The notes under the pieces are model-generated. The model saw nothing but the letters and a program-made list of their open reading frames with translations. It was not told where the DNA came from and made no database searches. Source: Gemmatimonadales bacterium (lineage in GTDB: Bacteria > Gemmatimonadota > Gemmatimonadetes > Gemmatimonadales > GWC2-71-9). From it: a stretch of 64,000 nucleotides of DNA. The position numbers were made by a program, and so were the translations under genes. The stretch is taken from contig JBBCJC010000002.1 of the NCBI GenBank assembly GCA_037189525.1, positions 256,001 to 320,000 on the forward strand, in the 5' to 3' direction. Positions 1 to 64,000 of this stretch are shown piece after piece (within the stretch, counting starts at the first letter, position 1; each line of letters begins with the position of its first letter).

Positions 1-310
1 CCCCGTCGCCCTCGAACCCGAGCCCATAGGAGTAGATAACCCCGGCCCGAAGTGGCGCCGCTTCCGCCTTGGCCGTTACCACCGCCACATGCAGCGCGCG
101 CCCGAAGGCGACGGTCTGGAGCGACCCGGTGGCGACCGGTTCCTCTCCGGACTCGACTGAATTGGCGGTGTCACCCGCCTGTTGTTGATTGAGCCAGACC
201 TTGAGGGTGACGGTGGCCGGAACCGAGAGGGCAATCCACACCGACACCCGCCGGGGATCGACCCGTCGAAGGATGGGACCCGCCAGGACGAACGGAAGTT
301 GCGCCGGCAT
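1..310 (-). CDS. 5' part of a hypothetical protein, possibly PhoD-like phosphatase family (runs off the window start)
   Basis: Manual translation from ATG at 310 gives MPAQLPFVLAGPILRRVDPRRVSVWIAL... and stays open to base 1. A GGGAGAG RBS precedes it. The LAGPILRR...VSVW N-terminus resembles PhoD-like proteins. Confidence 0.55.
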   Translation of the reverse strand, partial: MPAQLPFVLAGPILRRVDPRRVSVWIALSVPATVTLKVWLNQQQAGDTANSVESGEEPVATGSLQTVAFGRALHVAVVTAKAEAAPLRAGVIYSYGLGFEGDG

Positions 311-484
311 CTCTCCCGCACTGCTAAGCGAGCGTCAAGATTCTGACCAGCGAGATCAGGCTACTATGATCGCGCCGATGACGAAGAACCGCCAGATGGC
401 GAAATTCGGTCGCGCCGCGTTGCGGCAGGTTTGGGGCGGCGCTAGGCTTCCGGCCGATTAACCCCAGCTGCGAGCCATCAGACC

Positions 485-1774
485 ATGACGTCCCCGACTC
501 CATCGATCACGTCTGTTCCTTCCCAACCGCTCCGCGTGGCCATCCTGGGCTTCGGCACGGTGGGGTCATCGGTGGCCCGGATCCTGGTCGAGCGTCCCGA
601 CCTGGCCGATCGGCTCCAGCTCACCCACGTCTATAACCGCGGCATCGATCGCAAGCGGGTCGACTGGCTCCCGTCCGTTACCTGGACCGACGACCTGGAT
701 GTGATCTTTGCGGCCAAGCCCGATGTCATCGTCGAAGTTGCTGGTGGTGTCGACCCGGCCGGTTCATGGGTCCGCCGCGCGCTCAGCCAGGGCGCGTCGG
801 TGGTCACCGCCAACAAGCTCATGGTTGCTGCGCACGGACCGGAGTTGTTGCGCCTGGCGGTCGACCATCATGCCCAGCTGCGCTTCGAAGCGGCGGTAGG
901 CGGCGGCATCCCGCTGATCCACGGCATCAAAGAGGGGCTCGCGGGCGATCGGCTCTCTCGGGTGACGGGGATTCTCAATGGCACCTGCAACTACATCCTG
1001 AGCCGGATGGCCGCGACCGGCGAACCGATGGACGCCGTGCTGGTCGATGCCCGCCGGCTGGGTTATGCCGAAGCGGATCCGAGTGCGGACCTGGACGGCC
1101 TCGACGCAGGGGCCAAGATCGTCGTGCTGGCGGGGATTGCCTTTCACCGGCACCTCCCGCTCGACGAGGTGCCGCGCCGGTCGATCCGGCCGATCAGCAG
1201 CGACGACTTCCGCTATGCCGCGCGGCTGGGTTGCACCATTCGTCAGCTGGCATCGGTGGAAGCGGCTGGACCCGACACGTTCCACGCCTTTGTCGGTCCG
1301 GCGCTGGTACCTGCGCATTCGAGTCTGGGGCGTAACGATGGCGCCGACAACTTCGTGACGGTGACCGGGCAGTTTCTGGGCGTGAGCAGTTTCAGCGGAC
1401 CTGGCGCCGGCGGCTCGGCGACTGCGGTGGCAGTCGTGTCGGATCTTCTCTCGCTTGCCGCGCGGCCTGGTCGCGACGTCCGCGAGGAGTGGCAGCCGGC
1501 GGCGATCGTGCCGCCGCCGTTGCGGCCGTACTATGTGCGGTTCGTGGTGCGGGATCGACCTGGCATTATCACCACCATCGCGGCCGCGTTCGAGCGGCAC
1601 GGGATCGACATCGATGCGGTGCTCCAGGAGCCGGGGTATCCCAAGGATGCGTTGCCGTTCGTGATCACGGTGGAGCCGTGCGAGCAAGCTGCTCTCGAGG
1701 CGGCGCTGGCAGACTTTGCGGGCGCGGATTTTCTGGCGGCGATGCCGGTGGTGCTTCCGATCGTCCTCACCTGA
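485..1774 (+). CDS. hom: Homoserine dehydrogenase with C-terminal ACT domain
   Basis: GFGTVG Rossmann motif, VVTANK, FEAAVGGGIP, GILNGTCNYIL, GYAEADP, GPGAGG; C-terminal DRPG ACT domain. Confidence 0.95.
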   Translation: MTSPTPSITSVPSQPLRVAILGFGTVGSSVARILVERPDLADRLQLTHVYNRGIDRKRVDWLPSVTWTDDLDVIFAAKPDVIVEVAGGVDPAGSWVRRALSQGASVVTANKLMVAAHGPELLRLAVDHHAQLRFEAAVGGGIPLIHGIKEGLAGDRLSRVTGILNGTCNYILSRMAATGEPMDAVLVDARRLGYAEADPSADLDGLDAGAKIVVLAGIAFHRHLPLDEVPRRSIRPISSDDFRYAARLGCTIRQLASVEAAGPDTFHAFVGPALVPAHSSLGRNDGADNFVTVTGQFLGVSSFSGPGAGGSATAVAVVSDLLSLAARPGRDVREEWQPAAIVPPPLRPYYVRFVVRDRPGIITTIAAAFERHGIDIDAVLQEPGYPKDALPFVITVEPCEQAALEAALADFAGADFLAAMPVVLPIVLT

Positions 1775-1814
1775 GACAGTTCGCCAGGTTAGGCCCCCGG
1801 GGACTGCCGTTGCC

Positions 1815-2250
1815 TCGCGAGTATCGCCCCTCCTCATTGGTCACTACTATGTGATGCTAAGCTCGGTAGTCGACGCCAGGTGTGCCGTGCAGGACACATT
1901 CCTGAAGGCATGGCGGCACTGGGATTCCATCCACGCCAATCTTTGGAGCGCACCTGGCTTTATCGGATTGCCGCCAACGTCTGCCTTGGCATGCCGAACC
2001 GGGCGAATCGCCGCCGTCACCGCCCGGTCGACACCATAGCTAACCCAGCAACGGTGCGCGACGACAGGACCCTCGATCAATAACTGGCTGAGCACTGGGT
2101 CGAACCTATCTCGGACGCGCTGGTGCCCTAGGCGAGGATCCGGCGGATCCCGAAACGCCCGCCATCCCTAAAAGGGAATATTCGGATCGCATTCGTGGCC
2201 GCGCTGCAGTACCTGCCACCCTGGCAGCGCGCTGTATCCCTCCACACCCC
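1815..2250 (+). pseudogene. Decayed ECF sigma-70 factor (SigG-like)
   Basis: Fragments in different frames with stops: HYYVMLSSVVDARCAVQDTFLKAWR / RTWLYRIAANVCL / HWVEPISDALVP* / NIRIAFVAALQYLPPWQRAV. These match sigma region 2 and region 4 patterns of SigG-type factors. Confidence 0.8.
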
Positions 2251-3054
2251 AGTCCCCAACTGGTGCACCGTCCCCGTGCTCAGCTAAGGACGACGTGATC
2301 ATACTCATATGCTGACAATGCTGATCCTTACAGATCTTTGCCATATGTAACAGCCCATCCGCAACGATCAGGCGCAGCGGCGGGCCGTCCATGATCGAAG
2401 GACCGCCCGATGGCGAAGCCGGCTGAAGTACCTAATACGCAAAACTGTGAGCGACCAGCGGTGAACCGCAAGGAGTTCCTCGGGGGATGAGGGACTCCTG
2501 AACAAGAGGAGACTGGCATGGGCAGCAGCGCTGCGTAGGCATCACACTAGGGCCGAATGGCCCTCACAAGAACTAGACAGTGACCTGTATCACTGCGCTA
2601 GCCGCGTTGACGCTTCAAGTTGACCTACTAGCTTCGGTCCCGAGAAGACAGCGATTGAGTACAAAAATGAGACGCGGAATGATCGCGCCCATCCGAAGGA
2701 TGCCCCTTGCCAGTAGGCATCCAGATGTCGGGGCATAGTCTGACGCAGGAATGCACCGATAGCTACAGAGCGAACGAGCGCTAGATGAAGAGATCCCAGG
2801 TCATGAGGGTTCTCGACGGTGCTTGCACGTCTCGTGACGGGGAAGGCATGGCGTGCAAGGGTTGGCTCGGCGCTGTAACGAACCTCTCCATTTCCTTGTC
2901 TCGTGCAAATTCTTGCGCCCCTTATAACGGGATATGCGGCTAAAAGCATGTTCGCATGTGACCTCCGTCACTTATGCTATGCGTGCTCGATCCCCATGTT
3001 GAAGACCATCCAAGTTGGTGTGTATCCAGTACCGAGATACCGTAGACCGGCATT

Positions 3055-3975
3055 ATGAGCAATCAAGCACAGGGTACGTCGCTGGCGCCTCATCAGCAGG
3101 TCGACCGCCTGGTACGGGATTTGGCGGAAACACCCTATCCAATCCTGATCCTTGGCCCGACGGGTTCCGGGAAGAGTACGCTTGCCAGGTACATTCACTC
3201 GATATCGCCTCGCGCCGTCCACCCATTTGTGGAGTGTGCGGTCACATCGATTCCGGATGAACTCAGGCAGGCGGAACTACTCGGCTCTATGAAAGGGGCC
3301 TATACAGGTGCCTATCACGATCGCGTTGGCTTTGTCGAACAAGCGCACACCGGCACATTGTTTCTCGACGAGCTTGGGCACGCGTCGCTTCGCTTTCAAC
3401 AAACACTCCTTGGCATTCTCGAGACTGGCCTCGTTCGACGAATCGGCAGCAGCTATCAGCGCACAGTTGATGTCCGAATCATCTGCGCGACATCTGTGAA
3501 TTTGGCAGCTCGTTCGCAGGAAGGCCTGTTCCTCGAAGAGCTACTCTATCGGGTGGACTGCCTCACGGTTTCTTTACCATCACTTCGTGAGCGTCGTCAG
3601 GAGATTGTACCACTTGCAACTCGATACTTGCAGGAGGCGTTTGTAGAGCTGGGTCGTGACTTTGTTCCTGTGTTGTCTGATGATGCGGCGGTGATTCTTC
3701 GCAATGCACCGTGGCCCGGAAACATGAGGCAGCTCCGGTCAGTTTGCCAGTACATTGCCAGCAGACTGCGGAGCCCACGTCCTGTTCAACCGACTGATAT
3801 TCCCGAACAGATCCGCGGAATGACAAAAGGGCATCAAACGAAACACGAAGAAGCTCAAGCGTTGTTAGACGCCACACGGGGCAACAAATCCGAGACTGCG
3901 CGCCTGATGGGTATCTCGCGACCGTCGCTCTACAAGCTCCTGGCCGAAGCATCTACGACGGTCCGTAAAGATTGA
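3055..3975 (+). CDS. Sigma-54-dependent transcriptional activator (AAA+ plus Fis HTH), no N-terminal sensor domain
   Basis: Walker A GPTGSGKS, GAYTGA variant of GAFTGA, Walker B LFLDE, WPGNMRQL, C-terminal GNKSETARLMGISRPSLY HTH. Confidence 0.92.
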   Translation: MSNQAQGTSLAPHQQVDRLVRDLAETPYPILILGPTGSGKSTLARYIHSISPRAVHPFVECAVTSIPDELRQAELLGSMKGAYTGAYHDRVGFVEQAHTGTLFLDELGHASLRFQQTLLGILETGLVRRIGSSYQRTVDVRIICATSVNLAARSQEGLFLEELLYRVDCLTVSLPSLRERRQEIVPLATRYLQEAFVELGRDFVPVLSDDAAVILRNAPWPGNMRQLRSVCQYIASRLRSPRPVQPTDIPEQIRGMTKGHQTKHEEAQALLDATRGNKSETARLMGISRPSLYKLLAEASTTVRKD

Positions 3976-4010
3976 CAGCAACTATCCAAACACAAGTGTA
4001 AAACTCTACA
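3964..4010. promoter_or_regulatory. Candidate upstream activator sites (TGT-N8-ACA-like pair)
   Basis: CGTAAAGATTGACA (3964-3977) and TGTAAAACTCTACA (3997-4010) lie about 65-110 bp upstream of the -24/-12 element, in a locally AT-rich stretch. Confidence 0.45.
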
Positions 4011-4075
4011 ACTCCGGCCCTGCGCCCCCGGCGCTAACGCGTTGTCATACAACAGCGTTGCCGTTTGGTCGTTGC

Positions 4076-4091
4076 TGGCCCACCGCCTGCA
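4076..4091 (+). promoter_or_regulatory. Sigma-54 -24/-12 promoter for the gsp operon
   Basis: TGGCCCACCGCCTGCA has GG-N10-GC spacing and sits about 35 bp before the gspE ATG at 4125. Confidence 0.65.
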
Positions 4092-4124
4092 CTACAACAG
4101 GTGAGGCCCGCCTCGAGGCGAACC

Positions 4125-5621
4125 ATGTCCATGCCTACGTTGCGTACACGTCTTGCCCTGCACGACATGTTTCGGCAGGAGTACCTCGCTTACTACAAGG
4201 TACTCCCCCTAGAGGTCGTGGACGGACAGGTTCGCGTGGCGGTATCGGGCGATCCCGAACCGAACGTCCTCGAGGATCTCGGTAAGACGTTCGACGCCGA
4301 AGTCGAGCCGATCCAAACAGATCCGGAGCAGCTGCTCGACGGTATTCGCTCGGCGTTCGCGACTGCGGAATCGGTGTCACATATGTTTGCGGGAAGTCTC
4401 GCGGCTGAAGCCAATGAGGCTGTCCCGCGAATCTCATCAGTTGCGGACGCCCGAGATCAGGCAAACCAGGCCCCGGTCATTCGCTATGTCAACTTGGCGA
4501 TCCGCGACGCGTTCGAGTCGGGTGCAAGTGACATCCATCTCGATACGACACGCGGGGGCCTTAGAGTCCGGCTCCGTATCGATGGCGTGCTCTTCGATTA
4601 CCAACCCCCTCCACCGGGTATACAGATCCCGATCCTGTCACGGATCAAGTTATTGGCCGAACTGGACATCGCAGAACGGCGCGTACCACAAGATGGCCGG
4701 GTCCGGGTGCGGTTGGACAACCAGGAGCTCGACCTTCGTGTTGCTGTTGTTCCCGCGCTTCATGGAGAATCTGTCGTAATACGGCTGTTGGATGGCGGAG
4801 CGGTCAATGTCGATCTCAAGGGTCTTGGTATGGATCCGGAAACGTTCGCTGCCGTTTCCACCCTAACCCAAAAGGCGAATGGCGTTGTGCTCACGACGGG
4901 CCCTACGGGGAGTGGGAAAACGACGACGCTATACGGCATGCTCGGACAACGGCGCGTTGTGGAGGAAAAGCTCATCACGATCGAGGATCCAATCGAGTAC
5001 TACTTGGACGGTGTCACGCAAATACCGATCCGAAATGGAAGCGGGCTCGGATTTGTCGACGTCTTGCGCAGCATCCTGCGCCACGATCCGGATGTAATCA
5101 TGGTCGGTGAAATGCGGGATGCCGCTACGGCTGCCGTTGCGGTCCAGGCAGCCCTGACCGGGCACCTGGTGCTCTCTTCTCTCCACACTAATAACGCGGC
5201 CGCGGCAGTAACTCGTCTGATCGACCTTGGTGTCGACCCGTATATCCTAGCCGCCACGTTGGAGGGCGTCGTCGCCCAAAGGCTGGTGCGACGGATCTGT
5301 CGCCACTGCTCAGCACGCTATTGGCCCGGAGCAGCCACCGTTTCGGTTGCTGCGGGGAGATCGATCGACGGCGTCGCTCTGTACCGTGGAATCGGATGCT
5401 CCGAGTGCCGGAATACTGGCTACCGAGGACGGATCGGAATCTTTGAAGTCCTTGTCTTAGATGAGGCGCTCAAGCGACAGCTCACGAGTGGTCACGAAGT
5501 AGACACCATACGACACGCCGCAGTAGAAGGGGGAATGCGTACCTTACGTCAGGATGCCTGGAATAAGGTGTTGACAGGAGCAACTACAGTCGAGGAGGTC
5601 ATTCGTGTACTCGGGGCTTGA
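4125..5621 (+). CDS. gspE: Type II secretion ATPase GspE/PulE
   Basis: ASDIH, LDIAERRVPQDGR, GPTGSGKTTTLY, TIEDPIEY, LRHDPDVIMVGEMRD, TGHLVLSSLHTN and two CxxC motifs. Start moved from 4065 to ATG 4125 (GAGG RBS). Confidence 0.95.
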   Translation: MSMPTLRTRLALHDMFRQEYLAYYKVLPLEVVDGQVRVAVSGDPEPNVLEDLGKTFDAEVEPIQTDPEQLLDGIRSAFATAESVSHMFAGSLAAEANEAVPRISSVADARDQANQAPVIRYVNLAIRDAFESGASDIHLDTTRGGLRVRLRIDGVLFDYQPPPPGIQIPILSRIKLLAELDIAERRVPQDGRVRVRLDNQELDLRVAVVPALHGESVVIRLLDGGAVNVDLKGLGMDPETFAAVSTLTQKANGVVLTTGPTGSGKTTTLYGMLGQRRVVEEKLITIEDPIEYYLDGVTQIPIRNGSGLGFVDVLRSILRHDPDVIMVGEMRDAATAAVAVQAALTGHLVLSSLHTNNAAAAVTRLIDLGVDPYILAATLEGVVAQRLVRRICRHCSARYWPGAATVSVAAGRSIDGVALYRGIGCSECRNTGYRGRIGIFEVLVLDEALKRQLTSGHEVDTIRHAAVEGGMRTLRQDAWNKVLTGATTVEEVIRVLGA

Positions 5622-6072
5622 TTCCAATAGGAGTCGCGCATCGCTGTCGAGGCGGGGCTTTACCCTACTCGAGATTATGGTCAGCATCACGATCATCGCC
5701 ATTCTGGCGGGGTTGGTGGTCCCGATGGTCTTTCAGCATGTTGGCGATGCCAAACGGGCAGCTGCGGAAGCCGATATCGAAGCGCTCGGCCTGGCACTCG
5801 ATTCATACGCGCTTGCCGTGGGGCGATATCCAACGACGGATCAGGGTCTCGCGGCACTGGTCACCCGGCCGGAGCCAGTGGCCAGCGGATGGCGCGGCCC
5901 ATATCTGAAGCGCGGTGTTCCGAAAGATCCTTGGGGCAACGACTACCAGTATACGAGCCCGGGGACTGTGAATTCGACCAGCTACGACCTGGTGAGCTAT
6001 GGACGAGACGGGCAAGCCGGTGGCCTCGGCGATGACGCGGATATTCGCTCGTGGGAACGGGCATCCCAATGA
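5605..6072 (+). CDS. gspG: Major pseudopilin GspG
   Basis: RRG|FTLLEIMV prepilin site; GRYPTTDQGLAAL, WRGPYL, PKDPWGNDYQY, SYGRDGQAGG. Confidence 0.95.
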   Translation: MYSGLDSNRSRASLSRRGFTLLEIMVSITIIAILAGLVVPMVFQHVGDAKRAAAEADIEALGLALDSYALAVGRYPTTDQGLAALVTRPEPVASGWRGPYLKRGVPKDPWGNDYQYTSPGTVNSTSYDLVSYGRDGQAGGLGDDADIRSWERASQ

Positions 6073-7241
6073 AGCGCTATCGCTACCACGGCGTTTCCAC
6101 GAGCGGCGCGCGGACATCCGGCACCATCGTGGGCAACACATCACAGGAGGTCGATGCCGTCCTCGCCGAGCGCGGCGTGCATACCCTGGCCGTCGTACTG
6201 GATTCACAGAGTCCAAACCGTGTTTCGCGGCAACAACTGGCCATCGTATTCCGGTCAATCGCCACGTTGTCGGGAGCCGGGTGCACGCTTCCACAAGCAA
6301 TTGCGACAACGGAGCATCAGGTGGCAACCAAACGTCTCAAGCCCGGACTGGCCGACACGCTGCGCCTAGTACTCCAGGGAGAGTCGTTGGCCGATGCCTT
6401 GGAGTGCACCCTCTCTCCCCCGCCGAGCGTCATCGGCCTCATTCGGTTTGGTGAATCGAGCGGGCAGCTGGAAATGGCCTTGGCCGAAGCCGCATCGCAG
6501 CTCGAAACGGAGGCATCTGCCGTGGCAAGTATCCGAAAGGCGATGGCTTATCCGGCGGTGTTGGGTGTAGCTGGCAGCGCATCGATGCTCGCAATCGTCT
6601 ATTGGGTGCTGCCCCGTTTCACAGCATTGCTGATCGATTCAGGGCAGCCGTTGCCAGCCGCAACGGGATTCGTACTGGGCGGCGCGGCGTTGTTGCGCAA
6701 ATACGGCTTACTCACCTTTTTCGTCATCCTCCTTTCCGCTGTCGGATTGGTGCAGTGGGTTCGTGCGACGAATCGGATCGAACGCGTTTATGCCGTTTTC
6801 CTCGAGATCCCGCTACTCGGTCCCACCCGATCAACCTGGATCGCGGCACGGTTGAGTAGAGTGCTTGGTACGCAACTCTGCTCCGGCCTACCCCTTCTCA
6901 AGGCGCTCGACATCACGCACGCCGGTATCCGTGACCCTTGTATCGCTGCGAGACTCCGCCAGGCAATCGATGAGATCAGCAAAGGTATCGGCGTTGCGTC
7001 GGCGTTCGGAACAGCGCGCCTCCTGCCCGTGTCGATCCTACCGCTGGTTGCCATCGGCGAGTCGAGCGGAAACCTCGGCACCATGCTGTTACGGAGCAGC
7101 GAGATCTGCTCGAAAGAGGTCGACCAGCGCGTTAGCGTGATGATTGGCATGCTCGAGCCAGGTCTCGTGATCGCCCTGGGTGGAGGTGTGGCGGTGCTGG
7201 CAGCTGCCATGTTGCAAGCGGTCTATGCATTGCGGCCGTAG
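6069..7241 (+). CDS. gspF: Inner-membrane platform protein GspF
   Basis: Two T2SSF repeats (GESSGQL...AMAYP and GESSGNL...MLEP) with TM helices; ATGA overlap with gspG. Confidence 0.9.
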   Translation: MKRYRYHGVSTSGARTSGTIVGNTSQEVDAVLAERGVHTLAVVLDSQSPNRVSRQQLAIVFRSIATLSGAGCTLPQAIATTEHQVATKRLKPGLADTLRLVLQGESLADALECTLSPPPSVIGLIRFGESSGQLEMALAEAASQLETEASAVASIRKAMAYPAVLGVAGSASMLAIVYWVLPRFTALLIDSGQPLPAATGFVLGGAALLRKYGLLTFFVILLSAVGLVQWVRATNRIERVYAVFLEIPLLGPTRSTWIAARLSRVLGTQLCSGLPLLKALDITHAGIRDPCIAARLRQAIDEISKGIGVASAFGTARLLPVSILPLVAIGESSGNLGTMLLRSSEICSKEVDQRVSVMIGMLEPGLVIALGGGVAVLAAAMLQAVYALRP

Positions 7242-7506
7242 ACCCGACCGTCACAGAGGACAAGGCTTCACGCTCGTCGAGCTTCTCGTTGTCGTTGTGA
7301 TCATCTCAATTGCCGTTGGTGGAGCCGCTATGAGCCTGACTGCCATAACCTCCGAGGCTTCGCCCACGATAACACCGGCCCTATGCCGCTCCGATGCAGT
7401 CAGGCGGCGTCAGGACGTACGTGCAGATTGGAATGGCCAGACGCTTCTCTGTCTCCCGGACGGCCGTGTCATCGGCCTCGGTGCGCGAGAGCTGGAAGGA
7501 GAATGA
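7225..7506 (+). CDS. gspH: Minor pseudopilin, GspH-like (short)
   Basis: QG|FTLVELLVVVVII prepilin motif and operon position; start codon uncertain. Confidence 0.7.
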   Translation: MHCGRRPDRHRGQGFTLVELLVVVVIISIAVGGAAMSLTAITSEASPTITPALCRSDAVRRRQDVRADWNGQTLLCLPDGRVIGLGARELEGE

Positions 7507-7510
7507 TCTG

Positions 7511-7846
7511 GTGCCGCCGCGAACTAACGCCGGATTCTCACTGTTAGAGGTGTTGATTGCGCTGTCGATCGTGAGTATTGCGGGCCTAGCAGCGATATCC
7601 AAAGTAGGCGCCGCTGGTACCACACTGCGCGAGGTTGCCAGACGCGAAGCAGAAATGGAAGCCGCGCACAACCTGTTGGCAACGGCCATGACCTGGTCCC
7701 GCCGTGAACTCGACCAACGACTCGGCTCGACCCGATCTGGGGCTTTCGTCCTGAGTGTGAGTCGACCTCGATCCGGACTGTACCGCCTGGCCGTTCGCTC
7801 CGACCACGATCTGCTCGTGACAGTCGTCCACGTGGAGGCACCGTAG
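7511..7846 (+). CDS. gspI: Minor pseudopilin, GspI-like
   Basis: AG|FSLLEVLIAL prepilin motif; GTG start inferred. Confidence 0.75.
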   Translation: MPPRTNAGFSLLEVLIALSIVSIAGLAAISKVGAAGTTLREVARREAEMEAAHNLLATAMTWSRRELDQRLGSTRSGAFVLSVSRPRSGLYRLAVRSDHDLLVTVVHVEAP

Positions 7847-7852
7847 CTTGTC

Positions 7853-8386
7853 ATGGCCAGCCGCCGGGGATTCACCCTATTGGAGGTACTCGTTGCGCTG
7901 ACCGTCTCCGGTGTGGTGCTGCTGACGGTTCATCAACTGGTCGTTGCAATGACGAGCTACCTGGACGACGTTCGCCGCTCATCCAGGACCCACAGCGCCG
8001 AGATGAACGGCCGCCGCTGGCTCCGATCGGCCTTGGCATCGACTATGTCGCCGACCGATTCATTCCCATTCGCCGGGACGAACGTATCCCTCACCTTTTC
8101 AGCTCGAGTACGGCAAGCAGGTGGCTGGTATGAGCTGGAGCGAATTCTGATTGATCTACAGGGCCGTGACCTCGTCGTGCAACGATCGTTGAGTGGGCGG
8201 CTGGTCCTGGCATCGCAGATCGAATCGATGACAATCGACTATTGGCTCGATGGCGAGTCGAGTCGGCCATGGCTCCGAGGATGGTTGTCATACGGGACCA
8301 TGCCTCACTTCGTCCGGTTCCGACTCAAACGCATCGATCGTTCGACGGTCGACACGTTGGTCTTGATGATTCGAGGCCGCCAATGA
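7853..8386 (+). CDS. gspJ: Minor pseudopilin, GspJ-like
   Basis: RRG|FTLLEVLVAL; C-terminal W...W...P..V.F pattern typical of GspJ. Confidence 0.8.
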   Translation: MASRRGFTLLEVLVALTVSGVVLLTVHQLVVAMTSYLDDVRRSSRTHSAEMNGRRWLRSALASTMSPTDSFPFAGTNVSLTFSARVRQAGGWYELERILIDLQGRDLVVQRSLSGRLVLASQIESMTIDYWLDGESSRPWLRGWLSYGTMPHFVRFRLKRIDRSTVDTLVLMIRGRQ

Positions 8387-9204
8387 ATCGAAACGGATCA
8401 GCCATGCTTGCTGCGCTATGGCTCCTGGCGCTTCTCGCTGCGATTGGGCATTGGGGCTTTCGAGAACTTGAGGACGACATCCGTGCTGCCATGAACCGAA
8501 TCAATCTGACGAAGGCTGCTTGGGCACGTGACGCCTGCCTGGAAATTGCCAAGGGCGACTTTCGCGACCTCTGGGCGTCGACCATGCGCAATGGTACCGA
8601 TGAGCCACGTCAACTGACGATGACACAGCTTCGGCAGCTTGACCAGGACTCGATTGCGCTGGCGGAGGGAGTCTGGTGCCGAATGATTTTCACCGATGTC
8701 AATGCCCGGCTCAATCCCAACATGATCGACTCCTCTACGGTCAATTGCCTCGTGGAAGAGGATGATCTCGTGTCACGCTGGATAAATCATCGCCCTCATG
8801 CATCCGTCGAAGCGCTCGCACAGACCCTTGCACTTGATTCGGCCCGTGTCATCGGGCTTCGTGATGTCGTTTCGGTATACAGTACCGGCTCCCTCAATGT
8901 GAATACGGCATCTGCTCAAGCCCTCGCGTGCGCCATTGGTGTGTCGGAGGCATCCGTAAGGGCAGTAATCCACGCCCGGGAACAGTATCGGGGGTTTGTC
9001 ACGGTAGAAGACGCACTCGCTGCGATCCCGATCGCCGACCGACCCCTGCATACCGCTATCGTCGTTCCACTGACGACATCCGTGATTCGCTTCGTCGTGA
9101 ACGTTTCCGGCACGGCAGGGCAACCCCCTGTCCATGCCACGGCAACGGTCCAAGGCACCACATCGGACCACCGGATGCTCATTTTTCAGAGAGAGGCCGA
9201 ATGA
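8383..9204 (+). CDS. gspK: Minor pseudopilin, GspK-like
   Basis: NG|SAMLAALW (no Glu+5, as in GspK), D.NARLN and GSLNVNTAS motifs; ATGA overlap with gspJ. Confidence 0.8.
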   Translation: MNRNGSAMLAALWLLALLAAIGHWGFRELEDDIRAAMNRINLTKAAWARDACLEIAKGDFRDLWASTMRNGTDEPRQLTMTQLRQLDQDSIALAEGVWCRMIFTDVNARLNPNMIDSSTVNCLVEEDDLVSRWINHRPHASVEALAQTLALDSARVIGLRDVVSVYSTGSLNVNTASAQALACAIGVSEASVRAVIHAREQYRGFVTVEDALAAIPIADRPLHTAIVVPLTTSVIRFVVNVSGTAGQPPVHATATVQGTTSDHRMLIFQREAE

Positions 9205-10100
9205 AAGGCCCCATCCGCCTGCGAATCGCCTCCGCTCCGACTCCCGGCAGCGCAATCGATGATCTCCTTCAGTCAGTGGGGTCGGCGCCACGACGTGTGG
9301 TCGTGGTACTTGGCGATGCGTTGGTACAGCGCCGCCGCCTCACCGATCTGCCGCCGGCACGTCGATCGACTACCCGGCGGCTGGCTCAACGACACAGCAC
9401 ACGGTACTTCCGCATTCGAGATGGGGGCGTCCTTGTCGATCTCGTGCCGGAGATGCCGTCAGGTCGGGAAAAGGCGTGGCTGGCCGCCGCCGCCCCAGGC
9501 GAACTCGTCGATTCGCTCCTGGCAGCGGCCACTCGCCTCGGCTACTTCATCGAGGATGTCATACCGGATACCAGAGCAGGGTGGTCCGGCCTCAGCTTCC
9601 TTCCCGCCTCCGAGCAGTGGAGGCGACTGAAGCAGCATTGGAAGAACACGGCACATATCGCTCTTGGGGTGTTGTTGATCGTCGCGATGGCGTGGACCGC
9701 TTCATTTGTAATGCGGTGGCGCATCGTTCGGCAGTTGGACTCCGGATTAGCGAGTGTCGATAGTGTGGTGGCTGCCGTAAGCGAAGCCCGTGCAGCGTAC
9801 GGCATGCTGCACGAGTTGACGACAACGATGCAGCAAGCCCAAGGCGACCGCAACAAGCTCAGTGCCCTGATGACGGCTGTTGTCCGCGCGCTCCCCGATT
9901 CTGTGGTTTTAACCACAATGTCTCTCGATCTCTCGGGGACTGGTCGGCTCGCCGGGTTTGCTGAAGAGGCGCTCGCCGTCAACGCCGCACTTCACCAGGT
10001 GCCCGGTCTCGTGAACCTTCAGCTAGAGGGCGTACCAGTCGTAGACGCAACCGGTGGGCGCAGCTGGATGCGTTTTGCCCTTCGCTCGGTACAACCGTGA
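9201..10100 (+). CDS. GspL/PilN-like assembly protein
   Basis: Cytoplasmic N-domain, one TM, coiled coil, ALPDSVVL...GRLAG PilN-like domain; ATGA overlap. Confidence 0.7.
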   Translation: MKGPIRLRIASAPTPGSAIDDLLQSVGSAPRRVVVVLGDALVQRRRLTDLPPARRSTTRRLAQRHSTRYFRIRDGGVLVDLVPEMPSGREKAWLAAAAPGELVDSLLAAATRLGYFIEDVIPDTRAGWSGLSFLPASEQWRRLKQHWKNTAHIALGVLLIVAMAWTASFVMRWRIVRQLDSGLASVDSVVAAVSEARAAYGMLHELTTTMQQAQGDRNKLSALMTAVVRALPDSVVLTTMSLDLSGTGRLAGFAEEALAVNAALHQVPGLVNLQLEGVPVVDATGGRSWMRFALRSVQP

Positions 10101-10654
10101 CTCCGATTCGTCTTCACAGTCGTGTCGCTGGCCTCCTCGGTTTGGGCGTAGTTCTCGTGCTCGGCACCCGCGGAGTGTCCCACGCCGAGCGGACCTTGCA
10201 GACGCGCCGAGAGGTTGCCGAACTGCGAATTGCTCGCCAGCACCTTGCACTTCGTACGCTGAGCGAGATCGAAGCAGGTCGGGGTCGGACGGATTCACTC
10301 GTCCAGGCGTTTCAGGAGGCTGTCATACCAGCTGCAGAGTGGGAGTCTGGCGCTGCAGAGCTGGGAACTCTCGTACGGGAAGCATTGATGCGATTCGGTG
10401 CTGTGATCGAGTCTATATCTCCGGTGCCTCGGGACACGACATTAGGGTCTGTTGTGAAGCCTGTATCAATCCGTGTGGTATTTCAATCGGAATTGCAGGG
10501 CGTGGTCGACCTGTTCGCTTATGTCAACCGCGCTCGGACAATACTCGTTCCTCGATCGATTCAGATTGTGTCGACCGACGCATTTGCAGAATCGAGTGTA
10601 CCCGAGGTGCTCAAGGTTGAGCTTGTTATCACCGGATGGTACATCAACCGATGA
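10097..10654 (+). CDS. GspM/PilO-like protein
   Basis: N-terminal TM, coiled coil, ferredoxin-like C-terminus ending ITGW; operon position. Confidence 0.65.
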   Translation: MTPIRLHSRVAGLLGLGVVLVLGTRGVSHAERTLQTRREVAELRIARQHLALRTLSEIEAGRGRTDSLVQAFQEAVIPAAEWESGAAELGTLVREALMRFGAVIESISPVPRDTTLGSVVKPVSIRVVFQSELQGVVDLFAYVNRARTILVPRSIQIVSTDAFAESSVPEVLKVELVITGWYINR

Positions 10655-11145
10655 GAACGCTGATGATACTCTCCTACGTTGTGAGAGGATGTTTGATCCT
10701 TGGCTGCATCGTATCGATTGTCAAGGTTGCGACGCTAGGCCGGGATGTGCGGACCGCATCCGCGACGGCCCACAATGCAGATGCCATGTCTGACAGCCCT
10801 ACCCCAGGCGCGGACAGTCTTTCGCTGGTCATCGTGAGTCAGCGAGCACCATTTCGCGTCAACCGGTTCGTACCAGCCACTGTGCCGCCGGTCGGTACCC
10901 CAAGCCAAGCTAGCCAGACTGATGATGTGGCTGCAGCACGTATAACCGGCTTTGTGATGGGCCCCCGGGTCATGGCAGTCATCGAGGGCATTCCTGGCAT
11001 TTCCCCATCTGTGGCCGTCCGCGCGGGCGACAAGGTCGGTAACTGGTTAGTTCGCGGCATCTCGAAGAGCGGGGTCGTGCTCGAACGATCCGGACGGGTC
11101 GTTCGACTGACGCTGCCCGAGCTTACACGGGGGAAAGGCCAATGA
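10651..11145 (+). CDS. GspC/PilP-like protein
   Basis: N-terminal TM, PF motif, low-complexity linker, ITG...AVIEG...GDKVG HR-like domain; directly precedes the secretin. Confidence 0.6.
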   Translation: MRTLMILSYVVRGCLILGCIVSIVKVATLGRDVRTASATAHNADAMSDSPTPGADSLSLVIVSQRAPFRVNRFVPATVPPVGTPSQASQTDDVAAARITGFVMGPRVMAVIEGIPGISPSVAVRAGDKVGNWLVRGISKSGVVLERSGRVVRLTLPELTRGKGQ

Positions 11146-12590
11146 GATCTGTGCTGCATGTCTGGGTAGCGCTGGCGTGTTTGCATCCGGGTCTCGGTTA
11201 TGGCCAGGACAGCACTAGTGTCCGGATCTCCGGCGACAGCATCGTCGTTCGAATGATCGACACCGACCTGCGAGCGGCGGTTCAAGCGATGGGGGCACTT
11301 CTCGATAAACCGCTCATCGTCGGCATGTTGGAGCCGTCCACTCGAATCAGCTTTGAAACGCCGCATCCGGTTCCGCGATCCCAGCTTCCCGCGCTGCTAC
11401 GAGGGCTCGTCGAGACCAGAGGCCTGCAATGGTCCGAGGACTCGCTATTCTATCGAGTCGTTCAACCCAATCCTGGTGGACAGGCCGATCAGCGCTCGGA
11501 GCCTGTTGCCCGCGGAAGTACCCAGCTCTTTGTGATACGCCTTCGCCATGCCAGAGCGACGGATGTGGCCGCGACAGTCAATCTGCTTTTCGGCGGACTC
11601 GGTGAGTTCAGTGGACAACGGGGGTTGTCGACTGGCACGCTCTCCGAGCAACTGAATCGTGCAGCCGCCCCACCAAACCAGGCCGAAGGCGTCAGACCAG
11701 GCGTGCCACCGCAAGGGCGCGCTGAGCTCGCGGGCTCTGTGACACTGGTACCGGACGAGATCACCAATTCGCTGCTAATCCGGGCAACCGAGTCAGACTT
11801 TCAGGTGATCAGCGAGGCCGTGAAGCAGCTCGATATCCGCCCGCTCCAAGTATTGATCGAGGTATTGATCGTCGAGTTGAGAAAGGACCGGAGCTTTAGC
11901 TTTGGTACGACGGCCGACTGGAGTCGTGACAACGGAGCATCGTCGTATGAGGCCGGGTTTGGTAATGCGATGGCCGGGGACATCGTCGTACGGTTCATGC
12001 GAATGGCACGCAGCGATGTAAGTGCACTCATCGGCGCAGCACAATCCCGCGGCGATGTCGACATCGTCTCCCGACCTGTCGTCCTAGCGTCGAACAACAC
12101 GGAGTCACATTTCATGGTAGGGTCGCAGCGCCCGTTCGTGCAAGTGAGCCGGTCCCTGCCCACCGATGTCCCCAGTCGTGATCAGGTGGTGCAGTACCGC
12201 GACGTCGGTACCAAGCTGACCGTTCGGCCGACCATCAACGATGACGGGTACGTCTCCTTGCTCCTGCAACAGGAGATCAGTGGTGCTACCGATGAAAGCC
12301 AGTTTGGAGCGCCGATACTCTCGACCAGAGAGGCCAGAACCCAGGTCCTGGTCAAGGATGGGCAAACCATCGTGATCGGCGGGCTACGCGATCGGCAGCG
12401 AGACCGGACCAGCTCTGGTATTCCGATTCTTTCATCACTCCCGCTCGTTGGCGGCCTGTTCGGCGGGACACGCCGTCGGTCGATTGAGACGGAACTCTTC
12501 CTATTTCTAACGCCGACCATCATCAGAAGCGACGACGATGTAGACACGATCACCACACCACGAATTCCTGAACTGATCAAGAAGCAGTGA
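11142..12590 (+). CDS. gspD: Secretin GspD (short form)
   Basis: Signal peptide, LRHARATDVA, LDIRPLQVLIEVLIVE, YRDVGTKLTVRPTIN, VKDGQTIVIGGL, GIPILSSLPLVGGLF, TELFLFLTPTII. Confidence 0.95.
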   Translation: MRSVLHVWVALACLHPGLGYGQDSTSVRISGDSIVVRMIDTDLRAAVQAMGALLDKPLIVGMLEPSTRISFETPHPVPRSQLPALLRGLVETRGLQWSEDSLFYRVVQPNPGGQADQRSEPVARGSTQLFVIRLRHARATDVAATVNLLFGGLGEFSGQRGLSTGTLSEQLNRAAAPPNQAEGVRPGVPPQGRAELAGSVTLVPDEITNSLLIRATESDFQVISEAVKQLDIRPLQVLIEVLIVELRKDRSFSFGTTADWSRDNGASSYEAGFGNAMAGDIVVRFMRMARSDVSALIGAAQSRGDVDIVSRPVVLASNNTESHFMVGSQRPFVQVSRSLPTDVPSRDQVVQYRDVGTKLTVRPTINDDGYVSLLLQQEISGATDESQFGAPILSTREARTQVLVKDGQTIVIGGLRDRQRDRTSSGIPILSSLPLVGGLFGGTRRRSIETELFLFLTPTIIRSDDDVDTITTPRIPELIKKQ

Positions 12591-12614
12591 ACGCCACGTC
12601 TGGAACGGATCATC

Positions 12615-13670
12615 ATGACAATGTTTCACGTTCCCGGGCCGCGACCTGCTGCCCGTGATGCAGAGATCTCGCGCGACCTTATCGCCGAAACAGCCGAAAC
12701 ATCCATACTAGGAACCTCACCCGAGATACGGTATGCTGTCGCAACTGCGAGGCGCCTTGCCAAAGGCGACTTACCAATCCTACTCATCGGCGCGACAGGA
12801 ACCGGGAAAGAACTGTTCGCAAGGGAAATCCATCGATGGAGTGGACGGTCGGGCGCTCTCGTCGATGTGAATTGTGCGGCCATTCCCCGCGAACTCGTCG
12901 AAGGCACCTTGTATGGTCATCGGAAGGGGGCGTTCAGCGGTGCCATTGAAAGTGTCTCAGGTCTGATCGAGGACGCGAACGACGGCACATTATTTCTCGA
13001 TGAGCTTTGCAGTATGCCCTATGAGTCGCAGGGCAAGCTCCTTCGAGTCCTAGACAGCAAGGATTTCCGCCGAGTCGGCGAGACGAATAAGCGGAAAAGC
13101 CGCTTTCGCGTCGTGGCGGCAGTCCAGGAGAATGTGGGTGACAAGGTCGCCGATGGCTCGGTCCGGTATGACCTGATCCAGCGAGTGGCTGGCGCGGTGC
13201 TTACGCTACCACCTCTCGACCAGCGTCGAGGCGATGTCGTACTATTGGCCCGCTATTTCGCCGCCCGGGCCGGTGTCGAACTCGCACAGAGTGCCGAACC
13301 AGTCCTGCTCGGCTACCCGTGGCCTGGGAACGTGCGTGAACTACGGAGCGCCATCGAGCGCGCTGTCTTTCTCATCGATGAGAGCGTGCTCGATGGTCGG
13401 GCTATGGCCGAATCGCTTGGGCTTGGAACGGCAATACTCCACATGCCGAACGGCGGAGCACCCCGGCAAACGGCGATACCTGTTACAGTGCGGGATCGCC
13501 TCCTCGACGTATGCGCGGCCAACGATTGGAATGCGGAGCGCGCGGCGGTAGCGCTGGGCCTTGGCCGGACCACTTTCTTCAAGCAGCTGCAACTGCACGG
13601 GATCTCACTCAGGAAGGAACGGTCATCCATCGAGCATAGGGCCTTGAGCGATCATGAGCCCAAACGATGA
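12615..13670 (+). CDS. Second sigma-54-dependent activator (AAA+ plus HTH), no sensor domain
   Basis: GATGTGKE, VNCAAIP, GAFSGA, LFLDE, WPGNVREL and a C-terminal HTH. Confidence 0.92.
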   Translation: MTMFHVPGPRPAARDAEISRDLIAETAETSILGTSPEIRYAVATARRLAKGDLPILLIGATGTGKELFAREIHRWSGRSGALVDVNCAAIPRELVEGTLYGHRKGAFSGAIESVSGLIEDANDGTLFLDELCSMPYESQGKLLRVLDSKDFRRVGETNKRKSRFRVVAAVQENVGDKVADGSVRYDLIQRVAGAVLTLPPLDQRRGDVVLLARYFAARAGVELAQSAEPVLLGYPWPGNVRELRSAIERAVFLIDESVLDGRAMAESLGLGTAILHMPNGGAPRQTAIPVTVRDRLLDVCAANDWNAERAAVALGLGRTTFFKQLQLHGISLRKERSSIEHRALSDHEPKR

Positions 13671-13854
13671 GGACAAGATCAACCAGAAGGTTTCACGCAG
13701 TGAGGCGTACTTCACGCCTTATGCGGCCATTTTGCCCCGTACGAGTTTTCGAGGGAGCGTGGCCGGGCACCTTCGGGCTCGCAGCGTCCCGACCGAGACC
13801 ACGCCGCGGCGAGACATCGAATAGCCACCTGGCAATGGAGTACTGTTACCCAAT

Positions 13855-14499
13855 CTAGGGGCCAGGATCATCGCCGAGGTCATTGAGCGTCTCGTACTGC
13901 AAGATCTCCACCCGAACATCGGCGAATGAGCGAGTAACCCCCACAGCATTGACCGTAGTCAGTGTTCCCCAGCTGGGAAACTGTAGACCGGTGTACACTT
14001 CGAAGTACTCCCGGACACATTTGACAGGTAGTCGCTTCGACGGTTGCCCCACAGAGTGGGCCGGGCACTCAAATGCAAGACGCTCCCCTTCCGCAAGGTA
14101 GTGCCACTTATCCCCGTCATCCAAACTTAGAACGCTTCGAAGCTTCTGACCCTTCTCGTAGATGTGGAATTGCCGTCGCAGCTCACGCGCTGTTACGGCG
14201 ATTCCGCGGCAACCCTCGGCCCGACTTATGGCAAGCGTATTCACATTACAGTTCTCGTCCTTCATATCGGTCAGAATTAGGGACCAGGCGCCGAAGTCAA
14301 CAACGGCATAGGTCGTCGGAAACGACTTGACCGGACTGAGGTGTGCGGCAAGAGCGGTGAGGCCGCAGAGCGGTGCTTCATGTACCGGGCCAAAGCGTCG
14401 GAGTGACTCGGCCAGAGCCTTCGTTGCCATGTCAGCGGGTAGATCCACCGACGCAAATCCAGCAAACTGCTGAGTAAGTCGAACACGCTCGCTCACCAA
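13855..14499 (-). CDS. Hypothetical protein, probable orphan immunity protein
   Basis: Intact 214-aa ORF directly downstream of a decayed Rhs toxin tip; function inferred from position only. Confidence 0.55.
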   Translation of the reverse strand: MVSERVRLTQQFAGFASVDLPADMATKALAESLRRFGPVHEAPLCGLTALAAHLSPVKSFPTTYAVVDFGAWSLILTDMKDENCNVNTLAISRAEGCRGIAVTARELRRQFHIYEKGQKLRSVLSLDDGDKWHYLAEGERLAFECPAHSVGQPSKRLPVKCVREYFEVYTGLQFPSWGTLTTVNAVGVTRSFADVRVEILQYETLNDLGDDPGP

Positions 14500-15125
14500 G
14501 TCGCTCCCGCATGAAGTCGAGGCTAATTAGGATAGGACGCCCGGCACGTTTCATGGCCACAGGATAATGAAAGCGTTTCGCGCGTTGGGTTCGCTTCGGT
14601 TCACGATGGCGCGATGACGAGCACTCGCCGCAGCACTGTTGCTGTTCCGACTGAGTGGTCCCTGTACGCCGTACGTCGTTTAGAGAGCCGCCGCACATCC
14701 GACTGGCGAGGTCAACAATGTTGTTGATGAAGGCACCAAACTGCTTGGTAGTCCGAACCCCGAGAGACCCCAAAATCCCCTCGCTCCAAGACATGTTGAC
14801 GAATGGGTGCCCAACCGCGATACGTCCGAGCTTACGTGATCCGACGATCGTTCCAATGTGGTCGCGGCCAAGCCGATGCGGCTGATCTCTCGCCGGTCAG
14901 CAGGTCGTGGCCTAGCAACGCACCCACGATGTCTATAGGGTCCCCAGCAACCGGAATGAATCCAAAGCCGATCGCAGACGCATCGAACACGGTCGCCCAC
15001 TGATGACCTCGGGACACATCCCAAAACGGGGCAGAGAAGTTGGCGGGGTTCCGTTGACGAAGGCGTAGAGGTTGAGCCCGCCGGCGGCGAGGCCGATTGG
15101 GCATTTCTGCGTGAACCACCTGAGG
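14500..15125 (-). pseudogene. Degraded orphan Rhs C-terminal toxin cassette (core end, PT-TG-like segment, toxin)
   Basis: Frameshifted RWFTQKCPIGLAAGGLNLYAF / NPANFSAPF compared with RFTQEDPIGLAGGLNLYGFAAGDPVNFSDPFG in the intact Rhs; followed by GFIPVAGDPIDIVGALLGHDLLTGE. Confidence 0.8.
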
Positions 15126-15192
15126 CTAGACCGCCCGACCGATCTTATTACGAGAGAGTCCAAGCCTATGGGCCAGGACTCTCTCGCACCCT

Positions 15193-15543
15193 TCACCATA
15201 CGGCAAGCGGCTTATTCTCACCGGAAAGGAAGTGCGCCCACTCCCCACCACGCTGGTCATTCGGCCCCAAGGGAATGACCAACCGATCCCCGGAACTGAA
15301 GTCGACCTCAATAGCTGCTGCACCAGCCACGGCGCGTGCTACGCGACTTCCGATCAGTTCGCAGAGCGCGTCGCGGGACCCCCCTGCCGGGAACCTGATT
15401 TCGCGAGCGCCTCGTCGAATGAGCGGGTGTGCGATACACCGGAGGATCCGCCCGTGAAAATGGATCTCTACGTAGTCCATCACGAAGCTCACAGCGCTTA
15501 CCTCTTCCCCCAGCAGCTCGTCCAGCGGGTTCTTCTCAGTCAT
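15193..15543 (-). CDS. Probable cognate immunity protein of the Rhs toxin
   Basis: 116-aa ORF starting 28 bp after the Rhs stop, with a GGGAGGGG RBS; function inferred from position. Confidence 0.65.
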   Translation of the reverse strand: MTEKNPLDELLGEEVSAVSFVMDYVEIHFHGRILRCIAHPLIRRGAREIRFPAGGSRDALCELIGSRVARAVAGAAAIEVDFSSGDRLVIPLGPNDQRGGEWAHFLSGENKPLAVW

Positions 15544-15571
15544 TCCCCCCTCCCAGCAATTGCCCGTTTCG

Positions 15572-18500
15572 TCATGGAAGGTAGATGTGAGCTGTGGGGT
15601 CGTCTGGCCGAAGTGTCCGCCCAGTCGTGGGACTGACAGTCTGACCGCTCTTATTCATGTAGATCACACGACGCCGATGATGAGCCGTCTCATCCATGAC
15701 CCTCACTCCTGTAACGCGAGCATCCATGCCCTTTCCTCCCTGCCCACCTAAGAACTGGACTCCCGGCGCCCGAGTAGCATGAGGACCTGTCGCGCCAGTG
15801 GGAACGGGAATTGAGGTCCCTTTTGACGTGACGAGGAAGTCTACTGCCCGTTCACCTCCGCGAGCCACATCTGCAACGTCATCAGCCGCTCCGAGGGCTC
15901 TGCGTAGGACGCCCACTGATGGTACGCCGGGTAGGGCACCTGCAACGTCTAGCGCCGCATCAATTGCCGTACCGACCGACGGGGCCGCGATGAACTTCGC
16001 GACACTGACCACCGCCATCCCGACATCAAGGCAGTTCGAAGGCGGGATGGGACAGAGCCCGAAGGGGTCGCTGAAGTTAACTGGATCGCCAGCAGCGAAG
16101 CCGTAGAGATTCAGCCCACCGGCCAGCCCGATCGGATCTTCCTGGGTAAACCGCCCCGTCCGCGCATCATAGTACCGATTCCGCCGGTAGTCCAATCCCC
16201 CCGCCCCGTCGCGCTTGCCCTCGAGCAGCGACCCGTGCCATGCGTACCGGGTTTGATTCCCATGCTGCTGGTCGTACGCCGTGCGAGACCCAAACCACGA
16301 AATGATATAGCACCGATTCGCCCCCGTCCCCAGCGCGACACAGGGGAGCGCCCCGTTATACGCTGTATCTACGACACCACTCCCGAACGCTCCCAGCGGC
16401 GCCGTCCCCTGAGCATTCCAGAACGGCACGATCGTCTTGGTGCCCGTCCATGTCACCGGGGTAGCGACCGGCGTGTCCGTGTAATTAAAACGGATGACAC
16501 TGAGCGGCGCATCGATGATCGGGCCCGGCGTGTACAACACCTGCCCATAGAATCGATTGGGATCCGGCACTCCCGGCGTATTGCTATGCGTCACGCTGTA
16601 AGGCCCCGAGTCCTGTTCCCACTGCGCACTGGCAGCAGCCGTCCCCGGCGCCTGGATCTCTGCCAACTCCTGCGTCCCATCCCACACGGTCCGCCGGATA
16701 AAATCCGAGTAGCATTCCGGCTGAACCGAGTTCACACACGGACTCTGCATCCAAGTCCAGACGCGGCGCCCTAAGGCATCATACCGATACTCCTCGTTGT
16801 AATGCTCGACCCACGGCGTGAAGCTCGCCGGCGTCACCCAGGTATCGAGCGCCACCAACCGGTTGTCGAGCCCATAGATCGACACCCGCTCGCGGTCAGT
16901 CCCGGAAAAGTAGGACGTTTCGCGATCGTAGTCAGTGTTCCCTGCGGCATCGTACGTGTACACTGAGGCACCCGATTGCGTCCCGGACTTCGTAATGCCC
17001 GTTAACCGCCCTGTGCTGGCCTGGTACGCATAGGCTTTGTTCGCAGTGAAGTAGACGACTGAGGCGCCCGCCTTCGTCGAGTCGAAGCGACTGCTGGTGT
17101 AGAGGTTCCCCATTGGGTCGTGCGCGAGCGTCTCAGCCGACCCGAACTCGGTCGTGCTTCCGAACGGATTGCGCCACGTACTCCGCGTCCCGAGCGTCGC
17201 CACAGCCCCCAGGCCGCCGTACGTCGCCTGCGTTCGGTTGTTATAAAACGCCCCATCGCCCGAGCGCAGCAGTTTGCTCCTGGCGTCGTACCGCATCGTG
17301 TCGATGTTGCGAATCGGGTTGTGCGGCCAGCGACCCCCCGTCGTCCCGCCATCATTGTTGATACGATCCCGAACCAGCCGGCCATCGGCATCCCAGCTCA
17401 TGCGGCGCGTGTAGGACCCGGGGTAGACGATCGTACTGTCTTCGCCGCGGACGGTCTGCTGGAAGGAAAAGACTGCGCCGGAGGCATCCCGGACCTGGAC
17501 GAGATCGCCCGTAACCGCGTGGTAGGCGTACTTGATCGAATCCCCCGCCGCCGTCGCGAAGATCGACGGGGCACGCACGCGGCGCCGCCGCCCATTCCGG
17601 TCGTAGCTGTACTGAATCGTGTAGCTATGCCCGCTGAAGGTCGTGTCCACCCGGGCAATTTGTTGGGTCTCGGTCTCGAGCAGGCCGTGCGGATAGTACG
17701 TCCGCGTCACGCGGGCATACCGATTGTTGGCTGTGGCGAGCTGGCCATCTGGCGCATAGCTATAGGTCTGACTATCCCGCGGGACCACGTACGGATACGG
17801 GAAGCCGGCGGAAGCCCCTCCATGTTTCGCCAGATAGAGCCAGGTCGGCTGCGCGCGGCTCACGGAGGGGATGACGCGGATGACGACCCGGTTGAGCGCA
17901 TCGTATGTCGAGGTGATCACCGGTCCGGAGGGGAACCGGCGTCCGACCTGGACGGTGGGGTTCCCCGCGTGATCGACGACGACACTGTCGATGCCGCCAT
18001 CGGGCGCCTGCTCCGCAATCTGCCGCCCGGCCTGGTCGTAGCGCCACTGCGTAGTGAGCGTATTGATCCCGTTCGGATTTGGCCTCATCCACCGCATGGT
18101 CGACAAACGCTGACTATTGTTGTTGTAGGTATGCCGGACAAAGGTCGACTCCTGCGGTGCGCCCCCGCCGAACGCGGTCACGAGACTCGTGTCGTCCGTG
18201 ATCCGGTCGAGCAGGTCATAGGTCAATCGCTGCTCGACTTTCTGGTTCTGCGCGGTGTCGATCGGTGAGATGGTTTTGATCAGGCGGCCAATCACGTCGT
18301 TGGTATAGGTCGTGACGTATTGCTTCGGGGTCTTGACCGTCTCGGTGTTTCCCCTCGCATCATAGGTATACGTGTAGGTGGCCGTCTGTCCGTTGACCTT
18401 CGGCAGAACGATCGTCAGCAATCGCTTCGACGTCGCATGGTAGGTGAAGTTGACGCGGCGCGAGGTATCCGACGCGGGCGTCCCGGACTGCTGCCAGAGC

Positions 18501-20185
18501 CGCTTCCCATCAGTCGCGTCGAGCTGGAACACCGTCGTATCTTTCTCGGGCCGAATGATCATCGCCAGCTGATCGAACTTCGTGTTCCAGACGTACCGCG
18601 TCGTATCCCGCACGCCCGGGGTACTGGTGACGGAGTCGATGACGTGCGTCGGGTTCCCGACCCCCAAGTCGTACACGAGGTGCTGCACACGGCCCGTCGG
18701 CGTCTGAATCCGCACCGGTGACCATCCGCAGGTCTGGGGCCACGGCGGCACACACATCTTATGTTGCACGCGCGTCGTATTCCCGTACGCATCGGTCAGC
18801 TTCCGGGCTGGGCCAAAGCGCGACTGCATGATGACCGTCGTATCGCCCACGTCGGTACGGGGTCCGTTGATGAACGTCGTCACGTCGCTGGTATCGACCG
18901 CCGTCGGAGCGCGCCCGCGACTTTCGGAGGCGATCAGACTCACGACGATATCGTTGGTGGGATTGCTCATCTTGATACGAGAGGAGATCAGCCGCTTCCC
19001 AGTGTCATACCCAAAGGTGTCCACGACTGCCATTCGATCGGTGCGCTTCGCCATGAGATTCGAGTCGGCCGCACCAGTCCGATATGCAAAATTGACGGCG
19101 GCCGCCCCGGGGTTGGTGATTGCGGTGACCAAGCCACCAGGATTCGTCACGGTCGTGACCCGCGACGTGCCACCTATCGGCGGGGCAATGACCGACGTGA
19201 GCCGATTCGACGGGTGAAGAAACGTGTACTGCTGCCCAGCCGGTGGGAGCGTAATGATGAGCGAACCGGCGCTGTGCGTGAAGGTCGTGGTATGGCCGAA
19301 CCGATTGACCGTTTCCACATGCTGTCCATTGGCATCGAACTGAATCCGGACGCCTTCCGCGCCGACACGGGTCCATGGCTTCAATGGTGTCCCGGGATTG
19401 TAGATGAGGGTGTCGACGCGAGCGTACGCCGAAGTAGTCCACCGATTGGTCGCGTTGGGCAAGAACTGCCGAGCGCTGCCATCCCCATCGACCCAAACGA
19501 TAACCTGGTGTGCCGGGTTCGGCGCCAGCAGTTGCTCGAGGCCGGCCAGCCACCATCCGGCTCCGAACCGACTGTTCTTCCGGTTGACGATCGGCATAAT
19601 TCCCGTGACCGGAGGCCCGGCGATCGGGACGCCCCCATAGATATTGGCGACCTCGTACTTGTAGTTGTAGAACCCGGTAGTGTCGTTGAAGGCGTTATAG
19701 ACGAACGCCAGTCGCCGTATTGAACCGGGGGTCCACTGATTCCCCGGCCACCGCTGCGTTTGTGCCGGCTGGTCGACCCCATTGATGACGAGCCAGAACC
19801 TGACCTGGACACTGTCGGGAATCGTCGTCGTGATCGATTGCAACACCCGGATCGCGATGATCGGATAGGGATGGGCAAACTCGCTGTTGTATAAGAGCGT
19901 CGGCGTGCGCTGCGTATCAAAGGTCCGCGTGCTGGGCAGCTGATGCACGATCCGGAGGTTCCCGCATTCGGCTGCCGCCGATGGCCCGACCGCGATTGTC
20001 AGACAGGCGCTACGTTCGACCGGATAGCCCGAGTTGTCGATATCCACCCCGGCCGCAGGTGCTTGCTGCGTGGCCATGATACGGTTGATGGTACGCGCGA
20101 GCCACGACGGCGTATCGCGCGAGAGGGTGCTGATCGGCAGGATGGCCACGGCCATCATCGCGGGCAGAAAGGCACGAACACGCAT
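15572..20185 (-). CDS. Rhs/YD-repeat polymorphic toxin with Sec-type signal peptide
   Basis: N-terminus MRVRAFLPAMMAVAILP; many YD repeats; Rhs core GGLDYRRNRYYDARTGRFTQEDPIGLAGGLNLYGF...DPFGL; about 160-aa variable C-terminus. Confidence 0.92.
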   Translation of the reverse strand: MRVRAFLPAMMAVAILPISTLSRDTPSWLARTINRIMATQQAPAAGVDIDNSGYPVERSACLTIAVGPSAAAECGNLRIVHQLPSTRTFDTQRTPTLLYNSEFAHPYPIIAIRVLQSITTTIPDSVQVRFWLVINGVDQPAQTQRWPGNQWTPGSIRRLAFVYNAFNDTTGFYNYKYEVANIYGGVPIAGPPVTGIMPIVNRKNSRFGAGWWLAGLEQLLAPNPAHQVIVWVDGDGSARQFLPNATNRWTTSAYARVDTLIYNPGTPLKPWTRVGAEGVRIQFDANGQHVETVNRFGHTTTFTHSAGSLIITLPPAGQQYTFLHPSNRLTSVIAPPIGGTSRVTTVTNPGGLVTAITNPGAAAVNFAYRTGAADSNLMAKRTDRMAVVDTFGYDTGKRLISSRIKMSNPTNDIVVSLIASESRGRAPTAVDTSDVTTFINGPRTDVGDTTVIMQSRFGPARKLTDAYGNTTRVQHKMCVPPWPQTCGWSPVRIQTPTGRVQHLVYDLGVGNPTHVIDSVTSTPGVRDTTRYVWNTKFDQLAMIIRPEKDTTVFQLDATDGKRLWQQSGTPASDTSRRVNFTYHATSKRLLTIVLPKVNGQTATYTYTYDARGNTETVKTPKQYVTTYTNDVIGRLIKTISPIDTAQNQKVEQRLTYDLLDRITDDTSLVTAFGGGAPQESTFVRHTYNNNSQRLSTMRWMRPNPNGINTLTTQWRYDQAGRQIAEQAPDGGIDSVVVDHAGNPTVQVGRRFPSGPVITSTYDALNRVVIRVIPSVSRAQPTWLYLAKHGGASAGFPYPYVVPRDSQTYSYAPDGQLATANNRYARVTRTYYPHGLLETETQQIARVDTTFSGHSYTIQYSYDRNGRRRRVRAPSIFATAAGDSIKYAYHAVTGDLVQVRDASGAVFSFQQTVRGEDSTIVYPGSYTRRMSWDADGRLVRDRINNDGGTTGGRWPHNPIRNIDTMRYDARSKLLRSGDGAFYNNRTQATYGGLGAVATLGTRSTWRNPFGSTTEFGSAETLAHDPMGNLYTSSRFDSTKAGASVVYFTANKAYAYQASTGRLTGITKSGTQSGASVYTYDAAGNTDYDRETSYFSGTDRERVSIYGLDNRLVALDTWVTPASFTPWVEHYNEEYRYDALGRRVWTWMQSPCVNSVQPECYSDFIRRTVWDGTQELAEIQAPGTAAASAQWEQDSGPYSVTHSNTPGVPDPNRFYGQVLYTPGPIIDAPLSVIRFNYTDTPVATPVTWTGTKTIVPFWNAQGTAPLGAFGSGVVDTAYNGALPCVALGTGANRCYIISWFGSRTAYDQQHGNQTRYAWHGSLLEGKRDGAGGLDYRRNRYYDARTGRFTQEDPIGLAGGLNLYGFAAGDPVNFSDPFGLCPIPPSNCLDVGMAVVSVAKFIAAPSVGTAIDAALDVAGALPGVPSVGVLRRALGAADDVADVARGGERAVDFLVTSKGTSIPVPTGATGPHATRAPGVQFLGGQGGKGMDARVTGVRVMDETAHHRRRVIYMNKSGQTVSPTTGRTLRPDDPTAHIYLP

Positions 20186-20218
20186 GCGCGCTCCAAGAAA
20201 CGGGTCGATCCCGTGCAG

Positions 20219-20234
20219 AGCATGCGCTGCGCCA
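20219..20234 (-). promoter_or_regulatory. Sigma-54 -24/-12 promoter for rhs
   Basis: TGGCGCAGCGCATGCT on the minus strand has GG-N10-GC spacing, about 35 bp before the ATG and its GGAG RBS. Confidence 0.65.
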
Positions 20235-20527
20235 TGATCCCGGTCACCGTAACAGCTGCAATGATATGGATTTAGAAATTATCCTCGATCCTACCCGCAA
20301 CCGGGATCGAACCACGCCCGAACGCTGCCGAACGCCCAAGGACGCGCCGGGCAGGAATTCACATCAATCGCTTGATTAGTATTAGGAGCCGAAAGAGGAT
20401 GCTGGCGTCGAGAAGGGCAGGCGAGAAATTCTGCCGGGCACAAGGCACGGCTTTCCTGTTCAATCCTGGTTAATCCAAGGTTCTTCCGAAGGACCCGCGC
20501 GCCGAAATATGTCGCCCTGCTTTCCAG

Positions 20528-20590
20528 AAGAAACCGATCTTGTCATTCCCACCTTGCGGCAAGATCGGAGGCACACGTGGCCCGTGTGCC
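20528..20590 (-). terminator. Probable terminator after the subtilase gene
   Basis: Tandem hairpins GGCACACG/CGTGTGCC and CCGATCTTG/CAAGATCGG, followed by TTTCTT on the minus strand. Confidence 0.55.
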
Positions 20591-20607
20591 CCCGTTGAAC
20601 CCCGCTA

Positions 20608-22320
20608 TCAACAGATCGGAAACCCACCAATGAGCATCATATCAGTCGCCGTCCTGCCCACGGACGTTACGGTGACCCTCAAGCGGAACTGATCCGTGGG
20701 GGAAGCCATTTCCTGATAAACATTTGAGTTGGAGCCTACAGGCTGCCAAACATTACTACAATCCAGTCGCTCCCACGCATAGGAGTTGTTAAATCCGTTC
20801 GTCGACATCGCAGTCCAGGTATCGAGCCCACCCGTTGGAGTACTGGGCCCAACGATCCAAGTGGCGAGTTTACCGTAGACGGCCTGCGGTGCATCGACCC
20901 GACCATAACCATAGTACGCATCATGGCCGGCCGCACCCCTGTCGATGGCATTCGAGGTCAACCGAGACCGTACCTGAGCCGCCGTCAGCGTCGGATGCTT
21001 CGTCCAAACTAGCGCCGCAACACCGGCGACAACAGGTGCCGACAGGGATGTTCCACACGAGCTCCCATGGGATCCATTGTCCACCATGTTGGTTGCCCAG
21101 AATGGGGCGGCCAGTTCAGCCTCATTACCATAAGTCGAATAAGTCGAACCGTAGGGGCATTTTCCGGAAAATGCAAAACTGTCGCTTGGGGTCGTTCCAG
21201 TCACCGCAATGACTTGGGCGTGTCGGGCGGGATACGTAATTGTATTCGCCGTGTTATTGCCGGCACCTGCGACGAGAAGGTGCCCAGCGTTAGACGCCCC
21301 AATCACGGCTTGATGCCTCCACCAATCGTTGACAGGGTCGCCGAAACTCATATTGATGATCTCGCGTGATCCGCCGTTGTTCTCAAGCCAGTTGAGCGCT
21401 GCGATTTGGGAGCCAACGGGACAATTAGATTTTGAGATCCCATAATCGAAATAACAGATACGAATGGAACGAAAGTGCTTTGGCTTCGGGCTAATGCCAA
21501 CATACCCGAAGCTGTTCATTCGGGCGGAAGCAACCCCGGCAACACGACTGCCATGCACCAGATCCCACGGCTGATAGCAGCGTTCGACAAGTCCGGCGAT
21601 GTATATGTACGAACACGCAGATGATGCGTGTCCAGGTCCATCATAGGACCATACGTCGTAGTGCACCGAATCGATCCCGCTATCAATCACGGTCACAATG
21701 GCACTGTCCCCATAGTTGCCCTCGGCTGCCCAAACATGATGCGCTCCGACCTTCTGAAGGCCCCAATCCTGGGCCTCGGAGAACATTACCGCGGCCGCTC
21801 CAGCGCCAGCACTCGAAAGCTCGCTGCTCCCGGCAGCTCCGATCTCGTCAACGATGTCGAGCTTTCGAAGGACCGGAGCCATCTGAGGATCGATGGTTGC
21901 TTGAAAGAAAGGAAGGCTTCGATAGGTCCGTACAACCTGAACGCCAAGGCGCTCGAGCTCTGCTCGCCCCTCCTGATAGGTTGTCTTCGTGATAGCCGGC
22001 GTATAGCCCATCTCCCGCGTTCGGCGATCACCTGGCGCTTTGAGAGCAATAAAAGCGCTACCCCGAGTGACCGCGATCGCCGCAACGAGTTCCTCGTCCG
22101 ACAGCTCAGGCGGGAGGCCTTCCGTGACAGGGATACTGCGGATGTAGTCCAATGGTTCGGGAAACGTCGGAATGGCGCCTGGCGGGTCGACGTGTGTCAC
22201 ACGACCCTCGATCCGTGGTTGTGCACCAGGTCCCTGTGGTTCTGCCAGATCATCGACTGTGCAGCTCGCCGCCAATAGTGCCAGCCCAGCCAGGATCAGT
22301 CGTCCCTGTTGCCGTCGCAT
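20608..22320 (-). CDS. S8 subtilisin-like serine protease, lipoprotein
   Basis: LAASC lipobox; catalytic triad IDSG / HGSRVAG / GTSLSAP; oxyanion AGN; YGYGRVDA. Confidence 0.92.
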   Translation of the reverse strand: MRRQQGRLILAGLALLAASCTVDDLAEPQGPGAQPRIEGRVTHVDPPGAIPTFPEPLDYIRSIPVTEGLPPELSDEELVAAIAVTRGSAFIALKAPGDRRTREMGYTPAITKTTYQEGRAELERLGVQVVRTYRSLPFFQATIDPQMAPVLRKLDIVDEIGAAGSSELSSAGAGAAAVMFSEAQDWGLQKVGAHHVWAAEGNYGDSAIVTVIDSGIDSVHYDVWSYDGPGHASSACSYIYIAGLVERCYQPWDLVHGSRVAGVASARMNSFGYVGISPKPKHFRSIRICYFDYGISKSNCPVGSQIAALNWLENNGGSREIINMSFGDPVNDWWRHQAVIGASNAGHLLVAGAGNNTANTITYPARHAQVIAVTGTTPSDSFAFSGKCPYGSTYSTYGNEAELAAPFWATNMVDNGSHGSSCGTSLSAPVVAGVAALVWTKHPTLTAAQVRSRLTSNAIDRGAAGHDAYYGYGRVDAPQAVYGKLATWIVGPSTPTGGLDTWTAMSTNGFNNSYAWERLDCSNVWQPVGSNSNVYQEMASPTDQFRLRVTVTSVGRTATDMMLIGGFPIC

Positions 22321-22408
22321 AGCTCCTCCTCACGCAGACTGTGGATAGGTCGTATGAAGCGGAGCGCGACCTCGGCACGTCCGCTGGTGAGCAGCATGAC
22401 CGAGCGCC

Positions 22409-22849
22409 CTATTTCCGGAGTGCCTTGGTTCGGACACCATCACGGATACCGGTAGCGCCCATTCCTGCAAGGTCCGCAGATGCGCACGACCCCGATGTCG
22501 GCTGGGTCATCGTATACATCCATATTCTCGAGACGCCATTGTCTGTCATCATCGGATCAGGAAATGGACCGCAGTCGACCTCCGTCCCGCGGCTCATCGT
22601 GGTCAAGCGCACATCGGTGAAGTACGGCACGACCGTCGTAGCACTCGACCGAAGGACGGCTTGAACGGATGCGGTGGACTGATCCACCACGATCATCCAT
22701 TCGATGACATCGGCAGGCGGACCAGACGTAGACTGCAGGATGGGAGTATGGGATGGCATGGGGAGTTGCGATCGAGGAGTGCCCTGAAGAAGGAAGAGCT
22801 GCCCGATGCCCAACGCGCCCATTGCCGCAACGATGAGGGGTGTACGCAT
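22409..22849 (-). CDS. Hypothetical exported protein
   Basis: Hydrophobic N-terminus MRTPLIVAAMGALGIGQLFLL; co-oriented upstream of the subtilase. Confidence 0.55.
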   Translation of the reverse strand: MRTPLIVAAMGALGIGQLFLLQGTPRSQLPMPSHTPILQSTSGPPADVIEWMIVVDQSTASVQAVLRSSATTVVPYFTDVRLTTMSRGTEVDCGPFPDPMMTDNGVSRIWMYTMTQPTSGSCASADLAGMGATGIRDGVRTKALRK

Positions 22850-22889
22850 TTTCCTATAGCCTCGCCGGAAGGGGTTGGCTTCGTACTCT

Positions 22890-22905
22890 CTCAAGTTATG
22901 AGCCA
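22890..22905 (-). promoter_or_regulatory. Candidate sigma-54 promoter (GA variant at -12)
   Basis: TGGCTCATAACTTGAG, about 40 bp before ATG 22849; has TTGA in place of TTGC. Confidence 0.45.
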
Positions 22906-23171
22906 GCCTCCTGTCATACGGTTACATGTTGTGAGAACGCGACTTACGGAGGTTACATACAACGCCTCGCGAACGCCGCCGGACGCGCCCTGACCTGGCG
23001 CGGTCAATCGCGAACGGACGATCCGTACGATCTCGCCGCTGTGCAAGCGGCGGAGAAAGACGTCGACAAGTCATGAGCAAGTTGACGAGAACCGGGAGCG
23101 GACCTGATGCTCTAGCCGGTGTCCCGCCGCCCGAACAGGAAGCAGGACGCACGAGTAATTCGTTCAGCCCA

Positions 23172-23756
23172 TCAGGGCCGCCACCATGGCTGGTACGCAG
23201 CGGACGACGACACGACCGTCTCCCCGCTGCCGTCGAGGTTGCTGATGATGATTCTGATCGACCCGCCGTACGGGCGTGGAACGGCAACCCGCATCCCGTC
23301 CAGGGAGAAGGAGGAGAACGGGCTTTCGAAGTCGAGCACAGGCGTCTGATAGGTGCTCAGGATCGTCCCGTCCAGCCGGGTAACCCGGATCGCGCCCGGC
23401 ACCGAGTAAATCACCTCGGTCCCTGTCGGAGACCAGCGAAGAAATCCTGGCACGTCGGACTCGGTCAGACTCCGAATCGAACCGCTATCCGGATCCGCGA
23501 TCCAGACGCGGTCGGTATCGTCGTACGTCAGCCATTTCCCGTCGGGCAACCACGCAGGATTCCGTGAAGACAGGCCCGTTGACACTCGCTGAGCCCCTCG
23601 CAAATCTGCTCGCATCCACCACACCTCAACTCGGCCGTCGCCCAGGTTCGTGAGGAACGTGAGGCGGTGCCCATCCGGCGACCATTTCGGCACCAGCTCG
23701 TTCCCGAGCGGGGCGTTGGCCCATTGCAGGTCCGATCCATCGATAACGCACTCAGA
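23172..23756 (-). pseudogene. TolB-like (PD40) beta-propeller fragment, probably 5'-truncated
   Basis: PKWSPDG, PAWLPDG, RWSPTG and SFSLDG repeats. The frame extends upstream (DGSDLQW...) to the stop of the 706-aa gene, with no signal peptide or convincing start. Confidence 0.6.
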
Positions 23757-25877
23757 CTACCGCAAGCGCTTCGAACCCAGCAAACTGTGCTGCACGACGG
23801 TCCGAGGTTTGACCTCCTCGTGCGGAACCGTGAAGACCAGCCGCCGAGTCCAGCCCAACTCCAGCTCGACGACCGTCCCGAAGGCATCGCGCGCCGTCCG
23901 CCACCGTTTGGCTTTCGGCAATGCACCGCCCGTCGCGGTGAGCGATGCTTGAATCAGATCGTCACCCGGCTGCGCGGTCTCTTCCAGGCGAGCGCAGGTG
24001 ACGCAGCGGCTACTCACGACGTCACGCATGCACACCTGTCGCGCACATGACGAGCAGGCAACCCGGTGTTTCTCGCAGGCCAGATTCGCGCATGCCGGAC
24101 ACGGTCGGGTGCCCGTCAGCGAGTAGGCAACTCCGTCGACATGACACGTGGTCCGGTGCGCCTCGCAGCCCCATCGACCGGGCTGGTCGGCCAGCGGCAA
24201 CAGGTGCGAAGTACAATGCCGCTCACCATCCTCTGCACACGAACCGCCGTGCTGATCGCAAATATTCTTTCCGCAGGTGGCACAGGGGCTCACCTCGTCA
24301 CTGGCCAGGTTAGAACCAGGCTCATCCTCACAGGAGGATCGATGTTGTTCACAACTCAGGCGACCCGAGCGATCCGAGCGGCGGAGATGACCAGAGCAAT
24401 GCACCTGCCCATCGACTGCGCAGACCGTTTGGTGGTGTTCGCAGACGTATCGCTCGCATGATGCGCACCTGACTGCTTCATCGCGGCCCACCGGCTCCGC
24501 CTGGCTCCCCTCGCACAGCACGACGCACCCGTCGCAGAGCCATCGCGTTCCTCTGGGCGACGACGACGCAGTTTCGACCGCATGCGCGCGACAGAGTCCA
24601 CGATCACAGATCGCGCACGATACCGCACACTCGGGGCAGACGCGGTGGTCACCGGCACTGCACTGGACGGCGTGCTGCCCGCAATGCACTCGACCGCAGG
24701 GCCGACAGACCGAGGCATGATCGGCACAGACCGGATGGCTCCCGATCGCGCATTCGCGCAGACCATGCTCGGCACAGCTTACCTCCCCGCACACACCACA
24801 CCGGGCGCTGCACGAGGAACAGCTCGCATGGCCATGCCGACACACCCGTACGACGGCCGGCACTCCGCCACATGTCGGGCAGCTGTAGTCCCAGACGGCT
24901 TCGCCACTCAGAAGCCGAGTCGCCAAGAAGGAGGCGCCGACCCCGGCAGGCGTGCGCATCGACCAGGTCACCTGCTGCGCCAGGACCGACCATTCGATCA
25001 GCTGCAGCGGATGCACCGTAATCGTGGTGCGATAGCGGTCTTCCTCCTCGCCGCGCCGCCGAGCGTGTTCCGCCTGGACTTGCCGTTTGCCCTGCGCGGC
25101 ATCCGGCGGCGCATCGGCCTCGATGTCCGCAATCAGCGTCGTATAGTAGCGCTCCAGCCGCGCCAGCTCCTGGGCCAGAGCCTGATCCGCATCACGGCCG
25201 ATGGTCGCCAGCTGATCGCGCAGGATCTCCTCGAGTTCGTCGAACGCCAGCGGCAGGAGCTGATCCATTCCCTTGGCGGCGACCGCCACGGCATTCTCAG
25301 GTAGCTGCGCCACACCGTGGGCCGGCACCGATGCGCCAGACAAGAGCTCCGCCAGGCCGCCAGGTGCGCGCACCCCGGTCGACAGATCGAGCGGCGGCGA
25401 CTCCACTAGTCGCTCATCGATGAGTGCGCCCGCTTTGATCGACACCCGGGCGACGAGCCGCCCGATGGGCAGCATCGAGAGTTCGGCCCGGCTCCCCTCG
25501 ACCGCTGCACCCTCCACCTCGACCGGGAAGGCCACCTCTCCTTCGTCCGGATCACGACTCGGCACGAGCAGTCCCCGGTGCTCGCGATGCCCCCGTGCCC
25601 GGACAGCCGTTACCAGCCGTTCGAACACCGGGCTTCCGATACCCAACAGCTCCGCATCAGGATCGACATTCAGCGCATCGGGTGTCAGCGCTACCGTAAC
25701 CGACGTGCGTCCATCCCAAAGCTGCTGCTCAGCCGGCGGGATCTCGAACTCGATCAACCCGTTACCCGTATCGAGGGGAAGTGCGCCGATCAACGAGGTA
25801 TACCGCTCGAGCAGCTGCCGGGGACGAGGATCGATCGGCGCCGGATGATGCTCAGGTGGCATTGCAGACTCCGTCAT
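23757..25877 (-). CDS. YqhG-like protein with long Cys/His-rich (multi zinc-finger) C-terminus
   Basis: ELLGIGSPVFERL and ELARLERYY coiled-coil region resemble the partner genes of YqhH-type SNF2 helicases; more than 40 Cys in CxxC-x4-CxxH units; overlaps the helicase stop. Confidence 0.7.
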   Translation of the reverse strand: MTESAMPPEHHPAPIDPRPRQLLERYTSLIGALPLDTGNGLIEFEIPPAEQQLWDGRTSVTVALTPDALNVDPDAELLGIGSPVFERLVTAVRARGHREHRGLLVPSRDPDEGEVAFPVEVEGAAVEGSRAELSMLPIGRLVARVSIKAGALIDERLVESPPLDLSTGVRAPGGLAELLSGASVPAHGVAQLPENAVAVAAKGMDQLLPLAFDELEEILRDQLATIGRDADQALAQELARLERYYTTLIADIEADAPPDAAQGKRQVQAEHARRRGEEEDRYRTTITVHPLQLIEWSVLAQQVTWSMRTPAGVGASFLATRLLSGEAVWDYSCPTCGGVPAVVRVCRHGHASCSSCSARCGVCGEVSCAEHGLRECAIGSHPVCADHASVCRPCGRVHCGQHAVQCSAGDHRVCPECAVSCAICDRGLCRAHAVETASSSPRGTRWLCDGCVVLCEGSQAEPVGRDEAVRCASCERYVCEHHQTVCAVDGQVHCSGHLRRSDRSGRLSCEQHRSSCEDEPGSNLASDEVSPCATCGKNICDQHGGSCAEDGERHCTSHLLPLADQPGRWGCEAHRTTCHVDGVAYSLTGTRPCPACANLACEKHRVACSSCARQVCMRDVVSSRCVTCARLEETAQPGDDLIQASLTATGGALPKAKRWRTARDAFGTVVELELGWTRRLVFTVPHEEVKPRTVVQHSLLGSKRLR

Positions 25878-28006
25878 ACCACGAGCGGCGCTTCGGCATC
25901 GCCACCGATAGCCGTGACCGTGATCGGCAGCCGATCGGCCTGCGCCAACAGCCAGACCTCCCGTCCCCGTCCGGTCAGACCGACGATCCGATAGACCGGC
26001 CCGTAGTCCGGATGCATGCCCGCGGGCTCCACCACGGGGCCCATGCTCAGCATCTCCAATACCTCGGCCACTGCGATACCCAACTGGTGCCGCGTCCCGT
26101 CGACGCCCGGTGCCAGCGTCATGTGCACGGTTCCATAACCGAGCCGGAGCCGGGCCGGCACGGTGAGACTGGTGAACTCGTCCTTGAGCCGCTGCGCCGC
26201 ATCCGCCGCGGCGATGACCGAGCTGCGCTCCTCTTCCTCGAGCGCTGCCGTCCGCTCCGCCGCAACCTTGTCACCCAGCTCCTCGATCTTCTCCCCGAAT
26301 GTGTCATCGGTTTCCGCCGCGAGCCAGAGCTGACCCAAGTGGCCCTCGAAGCTTTCCCCGCCATCGTCGTCCATCCGCTCGAGGATCAGGTCCAACTCAC
26401 CCACCACCAGTTCGAACAGCCGGATCTTCGTGTGCAGCAAGCGAAGGATGTGCGCTTCGATCGTGTCTTTCGCTGCGTAGTTGTACAGTTCGACCTCGCG
26501 CTGCTGGCCGAACCGGTGAACTCGGCCGATCCGCTGCTCGACGACCATCGGATTCCAGGGCAGTTCGTAGTTGACGAGCTGGTGACAGAATTGAAGATTC
26601 AGGCCTTCCGTGCCGGCCCGGGTGCTGACCAGTACACCCTTCGGCTCGCGCCTGAATCGGGTCAGCGCCCGGTGCCGGTCGGCACGATTCAGGCTACCCT
26701 GAAATACGATTGCCGGGCGGCCGAGTTCCTTTACGCGCTGATTGATCAGGTCGATCGTGGGCAGGTGCTCGCTGAACACTACGGCCCGATCCTCCGATCG
26801 CGCCAGCATCGCCGAAAGCTCCTCGAGCTTCGCATGGGTGCCGACCGCGGCCGCTTCGTCTGCCAGCAACTGCGCCCGGCGGCGGAACGCGGGCACGATC
26901 AACTCGCCCTGGCCGAGATGCGCCATCGATGATGCCAGAGCCGGCGACGACGAACAGAGCCGCTGCGCCAGCCGGAGACACTCCAGAAAGAAGATCCCGC
27001 GCCCCGTCCTGGCCCGCCGGCGCCGCCGGTCAGCTCGTTCTTCCTCTTCAGTCGTCGCCCGGAATCCGTCGCGATAGAGGTCGCGCAGGAACCGCGCTGT
27101 CCCGGCATAGAGCCCTGCCTCAGCAGGCGTCAGAATCACGTCGGGGTGCCGGGGACGTCGTGCCGGCAACGACATGATATGCGCCACACTCGAGCGCCTG
27201 GTCCGGATCATCACCCGGCTGGTGAGGTCGCGCAGCGCCGCGGCCTGACGGACTTCCCGCCCGGTCCGGTCGGCAACGTAGATCTGCTTGAATTCCTTCC
27301 AGGTGCCGAGATGCCCCGGTCGCAGCAACGTCACGAGGTTATAGAGCTCGCGGAGATCGTTCTGAATCGGGGTCGCGGTGAGCAGCAGGAGGTAGTTGCG
27401 ACGGATCTGCTGGATCAGCTGATAGCGGGCCGACTCGTGGTTCTTGCACTTGTGTGCCTCATCCACGATCACCAGGTCCCAGCGGTGCTTGAGTAGTTCC
27501 TCAGCATGCCGCCGGTGCCTGGCGCGGTCGTACGACGCAATCGCCCGAGGCGAGCGGGCCCACTGATCGGGAGATTCGATTGGTTCGAACGTTTCGAGGA
27601 ACTTGTCCTCCAGCTCCTCGACCCACTGGGTCACCAGACTCGCGGGGGTCAGGATCAGGATTCGGCGGGCGAGTCCGCGTACCTCCAGCTCTTTCAGGAT
27701 GATGCCGGCTTCGATGGTTTTACCGAGACCGACTTCGTCCGCCAGAATGACGCGCCCGCTCATCGGCGGCTGCAGGGCTTGCAGCGCAACATTGATCTGA
27801 TGCGGCAGTTCGTCGATCCGGTTCATGTCGAGGGTGATCAGGCGGTCGAACGCCGGCAGGAGGGCGAGTTCCTCCGCCATCCGGCGTACACGCAACCATG
27901 CAGCGCCGGAGGCCGGCGCGCGGAGGCCCAGGCTGAAGGTTGCCAGGGAATCCTGGTCGACCTCCCACAGGGGCGTGGAGGTTCCTGCCGTTGGTTTCGC
28001 GGTCAC
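25874..28006 (-). CDS. SNF2-family helicase (YqhH-like) with extra C-terminal domain
   Basis: LPHQ, ILADEVGLGKTIEAG, DEAH, LTATPIQN, EGLNLQF, LPWNPMVVEQRIGRVHRFGQ. Confidence 0.93.
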   Translation of the reverse strand: MTAKPTAGTSTPLWEVDQDSLATFSLGLRAPASGAAWLRVRRMAEELALLPAFDRLITLDMNRIDELPHQINVALQALQPPMSGRVILADEVGLGKTIEAGIILKELEVRGLARRILILTPASLVTQWVEELEDKFLETFEPIESPDQWARSPRAIASYDRARHRRHAEELLKHRWDLVIVDEAHKCKNHESARYQLIQQIRRNYLLLLTATPIQNDLRELYNLVTLLRPGHLGTWKEFKQIYVADRTGREVRQAAALRDLTSRVMIRTRRSSVAHIMSLPARRPRHPDVILTPAEAGLYAGTARFLRDLYRDGFRATTEEEERADRRRRRARTGRGIFFLECLRLAQRLCSSSPALASSMAHLGQGELIVPAFRRRAQLLADEAAAVGTHAKLEELSAMLARSEDRAVVFSEHLPTIDLINQRVKELGRPAIVFQGSLNRADRHRALTRFRREPKGVLVSTRAGTEGLNLQFCHQLVNYELPWNPMVVEQRIGRVHRFGQQREVELYNYAAKDTIEAHILRLLHTKIRLFELVVGELDLILERMDDDGGESFEGHLGQLWLAAETDDTFGEKIEELGDKVAAERTAALEEEERSSVIAAADAAQRLKDEFTSLTVPARLRLGYGTVHMTLAPGVDGTRHQLGIAVAEVLEMLSMGPVVEPAGMHPDYGPVYRIVGLTGRGREVWLLAQADRLPITVTAIGGDAEAPLVV

Positions 28007-28018
28007 CGAATCTCCACG

Positions 28019-29293
28019 TCAATCGACCCGTACCCCAAGCGCTCGCCAGAAGGCCACCTCGGCGAGGACTCGAGTACCGTACTCGCGAGCCTTCTTGGCT
28101 TTCGAGGATGCCGAGCTTGGATCAGCCACCACCAGAATGTCGAGCTTCTTCGTCACCCGCGGAAGCACCACGAGACCCGCACTACCTGCCAGCTCCTGAG
28201 CCCGCTCGCGCGTCATCGGCACACCGTTCTCGCTGCAGAGCGATGTACCCGTGAAGCACACGGACTTTCCGACCAGGCTTTCGGACTCCTGAATCTGTGG
28301 AGAGACCGGCAGGCGCTCATACTCCTCATTGAGGAGCGCCTGAAGACCGGCTGGCGGCAGCCCCAGAAGTTCCCGAACCGTCTCAAGATCGGATCGCTCA
28401 GGTACGGTCACGACCCCATCGGCGCGCGCCTCTCCAACGAGCGCTCGAAGATATCGACCATGCGCTGCGATGACGTCGACTCGAGACATGCCCCAGTCCA
28501 GCGCCACGTCGATCAACGCCTCGGCTTCGTCGCGCGTTACGGCACGGTCTTCGAGAACACGGTCGAGCACAGACAAGTACTCCGCCTCGACCGCCGACGT
28601 TGCTTCGTCACCGGGGAGCGCGTCGACGAGTCGGGCAAGGTACGCCCGGCTTTCCCGATGCAGCTCGCGGGCACGCGAACGTCCCATGGAACGGCCCGAT
28701 GGCGACAGACCGTGCCACGACCTCGCAGGTGGCGCTCCGTGGTAGAAATCAATGTCGAGCGGTGCCGGACTGGGTAGGCCACCGCGTCGCGCAAGAGCAG
28801 CCAAGAGGGAAGCCGTTGCCTGGGCATCTCCCAACGCATCGTGAGCGGGAGTGAGTTCGATGCCAAGCTCTTTGCAGCAGGCGGCGAGTTTCCGGGTTGG
28901 CGCGTCTGTCAGATCCCGATAGGCCAGCGCGAGCGTACAGAGGGAAGGCAATGGCGGCATCATGACGTCGGCTCGGCGGAACTCCGACGCCAGGAAGCCC
29001 AGGTCAAAACGCAGGTTATGACCGACGACTACGGTATTACTGAGTCGTGACGCGATATCGCCCGCAGTTTCCGTAAACGGTGGGGCATGGACGACGTCCG
29101 ATGCCATGATTCCATGGATGTCGGAGCGACCGACGTCCCGATTGGGATTGACGAGGGTCACGAACTCATCGACCACATGGAAATCGGGATGCATGCGGAC
29201 GATCGCGATCTCGATGACACGGTCGGCGCCGCGGTAGTTGAACCCGGTTGTTTCGACATCGATCGCGGCAAAGCACAAGGGCTGAGATTGCAT
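28019..29293 (-). CDS. DEDDh 3'-5' exonuclease (DnaQ-like) with TerB-like middle region and BRCT domain
   Basis: IDVETTG, GHNLRFD, HDALGDA; ADGVVTVPER repeat; GKSVCFTG...VTKKLDILV...SSKAKKAREYG BRCT. Confidence 0.9.
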   Translation of the reverse strand: MQSQPLCFAAIDVETTGFNYRGADRVIEIAIVRMHPDFHVVDEFVTLVNPNRDVGRSDIHGIMASDVVHAPPFTETAGDIASRLSNTVVVGHNLRFDLGFLASEFRRADVMMPPLPSLCTLALAYRDLTDAPTRKLAACCKELGIELTPAHDALGDAQATASLLAALARRGGLPSPAPLDIDFYHGAPPARSWHGLSPSGRSMGRSRARELHRESRAYLARLVDALPGDEATSAVEAEYLSVLDRVLEDRAVTRDEAEALIDVALDWGMSRVDVIAAHGRYLRALVGEARADGVVTVPERSDLETVRELLGLPPAGLQALLNEEYERLPVSPQIQESESLVGKSVCFTGTSLCSENGVPMTRERAQELAGSAGLVVLPRVTKKLDILVVADPSSASSKAKKAREYGTRVLAEVAFWRALGVRVD

Positions 29294-29419
29294 ATCACAT
29301 TCCCGCGAGTATAGTGCTGAGATTGCTCGGCTTACGTTGATAGCCTAATTCATCAAACCCAAGCAGTTCGACGACGGTTAGCTTGACTACCAAGAGAATG
29401 CCTATGCTTAAGATCCCTC

Positions 29420-30460
29420 TTAGGTTACCCCGTCAGGGCCTACCCACAACTCGACTCGCTCGATCGATCCGTCGTGACCTGCAATTGCGTTCCTTCCCGC
29501 ATCTTTGGCAAATCGTTTCGCCTCAGCCGCAATTGATAGTGCCTCGTCCTCAGTCATTGATGATCCAGAAGGTAGCTCACAGACCCCCATCGATATCGTC
29601 GGCCGCTCGTTAAGTTGGTGATACTCCGCTGACGCTAATGATGACCGAACCCGAAGCAGCAACGGAAGCACGACAGATTTGGGTGAATTTGGCAAAAGAG
29701 CAACAAACTCATCCCCACCGAATCGATAGACCACCCCATGGCCGAAAAAACCCGATTCTATGATCCGCATTAGTTTAGGCAAAATCACTCGGTCAACGAC
29801 GGGTTCCGTAAGGGCCGAGTTGAAGAGTTTGAAATTGTCGACATCGATGAACACAACAGAGACAGGTAAACGTCTGCTATCACAATCATCCCTAAGCAAG
29901 GGGAGATCTACCCAGAGCTGTGACGGTGCCAAGAAAATGCCGTGCTTTGGATCGTATGCCTTGACAACAGATGTGCCAACTGGGGTACTGGCACTCAGGC
30001 ACTGCGCCGTGAGATAATCTTGAGCACGAGGGATACGAACTGAGAGGGCAGTTGTAAACCATTCTTGACGCGAGAAATAGCGGAATGGTTCCAACCGTTC
30101 ATCGAGTGCCGTAAGCATCTCTGGATGCTGCGTGTTTCGTCGATACCCGTCAACTTGCCTCGCGATAAGGCGCCGCTCATACAGGATAACCGTCTTTAGA
30201 ACACTCACCATGCCTTGCGGTAAGGCGAGATCGCCACTAGAAGTCCTTCCTCGGTTCACTGTATCCGCGAGCTGAATCAACAAATCTGAAAGGAAAGAGG
30301 CATCCGCAGGTTGGGGAGTACCGCTACCCAGAGCTTCTGACAGCCGATGCTGAAGGAAGCCAAGTTCCTGATTCAGCGAGGAAGCCGCATTGACAACCAG
30401 ATCGAAGTACTGCCTTGGAATGGCTATGACCTCCATACGACCCCCATCAATCGAGAACAA
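29420..30460 (-). CDS. GGDEF-domain protein (probable diguanylate cyclase) with unknown N-terminal helical domain
   Basis: IDVDNFK, YRFGGDEF, TISMGV, AKDAGRN; visibly lower GC than its neighbours; alternative start at ATG 30436. Confidence 0.85.
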   Translation of the reverse strand: MFSIDGGRMEVIAIPRQYFDLVVNAASSLNQELGFLQHRLSEALGSGTPQPADASFLSDLLIQLADTVNRGRTSSGDLALPQGMVSVLKTVILYERRLIARQVDGYRRNTQHPEMLTALDERLEPFRYFSRQEWFTTALSVRIPRAQDYLTAQCLSASTPVGTSVVKAYDPKHGIFLAPSQLWVDLPLLRDDCDSRRLPVSVVFIDVDNFKLFNSALTEPVVDRVILPKLMRIIESGFFGHGVVYRFGGDEFVALLPNSPKSVVLPLLLRVRSSLASAEYHQLNERPTISMGVCELPSGSSMTEDEALSIAAEAKRFAKDAGRNAIAGHDGSIERVELWVGPDGVT

Positions 30461-30561
30461 GGACCGATGCTCTCAGCGACATATCGACCCGCACCCTCGA
30501 TCGAAAGCACCGATAACCCTCTGTCTGTATTTATAACGACCGACTCGATCGACAGCTCCAT

Positions 30562-30764
30562 TTAGTAACCAGGACGAGCCGGACGCACCTGACCCACAAC
30601 GCCATCAAGTAGCGCCCCGACCTCCTTGCGCAGCTGTATAGCGCGCCGCGACCGCCGGTGTTGAAGCTTTGCGAAGATCTCAGCTAACATGAGGCGTTTC
30701 GAACGATTCGCGAAAACCATCTCTTCAAGTTCGTAGATGGTATGCTCGATATAGGTCGCACCAT
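30562..30764 (-). pseudogene. Small helical protein, apparently with a 1-nt frameshift near the start
   Basis: MVRP followed by a frameshift into YIEHTIYELEEMVFANRSKRLMLAEIFAKLQHRRSRRAIQLRKEV; alternatively a 52-aa ORF from ATG 30720. Confidence 0.3.
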
Positions 30765-30847
30765 GAAAGCCTCTTCGTCATGTCAGATCCCATGATGAAC
30801 CGATTCCACCAGGACCGAGCCGGGTGGACAAGGTTCATATGACCAAT

Positions 30848-30995
30848 CTACTCGCTCTCGAACTCATGGCTCGTGAACTTGAGCGTCCGGCTGTTCTCCG
30901 TGACCACACGGATAGTCTGTTCGCTCGCCCCGTTCGGGAGGCGAGCTTCGATTTCTAGCGTCACCGACACCTCTGCTCCTGGTTGGCCAGCCATG
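30848..30995 (-). pseudogene. C-terminal remnant of a DUF499-type AAA+ ATPase
   Basis: AGQPGAEVSVTLEIEARLPNGASEQTIRVVTENSRTLKFTSHEFESE* matches the C-terminus I recognise from DUF499 ATPases; the rest of the gene is absent. Confidence 0.75.
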
Positions 30996-31024
30996 ACGAG
31001 GGTGTCCCGAAGGCCCCGTACGCC

Positions 31025-31061
31025 ACGAAGGGCGAACCGCAACTCCGCGTTCGCCCTTCGT
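31025..31061. terminator. Hairpin after the kinase gene (probable terminator)
   Basis: Perfect 13-bp inverted repeat ACGAAGGGCGAAC/GTTCGCCCTTCGT. Confidence 0.55.
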
Positions 31062-31111
31062 CGTTTCGCCCCTGCCAGGGCGCGGGCCCCCGATCCGGCC
31101 GGTCCACAGAA

Positions 31112-33733
31112 CTATCGGGGGGTCGTCAGGGAATCGAAACGCGGGTGTCCATGCAGCGGCAGGAAGACCGGATCGAACCGGAGCGCCGGCGCGCCGATGA
31201 TCCAGGATTGCGGCCGCCCATATGTTTCGACCAGCAGATCGATGGCCTCCGACGGCTTTCCCGCCAGCACGGCAATCCGCGCCCGGATCAGCGCGATGTA
31301 GTCCCCCATGACGAGGTCTTCTGTCGCGGTCAACCGGGGAGCCGCCTCGATGACCCGGATCGCCTCGCTCCGACGCCCGACATAAGCCAGGGCCAGAGCC
31401 TGCAGCGCCCGAAACTGAGGATCGGTACTGGCCCGGTCCGCCCGAACGGCAAAATGGCGCGCCGCCTCCGCAGCCCACCGGACCACGGCTGCGCTGTCAC
31501 GCCGCTGCGCGAAGATCTCCGCAAACGCCAGCGCCCGACTGCCCGAGTCGTTGTCGAACAGCGCCACCGGCGCCGTCATGACCGTGTCCTGCTGCCCGGG
31601 CGTGAGCACCCAGTAGAGATCGTCGTACATCGCAAGCTGCGCGAACAGGAGTTGCCGATCCGTGTCCGGCGGCGCATCGGCCACCACCTGCCGCGCCTGC
31701 TCGAGGTCGCCCAGACCAAGATGGGATCGGACGAGATACTGGAGCACCTCGCCGTTCGACGGCGCCACCAGTTGGGCTCGGCGGAGGATCCGCAGCGCGT
31801 CCGCGGGACGGCGCAGCGCGAAATACAGTGTGGCAAGACTGCGAGCGCTCCGGACGGACCGCGGATCGAGCAGATGGGCCCGCTCCGCCATCGCCAACCC
31901 TTCCTCGGCCCGCCCCGCATTGAAGAGGATCCTGCCCGCCAACCGAAGGAAATCGGCGTCGGCGCCGTGCCGGATCATCCCCTCCTTCACGATCTCCGTC
32001 GCGGCAGCGTAGTCCAGACGGCTGTTCATATCGGCCAGTCGGGCGCGATAGGTCAGCGAACTGGTGGGCGCAAAGCGCATCGCCCGAGCCAGCGCATCCC
32101 GAATCTTGGCCGAATCCTCTCCCTGCACCTCCAGCGGGTACAGCGCCAGGATCCGGAACGCCAGCGCGGCCCAGGCCTCGCCGAACGTACTGTCTCGGGC
32201 CACCGCCTGGCGGTAGTACTCGATCGATCGCTGAATACTCGACCAATCGTTCCCGATGATGGCGCCCCCCTTGAGGTACAGGTCGTACGCCGCTAGATCC
32301 GCAGTCGGCTGCACGACCAGCTCTCTCTGCTCGGCCGTACTCAAGGCCAGGTGCAGCGCCTCGGCCACCCGCCCCGCGATCTCGCCCTGGACCTGGAAGA
32401 CATCCGTGAGCGGCGCGTCGAAGGGCTGCTGCCAGCGGCTCCGATCCCGGCCGTCGGCAATCTCGATCAGCTCGGGATTGACCTGGACACGACTGCTGCC
32501 GTCCGGCTGGCGTGCCCACCTGACGGTACCGGTGAGGAGAAAATCGACGTCGAGCTCCTCGGCAATCTGTTTGGGTGACAGGACAACCGCCTGGTACTGC
32601 GAGCTGGCCCTGGCAATCACTTCCAGCCCGACGAATCCGATCAGCTTGCCGCGGATCGCATCCGACACACCCTCGGCAAAGTAGGCATCGGACGGCTCGC
32701 CCTGATTCTCGAAGGGAAGCACGGCAATCCGCAGGCTCCGCTCCGCTGCCGGCGTCGGCGCCCCGCCGCCGCGCAGACCACGTACGAACACCGCGCCGAG
32801 CGCCAGCACGGCCACGAACCCCGCGCCGACGGCAAACCGGAACATCCGCTTGCTGCGCAATGATGCTCCGGACGCCCGGACTGTCGCGCCGGGCGCCTCC
32901 ACCGCACCCTGGAGGGCGCGGGCCAGCTCGCCCGTCGTGGCAAACCGGTCGGCCGGAACCGGGGCCAGCCCCCGCTCGATCAGCGCCTCGAGCGCCGGTG
33001 GCACGCTGGGCCGCACCTCGCGGATCCGCGGCGCGTTGCCTTGGAACCGCTTGGCGATGACGGCCTGCGCCGTCGGGCCAGTGAACGGCGGCTCGCCGGC
33101 CAGGAGTTCGTAAAGCACGGCGGTGAGGCTGTACACGTCCGTGCGCGGATCGAGCGCCGCCTCGCCGCTCGCTTGCTCGGGACTCATGTAGGCCGGCGTC
33201 CCGATCGCGAGGCCGGTGCCGGTGACCCGGTCGTCCGCCCCGGTCAGGGCGCGGGCAATCCCGAAGTCCGCGACGAGGGTGTCGCCCTCCGTCGTGAGGA
33301 GGATGTTCTCCGGCTTGATGTCCCGGTGAACTACCCCTTCCCGGTGGGCATGATCCAGCGCCCGGGCCGCCTCGGTCACGATGCGCACCGCGTCGGCCAC
33401 CGGAAGCTGCCGCTCGCGCTCCAGCCGGGCACGGAGCGATTGCCCCTCGATGTAGGGCATCGTGAACCAGAGCAGCCCGCCGGCGTCGCCCGAATCGTGG
33501 ACCGTCAGGATGTGGGGATGCTGCAACCGCGCGGCGAGCCGGATCTCCCGCTGGAACCGCTCGACGCCGAGCGCTTGCGCCAGCTCCGCATGGAGCACCT
33601 TGAGCGCCACGGGTCGCTCGTGCTTGAGGTCGCGGACCAGATAGACCGTGGCCATGCCGCCCCGGCCGAGCTCGCGCTCGATCCGGTAGCGGTCCTGGAG
33701 GGCTTGGACGAGGATTGCCGGGAAATCAGCCAC
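31112..33733 (-). CDS. Ser/Thr protein kinase with TM, TolB-N-like (IAVLPF) and TPR domains
   Basis: LGRGGMATV, VALK, HRDIKPEN, DFG, GTPAYMSPEQ; IAVLPFEN; TPR-like helices. GTG start at 33733 inferred. Confidence 0.93.
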   Translation of the reverse strand: MADFPAILVQALQDRYRIERELGRGGMATVYLVRDLKHERPVALKVLHAELAQALGVERFQREIRLAARLQHPHILTVHDSGDAGGLLWFTMPYIEGQSLRARLERERQLPVADAVRIVTEAARALDHAHREGVVHRDIKPENILLTTEGDTLVADFGIARALTGADDRVTGTGLAIGTPAYMSPEQASGEAALDPRTDVYSLTAVLYELLAGEPPFTGPTAQAVIAKRFQGNAPRIREVRPSVPPALEALIERGLAPVPADRFATTGELARALQGAVEAPGATVRASGASLRSKRMFRFAVGAGFVAVLALGAVFVRGLRGGGAPTPAAERSLRIAVLPFENQGEPSDAYFAEGVSDAIRGKLIGFVGLEVIARASSQYQAVVLSPKQIAEELDVDFLLTGTVRWARQPDGSSRVQVNPELIEIADGRDRSRWQQPFDAPLTDVFQVQGEIAGRVAEALHLALSTAEQRELVVQPTADLAAYDLYLKGGAIIGNDWSSIQRSIEYYRQAVARDSTFGEAWAALAFRILALYPLEVQGEDSAKIRDALARAMRFAPTSSLTYRARLADMNSRLDYAAATEIVKEGMIRHGADADFLRLAGRILFNAGRAEEGLAMAERAHLLDPRSVRSARSLATLYFALRRPADALRILRRAQLVAPSNGEVLQYLVRSHLGLGDLEQARQVVADAPPDTDRQLLFAQLAMYDDLYWVLTPGQQDTVMTAPVALFDNDSGSRALAFAEIFAQRRDSAAVVRWAAEAARHFAVRADRASTDPQFRALQALALAYVGRRSEAIRVIEAAPRLTATEDLVMGDYIALIRARIAVLAGKPSEAIDLLVETYGRPQSWIIGAPALRFDPVFLPLHGHPRFDSLTTPR

Positions 33734-33895
33734 GAGCCCAAATATGAGACCGGGACGGATGAGCCGGAAGGGCATGCCCGGACAGCTCGAGCCCTTCCGT
33801 TATCACCGGCACCAAGCCGCTTTACTCCGTCGCCTGTTCGAGGTCAGACGTCATCGGTCCCTTCGAGTCGAACCTTCCGAACAGTTGCCGTCAGA

Positions 33896-34741
33896 CTAGC
33901 CGAGTGCAGCGCGTACGGCCACCGACACCGGGGTCGTCGGGTGACCGATCAGCGCCGAAAGCTGTCGGCTCTCGTCGAAGAGCGCGCCGTTCGCGGTCGC
34001 AACGTCCCACCCCGCAATCACCCCCGCGAAACCCTCCGGCACCCCATGACTCGCCAGCGCCGCAGCATAGTCGGCTGCGGACAGGTTCCGATAGGGAATT
34101 TCTTTGCCCACCTGACGGGAGATCTCTGCCGCCAGATCCGCAAGCGTATAGGCGGTGTCGCCGGCCAGCTCGTAGGTTTTGCCCTCGTGCCCCGCACCCG
34201 TCAGCACGGCTACCGCCGCATCGGCATAGTCGGCCCGTGCCGCGGAGGCAATCTTCCCGTTGCCCGCGCTGCCGATCAGCGCCCCGCCCGCCACCGCGCC
34301 GGCAATCGACCCGGCGTAGTTCTCATGATACCAGCCGTTCCGGAGAATGGTGAACGGAATCCCAGACGCTTTGAGGATCTGCTCGGTCTCCCGATGCTCA
34401 ACCGCCAGGTCGAGTGGTGAGGTGTCGGCATGAAGCAGGCTGGTGTAGACGATCCACCGGACACCCGCCTGCTTCGCAGCCGCGACCACGTTGCGGTGCT
34501 GCGGCAGCCGCTGCCCGAATTCGCTCGACGAGATGAGCAGCAGCGTGTCCACCCCCGCCAGCGCCGCCCCCAGCGTCTCGGTGCGCGCATAATCGGCCGC
34601 GCGGACCGGGACGCCCAGATCGGCCCCCTTCTCCGGCGACCGGGCCAGCGCCACGATATCGGACGCCGGCAGCTTCCCTTTCAGTTTATCGATGACGAGG
34701 CGACCCAGCTGGCCGGTGGCCCCGGTGACGGCGATGGTCAT
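33896..34741 (-). CDS. qorB: NAD(P)H:quinone oxidoreductase, QorB/YtfG-like (NmrA/SDR)
   Basis: MTIAVTGATGQLG, LLLISSSE.GQR..QH, LRNGWY.EN, YELAGD. Confidence 0.88.
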   Translation of the reverse strand: MTIAVTGATGQLGRLVIDKLKGKLPASDIVALARSPEKGADLGVPVRAADYARTETLGAALAGVDTLLLISSSEFGQRLPQHRNVVAAAKQAGVRWIVYTSLLHADTSPLDLAVEHRETEQILKASGIPFTILRNGWYHENYAGSIAGAVAGGALIGSAGNGKIASAARADYADAAVAVLTGAGHEGKTYELAGDTAYTLADLAAEISRQVGKEIPYRNLSAADYAAALASHGVPEGFAGVIAGWDVATANGALFDESRQLSALIGHPTTPVSVAVRAALG

Positions 34742-34792
34742 GCGTTCCTCCCTGAGTTCACAGTTGACGACACGACCAATGGATAAGAGATT

Positions 34793-34811
34793 TACTTACC
34801 TTTCGTAAGTA
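34793..34811. promoter_or_regulatory. Palindromic operator of the HxlR-family regulator
   Basis: TACTTAC-CTTTC-GTAAGTA between the divergent qorB-like and qorR-like genes. Confidence 0.7.
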
Positions 34812-34837
34812 CGCACAAATTTGTTAGTGGTGTCGCC

Positions 34838-35272
34838 ATGTCGCCTCAAACAACCGACGCCGATCCACCCGTCGGCATCTCAATCCGGATGGCCCGCGGC
34901 GATGTCCTGGCCGCCGCCTGCCCCTCCCGAGTCGTACTCCGGCACCTGACCAGTCGTTGGGGCGTCCTGGTACTGATCGCGCTGCAGTCGGGAACCCACC
35001 GATTCAGTGATTTGCGCCGGAAGATCGGCGGCGTCAGTGAGCGGATGCTGGCCCAAACCCTCCAGTTCCTGGAAGCTGACGGCATCATCGACCGCCGAGA
35101 TTATCAGGCCGTGCCGCCACGAGTGGAGTACACCCTCACGCCGCTTGGTGTGGAGGCGGCCGACAAGGTGGCTGCACTAGCCGATTGGATCGAGGTCAAT
35201 TTGCCGCGCATCACCGGATTGCAGGAGACGAATCTGCCAGCTGCCAAGGGTGAAGTAGCGGTCCGCAGCTGA
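34838..35272 (+). CDS. HxlR-family winged-helix regulator, QorR/YtfH-like
   Basis: CPSR.VL.HLTSRWG, RFSDLRR..GGVSERML.QTL, VPPRVEYTLTPLG. Confidence 0.9.
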   Translation: MSPQTTDADPPVGISIRMARGDVLAAACPSRVVLRHLTSRWGVLVLIALQSGTHRFSDLRRKIGGVSERMLAQTLQFLEADGIIDRRDYQAVPPRVEYTLTPLGVEAADKVAALADWIEVNLPRITGLQETNLPAAKGEVAVRS

Positions 35273-35285
35273 TCCCGACTACCGA

Positions 35286-36464
35286 TTGGCGCAACCGACG
35301 ACCGAGGCGCATATTCCGGCATCTCCGGCTCGGTCATCCCGCGTGGATCCTTCCAGCAGAGCCCCCGCAGCGCCCCGCCCGCCCTACCATGCCGTAGGGT
35401 TGAGCAAGTTCGCGGTGCTCAGCGTCGCCAGCTTCGGATTCTATCTCCTCTACTGGTTCTACCAGCAGTGGCAGCACGAACGCGCCCGAACCGGCGAAGA
35501 CCTCTGGCCGTTCGTCCGCGCGTTCTTCTCGGTCATCTTCGCTTACTCGCTGTTCAGCCGGGTGCGCGACTACGGCGAGTTCGCCCGGGTCACACCGCTG
35601 CGAGGCGCCAGTATCCTGGCGCTCGGCTACTTCACCTTCAGCGTGCTCTGGAACCTGCCGGCCCCGTACTTCCTCGTGGGGACCATCGCCGCCATCATCC
35701 CGCTGCCTGTGCAGGCAGCCATCAACCGGATCAATCACGCCGTCGCACCCGGCGCCGATCCCAATCGCCGCTACTCGGCGTGGAACGGCGCACTCATCAT
35801 GGTGGGGGTGCTCGTGTACAGCCTCCTGATCGTGGGTGTGTTCATGACGCCCGAGGTCACCACCGAACCAACCGTCGTCGTCGCCTCCGACCAGCAGAGC
35901 CAGCTGACTGTCCCCGCCGGCTGGGTCATCGATGCGGACCTGCATGACGACGCCGAAATCGAAGTCGCCGATCTGAAGGGGGGCGCCTTCCTGCTCGTGC
36001 TCACCGAGGCCAAGAGCGACTACGCCGACGACCTCGACTACCGCGATCACAGCCGCCTGACGCTCGAATCGATCCTGGAAGACTCGGATGACGGTGAGCC
36101 TATTGCCGGGCCCGTCGATCTGACCATCAACGGGCGCCGCGCCGTGCAGTACGAGTTCGTGGTGACCTCCGACCGTCTTCGCATCGCCTACCTGCACACC
36201 ACGATCGACGGGACGGAGTCCTTCTATCAGATCGTCGCATGGTCGGTCCGATCGGCCTTTGACGCCAACCGGGAGGCGCTCCAGGAGATCATCCGAAGCT
36301 TCGCGGAAACGGGCAAAGGCTCCCCGGTCCGGGTCCGGTCGTCCGCCCTGCCATGGCGGCCCGAGTCGACGCCAGTTCCATCGCTTATATCAGCGGCATC
36401 CCACACCGCTCTTCATGGCGAGGGCTACAGCGGATCGGTACCCTCGCTCAGCGTCGCGAGGTAG
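35286..36464 (+). CDS. Membrane protein (4-5 TM) with soluble C-terminal domain
   Basis: FGFYLLYWFYQQW TM module plus PsbP-like C-terminal region; the tail overlaps the Fic gene and looks non-native. Confidence 0.65.
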   Translation: MAQPTTEAHIPASPARSSRVDPSSRAPAAPRPPYHAVGLSKFAVLSVASFGFYLLYWFYQQWQHERARTGEDLWPFVRAFFSVIFAYSLFSRVRDYGEFARVTPLRGASILALGYFTFSVLWNLPAPYFLVGTIAAIIPLPVQAAINRINHAVAPGADPNRRYSAWNGALIMVGVLVYSLLIVGVFMTPEVTTEPTVVVASDQQSQLTVPAGWVIDADLHDDAEIEVADLKGGAFLLVLTEAKSDYADDLDYRDHSRLTLESILEDSDDGEPIAGPVDLTINGRRAVQYEFVVTSDRLRIAYLHTTIDGTESFYQIVAWSVRSAFDANREALQEIIRSFAETGKGSPVRVRSSALPWRPESTPVPSLISAASHTALHGEGYSGSVPSLSVAR

Positions 36465-37588
36465 CGATCGTAGACAAAAAGCCGGTTCCGCCGTTGACCG
36501 GTGCGCTCGCGCGCAATACCCAACTCTTCCAGCAGTTTCATCGCCGAAGCAACGGCCGGGAATGAAAGTCCGGTTGCTACGCTTACTCCCGACAGTGTAC
36601 CGATTGGACGTGCTTTGAGTGCGTCATGCACCCGGAGCGCGGAATTCGCCCGCCGACCCTGTTGTTCGACCCGCTCGCGATCATCACGGAACATGCTATC
36701 CAAGCGCTGTGCCGTTTCAACCGCACTCTCCGCGGTGACCCGAACACCCTCCAGGAAGAAGGTGAGCCAAGCCTCCCAATCGCCATCCTGACGGACCAGA
36801 TCGAGAAGTCGGTAGTAGTCCGCACGATGTTGCTTGAAGTACAAACTGAGGTACAGCAATGGCTCACGAAGGACGCCTGCATGACAGAGAAGCAACGGGA
36901 TCAGCAACCGGCCCACACGACCATTGCCGTCCAGAAACGGATGGATCGTCTCGAACTGCACATGCACAAGCCCGATTTGCACCAGAACCGGCAGATCCTC
37001 GCCCTCACCGTGCATGAATCGCTCGAGGGCCGCCATAGCCCCCTCGACTTCAGTATGAGGAGGCGGGACAAACACTGCGTTCCCGGGCTGACTCCCGCCG
37101 ATCCAGTTCTGAGAGCGGCGAAACTCACCCGGCAGTTTGCCGCTACCCCGACCGCGCGAGAGAAGCACACCGTGTATCTCACGAATCAGACGATTGGAAA
37201 CCGGGAATCCATCCCGCAAACGCGCCAGCCCGTGATCCAGGGCCGCAACGTAGTTCGAAACCTCGACGACGTCGTCGAGCGGAACCCCTGGCGCCTCGTC
37301 CAACTCATGCAAGAGGAGATCAGACAGCGAGGATTGGGTTCCTTCGATCTGAGAAGAAAGGACCGCTTCTTTACGAACGTAGGTGTAAAGAAAGAGCGAC
37401 TTATTCGGGAGTAAGGTCGATACCCCGTCGAGCCGACCAGTAGCCAGAACGGCCGACTCGAGCGCGCGTTGGAGTTCGGAACCGATAACGAGAGACGGCA
37501 CCGGCGGCAGGGGCGCCGGAATGAACGCCCGATAGGATTCGCCACCGATCGTAGCAGCCTCGTACCGACCCGTTTCACCGCGCTTCAT
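36425..37588 (-). CDS. Fic family protein with C-terminal HTH
   Basis: EAVLSSQIEGTQ, PGEFRRSQNWIGG, HPFLDGNGRVGR Fic motif. Confidence 0.93.
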   Translation of the reverse strand: MKRGETGRYEAATIGGESYRAFIPAPLPPVPSLVIGSELQRALESAVLATGRLDGVSTLLPNKSLFLYTYVRKEAVLSSQIEGTQSSLSDLLLHELDEAPGVPLDDVVEVSNYVAALDHGLARLRDGFPVSNRLIREIHGVLLSRGRGSGKLPGEFRRSQNWIGGSQPGNAVFVPPPHTEVEGAMAALERFMHGEGEDLPVLVQIGLVHVQFETIHPFLDGNGRVGRLLIPLLLCHAGVLREPLLYLSLYFKQHRADYYRLLDLVRQDGDWEAWLTFFLEGVRVTAESAVETAQRLDSMFRDDRERVEQQGRRANSALRVHDALKARPIGTLSGVSVATGLSFPAVASAMKLLEELGIARERTGQRRNRLFVYDRYLATLSEGTDPL

Positions 37589-37774
37589 CGTACTCCCTTG
37601 TTAAGTGTTGCTGAATACGGCTCAACACTATTAATACTTAGACATCAAAATATCAATAACACGAACATGAGCGATAGATAAATTATTGATCAAGATATAT
37701 TATTTATATGAGATATATTATATATACACGTACGATACATATCCTTTCTGCCACGACCGCCTGGTGAAATTCGC

Positions 37775-38734
37775 ATGAACGAGCCAACGGAACTTCACTT
37801 TGCCGATGACCTCCGCCAGTCGACCATCGACTTCCTCTGGCGTCAGTGGCACACCGTCGGCGCCACCACGACCGGGGGCGCGCCGACTCGAGCCATCATC
37901 GACCCCGAAGCCCTGATCCTGATGTCACTCTGGATGATGGAGTACGAACGCCGCCTGGCGGACCTCGTTACCTCCTGGGTCCATCACAACTCGGCACTCA
38001 TCAGCATCCAGCGCCTCGGCAACCTGCGCAGCGAGCTGCCTCCGATCGTCGCGCGCCGGCTGGCCGGGCTGGCTGCCCAGCGAACCGACGAGGCCAAGGA
38101 CATCCGATGGCGTTCGCTGCGCATGGACGACGCCGAAGACCTCGGCCCGCGCGGCAACAAAATCCGCGCCGTCACGCCTCGCCTGACCTCGTGGGCGACC
38201 TTGATGATTCAGCTCCGGATGGGAATGGGCGTCGGTGCCAAAGCCGACGTCCTCACCTTCGTGCTCGGCCTCAACCTCCATCCACTCGAGTGGGCCAGCG
38301 TAGCCACGATCGCCGATGCCGTGGGCTATACGCCCGCTGCCGTTCGGCGCGTTGCCGACGACCTGGCCGGTGCCCGATTCATCCGCGCACTGGAAACCGC
38401 CAATTCAGATCAGGGAACCCGAATGTTCAGCGGCACTCCCGCCACCTGGGCAGGTACCCTCGGTATCAGCCACGTCACACCGGGGTGGGGCTACTGGCGG
38501 GAACGCTACCGGTTCATCATCGACGTGCTTTCCTGGCACGATCGGGAGCGCAATGACCCAACCACCGCCTACGCCAGGGATGTCGCGGCTCGTGAGATCC
38601 TCCTGCGCCATCGGACGGCACTACGGAAGGACTGGATCACCGAACCCCTCGACGCACAGGGTGCCGAACTGAATCTCCAGTATCTGGAGTCTGCCTCGAG
38701 AGCGCTCGTCGTCTTCTGGAAGAATCAGGGCTAA
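37775..38734 (+). CDS. Hypothetical protein with internal winged-HTH-like segment
   Basis: 319-aa ORF with good coding bias; SVATIADAVGYTPAAVRRVADDL HTH-like segment. Confidence 0.7.
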   Translation: MNEPTELHFADDLRQSTIDFLWRQWHTVGATTTGGAPTRAIIDPEALILMSLWMMEYERRLADLVTSWVHHNSALISIQRLGNLRSELPPIVARRLAGLAAQRTDEAKDIRWRSLRMDDAEDLGPRGNKIRAVTPRLTSWATLMIQLRMGMGVGAKADVLTFVLGLNLHPLEWASVATIADAVGYTPAAVRRVADDLAGARFIRALETANSDQGTRMFSGTPATWAGTLGISHVTPGWGYWRERYRFIIDVLSWHDRERNDPTTAYARDVAAREILLRHRTALRKDWITEPLDAQGAELNLQYLESASRALVVFWKNQG

Positions 38735-38984
38735 GGGGTCATCGATCTGAGCCGAGGCACGCCAGAGCAAGTCGTTTGCTTACAACGACTTGCTGTGGTG
38801 AGACTCGCCTCGGAACCCTCGATCATTTCAATCCGGTCGATAGCACCCCGGGCGGCACCACCGCCCAACTTTGCCAGAGTTTTACTGGTTCACGCCTCAG
38901 CTGGTAAAAACACCCACCGGCCGGAGATGGCCGGAATGCCCGATGGCGTTACACTTCGCGAGCCCCCATGCGGAGGATCCGACC

Positions 38985-39650
38985 GTGACCGGCCCCACGC
39001 CCTTTACTCGCGTCAAACGCCTCCCCGACCGCGGCCACTATGACCGCGCCTCGCTCGACGCCATTCTCGATGCCGGGTTCATCTGCCACGTGGGCTACCT
39101 GGTCGACGGCCGCCCCGTCGTCACCCCCACCTCCTACTGGCGCGACGGCAACCACGTCTACTTCCACGGTTCTTCCGCGAGCCGCATGCTGCGCACACTG
39201 GGCGCCGGCGCCCTCGAGTGTTGCCTCACCGTCACCCATACCGACGGACTGGTACTGGCACGCTCGGCCTTCCACCATTCGATCAACTACCGCTCCGCCA
39301 TGCTGTTCGGCACCGCCCGCCGGGTCGATGACGATGCGGAGCTGGCCCATGCTCTCGAACGCTTCGTCGAACACTTGATTCCCGGTCGCTGGGCCACCCT
39401 CCGACCGATGACGGCGCAGGAACAGAAAGCCACCACCGTGCTCCGCCTCGAGATCGATGAGGCATCGGCCAAGATCCGCATCGGCCCGCCCAAGGACGAC
39501 GAGGAGGACTACGCTCTACCGATCTGGGCCGGGGTCATCCCCCTCGCCGTCACGGCGGGGACCCCGCTGTCCGACCCCCGGCTCGATCCCGGAGTCGAGG
39601 CGCCGGACCATGTGACTCGCTGGACCGTGCCCGGCCCGGCACCGGCCTGA
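38985..39650 (+). CDS. Pyridoxamine 5'-phosphate oxidase-family flavin-binding protein
   Basis: HGSSASRML, DGLVLARSAFHHSINYRS, GPPKDDEED, WAGVIP; GTG start after GGAGG. Confidence 0.9.
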   Translation: MTGPTPFTRVKRLPDRGHYDRASLDAILDAGFICHVGYLVDGRPVVTPTSYWRDGNHVYFHGSSASRMLRTLGAGALECCLTVTHTDGLVLARSAFHHSINYRSAMLFGTARRVDDDAELAHALERFVEHLIPGRWATLRPMTAQEQKATTVLRLEIDEASAKIRIGPPKDDEEDYALPIWAGVIPLAVTAGTPLSDPRLDPGVEAPDHVTRWTVPGPAPA

Positions 39651-39703
39651 TTGGACATCCCCACCAACCAGGCCGGCCTCGGTCCTTCGTTCACAACATC
39701 CCG

Positions 39704-41605
39704 CTAAAACGTCCCGCGCTGATCGGCCGACACGATCCGACCATCCGGCTGGCAGAGATTGGCACCGGTGTAGTTGGAACCGTTACCCTGCGCAGCCCAC
39801 GACCCCGTCGCCGAGGTCGGTGGTGCCCAGCTGTCGTTCCAGCCGGCCACGCCGCTGAAGTCCGGCATCGCCATCGTGGCCGACGTGCCGCCGACCCACC
39901 CAGCCGTCGCGGACATGACCACCGTCCGGATCGGACTGGTCGAGGAATACAGGAACGAGGTGCCGCTGGTAAACACATCCGGCAACTGATAGACCCCCTG
40001 AAGCCGTTTGTAGGCACCCGGCAGCGTCGTGATTACCGGCACGCCTAACGGCGGCGGCAAGGTCATGGTCCGGTTGGCCAGCGCCCCGAAGTTTTCCTGC
40101 ACCAGACGCGCAGCCGTTGCCAGCGGACTCCCCGTTACCGCAGTGATGCTCAGCTGGTGACTGTCCGCCGACCGCTGGACCGCGGCCGGGATACCATCGA
40201 CCTGGACTGGACTGGTGGCCTGGCCGAGCGGTGCGATCTGATAGAGGCTCGCATAAGTACAGGCCGGCCCGGTCCGATACGACATGGTGAGCGCGAGGGA
40301 CTCGCCCGCCGCAAAGTTCGGTACCGTAAAGCTCGCCGTCCCGGCGGCAAACGACTCAGTCGCGCCGAAGTCGATCACCGGAATAGTCGATGCATTGGCC
40401 ACGTCCAGATCGCGCCGGATCACCCCGCGACTCGGATTGGGCGACACGGCCAGATTGCTCTTCCGGAACGCCACCAGGTCGAACGTCCCGTTGAGAATCC
40501 CGACGATCGAGAAGACCTGATTCGACGAACGTGAGACCGTCGCGCCACCCAGGGACATATGGGCCACGTCGCCGGTCGAGAGGCCGGTCACGCTGCCGTT
40601 GATGAACTTCGACCCACTGGGCACCGTGGCGCAGTAGTCTTGCGGAGCAGCCGTCATTTCCGCGCGGGTCATCCGGATGATCGATACCATGGCCTGCGTA
40701 CCCGACGCCGTCGCGAACGCGAAGGCGCCGCGCGCGGAACTGACGCTGAAGTTGTAGGCCCCCTGCGCGGTTCCGGTCACCTGGGTCCAGGCTCCGTCTC
40801 CATCCTGATAGGCCGCCCAGACCGGACTGAGGCAGCCGATCACGAACGACGCGCCGGTACCGCCGCCAGCTGCGGTCACCGTGAGCTGGATCGGCACGGT
40901 GCGCTCGGGCTGGCCCTCGGCGGTGCCGCGTACGGTCAAGGTGCTCGTCCCGATCGCTGCGCCGGCGCTCGCGTTGATCGTGAGCGTCGACGTGGTGCCG
41001 GTGGTGCTGGTGGGGTTGAGCGTGGCGGTCACCCCGGACGGCGCGCCCTGCACGGCAAGCGTAACGTTTCCGGTAAAACTGCCCAGCCGCCCGACCGCGA
41101 TCGCCACGGTGCTGCCGGCCCCGCGCGCCAGCGTCAGCGTATTGGGGTTGGCAGTCAGGCCGAAGCTGCCGCCGGCGGCCACCGTCAGGGAAAACGTCGC
41201 CGTGGCATCGGACACACCCGAACCGCTGGCCCGCACCGTCAGCGGATAGGTCCCGCCGGGCGTGGCCACCGAGGTCTGCACCGTCACGGTCGCCGTGGTG
41301 GTGTTCCCGCTGGTCTGGACGTTGGCGACGGAACCGGTCACCCCTGCCGGGGCGCCGACCACCGTGAAGGTCACGGTCCCGTTATACCCGCCGCGACGAG
41401 TCAGGGTGGCGGTCACCGGGACCAGGCCGCCGGGCGCGACCGTCGCCCCCGACATGCTGAGCGCCACGGAAATCGACGGGGGGTCGGGATCCGGGTCCGG
41501 ATCGGGATCAGGACCGGACCCGCCCGAGCTGCACCCGCCTGCCAGCACTGCCACCAGAGAAACGACTGCAAGACTGCCGTGAACCTGCCGGATCGACCGC
41601 CACAT
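39704..41605 (-). CDS. Lipoprotein with Ig-like repeats
   Basis: LAGGC lipobox, (PD)n linker, two similar Thr-rich beta-sandwich repeats (GAPAGVT / GAPSGVT). Confidence 0.8.
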   Translation of the reverse strand: MWRSIRQVHGSLAVVSLVAVLAGGCSSGGSGPDPDPDPDPDPPSISVALSMSGATVAPGGLVPVTATLTRRGGYNGTVTFTVVGAPAGVTGSVANVQTSGNTTTATVTVQTSVATPGGTYPLTVRASGSGVSDATATFSLTVAAGGSFGLTANPNTLTLARGAGSTVAIAVGRLGSFTGNVTLAVQGAPSGVTATLNPTSTTGTTSTLTINASAGAAIGTSTLTVRGTAEGQPERTVPIQLTVTAAGGGTGASFVIGCLSPVWAAYQDGDGAWTQVTGTAQGAYNFSVSSARGAFAFATASGTQAMVSIIRMTRAEMTAAPQDYCATVPSGSKFINGSVTGLSTGDVAHMSLGGATVSRSSNQVFSIVGILNGTFDLVAFRKSNLAVSPNPSRGVIRRDLDVANASTIPVIDFGATESFAAGTASFTVPNFAAGESLALTMSYRTGPACTYASLYQIAPLGQATSPVQVDGIPAAVQRSADSHQLSITAVTGSPLATAARLVQENFGALANRTMTLPPPLGVPVITTLPGAYKRLQGVYQLPDVFTSGTSFLYSSTSPIRTVVMSATAGWVGGTSATMAMPDFSGVAGWNDSWAPPTSATGSWAAQGNGSNYTGANLCQPDGRIVSADQRGTF

Positions 41606-41772
41606 GAGGGCTCCAGGACGCAAGGGTGCCTGACAACGGGACATTGCCTGGCACATTGCGTAGTCTGCCCCCGCGGACCGTCACGGCCCGATCGGACAGA
41701 CTCGCCGGGCGTATCGTATATTGCGCATCCGGATTCTTTACTCTCGTCTCCCCAACCGCGAGGTCTTTCGCG

Positions 41773-42411
41773 ATGACCGCTCCAAACTCCCTGACCCACG
41801 ACCTCGCTGCCCAGCTCCAGGGCGCGCCGCTTCAGCAGATCGCCCAACAGCTCGGGATCGGACAATCAGAGGCCAACGCCGCCGTTGGCGCCGCCCTGCC
41901 CCTCCTGCTCGGCGCCCTCGGCCGGAATGCCAGCGAACCCCAGGGGGCTCAGGCCCTCCTCGGCGCCCTCGAAAAGGATCACGCCGGCGGCGGCGACCTG
42001 ACCAATCTGCTCGGCAGCATCCTGGGCGGCGCCCAGACCCGGCAGACCAACGGCGCCGGCATCCTGGGCCACATCTTCGGCGCCCGCCAGGACCGCGCCG
42101 AGGCCGGACTCAGCCAGGCTGCCGGCTTGAGCAGCGACAAGTCGGGTCAGTTGCTCCGCATGCTCGCCCCGATCGTGCTCGGCTTCCTGGCCAAGCAGAT
42201 GCTTCAGGGCAAGAACAACGCGGCGCAAGCCGCTCCCAGCGCCGACATCCTGGGCTCCATGCTGGGCCGAGAACAGCAGCAGGTCCGCCAGCAGGGCGGG
42301 ATCGGTGGCGGTCTGCTCGCCGCCGTGCTCGACCAGGACGGTGACGGCCAGCTCGGCATCGGCGACATCATGAAACTGGGTGGCAACCTTTTCGGCGGCA
42401 GCCGGAGCTAG
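41773..42411 (+). CDS. DUF937-family protein
   Basis: ALPLLLGALGRNAS, GAGILGHIFG, LAPIVLGFL, LDQDGDG. Confidence 0.85.
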   Translation: MTAPNSLTHDLAAQLQGAPLQQIAQQLGIGQSEANAAVGAALPLLLGALGRNASEPQGAQALLGALEKDHAGGGDLTNLLGSILGGAQTRQTNGAGILGHIFGARQDRAEAGLSQAAGLSSDKSGQLLRMLAPIVLGFLAKQMLQGKNNAAQAAPSADILGSMLGREQQQVRQQGGIGGGLLAAVLDQDGDGQLGIGDIMKLGGNLFGGSRS

Positions 42412-42444
42412 CCCACCGTCCGGGCTGCACCGAAGGCCGGGGAG

Positions 42445-42573
42445 GTGGGAGGTGAGGGGTGCCTCGGGGTCCGCCGCCAGTGCGTCGGTCGGCGCCCCCG
42501 CCCTTCCACCATCTTTCCCCGACACGCGCGACCGCAGCGCCAGGCGGACCCCGGGGCACCCCTCACCTCCCAC
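42445..42573. repeat. 129-bp intergenic inverted repeat (REP/MITE-like)
   Basis: 31-bp arms at 42445-42475 and 42543-42573 are complementary at 30 of 31 positions. Confidence 0.8.
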
Positions 42574-42588
42574 ATCAGACCACGACCC

Positions 42589-45204
42589 ATGCGCCTGGCC
42601 CCAATCGCATTCGCCAGCCTGCTGATCGGTTGCACCACCTCGACCCCAACCCCGACACCCGGTCCGAATCCGGTCGTCTATCCCAGCGCCGACTGGGCCA
42701 CTGTCGATCCCGCGAGCGCCGGCTGGAACACCACCGGTCTCGACTCCGTCCGCGCGGCCATCAGCCGGATGAACTCGAGCGCAATGGTCATCGTCGACGG
42801 CGGCCGAGTCGTGATGAGCTACGGCGACCTGACAGAACAGAGTTATCTGGCCTCGGTGCGCAAGAGCGTACTCTCGATGCTCTACGGGATCGAAGTCGCA
42901 CGCGGACGGGTCGACACCAGCAAAAGCCTGGCTCGGCTCGGTATCGACGACCGGCAGGCGCTGTCGGCTGCGGAGCGTGAAGCCACGGTACAGGATCTCC
43001 TCGCGGCGCGGTCCGGGGTCTATCACCCGGCGTCCAATCCGGGTGACAACCTGGCCGACGCACCGCGACGCGGCTCCCAGCGTCATGGCGCCTATCAGCT
43101 CTACAGCAACTGGGACTTCAACGCGTTAGGCACCATCTTCGAGCAGGAAACCGGTCGCAACATCTACGATGCCGTCGAGGCCGAGCTGGCGATTCCGCTC
43201 GAGATGCAGGATTGGCGGCGCGATCTGCAGCGCAAGTCGGGAGACACCACCCGATCGCGTCACCTCGCCTATCACATGCACTTCTCGACCCGCGACATGG
43301 CGCGGATCGGCTATCTGATGCTGCGCAACGGCCGCTGGCAGGATCGCCAGATCGTCCCGGCCGACTGGGTTCGTTTGAGCACCAGCGCCATCACCCCGCT
43401 CGAGGAGATGAACCCCGCGGCCACTCGGCGCGGCCGATTCGGCTACGGATATCTCTGGTGGGCCTATGACGGCGCGTGGAGCGGCGGTGTCTACGAAGGG
43501 GCCTATTCCGGCGTCGGCGCAGTGGGGCAGTACATCACCGTAATCCCCAGGCTCGATCTGGTCATCACCCACAAAACCGTGCCGAGAGCCGGCAACCCCG
43601 GCGTCCGTCACAACGACTACTGGGCCCTGGTCGACAAAATCGTTGCGGCCAAGACGGGCACCGTTCCGACTCCCGGACCGAGCTCCATCAAGCCGTACGA
43701 TGTGCTGGTCCGCGGCGGCACCGTGGTCGACGGCTCGGGCGCGCCCCGCTATCGCGCCGATGTCGCCATTGTCGGGAACCGGATCGTGCGTGTCGAACCA
43801 GGTGGTCTCGACTCTGCGCTAGCTGTGCGCGTCATCGATGCGGGTGGTCTCGTGGTTGCGCCCGGCTTCATCGACATGCATGCTCACATCGAGCCGTTGC
43901 TGGATCTGCCAGATGCGCAGAGTCATGTGCGCCAGGGCGTCACGCTGGCGCTTGGCGGGCCGGATGGCAGCGGACCGTTTCCGCTGGCTGCCTATCTCGA
44001 TCAGGCCGACCGCGCACCGCTGGGAATGAATGTCGCCTACCTGACCGGACACAACACGATTCGGCGTGAGGTCATGGGCACCGAGAACCGGGCGCCGACC
44101 GCCGGTGAGCAGGCACGGATGGAATCGCTCGTTGCGCAGGAGATGCAGGCCGGCGCGTTCGGTCTGAGCACCGGACTGCGCTACGTGCCCGGCTACTACG
44201 CGAATACGGACGAGGTGGTGGGCCTGTCTGCCGTAGCAGCCAAGGCAGGCGGCATTTACACCTCACACCTGCGCGAGGAAGGCGTCGGTTTGATCGAGGG
44301 CGTGGCAGAGGCGCTCGAGATCGGTCGTCGTGCCGCCATTCCGATCGTCCTCACGCATCACAAGGCGGTCGGTCGCCACGGCTGGGGCAAGAGTGCGGTG
44401 ACGCTGGCCATGGTCGATTCAGCTCGCAAGGCGGGCACGGATGTAATGATCGACCAGTATCCCTACACTGCCAGCTTCACCGGCCTCTCGGTCCTGGTGC
44501 CACCCTGGGCCCTGGCCGGAGGGACCGACCAGCTGCGCAAGCGGCTGAGCGATCCCGTCCTCCGCGACAGCATTACCCGCGGCGTGATCGATCTGATCAT
44601 CAACGACCGGGGCGGGAACGACCTGCGCCGGGTGCAGTTTGCCCTCGTCACCTGGGATCGCACGCTGCAGGGCAAGACGCTGCACGACTGGGCCGAACAG
44701 CGGAAGCTGCCCAGCAATCCGGCGACGGGAGCGCAGCTGGTCCTGGAAGGCGTGCTGAAGGGCAACGCCGGCATGGTCTATCACGTCATGGACGAGGCCG
44801 ACATCCGCCGGATCATGGCACACCCCGAAACCATGATCGCGAGCGATGGACGGATCACCGCCCTCGGCGACGGCGTGCCGCACCCGCGGAACTACGGGAC
44901 CTTTCCGCGGGTGCTCGGGCGCTACGTGCGGGAAGAACGCGTCCTGACGCTGGAGCAGGCGGTCCACAAAATGTCGGGTAAGCCGGCTGCCCGACTCGGA
45001 CTCAGCAACTACGGCTGCATTCGGAACGGCTGTGTTGCGGACCTGGCGCTGTTCGATCCCGAGACCGTCTCGGATCCCGCCACCTTTACCGACCCGCATC
45101 ACTATCCGGTCGGAATCCCGTGGGTACTGGTCAACGGTGAGCCGGTCATTGCCAACGGCCAGCTCACGGACGCGCGACCTGGCCGGGTGGTCCGCCGGCC
45201 CTAG
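42589..45204 (+). CDS. Lipoprotein fusion: beta-lactamase-like serine hydrolase plus N-acyl-D-amino-acid deacylase
   Basis: LLIGC lipobox; SVRK (SxxK) and YSN; then APGFIDMHAH, SHLREE, ASDG, HPRNYGTFPRVLG. Confidence 0.9.
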   Translation: MRLAPIAFASLLIGCTTSTPTPTPGPNPVVYPSADWATVDPASAGWNTTGLDSVRAAISRMNSSAMVIVDGGRVVMSYGDLTEQSYLASVRKSVLSMLYGIEVARGRVDTSKSLARLGIDDRQALSAAEREATVQDLLAARSGVYHPASNPGDNLADAPRRGSQRHGAYQLYSNWDFNALGTIFEQETGRNIYDAVEAELAIPLEMQDWRRDLQRKSGDTTRSRHLAYHMHFSTRDMARIGYLMLRNGRWQDRQIVPADWVRLSTSAITPLEEMNPAATRRGRFGYGYLWWAYDGAWSGGVYEGAYSGVGAVGQYITVIPRLDLVITHKTVPRAGNPGVRHNDYWALVDKIVAAKTGTVPTPGPSSIKPYDVLVRGGTVVDGSGAPRYRADVAIVGNRIVRVEPGGLDSALAVRVIDAGGLVVAPGFIDMHAHIEPLLDLPDAQSHVRQGVTLALGGPDGSGPFPLAAYLDQADRAPLGMNVAYLTGHNTIRREVMGTENRAPTAGEQARMESLVAQEMQAGAFGLSTGLRYVPGYYANTDEVVGLSAVAAKAGGIYTSHLREEGVGLIEGVAEALEIGRRAAIPIVLTHHKAVGRHGWGKSAVTLAMVDSARKAGTDVMIDQYPYTASFTGLSVLVPPWALAGGTDQLRKRLSDPVLRDSITRGVIDLIINDRGGNDLRRVQFALVTWDRTLQGKTLHDWAEQRKLPSNPATGAQLVLEGVLKGNAGMVYHVMDEADIRRIMAHPETMIASDGRITALGDGVPHPRNYGTFPRVLGRYVREERVLTLEQAVHKMSGKPAARLGLSNYGCIRNGCVADLALFDPETVSDPATFTDPHHYPVGIPWVLVNGEPVIANGQLTDARPGRVVRRP

Positions 45205-45211
45205 GGTGTGC

Positions 45212-47557
45212 TCAACGCATCCAGAGGGCAATGGTGCCGCACTCCGATCCGATACCGGCAAACTGGGGCGGGGTCGATGCCACCCCGACATAGACCTCAA
45301 TGGCCTCGAGCGTCTGGAGATGGAATTGATCGAGATTGACGGGATCGCCATCGCCCGGCTTCCAGTATGGCATACCGTCAACGAAGACCGAAAGCAGACA
45401 CGCCTGGATCTGGGTCGTAGACTCCTGGCAGGATATCGGCATTCGTCCAGCCCCTCGCCGGTTCGATCCCGGCGTGTAGCCGGTACAAGGAGGCGGCATC
45501 GGAACCATGATGAGTCCGGGAATGCGTCGTATCACGTCGGTTACTCGGGATTCTGCCCGGCGCTCCATCTCGTCACGCATCACGAAGCGCCCGGCTCCCG
45601 TGCGACGTCGCAATTCGAGATCGGCCATCCGGACCGAGGTTCGCACCGATGGACCCGCGACCTTCGCCTCCACGTTGGCGAGGTGCTGAGCGACCCGCTC
45701 CAGGCCGATGCTGACATCGGCGCCGGCATTGTCGCCCACCTCGACCGGCATCGTCGCGATCTGATATCCGAGCGCCCGCACATCGACGAGATACCGGCCT
45801 GGAGCGATCTGACCGAGTGTCGCACGCCCATCCTGATTGGTCCGCACCGTGTCGCCCAGCGGATGCAGCCGGATCAGCGCTTCGGCCACAGGAGCTGATC
45901 CGGCCTGCACGACGACCTGCACCGGACGCCCTTCGGCCTCTCGTACGGGGCCGCGCAGAACGAGATCATGCGTGGTCACACTCCCGGCCGGCATCGATAC
46001 CCAATGGGGCGATACGACCTGCAGCCCAGTCCCCCTGAACCAGACATCGCTGTCGGACGGCAAGCCGCAGACCCGGTAACGCCCATCGCTATCGGTCCGG
46101 GCAATCAACCGGCGGGCCGCATTCGCACCCCATGAGAGCTCGAGGCGAGCCCCCGGAACACCGGCACCGACACTATCCCGGACGACACCGCTCAGCATCG
46201 TCTTCGAGGTCGAATCGATCGTGGTTGCCGCGCACGACTGCAGTAACGTGGCGGCGGACGGGGTAGCAATGTTTGCGGTAGCCGTCCGACCCCGGGTCAG
46301 CGAGGCCGATCCCTTGGGTTCGATCCCGAGCGATGCAAAGCGCGGATGTGAAGTCGTGATCAGAAAACTGCCCTGCGTCGTCGTCTCGATCTGGTAGACA
46401 CCGGCAGAATCGGTGGTGGCGCGATAGGCGCTGCCGCCCAGCGAGACCTCGACACCCGGCAGCGGCGCCCCGAGAATCGAGTCATATACCACGCCGGCAA
46501 CGATCGCCCGGTTGGTCGGCGCGAGATCGAGCAGTTGCGCCGTTCCCCCGGTTTCACGGAAGCCGACCACGGGATCAGAGCCCGCAAAAGCGGTATTGCC
46601 GCGTCGCTCGACCAGAACCGGCATCCGGATCACCCAATCGCTCACGATCCAGCCGCCGCCCGGTAGCCGGGCAAACTCGATCCGCCCTCCTTCGTGACCG
46701 GTACGCCCACTGAAGTTGACGAACTGGAATTCGAGCAAGCGGAGTTCCGAACTTTCCCGATGCAGCCACAGTACCCCGGTTATTTCCGGAACCCGCCGGC
46801 CGCGGGTCGGCTCGAATGCGAGCCCGACCAGTCCGTCGCCTGCCGTGCGGCTCGGCACCGCCCGGAAGCAATGCGTCTCCATGAACTCATCGGATAAGAG
46901 CAGCGGCGCATCAGGACCCATGAACCAGGTCGTGGCCTCCTGCTTGACCACGAATCCGTCTTTGATCAGCTGCGCCGGTTCGACCGACACGAACGGACGC
47001 GTGGCCCGGGTTTGCTGTTTGGTCGATCGCTCGGCCCGGATCTGCAGTTCGGGATTGAGATCGCGTTCGAAGCGGGTGAGTTCGAGCAGCGGCTCGAGCG
47101 AGGTGCGGGTCACCTCGGTGCGCTGAAGCACCTTGGCTACCTCCGCCCAGAGCACCGCCAGCTGCGAACTCTGCTCTCGATCGAGCCGGCAGACGGATGA
47201 GCCGGCGGCAACCGAGATGTCCGGGAGCAGGACACGGTCGCTGGGCATCTCGACCGTGACCGACGCCGTATCGGTGCCGCGCACCTCGAACCCGATCCCG
47301 GTGATCCCCGCGTAGCCGATCCGGTCGGCACGCAACTCGAAGCGCCCCGAGCGGGGTAACGGCAAGAGCGTGCGCCCGCCCTCGTCGGTCAGCGCTCGCG
47401 CGATAGTGGCATCGCCATGGCGGACGGAAATCAAGGCGCCAACGACCGCGCGACCTCCTTCCGTCGCACGAACTTGTACGGCTTGAGCAGCAAGATCGGA
47501 GGCCGCAAGCACGGTAGCGCTCAGCAGCAGGGAGAGCCAGGGTCGTTTGTCGATCAT
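45212..47557 (-). CDS. Exported protein with carboxypeptidase-regulatory-like repeats and C-terminal TonB plug-like domain
   Basis: Signal peptide; repeated G.V.D....P..GA.V...TD..G.Y units; C-terminal AIEVY...P..F....CG.I.LW. Confidence 0.8.
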   Translation of the reverse strand: MIDKRPWLSLLLSATVLAASDLAAQAVQVRATEGGRAVVGALISVRHGDATIARALTDEGGRTLLPLPRSGRFELRADRIGYAGITGIGFEVRGTDTASVTVEMPSDRVLLPDISVAAGSSVCRLDREQSSQLAVLWAEVAKVLQRTEVTRTSLEPLLELTRFERDLNPELQIRAERSTKQQTRATRPFVSVEPAQLIKDGFVVKQEATTWFMGPDAPLLLSDEFMETHCFRAVPSRTAGDGLVGLAFEPTRGRRVPEITGVLWLHRESSELRLLEFQFVNFSGRTGHEGGRIEFARLPGGGWIVSDWVIRMPVLVERRGNTAFAGSDPVVGFRETGGTAQLLDLAPTNRAIVAGVVYDSILGAPLPGVEVSLGGSAYRATTDSAGVYQIETTTQGSFLITTSHPRFASLGIEPKGSASLTRGRTATANIATPSAATLLQSCAATTIDSTSKTMLSGVVRDSVGAGVPGARLELSWGANAARRLIARTDSDGRYRVCGLPSDSDVWFRGTGLQVVSPHWVSMPAGSVTTHDLVLRGPVREAEGRPVQVVVQAGSAPVAEALIRLHPLGDTVRTNQDGRATLGQIAPGRYLVDVRALGYQIATMPVEVGDNAGADVSIGLERVAQHLANVEAKVAGPSVRTSVRMADLELRRRTGAGRFVMRDEMERRAESRVTDVIRRIPGLIMVPMPPPCTGYTPGSNRRGAGRMPISCQESTTQIQACLLSVFVDGMPYWKPGDGDPVNLDQFHLQTLEAIEVYVGVASTPPQFAGIGSECGTIALWMR

Positions 47558-47638
47558 TGGATCTGCCTCCGATCGCGCAGCTCGACGATGGGGGCCGCAC
47601 ACGGCGTCGACACGCGGTCGACGCCGGCCTCCGATGCA

Positions 47639-48547
47639 TCAGCGCGCGCCGAGTCCCGTCAGCCGTTCACTGACCTGCTTGAGCTTGGCACGCGCCTCGG
47701 CGTCGTACGCCTGCGCGTGCGCTTTGCCCAGCTCCATACTGTTGTAAAACTTCCCGGTCCCCACGTCCTCGAGCACCAGCTGTAACACGGCACGAGTACC
47801 GTCATCGATCGTCGAGCGCGGGGCGTAGCCGCCACGGGCCACCATCCCGGTGGGCATCAGCGTGGCGGGGTGCAATGCATTGACCGTCACACCCTTTCCG
47901 TCCAACTCGGCCGCCAGGTCGATGGTAAACATGATCTGCGCCAGTTTGCTCTGACCGTACGCGCGGCGACCGGTGAAGTCCCGCTCGATCATCACGTCGT
48001 CGAAATCGATCGGCGCGGCCGAGAGCGAGGACACGTTGACGATCCGGGACGGGGCGCTTGCCACCAGGCGCGGCAACAGGATCCGGGTCAGCAGAAACCC
48101 GGAGAGGTAGTTGACCTGAAAGCGCGATTCATACCCATCGGCCGTCACGTCCCGCACATCGGGTGCGGTACCGATTCCGGCGTTGTTGATCAGCACGTCG
48201 AGGCGGTCGTAGTCCGCCAGGATCGTTTCCCCAAAGCGACGCACGTCGGCCGTGACCGACAGGTCCGCAGTATAGAACCGCGCGCTGCCTTTGCCCGCCG
48301 TCTGGATTTCCCGCAACACCTCGGCGCCCCGGGCCGAGTCGCGGCCATGGAGGATGACGTGCGCTCCGCCGGCGGCAAGCCGGAGCGCGACCTCGCGACC
48401 GAGGCCGCTGGTCGCCCCGGTCACCAGGATCACCTTTTGACCGGGGGACGGCCTGGCAACCTGCGCCTGGAGCACCGAACCGAAACCGACGAACAGCACG
48501 AGCAGCGGGGCGACGACGCGCCGGAGAATCAGCGAAAATGGCAGCAT
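47639..48547 (-). CDS. Short-chain dehydrogenase/reductase with N-terminal signal-like segment
   Basis: TGATSGLG, NNAG, YGQSK. Confidence 0.9.
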   Translation of the reverse strand: MLPFSLILRRVVAPLLVLFVGFGSVLQAQVARPSPGQKVILVTGATSGLGREVALRLAAGGAHVILHGRDSARGAEVLREIQTAGKGSARFYTADLSVTADVRRFGETILADYDRLDVLINNAGIGTAPDVRDVTADGYESRFQVNYLSGFLLTRILLPRLVASAPSRIVNVSSLSAAPIDFDDVMIERDFTGRRAYGQSKLAQIMFTIDLAAELDGKGVTVNALHPATLMPTGMVARGGYAPRSTIDDGTRAVLQLVLEDVGTGKFYNSMELGKAHAQAYDAEARAKLKQVSERLTGLGAR

Positions 48548-48756
48548 TTAGCGAAACTATCGCCCTGCACTCCCCTGAGCCAGTCCACAGACTGGATGGG
48601 AGGGGGTACTCCCACGGCCAGTGCCTGCATTTGGGGCATATGCCCGGGTTAGAAACCCCTCACCCCATCCCGGACGTATCTTCCATATTGAGGTCAGCTC
48701 GGGGCCAACCAGTGGGGTCGGCCCCTCGGGACCGGAAACGATGTCGACGGGTGGTC

Positions 48757-51567
48757 ATGCTCAGATTCCTGCTCCTTTCGTTGCTCCTGGCCGCCAGCGC
48801 CACCGCGCAGGCCGTCCCCAAGCGGACCGAGGCGCCGCCGCTGCCGCTCGACTCCGCGGTGGTGACCGGTACGTTGCCCAACGGTCTCCGCTATTTCGTC
48901 CGCAAAAACAGCCGGCCGGCCGCTCGGGCAGAGCTGCGGCTGGTCGTCAACGCCGGCTCGCTGCTGGAAGATGACGATCAGCTGGGCCTGGCCCATTTCG
49001 CCGAGCACATGGCGTTCAATGGGACGGCCAACTTCGAAAAGCACGAGCTGATCGACTATATCGAACGGATCGGGATGCGTTTCGGGGCCGACCTCAACGC
49101 CAGCACCTCGTTCGACGAGACCATCTACCAGCTCCAGGTCCCGACCGACAGCGCGCATCTGCTCAACACCGCGATGCAGATCCTGGAGGACTGGGCCCAC
49201 GGTGTCACCTTCGATACGGCCGAGATCCGCAAGGAGCGCGGCGTGGTGATCGAAGAGTGGCGACTCGACCAGGATGCCTCGAATCGGATGTTCCGGCAGC
49301 AGTTCCCCGTCCTGTTTCGCGGCTCGCGTTATCGGGACCGCCTGCCGATCGGCACCAAGGAGTCACTCGAAGAGTTCGCACCTGGCGCGCTGACCCGCTA
49401 CTACCGCGACTGGTATCGCCCCGACCTGATGGCCGTGGTGGCCGTGGGCGACTTCGACGTGGCGGCGGTAACCGCGCTGATCAAGACCCACTTCAGCAAG
49501 ATTCGGAGTCCGCGGACCAAGCGTCCCCGGGTCGACTATCGGATTCCGCTGCGTGATTCGACCGCCGTCGCGATTGCCACGGACCCCGAAGCCACCAGCA
49601 CCAGCATCAGCGTTTACTACCTCGAACCCGGCGACGTCGATCCCTCCGAGGCCGCCTATCGCGGCTCTCTGGTCGATGCGCTGTATGCGATGATGTTCAA
49701 CGCCCGGCTCGACGAACTGACCCAGCGCCCCAACCCGCCCTTCCTGGGTGCGGGTGGAGGTGCCAGCCGGCTGGTACGAGGCACCCGCGCCTTCTTCCTG
49801 GGTGCGGCCGTATCCGACACCGGAATTGCCCGGGGCTTCGAGGCGGTCCTGACCGAGGCAGAGCGGGTCGAACGACACGGCTTTACCCCGACCGAGCTCG
49901 ACCGCGCCAAGCAGGATCTACTGCGCAGCTACGAACGCGCCTACGCCGAGCGTGCCAACACGGAGTCGGCGCGCTACGCAGACGAGTATGTGCGACACTA
50001 TCTGACCACCGAAGCGATTCCCGGCATCGGCTACGAGTTGGGCCTGGTCAAACGGCTCCTGCCGACCATCGATCTCGCCGAGGTGAACCGCTCGGCGCGC
50101 ACCTGGCTCGATGGCAAAGATCGCGTCCTTCTGGTCAACGCACCGGACAAGGCCGCGGCCTCGATCCCCGATGCCGCGGCATTGCTGGCCCTGTTCGATC
50201 GGGTCCAGCGCGCCGACGTCGCCGCGTACGAAGAGAATGTGTCAGACGAGCCGCTGGTGACCGCAAGCCTGGCGCCGCGCGCCATTACCCAGACCACCAC
50301 CGACTCCGCCCTTGGTGTTACGACCTGGACCCTTCCCAATGGCGTCCGGGTGATCCTCAAACCGACCGACTTCAAAGCCGACGAAGTACTGCTGACCGCC
50401 TCGAGCCCGGGCGGGACCTCGGTCGTACCTGACAGCCTCTACACCGCCGCCGCGTTTGCGACGCAGCTGATCGGCCTGGGCGGGTTGGGGGAATTTTCGG
50501 CCATCGATCTACAGAAGAAGCTCGCAGGCAAGGCGGTGTCCGTCTCGCCCTATATCGGGAACTACTACGAAGGGCTGCAGGGCCAGGCCTCGCCGCAGGA
50601 CCTGGAAACGCTCTTTCAGTTGATCTATCTGCAGTTCACCGCGCCGAGGCAGGATCGCGACGCGTTTGAAGCGTTCAAGACCAATGCTCGCGCCGCGCTG
50701 GCCAATCGCAGCGCCAACCCGGCAACGGCGTTCCGCGACACGCTGACCGTCGTGCTCACCCAGCACCATCCGCGCACCCGGCCGATCAACGCCGCCATCG
50801 TCGACTCCTTCGACCTCGACCGATCGCTGCGCGTCTACCGCGACCGCTTCGGAGACGCCGGCGACTTCACCTTCGTCATCGTCGGCGCCTTCGCACTCGA
50901 CGCCATCCGGCCGCTGGTCGAGACCTATCTCGGCAATCTCCCCGCACGCCAGCGCAACGAGCAGTGGCGTGACGTGGGTATCCGCGCGCCAACCGGTGTG
51001 GTCGAGCGTCAGGTCGTTCGCGGCCTCGAACCGCGCAGCCAGACGCAGATGGTTTTCTCGGGCGCCTTCCCGTATTCGCGGGAAGAGCGGTTCGTGATTC
51101 GCAGCCTGGCGGACGTTCTGGATATCCGATTGCGCGAACGGCTGCGCGAAGATCTGGGCGGAACTTACGGTGCGTCGGTCAGCGCGTCGCCCACCAAAGT
51201 GCCGCGCGAGGAGTACTCGATCAGCGTCGGCTTCGGCTCCGCACCCGATCGGGTCGATGAGCTGGTGGCCGCTGTGTGGGCCGAGATCGATGCGCTCCGC
51301 AGTTCGGGTGCGACAGCCGACGAACTCGTCAAACTGCGCGAGTCGACCGTTCGTACCCGCGAAACCAGCCTGCGCGAAAACGGATTCTGGCTCGGCCAGC
51401 TGTCCGGATACCAGCAGACGGGTGAAAGTTTCCGGGGAATCCTGGACACGGCGGATCTGTTGCCGCTGCTCACGTCCGAGCGGATCAAAGAAGCCGCCAT
51501 TCGTTACCTCGACCGCAGCAACTACGTCAAGGTGACACTGATGCCGGAAACCGGCCGAACGCCCTGA
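48757..51567 (+). CDS. M16 zinc peptidase (PqqL-like), exported
   Basis: Signal peptide, LPNGL, HFAEH (HxxEH), NASTSFDETIY, duplicated M16 halves. Confidence 0.93.
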   Translation: MLRFLLLSLLLAASATAQAVPKRTEAPPLPLDSAVVTGTLPNGLRYFVRKNSRPAARAELRLVVNAGSLLEDDDQLGLAHFAEHMAFNGTANFEKHELIDYIERIGMRFGADLNASTSFDETIYQLQVPTDSAHLLNTAMQILEDWAHGVTFDTAEIRKERGVVIEEWRLDQDASNRMFRQQFPVLFRGSRYRDRLPIGTKESLEEFAPGALTRYYRDWYRPDLMAVVAVGDFDVAAVTALIKTHFSKIRSPRTKRPRVDYRIPLRDSTAVAIATDPEATSTSISVYYLEPGDVDPSEAAYRGSLVDALYAMMFNARLDELTQRPNPPFLGAGGGASRLVRGTRAFFLGAAVSDTGIARGFEAVLTEAERVERHGFTPTELDRAKQDLLRSYERAYAERANTESARYADEYVRHYLTTEAIPGIGYELGLVKRLLPTIDLAEVNRSARTWLDGKDRVLLVNAPDKAAASIPDAAALLALFDRVQRADVAAYEENVSDEPLVTASLAPRAITQTTTDSALGVTTWTLPNGVRVILKPTDFKADEVLLTASSPGGTSVVPDSLYTAAAFATQLIGLGGLGEFSAIDLQKKLAGKAVSVSPYIGNYYEGLQGQASPQDLETLFQLIYLQFTAPRQDRDAFEAFKTNARAALANRSANPATAFRDTLTVVLTQHHPRTRPINAAIVDSFDLDRSLRVYRDRFGDAGDFTFVIVGAFALDAIRPLVETYLGNLPARQRNEQWRDVGIRAPTGVVERQVVRGLEPRSQTQMVFSGAFPYSREERFVIRSLADVLDIRLRERLREDLGGTYGASVSASPTKVPREEYSISVGFGSAPDRVDELVAAVWAEIDALRSSGATADELVKLRESTVRTRETSLRENGFWLGQLSGYQQTGESFRGILDTADLLPLLTSERIKEAAIRYLDRSNYVKVTLMPETGRTP

Positions 51568-51669
51568 CGTCACTGGACGCAAAGAGGGCCGACACTGTGC
51601 CGGCCCTCCGCCCTGCAATCCATCGAATGTCCCGACCGCACGCTCCGTAGGTCGAGAGGATACGCTCCG

Positions 51670-53103
51670 TCAGTTCGGCGTGAAGGCCGGGCACGCTAGC
51701 GCTGCGTTGCCGGTTTGCTCCCGCGCCAAGCACTCAGCCTGGGGAACCACCTGATTATTGGTAAGGGCAAAGTTGACGCCCGAAAGCGGCAACGTCGTCA
51801 GTCGCCCGAATCGGCGGATATCAACCCAGCGATGGCCCTGCAGCAAAAGCGACAGCCGGCGCTGTGTCAGTAGTTCGGTGACGAAATCATCGGCCGATGT
51901 GAACGCACCCCGCGACGCCAGATTTCCGCTGACGGTCCGAATCGCGTTGATGTCCGCCAGCGCGCCGTCCGCGTCACCCGTGAAGTACCGGGCCTCGGCG
52001 CGCAGCAGAATCAGCTCCTCGTTATCGATGATCGGGATACCGGTCGTAAGCGCGGGATAGACCTGAAAGCGCAGGTCGGTCGGGGTGTTCGATTCCGCCG
52101 GAACGCGGAGCGGCTGGCCGGTCAGGATCTTACCGGTGTACCGACGATCCGTCACACTCACCGTTCCGTCGTCACGAATCGACGGATGGGCGTACAGGTT
52201 GGCATTGTTGGGTGTCAACCCGTTGGCCGCATCGGTGCCGGAGTTCCCGAAGAAATACTGCGGGCCGAGTTTGAGGTTGCTCCTGTCGGCAGCAAGCGGC
52301 GCCAGGAAAGAACTCGACAGTGCCGTTAGCACCCCCTGATAGAGCGCCTGATTACGGTCGCCCAAGGAGGCCCGGTAGGCTTCGACCCGTGCCTTGAGAG
52401 CGCGGTTGAAACGTCCAAACCCTGCGGGCGTGTCGAAGCCGCCGAAGCCGATCCCGGCACCGGTCGGCAGGCTAAAAGGAAAGGCTGTGGTCCCAGCCGT
52501 CTGCAGTTGTGCATAACCGACATCGAGCTGCGCCGTGATATATCGATAGACCGAATCGCGCGGTACGAACGGCGCGAGATCATTGGCATCGTCACGAATC
52601 TCGATGACGGCGCCGAGGTTGTGCCGAGTGGCGATTACATAGAGCAATTCGAGCGCTTCGAGCGTACGCGCGAACCCGATGGCGCCCGCTTTCTGGCCCG
52701 GACTGAGGGCCGATCCGTTCTCCGCGGCGAGGCGGAAGGTCCGGATGTTTCTGAGCGTGGCATACCGATCGCCCCAGCCGCCGGTGGACTGCCCGGCCGG
52801 GTCGCTGAAGTTCTGGTAGAACGACGTGACCGATCGGCTTTCCGTTGGCGAGATACTGAAGACTTCGCGGCCGAACTGACCGGTTCCTGTGATGAATGCG
52901 CTGATCGAGGAGCGCTCAGATGCAATGATCCCGGTCGCCGCGAGGCGGAGCGCCTGCACCGGATCACTGGCCAGCGCGTCCGGGGTCGGCCGGTTCGGAT
53001 TGGACACACCGTCGACATCGCACGCTGAAGCACTCAGACTGAGGACGGCCGCGCCGATGAGGCGCCACTGAAAGCTGCGTAAGAACAAGGATGAGTGTTT
53101 CAT
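51670..53103 (-). CDS. RagB/SusD-family outer-membrane lipoprotein
   Basis: ASAC lipobox, EELILLRAEA, QGHRWVDIRR; downstream of the SusC gene. Confidence 0.9.
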   Translation of the reverse strand: MKHSSLFLRSFQWRLIGAAVLSLSASACDVDGVSNPNRPTPDALASDPVQALRLAATGIIASERSSISAFITGTGQFGREVFSISPTESRSVTSFYQNFSDPAGQSTGGWGDRYATLRNIRTFRLAAENGSALSPGQKAGAIGFARTLEALELLYVIATRHNLGAVIEIRDDANDLAPFVPRDSVYRYITAQLDVGYAQLQTAGTTAFPFSLPTGAGIGFGGFDTPAGFGRFNRALKARVEAYRASLGDRNQALYQGVLTALSSSFLAPLAADRSNLKLGPQYFFGNSGTDAANGLTPNNANLYAHPSIRDDGTVSVTDRRYTGKILTGQPLRVPAESNTPTDLRFQVYPALTTGIPIIDNEELILLRAEARYFTGDADGALADINAIRTVSGNLASRGAFTSADDFVTELLTQRRLSLLLQGHRWVDIRRFGRLTTLPLSGVNFALTNNQVVPQAECLAREQTGNAALACPAFTPN

Positions 53104-53105
53104 AA

Positions 53106-56100
53106 TCAGTACGTCAGATTGAGGGACAGCGCGAACGACCGGGCGCCCGGATAGGGAGCGGTGTCCACGAACCGGTTCAGGTTCTGGTTGCCGAAGTTGT
53201 TGAACTCGGGATCATATCCCCAGTAACCCGTCCATAGCGCAACATTGCGTGCTTCGAGACCAACCCGAAGAGCCGAAGCGCGGAATGCGCGCGCGACCGA
53301 ACGAGGCGCGTTGAAATTGACCGCCACCTCGCGAAGTCGAAGGTAGGTTCCGTCTTGGAGATAGATCCGGGCATCGGAACCGCCGCTCCACGCCTGGAAC
53401 CGGAAGTCGCCGAGCCCCAGCACCGCGGCGGGGATGCTCCCGATCGTCTCGGTCGGGACACCACGGGGTGCGTTCTCGGGCGTGACCGCAGTGGTGAAGT
53501 CGCGACTGGTACCGCCTTCGTCGTACAGCTTCGTGGTAGTGTTGGCCACATCACCACCGCTGCGCCAATCCAGCGTAAAGGCGAAGCTAAGTCGCTTCCA
53601 GTTGACCGTGTTCTCGAAGAAGACCTGGAAGTCCGGGTTCGAGTTCCCGATCAGCGTATCGACACGTCCGGCAACCAGACCGGGGTTCGTGACGTACGAC
53701 CCCACGGGCAGCACATTACCCGCGGCATCAACGGGGACGTTCCCCCAGATGTCACTGGTTTCACCACCGCCGGTGACCCGATTACGTCCGAAGGAGGCGC
53801 CAAAACTGTTCGGTGCCGCAAAGGGCGGCACCGATGCCGGAAGGTCGACGACGCGCTCGCGTTTCTTCTGGAACGTCGCCCGCGAAACGACCGACCAGTC
53901 GCGGCTCTGGACCGGCACGACGGTGAGCCCCGCCTCGATGCCCTGGTTGCGCAGCTTCCCGGCATTGATGACCAAGGTACTGAAGCCGGTCGATGGCGCA
54001 GCCGACGGTTGGAGCAGCAAGTCGGTAATCGTACGGCGGTAGAGCGAGACCTCGAGCCCGACCCGGTCCTTGAACGCCGACAGATCGAAGCCGCCACTCA
54101 CTTCGGTTAGCGTCTCCGGCTTGATCGAGGGGTTGCCGACCACCGACGACGTCTGAACGCTGGGCTGTCCCTGGACCACACCGCCAGCACTCAACGTGAT
54201 ATCGCGATCCCCGTAGCGCGGCCGATTGCCAGTCTGACCCCAGCCGCCCCGGACTTTGATCTCATCGATCGGCCCACCCGGCGTGACGATCCGATACGCA
54301 GCAGAAAGGCGTGGGAAGGTGTAGAACGTGGCCCGGTCGCCATTCGCACTCGATCGATCCGCGCGCACGCCTGCATTGATCACCAGACGATCGTCGAAGG
54401 CCGTTACCTGCTCGCTCACGAACACGGCCTGGTCATGAAACTCCGTCAGCGACTGCGACGCAGTGACGGTACCCTGAGCAGCGAGCTCCGACCCCGGCAC
54501 CAAGCCTCGGCCGATGATGGCGTAGTTGTTGACGGACTGCCGCTCGATGCTGGCCCCGACGCTGGTCGTGAAGGTCAGACCGCGTCCAAAGACACGGGTC
54601 CATGTCGCGGTGGGCTGCAGGTTGTAGTTCAACCCGTCGACAGTGGCCTGTTCCGATGTACCAAAGAGACCATTCCGACCCTCATACTGGAGGAACCCGG
54701 GAGAGTAGAGGTCACCTGACTGCTGGTAACGGTCAAAGCCGCCCAGGAGGGTGATCGCAAGGCGATTGGCCGCCGTTTGGATCGGCGTATAGGTGGCTGT
54801 GACGCTGCCAAGCTGACGCCAGACGTCCTGTCCATAGTGGAGGTACTCATAGGTCTCGAACGGATTCGACGCCGAGAACCCGCCGCCGAAGATCGGATTG
54901 CGAACGTAGTTGCCGTTGGCATCGCGCTCCCGGAGATCGAATACCGCCGGGGTGTAGGCAAACGCGTAAACCGGACTGGTGAACGAGTTGTCGTTGTTGG
55001 CCAACCCGCGCTCGAGGTAATTCCGGATCGCATTCAGGTTGACCGAGGCCGTCAGCTGAGGCGAAATAGTCTGGTCGATATTGAGCCGGAGGGATTGGAG
55101 TCGCGCCGAGTTGTTCCGGGCAATCCCTTCCTCGCGCCGCTGGGTCACCGAAGCAAAGTACCGGGTTGCCTGGGTACCGCCGGAGAGGGAAGCCGATGTT
55201 TCGTACGCGGGCCGGCGGTTACTGAAGAACTCCCGCTCGAGATCGATATTCGCCGCCTCAGGGATGTTGCCGTCAGGGAAGCGCTGCTCCAGATAAGCGC
55301 GCGCAGCCGCGTTGCCGGTTGCGCCATACCGCAGCGCGAGCACCTCGGCTACGGTCGAGAACTTTCGGTACCCTACATATCGCAGCGGCTCGGCATACCC
55401 GAGACGCTGGGTCACACTGAACTGGTTGGCGCCGGTACGGCCGCGCTTGGTCCGAATGACGACGACCCCATTGCTGGCCCGCGACCCGTACACCGCCGTT
55501 GCCGACGCATCCTTGACGATCTCGATACTCTCGATCTCGGCCGGATTGAGATCGGCCAATCGGTTGACGTTCTGATCCTGAGAGGTGCCGCCGCGGGTGA
55601 CCGTGGATGCGCCCGCCGAGAATGCGTCGTTCGATGCGATCAAGCCGTCGATGACGACCAGCGGCTCACCGTTACCCAGGATCGACGTCGTTCCGCGAAC
55701 CTGGATCTGGCCGCCGCCACCCGGAGCGCCGGTGTTCATATTGATACTGGCCCCGAGGATCTTACCCTGCAACGCCTGTTCGATCGACTGGGCCGGTGCA
55801 CGGACCAGTTGGTCGGCAACGACCTCGGCGGTAGCAGTTGTGGCACGCTGGCGCCGGAGTTCCGAACCGCCTCCCGCAATCGTGATCTCGCCAAGCGTAT
55901 ATGGCTGCGGCTCGAGCACGAACGCCACGGTGGTTGCCGTTGTGTCGATCCGGATCTCGCGCGGCGTGTAGCCGATGGCCCGGGCCGTCAGGCTCCGCGT
56001 CGTGCCCGGCACGGCAATGGTGAACACCCCCTGGTCGTTAACCCGTACGGCGCCAACCCCGACGGTCGAGATCAGCGCATATGGAATCGGACGCCCGTCT

Positions 56101-56216
56101 TGTTCCTTTACGGTGCCCGTGATCTGTCGTGTGGCAGGTACCTGACCTGCGGCCTCTCCACCCGAAATGAGGGCGAGCACTGCAACCGCCGTCACCCACC
56201 TCAACCTACTGCTCAT
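53106..56216 (-). CDS. SusC/RagA TonB-dependent transporter
   Basis: GAPGGG..I.VRG, PLVVIDG, DLNPAEIESIEIVKDASATAVYGSRASNGVVVI, KPE, YPGARS, C-terminal aromatic residue. Confidence 0.95.
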   Translation of the reverse strand: MSSRLRWVTAVAVLALISGGEAAGQVPATRQITGTVKEQDGRPIPYALISTVGVGAVRVNDQGVFTIAVPGTTRSLTARAIGYTPREIRIDTTATTVAFVLEPQPYTLGEITIAGGGSELRRQRATTATAEVVADQLVRAPAQSIEQALQGKILGASINMNTGAPGGGGQIQVRGTTSILGNGEPLVVIDGLIASNDAFSAGASTVTRGGTSQDQNVNRLADLNPAEIESIEIVKDASATAVYGSRASNGVVVIRTKRGRTGANQFSVTQRLGYAEPLRYVGYRKFSTVAEVLALRYGATGNAAARAYLEQRFPDGNIPEAANIDLEREFFSNRRPAYETSASLSGGTQATRYFASVTQRREEGIARNNSARLQSLRLNIDQTISPQLTASVNLNAIRNYLERGLANNDNSFTSPVYAFAYTPAVFDLRERDANGNYVRNPIFGGGFSASNPFETYEYLHYGQDVWRQLGSVTATYTPIQTAANRLAITLLGGFDRYQQSGDLYSPGFLQYEGRNGLFGTSEQATVDGLNYNLQPTATWTRVFGRGLTFTTSVGASIERQSVNNYAIIGRGLVPGSELAAQGTVTASQSLTEFHDQAVFVSEQVTAFDDRLVINAGVRADRSSANGDRATFYTFPRLSAAYRIVTPGGPIDEIKVRGGWGQTGNRPRYGDRDITLSAGGVVQGQPSVQTSSVVGNPSIKPETLTEVSGGFDLSAFKDRVGLEVSLYRRTITDLLLQPSAAPSTGFSTLVINAGKLRNQGIEAGLTVVPVQSRDWSVVSRATFQKKRERVVDLPASVPPFAAPNSFGASFGRNRVTGGGETSDIWGNVPVDAAGNVLPVGSYVTNPGLVAGRVDTLIGNSNPDFQVFFENTVNWKRLSFAFTLDWRSGGDVANTTTKLYDEGGTSRDFTTAVTPENAPRGVPTETIGSIPAAVLGLGDFRFQAWSGGSDARIYLQDGTYLRLREVAVNFNAPRSVARAFRASALRVGLEARNVALWTGYWGYDPEFNNFGNQNLNRFVDTAPYPGARSFALSLNLTY

Positions 56217-56338
56217 GTACGTTCATCTCCTCGACTTGCATGTTTCGCCACCCTCATCGCGGCGCCGAGTCGTTCGGCTGCCGATCGGTGGGACCTGCCG
56301 ACTACAACGATTGGATCACTCGGTACGATCGCCATCAC

Positions 56339-56372
56339 GAAAGAGGCCCGCTCCGGAACCGGGGCGGGCCTC
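56339..56372 (-). terminator. Hairpin between the LVIVD gene and susC (possible weak terminator)
   Basis: GAGGCCCGCTCCGG/CCGGGGCGGGCCTC followed by only TTTC on the minus strand. Confidence 0.45.
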
Positions 56373-56519
56373 GTCATAGACGTCGGTCAAGTCGACCCGA
56401 CATTCATCCGGACCTTTCGGCGCCCCCAGAGCCCTCCCACGGTTGGGGTGGACAGCACATCACCCACCGACGACACATCCGTCGGCGACCATATCCCATG
56501 AACCCGCCCGCGCGGCGCA

Positions 56520-58580
56520 TCATGGCGTCAGTGCCCGCTTGGGCTCGAGCTTGGCGGCCCACAAGCCCGAGTTCCAGTCGGTAAACAACACACGCCCTTT
56601 CCACGGCATGGCGTTCATCACCATCGGCGCATTTGCGGTGAATCCCTGGGGATCGAACGGTTTGTAGACGGCAATCTCACGTCCCTGATCGAAGAGATTA
56701 CCGAGCAGCAAGCCCGAGACATCGACGATTCGAACGCCGCCCTCGTAGTACCCCTGATAGAGCACGTCATCCTCAATGATGATGTCGTGCGAGCCGAAGT
56801 CATCGATCTGGTATCGCCCCACTTTGCGCGGGTTCTTGGGATCGGTAAAGTCGACGATGTGGGTATACCCACCCATGGTCTGGGCAATACCACCTTTGAT
56901 CGGTTTGCCATCCGGACCTGGCGCATTGGTCCAGGTCGTCCCTTCCCAGGCACGCCCGGTCCGCCCTTCCTCGTCACCGAGGAAGAGGTAGACCTTCCCC
57001 GTTGCTTTCTGGAAGTACGGGAAGATTTCGTGACCGCTATTGATCCTGAAAGTATTGATCAGCTTGGGCTTCTCGATGGTGCCGCCATACGCGCCGTTGC
57101 CGACATCGACCACAACCGCGCCGACCCCACCTTGCGCTGAGTAGGCAATACCATCGTGAACCCAGAGATCATGGATGCGGGCGTTCGGATGCCGGTACTC
57201 GCTCACGTACTTGGGGTTGGCGAGGTCGCGGACATCGATGATGACGTATTTGGCACCTCCCGAGACGGCAAAGAGGTGGTCGTTAGTGGCGAACATGTTG
57301 TGCACGCCCCCAGTCAGTTCCTCGCTGAAGGTGGACGCGATGCGCGGATGCCGTGGTGTGGAGAGATCGAGAATGACAACCCCGTTGACACGATTGGATG
57401 CGCCCTCACGGGACAGAGCGGCGTACCGTCCGTCCGGTGACACCGTGACATCGTTGATGGTGCGCGCGTCGACCTGGATCGAGTCCACCCGGACGAGATT
57501 GCTCGGATCCGTGATATCAAATACCAAAACCCAGCCGTCGCCTCCCCAAGTGCCGACGAGGCAGTAGTCACGACCGTCGGTTCCGGTCCAGGGCCAGAGA
57601 TCGGAGGTGTGGGTATTGGTGATACTGCCACGACCGGTGACACTGATCCGCCGACGGACGTCCCGCGGCACGACTTCGAGCACGACCCGCGCTCCGGCTG
57701 TCCCCGACTGAGCCAGCAAAGTGTACCGGCCGGGATAATTACCGGCGAACAAGCCTGCATCGATGATTCCGGGCCCACCCGGGGCCGCGATGGAATCATC
57801 GGGTGTGTAGAGATAGCTCCAGGTGATCGGCGCATCGGTCACGATACTCCCATCGGCACGCCGAGCGGTCGCCAGCAGCGGAATCGCATCGCCGGTTCGA
57901 AGGATCTGCTCCTGCACACCGAGCTCGAGCACCGTCACCGGATTGGTCGCGACCGTGTACTGGCGACTTCCGGTTACCCCCTCATGGTCCGCGATGATCG
58001 TGACACGTCCCGCCCTCAGGGCAGAGACGTTGCCGAATCGATCGACTGACGCCACCGAGGGATCGCTGCTCCGCCAGCTCGGCACCAGCCCGGTTCGTTC
58101 GGTACTGTCGGCATGCCAGCCGCGGGCACGATGGGCAATGGTGACGTTGGTGTACAATCGCCCCGGCTCGGCCGGCTCCACCTCGAGCCGGGTCAAGGCG
58201 GGCCACTGCACCTCGACCGGAATGGTCAGGCGCGCCGCTGGCGATGCCGATCGCCCGCCGACGCTGGCCCACACTTCGAATACGCCGGCCTTGAACGCGG
58301 TTACGCGCCCGGACACGTGATCGTATCGGACGACACCACGGGCACCGCTTACCCGAATCGGCGCGTCGGCAACCTGGTTTCCCGAGCTGTCGTACGCCAG
58401 GATCTCGAGCGGAGCCGACTCACCGGCGCGCAGAACCAGCTTGGCGGGCTCGGCCACCAACCGCACGACGACCGGCGCTCGCTCCTGCGCAAAACTTTGT
58501 CCCGCCAGGCCGACCAGCAGACCAGACCATGTCGCGGCGGTCCGTAACAGGGACCTGAACCCCTCATACTGCCATTTCAT
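56520..58580 (-). CDS. Exported protein with Ig-like (Big_2) domains and LVIVD-repeat beta-propeller
   Basis: WRSSDPSVASVD Ig motif; repeated xxIxDxxxPxxP units with several His; start moved to ATG 58580 (AGAGGG RBS). Confidence 0.85.
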   Translation of the reverse strand: MKWQYEGFRSLLRTAATWSGLLVGLAGQSFAQERAPVVVRLVAEPAKLVLRAGESAPLEILAYDSSGNQVADAPIRVSGARGVVRYDHVSGRVTAFKAGVFEVWASVGGRSASPAARLTIPVEVQWPALTRLEVEPAEPGRLYTNVTIAHRARGWHADSTERTGLVPSWRSSDPSVASVDRFGNVSALRAGRVTIIADHEGVTGSRQYTVATNPVTVLELGVQEQILRTGDAIPLLATARRADGSIVTDAPITWSYLYTPDDSIAAPGGPGIIDAGLFAGNYPGRYTLLAQSGTAGARVVLEVVPRDVRRRISVTGRGSITNTHTSDLWPWTGTDGRDYCLVGTWGGDGWVLVFDITDPSNLVRVDSIQVDARTINDVTVSPDGRYAALSREGASNRVNGVVILDLSTPRHPRIASTFSEELTGGVHNMFATNDHLFAVSGGAKYVIIDVRDLANPKYVSEYRHPNARIHDLWVHDGIAYSAQGGVGAVVVDVGNGAYGGTIEKPKLINTFRINSGHEIFPYFQKATGKVYLFLGDEEGRTGRAWEGTTWTNAPGPDGKPIKGGIAQTMGGYTHIVDFTDPKNPRKVGRYQIDDFGSHDIIIEDDVLYQGYYEGGVRIVDVSGLLLGNLFDQGREIAVYKPFDPQGFTANAPMVMNAMPWKGRVLFTDWNSGLWAAKLEPKRALTP

Positions 58581-58624
58581 GCGCCCTCTCTTCTCGACGC
58601 GGCGTTGATGCAGCATCGGCCAAC

Positions 58625-58657
58625 GAAAAAACCCGCCTCCGGTCATCGGAAGCGGGT
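58625..58657 (-). terminator. Intrinsic terminator in the 5' leader of the LVIVD gene (attenuator)
   Basis: ACCCGCTTCCG-ATGAC-CGGAGGCGGGT followed by a T tract on the minus strand, about 45 nt before the ATG. Confidence 0.85.
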
Positions 58658-58711
58658 CTGTGCAATCGTCCACGTAGAACGACGTTAGTCCGGCGTCACC
58701 AGACTACTGCA

Positions 58712-58795
58712 TTACCTGCCTCCCGGATGGATGCACGCGCCACACATGCGACAACAGCACATGTGATATCCGACGGTTGCGGGAGCGCGCATCAT
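58712..58795 (-). CDS. Cys-rich leader peptide (27 aa)
   Basis: MMRAPATVGYHMCCCRMCGACIHPGGR*; below the ORF-track size cutoff; lies directly upstream of the terminator. Confidence 0.7.
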   Translation of the reverse strand: MMRAPATVGYHMCCCRMCGACIHPGGR

Positions 58796-58991
58796 TCCAG
58801 GATCGAACTTTCGAGTTGAGTGTCACCGCCATTACCCTGAATGGCGGGGATGCAATCTCGGCAGCCTCGTCGAACAAAGTCAAGGGCAAAGGCCCAGGCC
58901 CCAAACCAACCCCCTCGTGCCGTTGAGGACGCGGTTCTACTTTCCAGCGTCCACCGAGATCACTTCCGCCTCTCTCTGCCAACCGGATCCC

Positions 58992-60134
58992 ATGCCAGCT
59001 CGGCGCACACGGACCTTCACCGAATCCGTCATTCGCGGAATGACCCGGCTCGCGACCCAGCACGGCGCGATCAATCTTGCCCAGGGATTCCCAAACTTCC
59101 CGACTCCCGATGTCCTCAAGGAGGCGGCGGCCAAAGCCATCCGCGACGACATCAACCAGTACGCCATCACCTGGGGCTCCAAGCGGCTTCGCGATGCGCT
59201 GGTCCGGAAGTACGCCGACTGGTACGGCATGACGGTCGACTCCGAGACCGAGATCACCGTTACCTGCGGAGCCACGGAGGCGATGGCCGCCGTGATGCTG
59301 GCGCTGGTCGACCCGGGCGAAGAAGTGATCGTGATGGAGCCGTTCTATGAGAACTACGGCCCCGACGCCATTCTCTGCGAAGCGACGCCCGTCTTCGTTC
59401 CGATGATGCCGGGGCAGCCGCTCGACCTGGATCGCCTGGCCCGGGCGTTCTCATCGAAGACCCGCGCGATCATCGTCAACACACCCGGCAACCCGTCGGG
59501 GCGCGTGTTGACGCGGGCCGAGTTGACGGCCATCGCGGAACTCTGCCAGAAACACGATGTCTGGGCGATCACGGACGAGATCTACGAGCATATTTACTAC
59601 GAAGGGGAGCACATCCCGGTCGCCACGCTGCCCGGCATGCGGGACCGAACGATTACCATCAGCGGCGCATCCAAGACGTACAGTATCACGGGTTGGCGGA
59701 TCGGGACCATCATCTCGCCCGCGAGTGTCACCGACGCCATCAGGAAGGTGCACGACTTTCTCACCGTCGGCGCTCCCGCACCGCTGCAGGAAGCCTTGGC
59801 GGTCGCCATGGAAACGCTGGGTCGCGACTACTACACCGGGCTCGAACGCGACTACCGGGCTCGGCGTGATCTGCTCGTCGGTGCGCTGAATCAAGCCGGA
59901 TTCACGTGCGAGGCACCGCAAGGTGCGTACTACATCCTCGCCGACTTTACGGCCATCAAGAGGCTTCGCTCTGACGAGTTTGCCAAATGGCTCACCATCG
60001 AGGGCGGCGTGGCGACCGTGCCGGGCACCAGCTTCTTCTCGGACCCGGAGATGGGGCGGAACTACACCCGGTTCGCCTTCTGCAAAACGGAGGATCTGCT
60101 GCACGAGGCGGTGGAGCGCCTGCAGCGCTTGTAA
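58992..60134 (+). CDS. Class I/II PLP aminotransferase (YbdL/kynurenine-methionine type)
   Basis: AINLAQGFP, GATEA, NTPGNPSG, DEIYEH, SKTYSITGWRIG, RFAFCK. Confidence 0.92.
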   Translation: MPARRTRTFTESVIRGMTRLATQHGAINLAQGFPNFPTPDVLKEAAAKAIRDDINQYAITWGSKRLRDALVRKYADWYGMTVDSETEITVTCGATEAMAAVMLALVDPGEEVIVMEPFYENYGPDAILCEATPVFVPMMPGQPLDLDRLARAFSSKTRAIIVNTPGNPSGRVLTRAELTAIAELCQKHDVWAITDEIYEHIYYEGEHIPVATLPGMRDRTITISGASKTYSITGWRIGTIISPASVTDAIRKVHDFLTVGAPAPLQEALAVAMETLGRDYYTGLERDYRARRDLLVGALNQAGFTCEAPQGAYYILADFTAIKRLRSDEFAKWLTIEGGVATVPGTSFFSDPEMGRNYTRFAFCKTEDLLHEAVERLQRL

Positions 60135-60285
60135 CACATCGGGTTCAAAACTAGTCCGCCAAAGGACGATCACCCGACAAGCACCTCACGTTAAGAACGA
60201 CTGGGCCGATGCGTGAGCCCAGCCCTCGCAGGGCGACAGAAATCACACGTCGCCCCGCGAGGCTACAACCGATGCCGCGGCCGTT

Positions 60286-60981
60286 TCAATCGATCCGGAA
60301 ACTCATCACCTGCCGCACCAGCTGACGCACCGGGCGGTTGCGCACCAGCGCCGGACGATATCGTGCGTTCATCAACGCCGTCACCACGCTCGCGCTGAAC
60401 CCCTCGGCGGACGATTCCAACACCACGATCGATCCGCGTTCGACCCGCCCCGTGGTGTCCACCACGAACTCGACCGAGACCCGTCCCGAAACCCCGGCAG
60501 CCTTGAGCGCCGCAGGGTACAGCGGATCCGGCGCGACCACGACGTCCACCGGTTGGTCCACCGTATGGGCCTCGAGAATGCCATCGAGCCCGCTCGCGCC
60601 CGCCGTACAGGTCGTACAGGCCACCGGCGCCGGTCCGACGACGAAGCGGCGGGGATCGATCGATTCGCCTGCTTCGATAGGAGGGATCGCGGACTCGAGC
60701 CCGGTCGGTACGGCGATCGTGAGCACATCCGGCGGCAAGGTCGGCACGGCATGACTCTGCTGCACCCCCGACGCTCCGCTATTCGAAGCCGGCGCGGACG
60801 GCGCCGGCGCGACGTGGTACGTCTCCGCATGAACGTAAGGACGGTTGGCGTCGGCCGTAGCAATCCGTTTCGTCGCACCGATGACGACCAGCGCAATCAC
60901 CACGTGAAGCCCGAACGACATCGCGCCCTGCAGTAGCGGACGTTGCCGCTGCCGTTCAGATTCGACCAATCGAGTAAACAC
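60286..60981 (-). CDS. Energy transducer TonB
   Basis: N-terminal TM with S-x3-H; C-terminal YP...GVSGRV.VEFVVDTTGRV. Confidence 0.85.
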   Translation of the reverse strand: MFTRLVESERQRQRPLLQGAMSFGLHVVIALVVIGATKRIATADANRPYVHAETYHVAPAPSAPASNSGASGVQQSHAVPTLPPDVLTIAVPTGLESAIPPIEAGESIDPRRFVVGPAPVACTTCTAGASGLDGILEAHTVDQPVDVVVAPDPLYPAALKAAGVSGRVSVEFVVDTTGRVERGSIVVLESSAEGFSASVVTALMNARYRPALVRNRPVRQLVRQVMSFRID

Positions 60982-61165
60982 AGGCCACCTCGCAGTTGGG
61001 TCCCTTTCAAGGTGCGAAGTGGAGATGGCCAGGGCCTGACCGGCAGATGGCGTTTCGATGACAGCGACGTGTGGGGATGGCGTCGCCCGGATGTGCGTCG
61101 GATTGTGCGGCCAATATCTCGTTCCGTCAACGCTTTAGTACCCCGACACTTCCGGAGCGACCGCA

Positions 61166-62083
61166 ATGCGCAAACAGCTTGGCACCGCGTGGCAGGTCCT
61201 CAAACGATCCCTGACCATCTGGTCGGAACGGAACGCGGTCCAGGCCGCCGGGGCCCTCGCGTTTTACACCCTGTTCTCGATGGCGCCGCTCCTGATCGTC
61301 GCGATTACCATTACCGGCGCATTCTTTGGGGAGGACGCGGCCCAAGGCCGTATCTCGGATCAGATCCAGGCGCTGGTGGGCGAACGGGCTGCGGTAACCG
61401 TGGAACAGGCGGTCGAACGATCGCGGATCGAGCAGGCGGGACTGCTGCCGACCGTGCTAGGCATCGCGGCCATGCTACTCGGTGCCACTACGGTCTTTGC
61501 CCAGATGCAGACCTCGCTGAATGCGATCTGGGACGTGAAAGCCAAGCCGTCGCGGAAGGGCATCGTCGCCTTCCTGTTCACGCGACTGGTTTCGTTCGGG
61601 ATGGTGCTCGCGATCGGCTTCGTGATGCTCACTTCGTTCCTGGTGACCGTCGCGCTGGCGGCCGTGATCAGGTTCGCCGAGCACTGGATTCCGATTCCCG
61701 CGGTACTCCTTTCGGGGATCGACCTCGTCATCTCGGTCGGGGTCGTAACCCTGCTGTTCATGCTGATCTTTCGGATTCTGCCCGATGTCCACCTGACGTG
61801 GCGACAGACCCGTCAGGGCGCCATCATCACCGCGCTGCTGTTCGTGGCCGGACAGTTCGTCATTTCACTCTACCTGACCCGGGCCGGCCCGGCCTCCGCA
61901 TACGGCGCAGCTGGCGCGCTCGTGGTCGTGCTGATGTGGGTCTACTACTCCGCGCAGATCATCCTGCTCGGCGCCGCCATTACGCGCGCCCTGATCGAGC
62001 AGCAGGGCGGCGACATCATTCCCTCGCGGGGCGCGGTCGAAGTCCGCACCGAAGTCATCGAGGCGCCAGGCGGCCCGGCCTGA
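61166..62083 (+). CDS. YihY/virulence factor BrkB family membrane protein
   Basis: AGALAFYTLFSMAP, LNAIW, YGAAGAL...WVYYSAQI.LLGA. Confidence 0.9.
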   Translation: MRKQLGTAWQVLKRSLTIWSERNAVQAAGALAFYTLFSMAPLLIVAITITGAFFGEDAAQGRISDQIQALVGERAAVTVEQAVERSRIEQAGLLPTVLGIAAMLLGATTVFAQMQTSLNAIWDVKAKPSRKGIVAFLFTRLVSFGMVLAIGFVMLTSFLVTVALAAVIRFAEHWIPIPAVLLSGIDLVISVGVVTLLFMLIFRILPDVHLTWRQTRQGAIITALLFVAGQFVISLYLTRAGPASAYGAAGALVVVLMWVYYSAQIILLGAAITRALIEQQGGDIIPSRGAVEVRTEVIEAPGGPA

Positions 62084-62091
62084 CTGGTCCC

Positions 62092-62191
62092 GTTCGCCTC
62101 CGATCCGGAGTTAGGGCGGAACTATACGCGTTCGCGTTCTGTAAGACGGAGGATTCTGCGGCCGCAGCGGTGGAGCGGCTACAGCGGCTGC
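62092..62191 (+). pseudogene. Diverged copy of the 3' end of the aminotransferase gene
   Basis: FASDPELGRNYT(frameshift)FAFCKTEDSAAAAVERLQRL compared with FFSDPEMGRNYTRFAFCKTEDLLHEAVERLQRL at 60033-60131. Confidence 0.8.
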
Positions 62192-62227
62192 AGGACGAAA
62201 CCCTCGATCGTCGCAGACTGATTCCAG

Positions 62228-62605
62228 TCAGGAACGCTTCGGGAAGAAGCGAACGTTCGGTAGGTGCGCAAAATCGGCGTCCATCGTCCACACTGTAGCT
62301 TCATACCGCATGGCCGTGGCATAAATGATACTGTCCGCGAGCGGCAGCTTGTGGAAGACCCCGAGTTGGGCGGCACTAATCGCCAAGGCGGCGTCCATCG
62401 GTACCGTCATACCCTGGTGAAGTACGGCGGCAACCTGCAACATATCGCTCGATCCCCGCTGTTGTAAAACTCGGCGGCACACCTCCGTCAGGACCACCGT
62501 GGGTACGACGAGACGGTCGACATCTTCGATTGCAGCTGCAAACTTCCCGGCATGGGAACTATCCGCAAAGTACTCCAGCCATGCCGACGAGTCGACCAGG
62601 TTCAC
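62228..62605 (-). CDS. vapC: VapC PIN-domain toxin
   Basis: VDSSAWLEY, EV, LPLADSIIYATA, TMDADF. Confidence 0.9.
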   Translation of the reverse strand: MNLVDSSAWLEYFADSSHAGKFAAAIEDVDRLVVPTVVLTEVCRRVLQQRGSSDMLQVAAVLHQGMTVPMDAALAISAAQLGVFHKLPLADSIIYATAMRYEATVWTMDADFAHLPNVRFFPKRS

Positions 62606-62808
62606 ACGCGGTCTTTCTCTCGACGCACGGCGGTATCGATTCCCTTCAGCGCACCCCGCATTTCTCGCATCGATCGAATCGGAATGAACTCGATTCGGTT
62701 CTCGTACTGAAGTACTTGCACCTTTTGCCCTGGCTCGAGGCCAAGTGACTCCCGGATCTCCCGTGGAATGACCACTTGATACTTCGGCGAGACCGTTACA
62801 ATCGACAT
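62602..62808 (-). CDS. vapB: AbrB/MazE-type antitoxin
   Basis: VTVSPKYQVVIPREIRESLGLEPG; GGAGG RBS; 4-nt overlap with vapC. Confidence 0.88.
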   Translation of the reverse strand: MSIVTVSPKYQVVIPREIRESLGLEPGQKVQVLQYENRIEFIPIRSMREMRGALKGIDTAVRREKDRV

Positions 62809-62933
62809 GACGTCCTCCATCGATAGCATGCTCGTAATACGATACGGCGATCGATTGCCCTTGGCAAGCCGTGAGGGCAATGCACGTATCGATCCCTTCA
62901 CGTGCCCTGCCGATCCGACAGCGGCACCGTTCG

Positions 62934-63359
62934 TCAATCGCCCCCTCGCTCGCTACGGACAGGCGCGCCGGGCGACACTGCCACTCGCCACTCGCGCCAC
63001 TCCACCTGCCGTGCCGTGATCACCTCACGCAGCTGTCGCTCCCGCCGGGTCAGTGTTGCGTCGCCGGTTTTGACCTCCACGAAGACGACCCGCTCGAGCT
63101 GGCCGCTCGACAGACCGTCGAACACCACCAGATCAACCGGCGATCCCAGAAACCGGACATCCTTCGGATTGAACTCGAAGCCCGGGAGATAGGGGAGCAG
63201 CTGTTCGGTCACCTTCCCGGTGACCACGGCCTGACTTCGCTGAATCGCGTCGCGCCGGACCTCCCGTTCATGACTGGAGCGTCCCAGCCATAGCAGACCG
63301 AGCCCCAACAGGACCCCGATCGCCAGCCCGACGACCAAACCCAACCCAAGATCTGACAT
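62934..63359 (-). CDS. Holliday-junction-resolvase-like PD-(D/E)xK endonuclease with N-terminal TM
   Basis: GKVTEQLLPYLP, RFLGSPVDLVVFDG, FVEVKTG. Confidence 0.85.
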   Translation of the reverse strand: MSDLGLGLVVGLAIGVLLGLGLLWLGRSSHEREVRRDAIQRSQAVVTGKVTEQLLPYLPGFEFNPKDVRFLGSPVDLVVFDGLSSGQLERVVFVEVKTGDATLTRRERQLREVITARQVEWREWRVAVSPGAPVRSERGGD

Positions 63360-63459
63360 TCAGTTACCTCTCCAAGGTCTGCGGTCCGCGAAGGGCGGCG
63401 AAATTTCCCTGCAAGAAACCCGCACAAATCCCGAAAAACCACCCTGGCAGCCGTTCCTA

Positions 63460-63516
63460 TTGACAGAGCCTGTCGACTTTCTCATTTTAACTACACGATT
63501 TAACTAGATAGTTAAA
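63460..63516 (+). promoter_or_regulatory. Sigma-70-like promoter and TetR operator
   Basis: TTGACA-N17-CATTTT, then palindrome TTTAACTA-GA-TAGTTAAA (63499-63516). Confidence 0.65.
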
Positions 63517-63522
63517 AACACT

Positions 63523-64000
63523 ATGGAAACAGAAAGCGCTACCCGAGAGCAAATCCTGACTGCCGCCCACACGGTTTTCCTCCGGCGCGGCACCTCGGGC
63601 GCCCGGATGCAGGAAATCGCCAAGGAAGCGGGCGTCAATCAGGCGTTGCTCCACTACTACTTCGGCACCAAGCAGGCGCTGGCCGACGCCGTCTTTCGGG
63701 CCGCGGCTTCCAACCTGCTGCCCGGCGTCTTCGAGGTGGTCGGCTCCGCGCTTCCTCTCGATCAGAAGATCCAAACCGTCGTCGACCGGTATATCGGGTT
63801 CCTGCGAACCCGGCCTTATCTCCCGGGCTACCTGGTCAGTGAACTCCACGCCGACCCCGACCGGGCAGCGCTGCTGTTGCCCCGGCCCGGAGTGGCAGCG
63901 CTTGCTGCGTTACAGCAGCAGCTCGATGCCGGCGCCGAGAACGGCACCCTGCAACCGATCCGCGCCGAGCACTTTCTGATCAACATGGTGTCGATGATCA
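63523..64000 (+). CDS. TetR/AcrR family regulator (runs off the window end)
   Basis: Manual translation: METESATREQILTAAHTVFLRRGTSGARMQEIAKEAGVNQALLHYYFGTK. Confidence 0.9.
   Translation, partial: METESATREQILTAAHTVFLRRGTSGARMQEIAKEAGVNQALLHYYFGTKQALADAVFRAAASNLLPGVFEVVGSALPLDQKIQTVVDRYIGFLRTRPYLPGYLVSELHADPDRAALLLPRPGVAALAALQQQLDAGAENGTLQPIRAEHFLINMVSMI

Follow-up and report, generated by a model that had tools for sequence, protein, structure and literature searches.

Known systems and their relation to this locus

For the signal-bearing Rhs/YD toxins of Gram-negative bacteria, no route through the outer membrane is firmly established. The portion of Zhang et al. 2012 considered here describes "T2SS/Sec-dependent" toxins that share a signal peptide, RHS repeats, variable tips and immunity genes with the proteins of this study; those toxins are tabulated without signature neighbour genes and their route is called a default pathway, whereas here a gsp clade is the signature (PMC3482391). 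In the part considered of a report on bacterial teneurin-like proteins, no obvious delivery machinery is noted for signal-bearing YD toxins (PMC13018210). These proteins and Rhs4/Rhs5 of Myxococcus xanthus (PMC10433427, also considered in part) resemble the Rhs studied here as signal-bearing, T6SS-independent YD-shell toxins of diderms. The 1398-aa Rhs bacteriocin Bcn-A of Xanthomonas perforans loses its activity in an xpsD mutant; in the sections concerned, the likeness consists of an Rhs of ~150 kDa, an immunity gene downstream, activity in the supernatant and the need for a T2SS secretin (PMC7259588). Bcn-A differs in using the general Xps T2SS together with accessory ORFs 2-4, and neither a linked gsp operon nor sigma-54 activators are mentioned for it in those sections (PMC7259588). 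Extra T2SSs with their own regulator and a narrow substrate are represented, in the part of the source considered, by Hxc (LapA) and Txc (CbpE) of Pseudomonas aeruginosa, of which Txc sits in a region of genome plasticity; what they export is a small enzyme or a binding protein rather than a polymorphic toxin, and they are under phosphate or two-component regulation, in contrast to the sensor-less sigma-54 activators found here (PMC6567927). The T6SS effector RhsA, as far as the relevant part of its report describes it, likewise has a YD shell, a C-terminal autoprotease motif and a toxin-immunity pair; it is loaded through PAAR/VgrG in the cytoplasm, whereas the Rhs studied here has no such domain and carries a predicted Sec signal (PMC8765631).

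Full-text searches, largely confined to open-access papers, yielded no description of a gsp cluster linked to Rhs genes or of a Gemmatimonadota version of such a system. T2SS-dependent Rhs activity is already known from Xanthomonas; what appears to be new here is a T2SS that is linked to its candidate substrate and predicted from the sequence to be co-regulated with it. Analysis of a 64,000-nucleotide stretch of a Gemmatimonadales genome (the window) and of related loci pointed to a gene module in which a distinct T2SS operon, with one or two sensor-less sigma-54 activators, lies beside variable-tip Rhs genes. Once Sec, as predicted, has moved these predicted antibacterial toxins into the periplasm, the operon probably exports them through the outer membrane.

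The gsp operon and its short secretin

The window contains an intact gspE-G-F-H-I-J-K-L-M-C-D cluster, from gspE (4125-5621) through gspD (11142-12590), and the translational coupling described in the original prediction was largely confirmed, with most gene junctions overlapping by 4-19 nt and a 6-nt gap instead between gspI and gspJ. The elements of this part of the window are:

3055..3975, plus strand: activator a, a sensor-less sigma-54 activator (AAA+ and Fis HTH, GAYTGA; PF00158) upstream of the gsp promoter
4075..4091, plus strand: sigma-54 promoter (-24/-12 type) predicted for the gsp operon (11.8 bits)
4125..5621, plus strand: gspE, ATPase (PF00437; clade tree)
5605..6072, plus strand: gspG, major pseudopilin (TIGR01710, 153.6 bits against a cut-off of 88.85)
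6069..7241, plus strand: gspF, platform protein (PF00482)
7225..9204, plus strand: gspH, gspI, gspJ and gspK, minor pseudopilins (N-methyl motifs, T2SSK; recurrent in relatives)
9201..11145, plus strand: gspL-, gspM- and gspC-like genes (weak GspM/XpsM and PilN matches; position; recurrence in 41-59 loci)
11142..12590, plus strand: gspD, a short secretin of 482 aa (PF00263 and one PF03958; alignment to PDB 5WQ7; clade tree)
12615..13670, plus strand: activator b, a sensor-less sigma-54 activator (GAFSGA; PF00158), the last gene of the gsp operon

The region of the original prediction begins at 3055; 3055-3975 encodes a sensor-less sigma-54 activator, so the start of that region is not a gsp gene. 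GspE scored higher with TIGR02533 than with the PilB model, yet below the TIGR02533 cut-off. Profile matches were weak for GspM and GspL and absent for GspC, while the positions of all three genes are conserved in relatives; gspL and gspC, which had no match above cut-off in Pfam or NCBIfam, were named from position and from this conservation. The cluster contains no retraction ATPase. A prepilin peptidase was correctly described as missing from the window (none among the 54 scanned ORFs) and having to act in trans, and the genome encodes one (PF01478) at C5:888394.

The canonical architecture of a T2SS secretin is N0-N1-N2-N3. The window GspD, with 482 aa and a single Secretin_N domain, departs from this layout, and we read it as N0, N3 and the secretin core without N1 and N2. 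The protein is of the GspD type rather than PilQ, as its ten best PDB matches are all T2SS secretins and the genome has a separate PilQ. There is no other GspD-type secretin in the genome, so the T2SS, originally proposed to be "accessory", has no housekeeping T2SS beside it here. The short GspD was also considered as an adaptation to Rhs; Rhs-free sister loci have a short GspD too, so this idea was rejected. The branches of the window copies are long (GspD, 0.65 against a median of 0.25; GspE, 0.71 against a median of 0.21), and the window T2SS copy may thus be drifting. Published opened GspD gates measure 53 and 48 Å (PMC9251779), and the RhsA shell is given as 86 × 65 Å in the part of its report considered (PMC8765631); an Rhs shell of 65 Å exceeds gates of 48-53 Å, a size conflict that counts against the export reading.

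The Rhs protein and its likely immunity gene

The original prediction had placed, convergent with the gsp cluster, a 1537-aa Rhs protein with a Sec-like N-terminus and no PAAR or VgrG domain, and all of these features were seen again. The elements of this second part are:

13855..14499, minus strand: 214-aa ORF, candidate orphan immunity gene by its position
14432..15110, minus strand: decayed orphan Rhs tip, a frameshifted core-motif remnant with a broken extension (three-frame translation)
15193..15543, minus strand: likely cognate immunity protein, 116 aa, DUF6188-like (gene pairing and complex model)
15572..20185, minus strand: Rhs, 1537 aa, convergent on the gsp cluster (TIGR03696)
20219..20235, minus strand: sigma-54 promoter (-24/-12 type) predicted for rhs, 50 nt upstream of its start (motif score)
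20608..22320, minus strand: lipoprotein S8 subtilase, a passenger (PF00082)
22409..22849, minus strand: small predicted exported protein, a passenger (no family)

The Rhs comprises a predicted Sec signal, a beta-sandwich, a YD shell, an autoprotease motif and a C-terminal toxin-like domain (residues ~1450-1537). Its N-terminus is basic-hydrophobic with an untypical cleavage region, and its core motif (PxxxxDPxGL type) ends in DPFGL at residue 1377. The structure predicted for residues 41-900 has a pLDDT of 89 and resembles Rhs shells, with a teneurin-like protein ranking under the T6SS Rhs cores (TM 0.22 vs 0.33-0.47); the teneurin superfold comprises FN-plug, NHL and TIP domains. The tip has no Pfam toxin family and no PDB sequence match, a region search returned only the Rhs protein itself, and Foldseek gave nothing at E 0.001 or better for the tip structure. 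Weak leads for the predicted tip activity come from the atlas families Ntox47, Ntox30 and Ntox17 and from the nearest fold, the polymorphic toxin PT7(Bc) 8OWU, a weak match (E 0.12-0.19).

Downstream of rhs, a small gene followed by a decayed second toxin/immunity pair had been noted, and both were recovered. The protein of 15193-15543 has 27 homologues including itself, with PF19686 in two of them. Upstream of the likely immunity gene, the same toxin tip is present in 18 of 80 family loci, with an Rhs core in nine. Structure modelling gave a tip-immunity complex score of 0.76, against 0.00 for the best control. Gene pairing and modelling together indicate that 15193-15543 is likely the immunity gene of the Rhs tip. 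The decayed pair is composed of the frameshifted Rhs-core remnant and the 214-aa ORF, which belongs to no Pfam family and has a 74% DNA match also downstream of a second, orphan Rhs in the genome (on C5).

Association of the gsp clade with Rhs genes

The GspD and GspE trees placed the window proteins in a distinct clade, which comprises 44 rows of GspD (SH-aLRT 95 in a quick tree) and 34 of GspE (support 97). The hallmark of this clade is the order gspE-G-F-H-I-J-K-L-M-C-D together with a sensor-less sigma-54 activator. The association of homologous gsp clusters with Rhs genes, as originally proposed, was strong: of 135 gsp loci, 72 of the 106 in the clade contain an Rhs gene, compared with 3 of the 29 outside it. 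These counts are inflated by co-inheritance, as the loci share ancestry and are mobile, with integrases in 10 of them. With at least 7 kb downstream, the figures were 48/62 vs 1/19, and with 15 kb flanks on both sides they were 17/19 vs 0/13; in the remaining 14 of those 62 clade loci no Rhs came into view, a point against the export reading. Other phyla were covered by the best 80 of 569 GspD hits. The link recurs across Gemmatimonadales, adjacent Rhs genes occurring in 31 genomes, 25 genera and all three sampled families, and it persists while the placement of Rhs relative to gsp varies (downstream, divergent, convergent or on both sides).

At the genome level, 36 of the 38 genomes with the clade T2SS have an Rhs core, compared with 58 of the 213 other genomes. 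Against the export reading, an Rhs core is also present in 48 of the 184 genomes that lack both the clade T2SS and TssC, and signal-bearing Rhs homologues occur in four genomes without this T2SS (G012, G240, G074 and G157), each with one secretin match in a frame of 629-781 aa. Several unlinked Rhs genes lack the predicted promoter and lie amid IS or integrase genes. The signal peptide predicted for the Rhs recurs among the linked proteins, with signal-like N-termini in 60 of 65 linked Rhs vs 5 of 94 GspE by a loose heuristic that 27 of 117 activators also pass. PAAR, VgrG or SpvB was detected in none of 23 linked Rhs. The C-terminal tips of linked Rhs differ between loci, and their Ig-like N-terminal arrays are variable. 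Among the top clusters of the clade loci, Rhs is the single exported family that recurs, and the recurrent families include no conserved chaperone or adaptor.

Sensor-less activators and predicted sigma-54 promoters

HrpR/HrpS and PspF are AAA+ sigma-54 activators without an N-terminal sensor, and HrpR/S work as a pair for a secretion system. The activators described here differ in flanking a T2SS and in that activator a is often absent. Genes of the activator a type precede gspE in relatives in 30 cases and form their own tree group (support 96), while 76 genes of the activator b type follow gspD, with a median of 41 codons from the gspD stop to the Walker A motif (n=58).

The predicted gsp promoter is one of three sites of at least 9 bits within window positions 1-32000, and the predicted rhs promoter scores 9.2 bits with a matrix from gspE only and 11.9 bits with the joint matrix. 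The gspE-trained matrix gave sites of at least 10 bits before 41 of 60 rhs genes vs 2 of 113 gspD controls (shuffles, 1.1), with the caveat that the motif is found on the reverse strand too in 12 of the 60 rhs upstream regions; the reciprocal test gave 38/71. Of the Rhs-linked loci, 21 of 35 have the predicted site before gspE, compared with 0 of 7 loci that lack Rhs, and RpoN is encoded in the genome. The gsp operon and rhs are thus predicted to lie behind the same sigma-54 promoter type. Two traits of a dedicated T2SS were seen, namely its own regulators (b in 76 loci, a in 30) and a predicted promoter shared with the candidate substrate. Since the operon lies beside signal-bearing Rhs genes and has the same predicted promoter type, it is likely a dedicated export route. 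Of the proposed dedication to the Rhs and/or the protease, the Rhs part is upheld by linkage, signals and the shared predicted promoter, and the protease part is not (1/106 loci, no sigma-54 site). The Rhs part thereby withstood the neighbourhood and signal-peptide conditions that the original prediction had named for its own refutation.

Proposed mechanism and alternative explanations

In the proposed mechanism, the activators would turn on the sigma-54 promoters of gspE and rhs together, and positive feedback on the operon would follow from the position of activator b within it. The Rhs would pass the inner membrane via Sec and fold in the periplasm into a shell enclosing the tip that it has itself cleaved off. 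It would then be pushed through the short secretin by the pseudopilus, whose maturation would depend on the host prepilin peptidase acting in trans, while the downstream gene would shield the producer cell and orphan tips would be swapped by recombination at the core end. A bolder version, which we put forward tentatively and at somewhat less than even chances, regards this T2SS lineage as a weapon: whole Rhs shells of 150-350 kDa, wider than any published GspD gate, would be exported via a shortened secretin, a self-amplifying sigma-54 switch would arm machine and toxins, and the system would be the main antibacterial system of T6SS-lacking Gemmatimonadota.

Alternatively, gsp and rhs may share an island and a sigma-54 regulon while the Rhs surfaces otherwise (through another secretin, vesicles or lysis) and the T2SS serves some other cargo whose gene is unlinked. 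This is unlikely: the signal-bearing Rhs of genomes that lack the clade T2SS, the mismatch of shell and gate, and the Rhs neighbours of three out-of-clade gsp loci favour it, but the 106 loci contain no other recurrent cargo, the link persists through varied arrangements of the genes, the gspE promoter is found in none of the seven Rhs-free loci, and several unlinked Rhs lie without promoter among IS or integrase genes. The excess of the shell over published gates would also suit a T2SS that serves the Rhs by threading a partly folded chain, or by a filament for display or contact-dependent delivery, like the Tad-like Kil system. A secretin read as lacking N1/N2 points the same way, the variable Ig-like arrays fit surface display, and Myxococcus Rhs4/5 are proposed to be surface-located in the part of the report considered (PMC10433427). 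However, GspG exceeds the GspG cut-off and is accompanied by a full H-I-J-K set, as in secreting T2SSs, the cluster is without a retraction ATPase, and Bcn-A activity is described in the supernatant in the relevant sections (PMC7259588), which leaves threading or a filament a small chance.

The original prediction had further suggested that a T2SS-exported protease processes the Rhs. The lipoprotein subtilase was indeed seen next to rhs, on the same strand, with PF00082, a lipobox and intact catalytic motifs, but among the 106 clade loci the window alone has an S8 gene as a neighbour, no sigma-54 site precedes it, an unlinked paralogue is located at C2:190264-191988, and the Rhs has its own autoprotease motif. 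In the part of the RhsA report considered, Rhs tips are freed by the core's own aspartyl autoprotease (PMC8765631). Processing by an exported subtilase is thus very improbable; the candidate was rejected as a system part (1/106 loci, no sigma-54 site) and, judged by gene neighbourhoods, is not part of the system. The small exported protein of 22409-22849 has no homologue in the relatives' gsp loci fetched for comparison. The Rhs might also be cargo of a T6SS, with the T2SS as a chance neighbour. The stated lack of T6SS genes holds within the window (none among the 54 scanned ORFs) but not for the genome: the search with PF05943 was blank, but following up PAAR and VgrG matches revealed a divergent T6SS at C2:748-772 kb, ~470 kb from the window, with TssB, TssC, VgrG, TssG, ClpV, PAAR and DUF4123 genes, so "no T6SS in genome" was rejected. 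No Rhs core lies beside this T6SS, the 23 linked Rhs have no PAAR/VgrG and their N-termini are signal-like. TssC of either type was not found in 31 of 36 Rhs-positive clade genomes, where further divergent T6SSs may escape the order survey repeated with PF17541 (6/251 genomes). We therefore regard T6SS cargo as the least credible of these explanations, with hardly any probability.

Implications

The predicted antibacterial Rhs toxins described here belong to a class whose exit from Gram-negative cells has lacked a clear route, and for which the gsp operon likely provides dedicated export. With a compact T2SS encoded in one operon and tied to its toxin, a candidate machine can be named and the question becomes testable. 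The pairing of secretin families with substrate families also provides a way to study how T2SSs recognise what they export. If the export reading is true, the size limit of secretins would be challenged, the T2SS would be an interbacterial weapon with a role comparable to that of T5SS-CDI and T6SS, and a little-studied phylum would gain a competition system.

Locus organization and host genome

The gsp operon of the window is intact, its gene junctions mostly overlap, and a sensor-less sigma-54 activator lies on either side. The strand opposite gsp encodes a small predicted exported protein, a lipoprotein subtilase, a 1537-aa Rhs protein, a 116-aa gene, a frameshifted Rhs-core remnant and a 214-aa ORF.

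3055-3975, sigma-54 activator 5' of gspE (activator a)
4125-12590, gsp operon, gspE-G-F-H-I-J-K-L-M-C-D
12615-13670, sigma-54 activator after gspD (activator b)
15193-15543, opposite strand to gsp, 116-aa likely immunity gene
15572-20185, minus strand, Rhs protein
20608-22320, minus strand, lipoprotein S8 subtilase

The GC content of the region is 0.55–0.65, compared with 0.655 for the contig. The host genome (G000, 98% complete) encodes RpoN, two Rhs cores and, as secretins, the window GspD and one PilQ-like protein. The original prediction held that a prepilin peptidase would have to act in trans, and the genome indeed encodes one, away from the gsp operon. A divergent T6SS, overlooked by the TssC model PF05943, lies at C2:748000-772000 (L270, L271) with no adjoining Rhs; it comprises PF17541-type TssC, TssB, VgrG, TssG, ClpV, FHA, kinase, PAAR and DUF4123 genes, and this TssC type turned up in 6 of the order's 251 searched genomes. 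Beside the island, window positions 23757-37588 encode an SNF2 helicase with a 706-aa partner of unknown function, a DEDD exonuclease-BRCT protein, a GGDEF protein, a Ser/Thr kinase-TPR protein and a Fic protein, which are possibly defence-related.

A T2SS clade linked to Rhs genes

We searched 251 genomes of the order Gemmatimonadales with GspD, Rhs, an Rhs core model and two TssC models. Outside the window, GspD gave 114 matches; 69 of these were covered by 67 extracted regions, each no longer than 40 kb, comprising nearly all top-scoring matches and a minority of distant ones, the latter mostly from Rhs-containing genomes. Adding the best 80 of 569 GspD matches across all species genomes, with 10 kb flanks, and removing 13 duplicates gave 135 loci, window included. 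These 80 nearest relatives carry Gemmatimonadota titles, except for three unclassified and one labelled Acidobacteria, which duplicates a Gemmatimonadota locus. A quick-search GspD tree delineated a 44-row clade (SH-aLRT 95), and the GspE tree a matching 34-row clade (support 97) with 30 Rhs-linked rows; newly added loci were placed in or out of the clade by best BLAST hit. In clade members gspE leads the operon and an activator usually lies immediately 3' of gspD. In a phylum-wide draw, just 2 of 82 genomes from families beyond the three sampled gave a strong GspD match, which suggests that the module centres on Gemmatimonadales.

This conserved T2SS clade is genetically tied to polymorphic Rhs genes. 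As the original prediction anticipated, homologous gsp clusters associate with Rhs: such genes occur at 72 of 106 clade loci versus 3 of 29 other gsp loci, at 48/62 versus 1/19 where 7 kb downstream is assembled, and at 17/19 versus 0/13 with 15 kb on both sides, although these counts carry no probability because related loci are not independent. The adjoining pairs span 31 genomes and 25 genera. Per genome, an Rhs core was present in 36 of 38 clade genomes versus 58 of 213 others, and TssC was not found in 31 of the 36. Most commonly rhs lies straight 3' of activator b, and frequently another rhs is oriented divergently to gspE; the convergent arrangement in the window is a variant of this layout. 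Sister-clade gsp loci with the order G-F..D-E (G169:C140, G164:C31, G151:C55) also adjoin Rhs genes, which points to repeated origins of the association or to one older than the clade. Some genomes have a pair of clade operons, as many as three full-length Rhs around a single operon, or about 20 Rhs cores (G205:C3, G050:C171, G213, G001:C2, G013:C2 and G234).

The subtilase, which the original prediction had as an exported protease or cargo processor, adjoins 1 of 106 clade loci and has an unlinked paralogue in G000, and Rhs tip release is autocatalytic according to the available text of PMC8765631; its role was therefore dropped.

The predicted Rhs cargo and its putative immunity protein

Signal peptides were judged by a home-made rule that passed 83 of 107 GspD positive controls, 60 of 65 linked Rhs, 5 of 94 GspE and 27 of 117 activators. 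Many N-termini of the Rhs end with a clear A-x-A/Q site; that of the window is less typical. Scanning 23 linked Rhs detected no PAAR, VgrG or SpvB, Ig-like matches in four and a Tox-REase-7 tip in one. The modelled residues 41–900 form a YD shell (pLDDT 89) nearest to Rhs cores.

The C-terminal tips vary between loci. The window's tip recurs directly 5' of a homologue of the 116-aa gene at 18 of 80 family loci, nine with an Rhs core. The modelled pair scored 0.76 against 0.00 for the best control, and this mark was attained by 116 of 157 solved pairs and by 2 of 215 mismatched ones. Contacts agreed to 98% or more between runs, pLDDT of the partner was 91, and the tip's conserved R, Q and H sit within the modelled interface. 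The modelling supports a predicted toxin-immunity pair in which the tip would bind the 116-aa protein. The tip matched no Pfam family, and its nearest fold is the polymorphic toxin PT7(Bc), a weak match (E 0.12–0.19, TM 0.45–0.52); from such leads, a nuclease would be a guess.

Predicted sigma-54 co-regulation

A sigma-54 consensus was enriched 5' of both rhs and gspE. A matrix trained on 71 gspE upstream regions only gave at least 10 bits before 41 of 60 rhs genes whose start could be placed, compared with 12 on the rhs reverse strand, 1.1 in shuffles, 2/113 for gspD and 0/21 for internal gspE; the reciprocal test gave 38/71. The rhs site is frequently about 50 nt 5' of the start. Within window positions 1–32000, a score of 9 bits was reached at just three sites, one ahead of gspE, one ahead of rhs and one within the decayed tip; no such site precedes the subtilase. 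From these motifs, gsp and rhs are predicted to be under common sigma-54 control. The gspE site is present at 21 of 35 Rhs-linked loci versus 0 of 7 Rhs-free loci, a pattern that would fit loss of the promoter from cargo-free operons.

There are 76 loci with activator b 3' of gspD and 30 with activator a 5' of gspE; most activators keep GAFTGA or a close variant. Activator b has no space for a sensor domain and may exert positive feedback on the module. At L191:7936-14043 it forms one 2035-aa reading frame with the downstream Rhs, which may reflect loss of a stop codon or an artefact of assembly. A gene of about 260 aa, possibly a further regulator, recurs about 9 kb 5' of the gspD end (L258:1969-2760 and nine other clade loci).

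Probable export through the linked secretin

In the available portions of the literature, Rhs activity can be T2SS-dependent (X. perforans Bcn-A, PMC7259588), and T2SS/Sec toxins form a default class with no neighbourhood signature (Zhang et al., PMC3482391). Hxc and Txc are substrate-specific T2SSs, but their cargo is non-toxin (PMC6567927). Myxococcus Rhs4/5 (PMC10433427) and teneurin-like proteins (PMC13018210) are signal-bearing toxins with no exporter named in those portions. A full-text literature search, with supplements and subscription papers outside its scope, turned up no description of gsp and Rhs genes linked in one module.

We consider it rather likely that Rhs is exported through this secretin. 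Against this, signal-bearing Rhs homologues also occur in genomes without the clade T2SS. In four of these genomes (G012, G240, G074, G157) a single secretin match was seen, within a frame of 629-781 aa. The G012 assembly consists of 10 contigs at 98% completeness, and in both G012 and G240 the Rhs looks intact but has no sigma-54 promoter. An Rhs core occurs in 48 of 184 genomes with neither clade T2SS nor TssC, a count that may include fragments or island-missing assemblies, and Rhs is absent from view in 14 of 62 well-flanked clade loci. The short secretin also occurs in Rhs-free sister loci. Size also argues against export: in the available source text, the Rhs shell measures 86 x 65 Å (PMC8765631) and the opened GspD gates 53 and 48 Å, with barrel expansion possible (PMC9251779).

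In G000, an orphan Rhs (C5:1055014-1059630, L001; 41% identical, signal-like N-terminus) is inserted 3' of clpP without a sigma-54 site, and downstream of it lies a relic related to the 214-aa ORF of the window. This orphan Rhs could be served in trans by the window T2SS. G131 has at least 21 Rhs cores but gave no GspD match at E 1e-30, and TssC was absent from the matches listed; this genome is a candidate for a further way of export.

G000 also carries a second activator a/activator b cassette (C2:336867-339585, L003; 75–78% identical, activator a frameshifted), 3' of which the genes resemble, by eye, a lasso-peptide cluster. Also weighing against export, the gsp genes of this cassette are deleted from the gspE start to the gspD end, and the window GspD and GspE form long branches in their trees; the modules therefore turn over.
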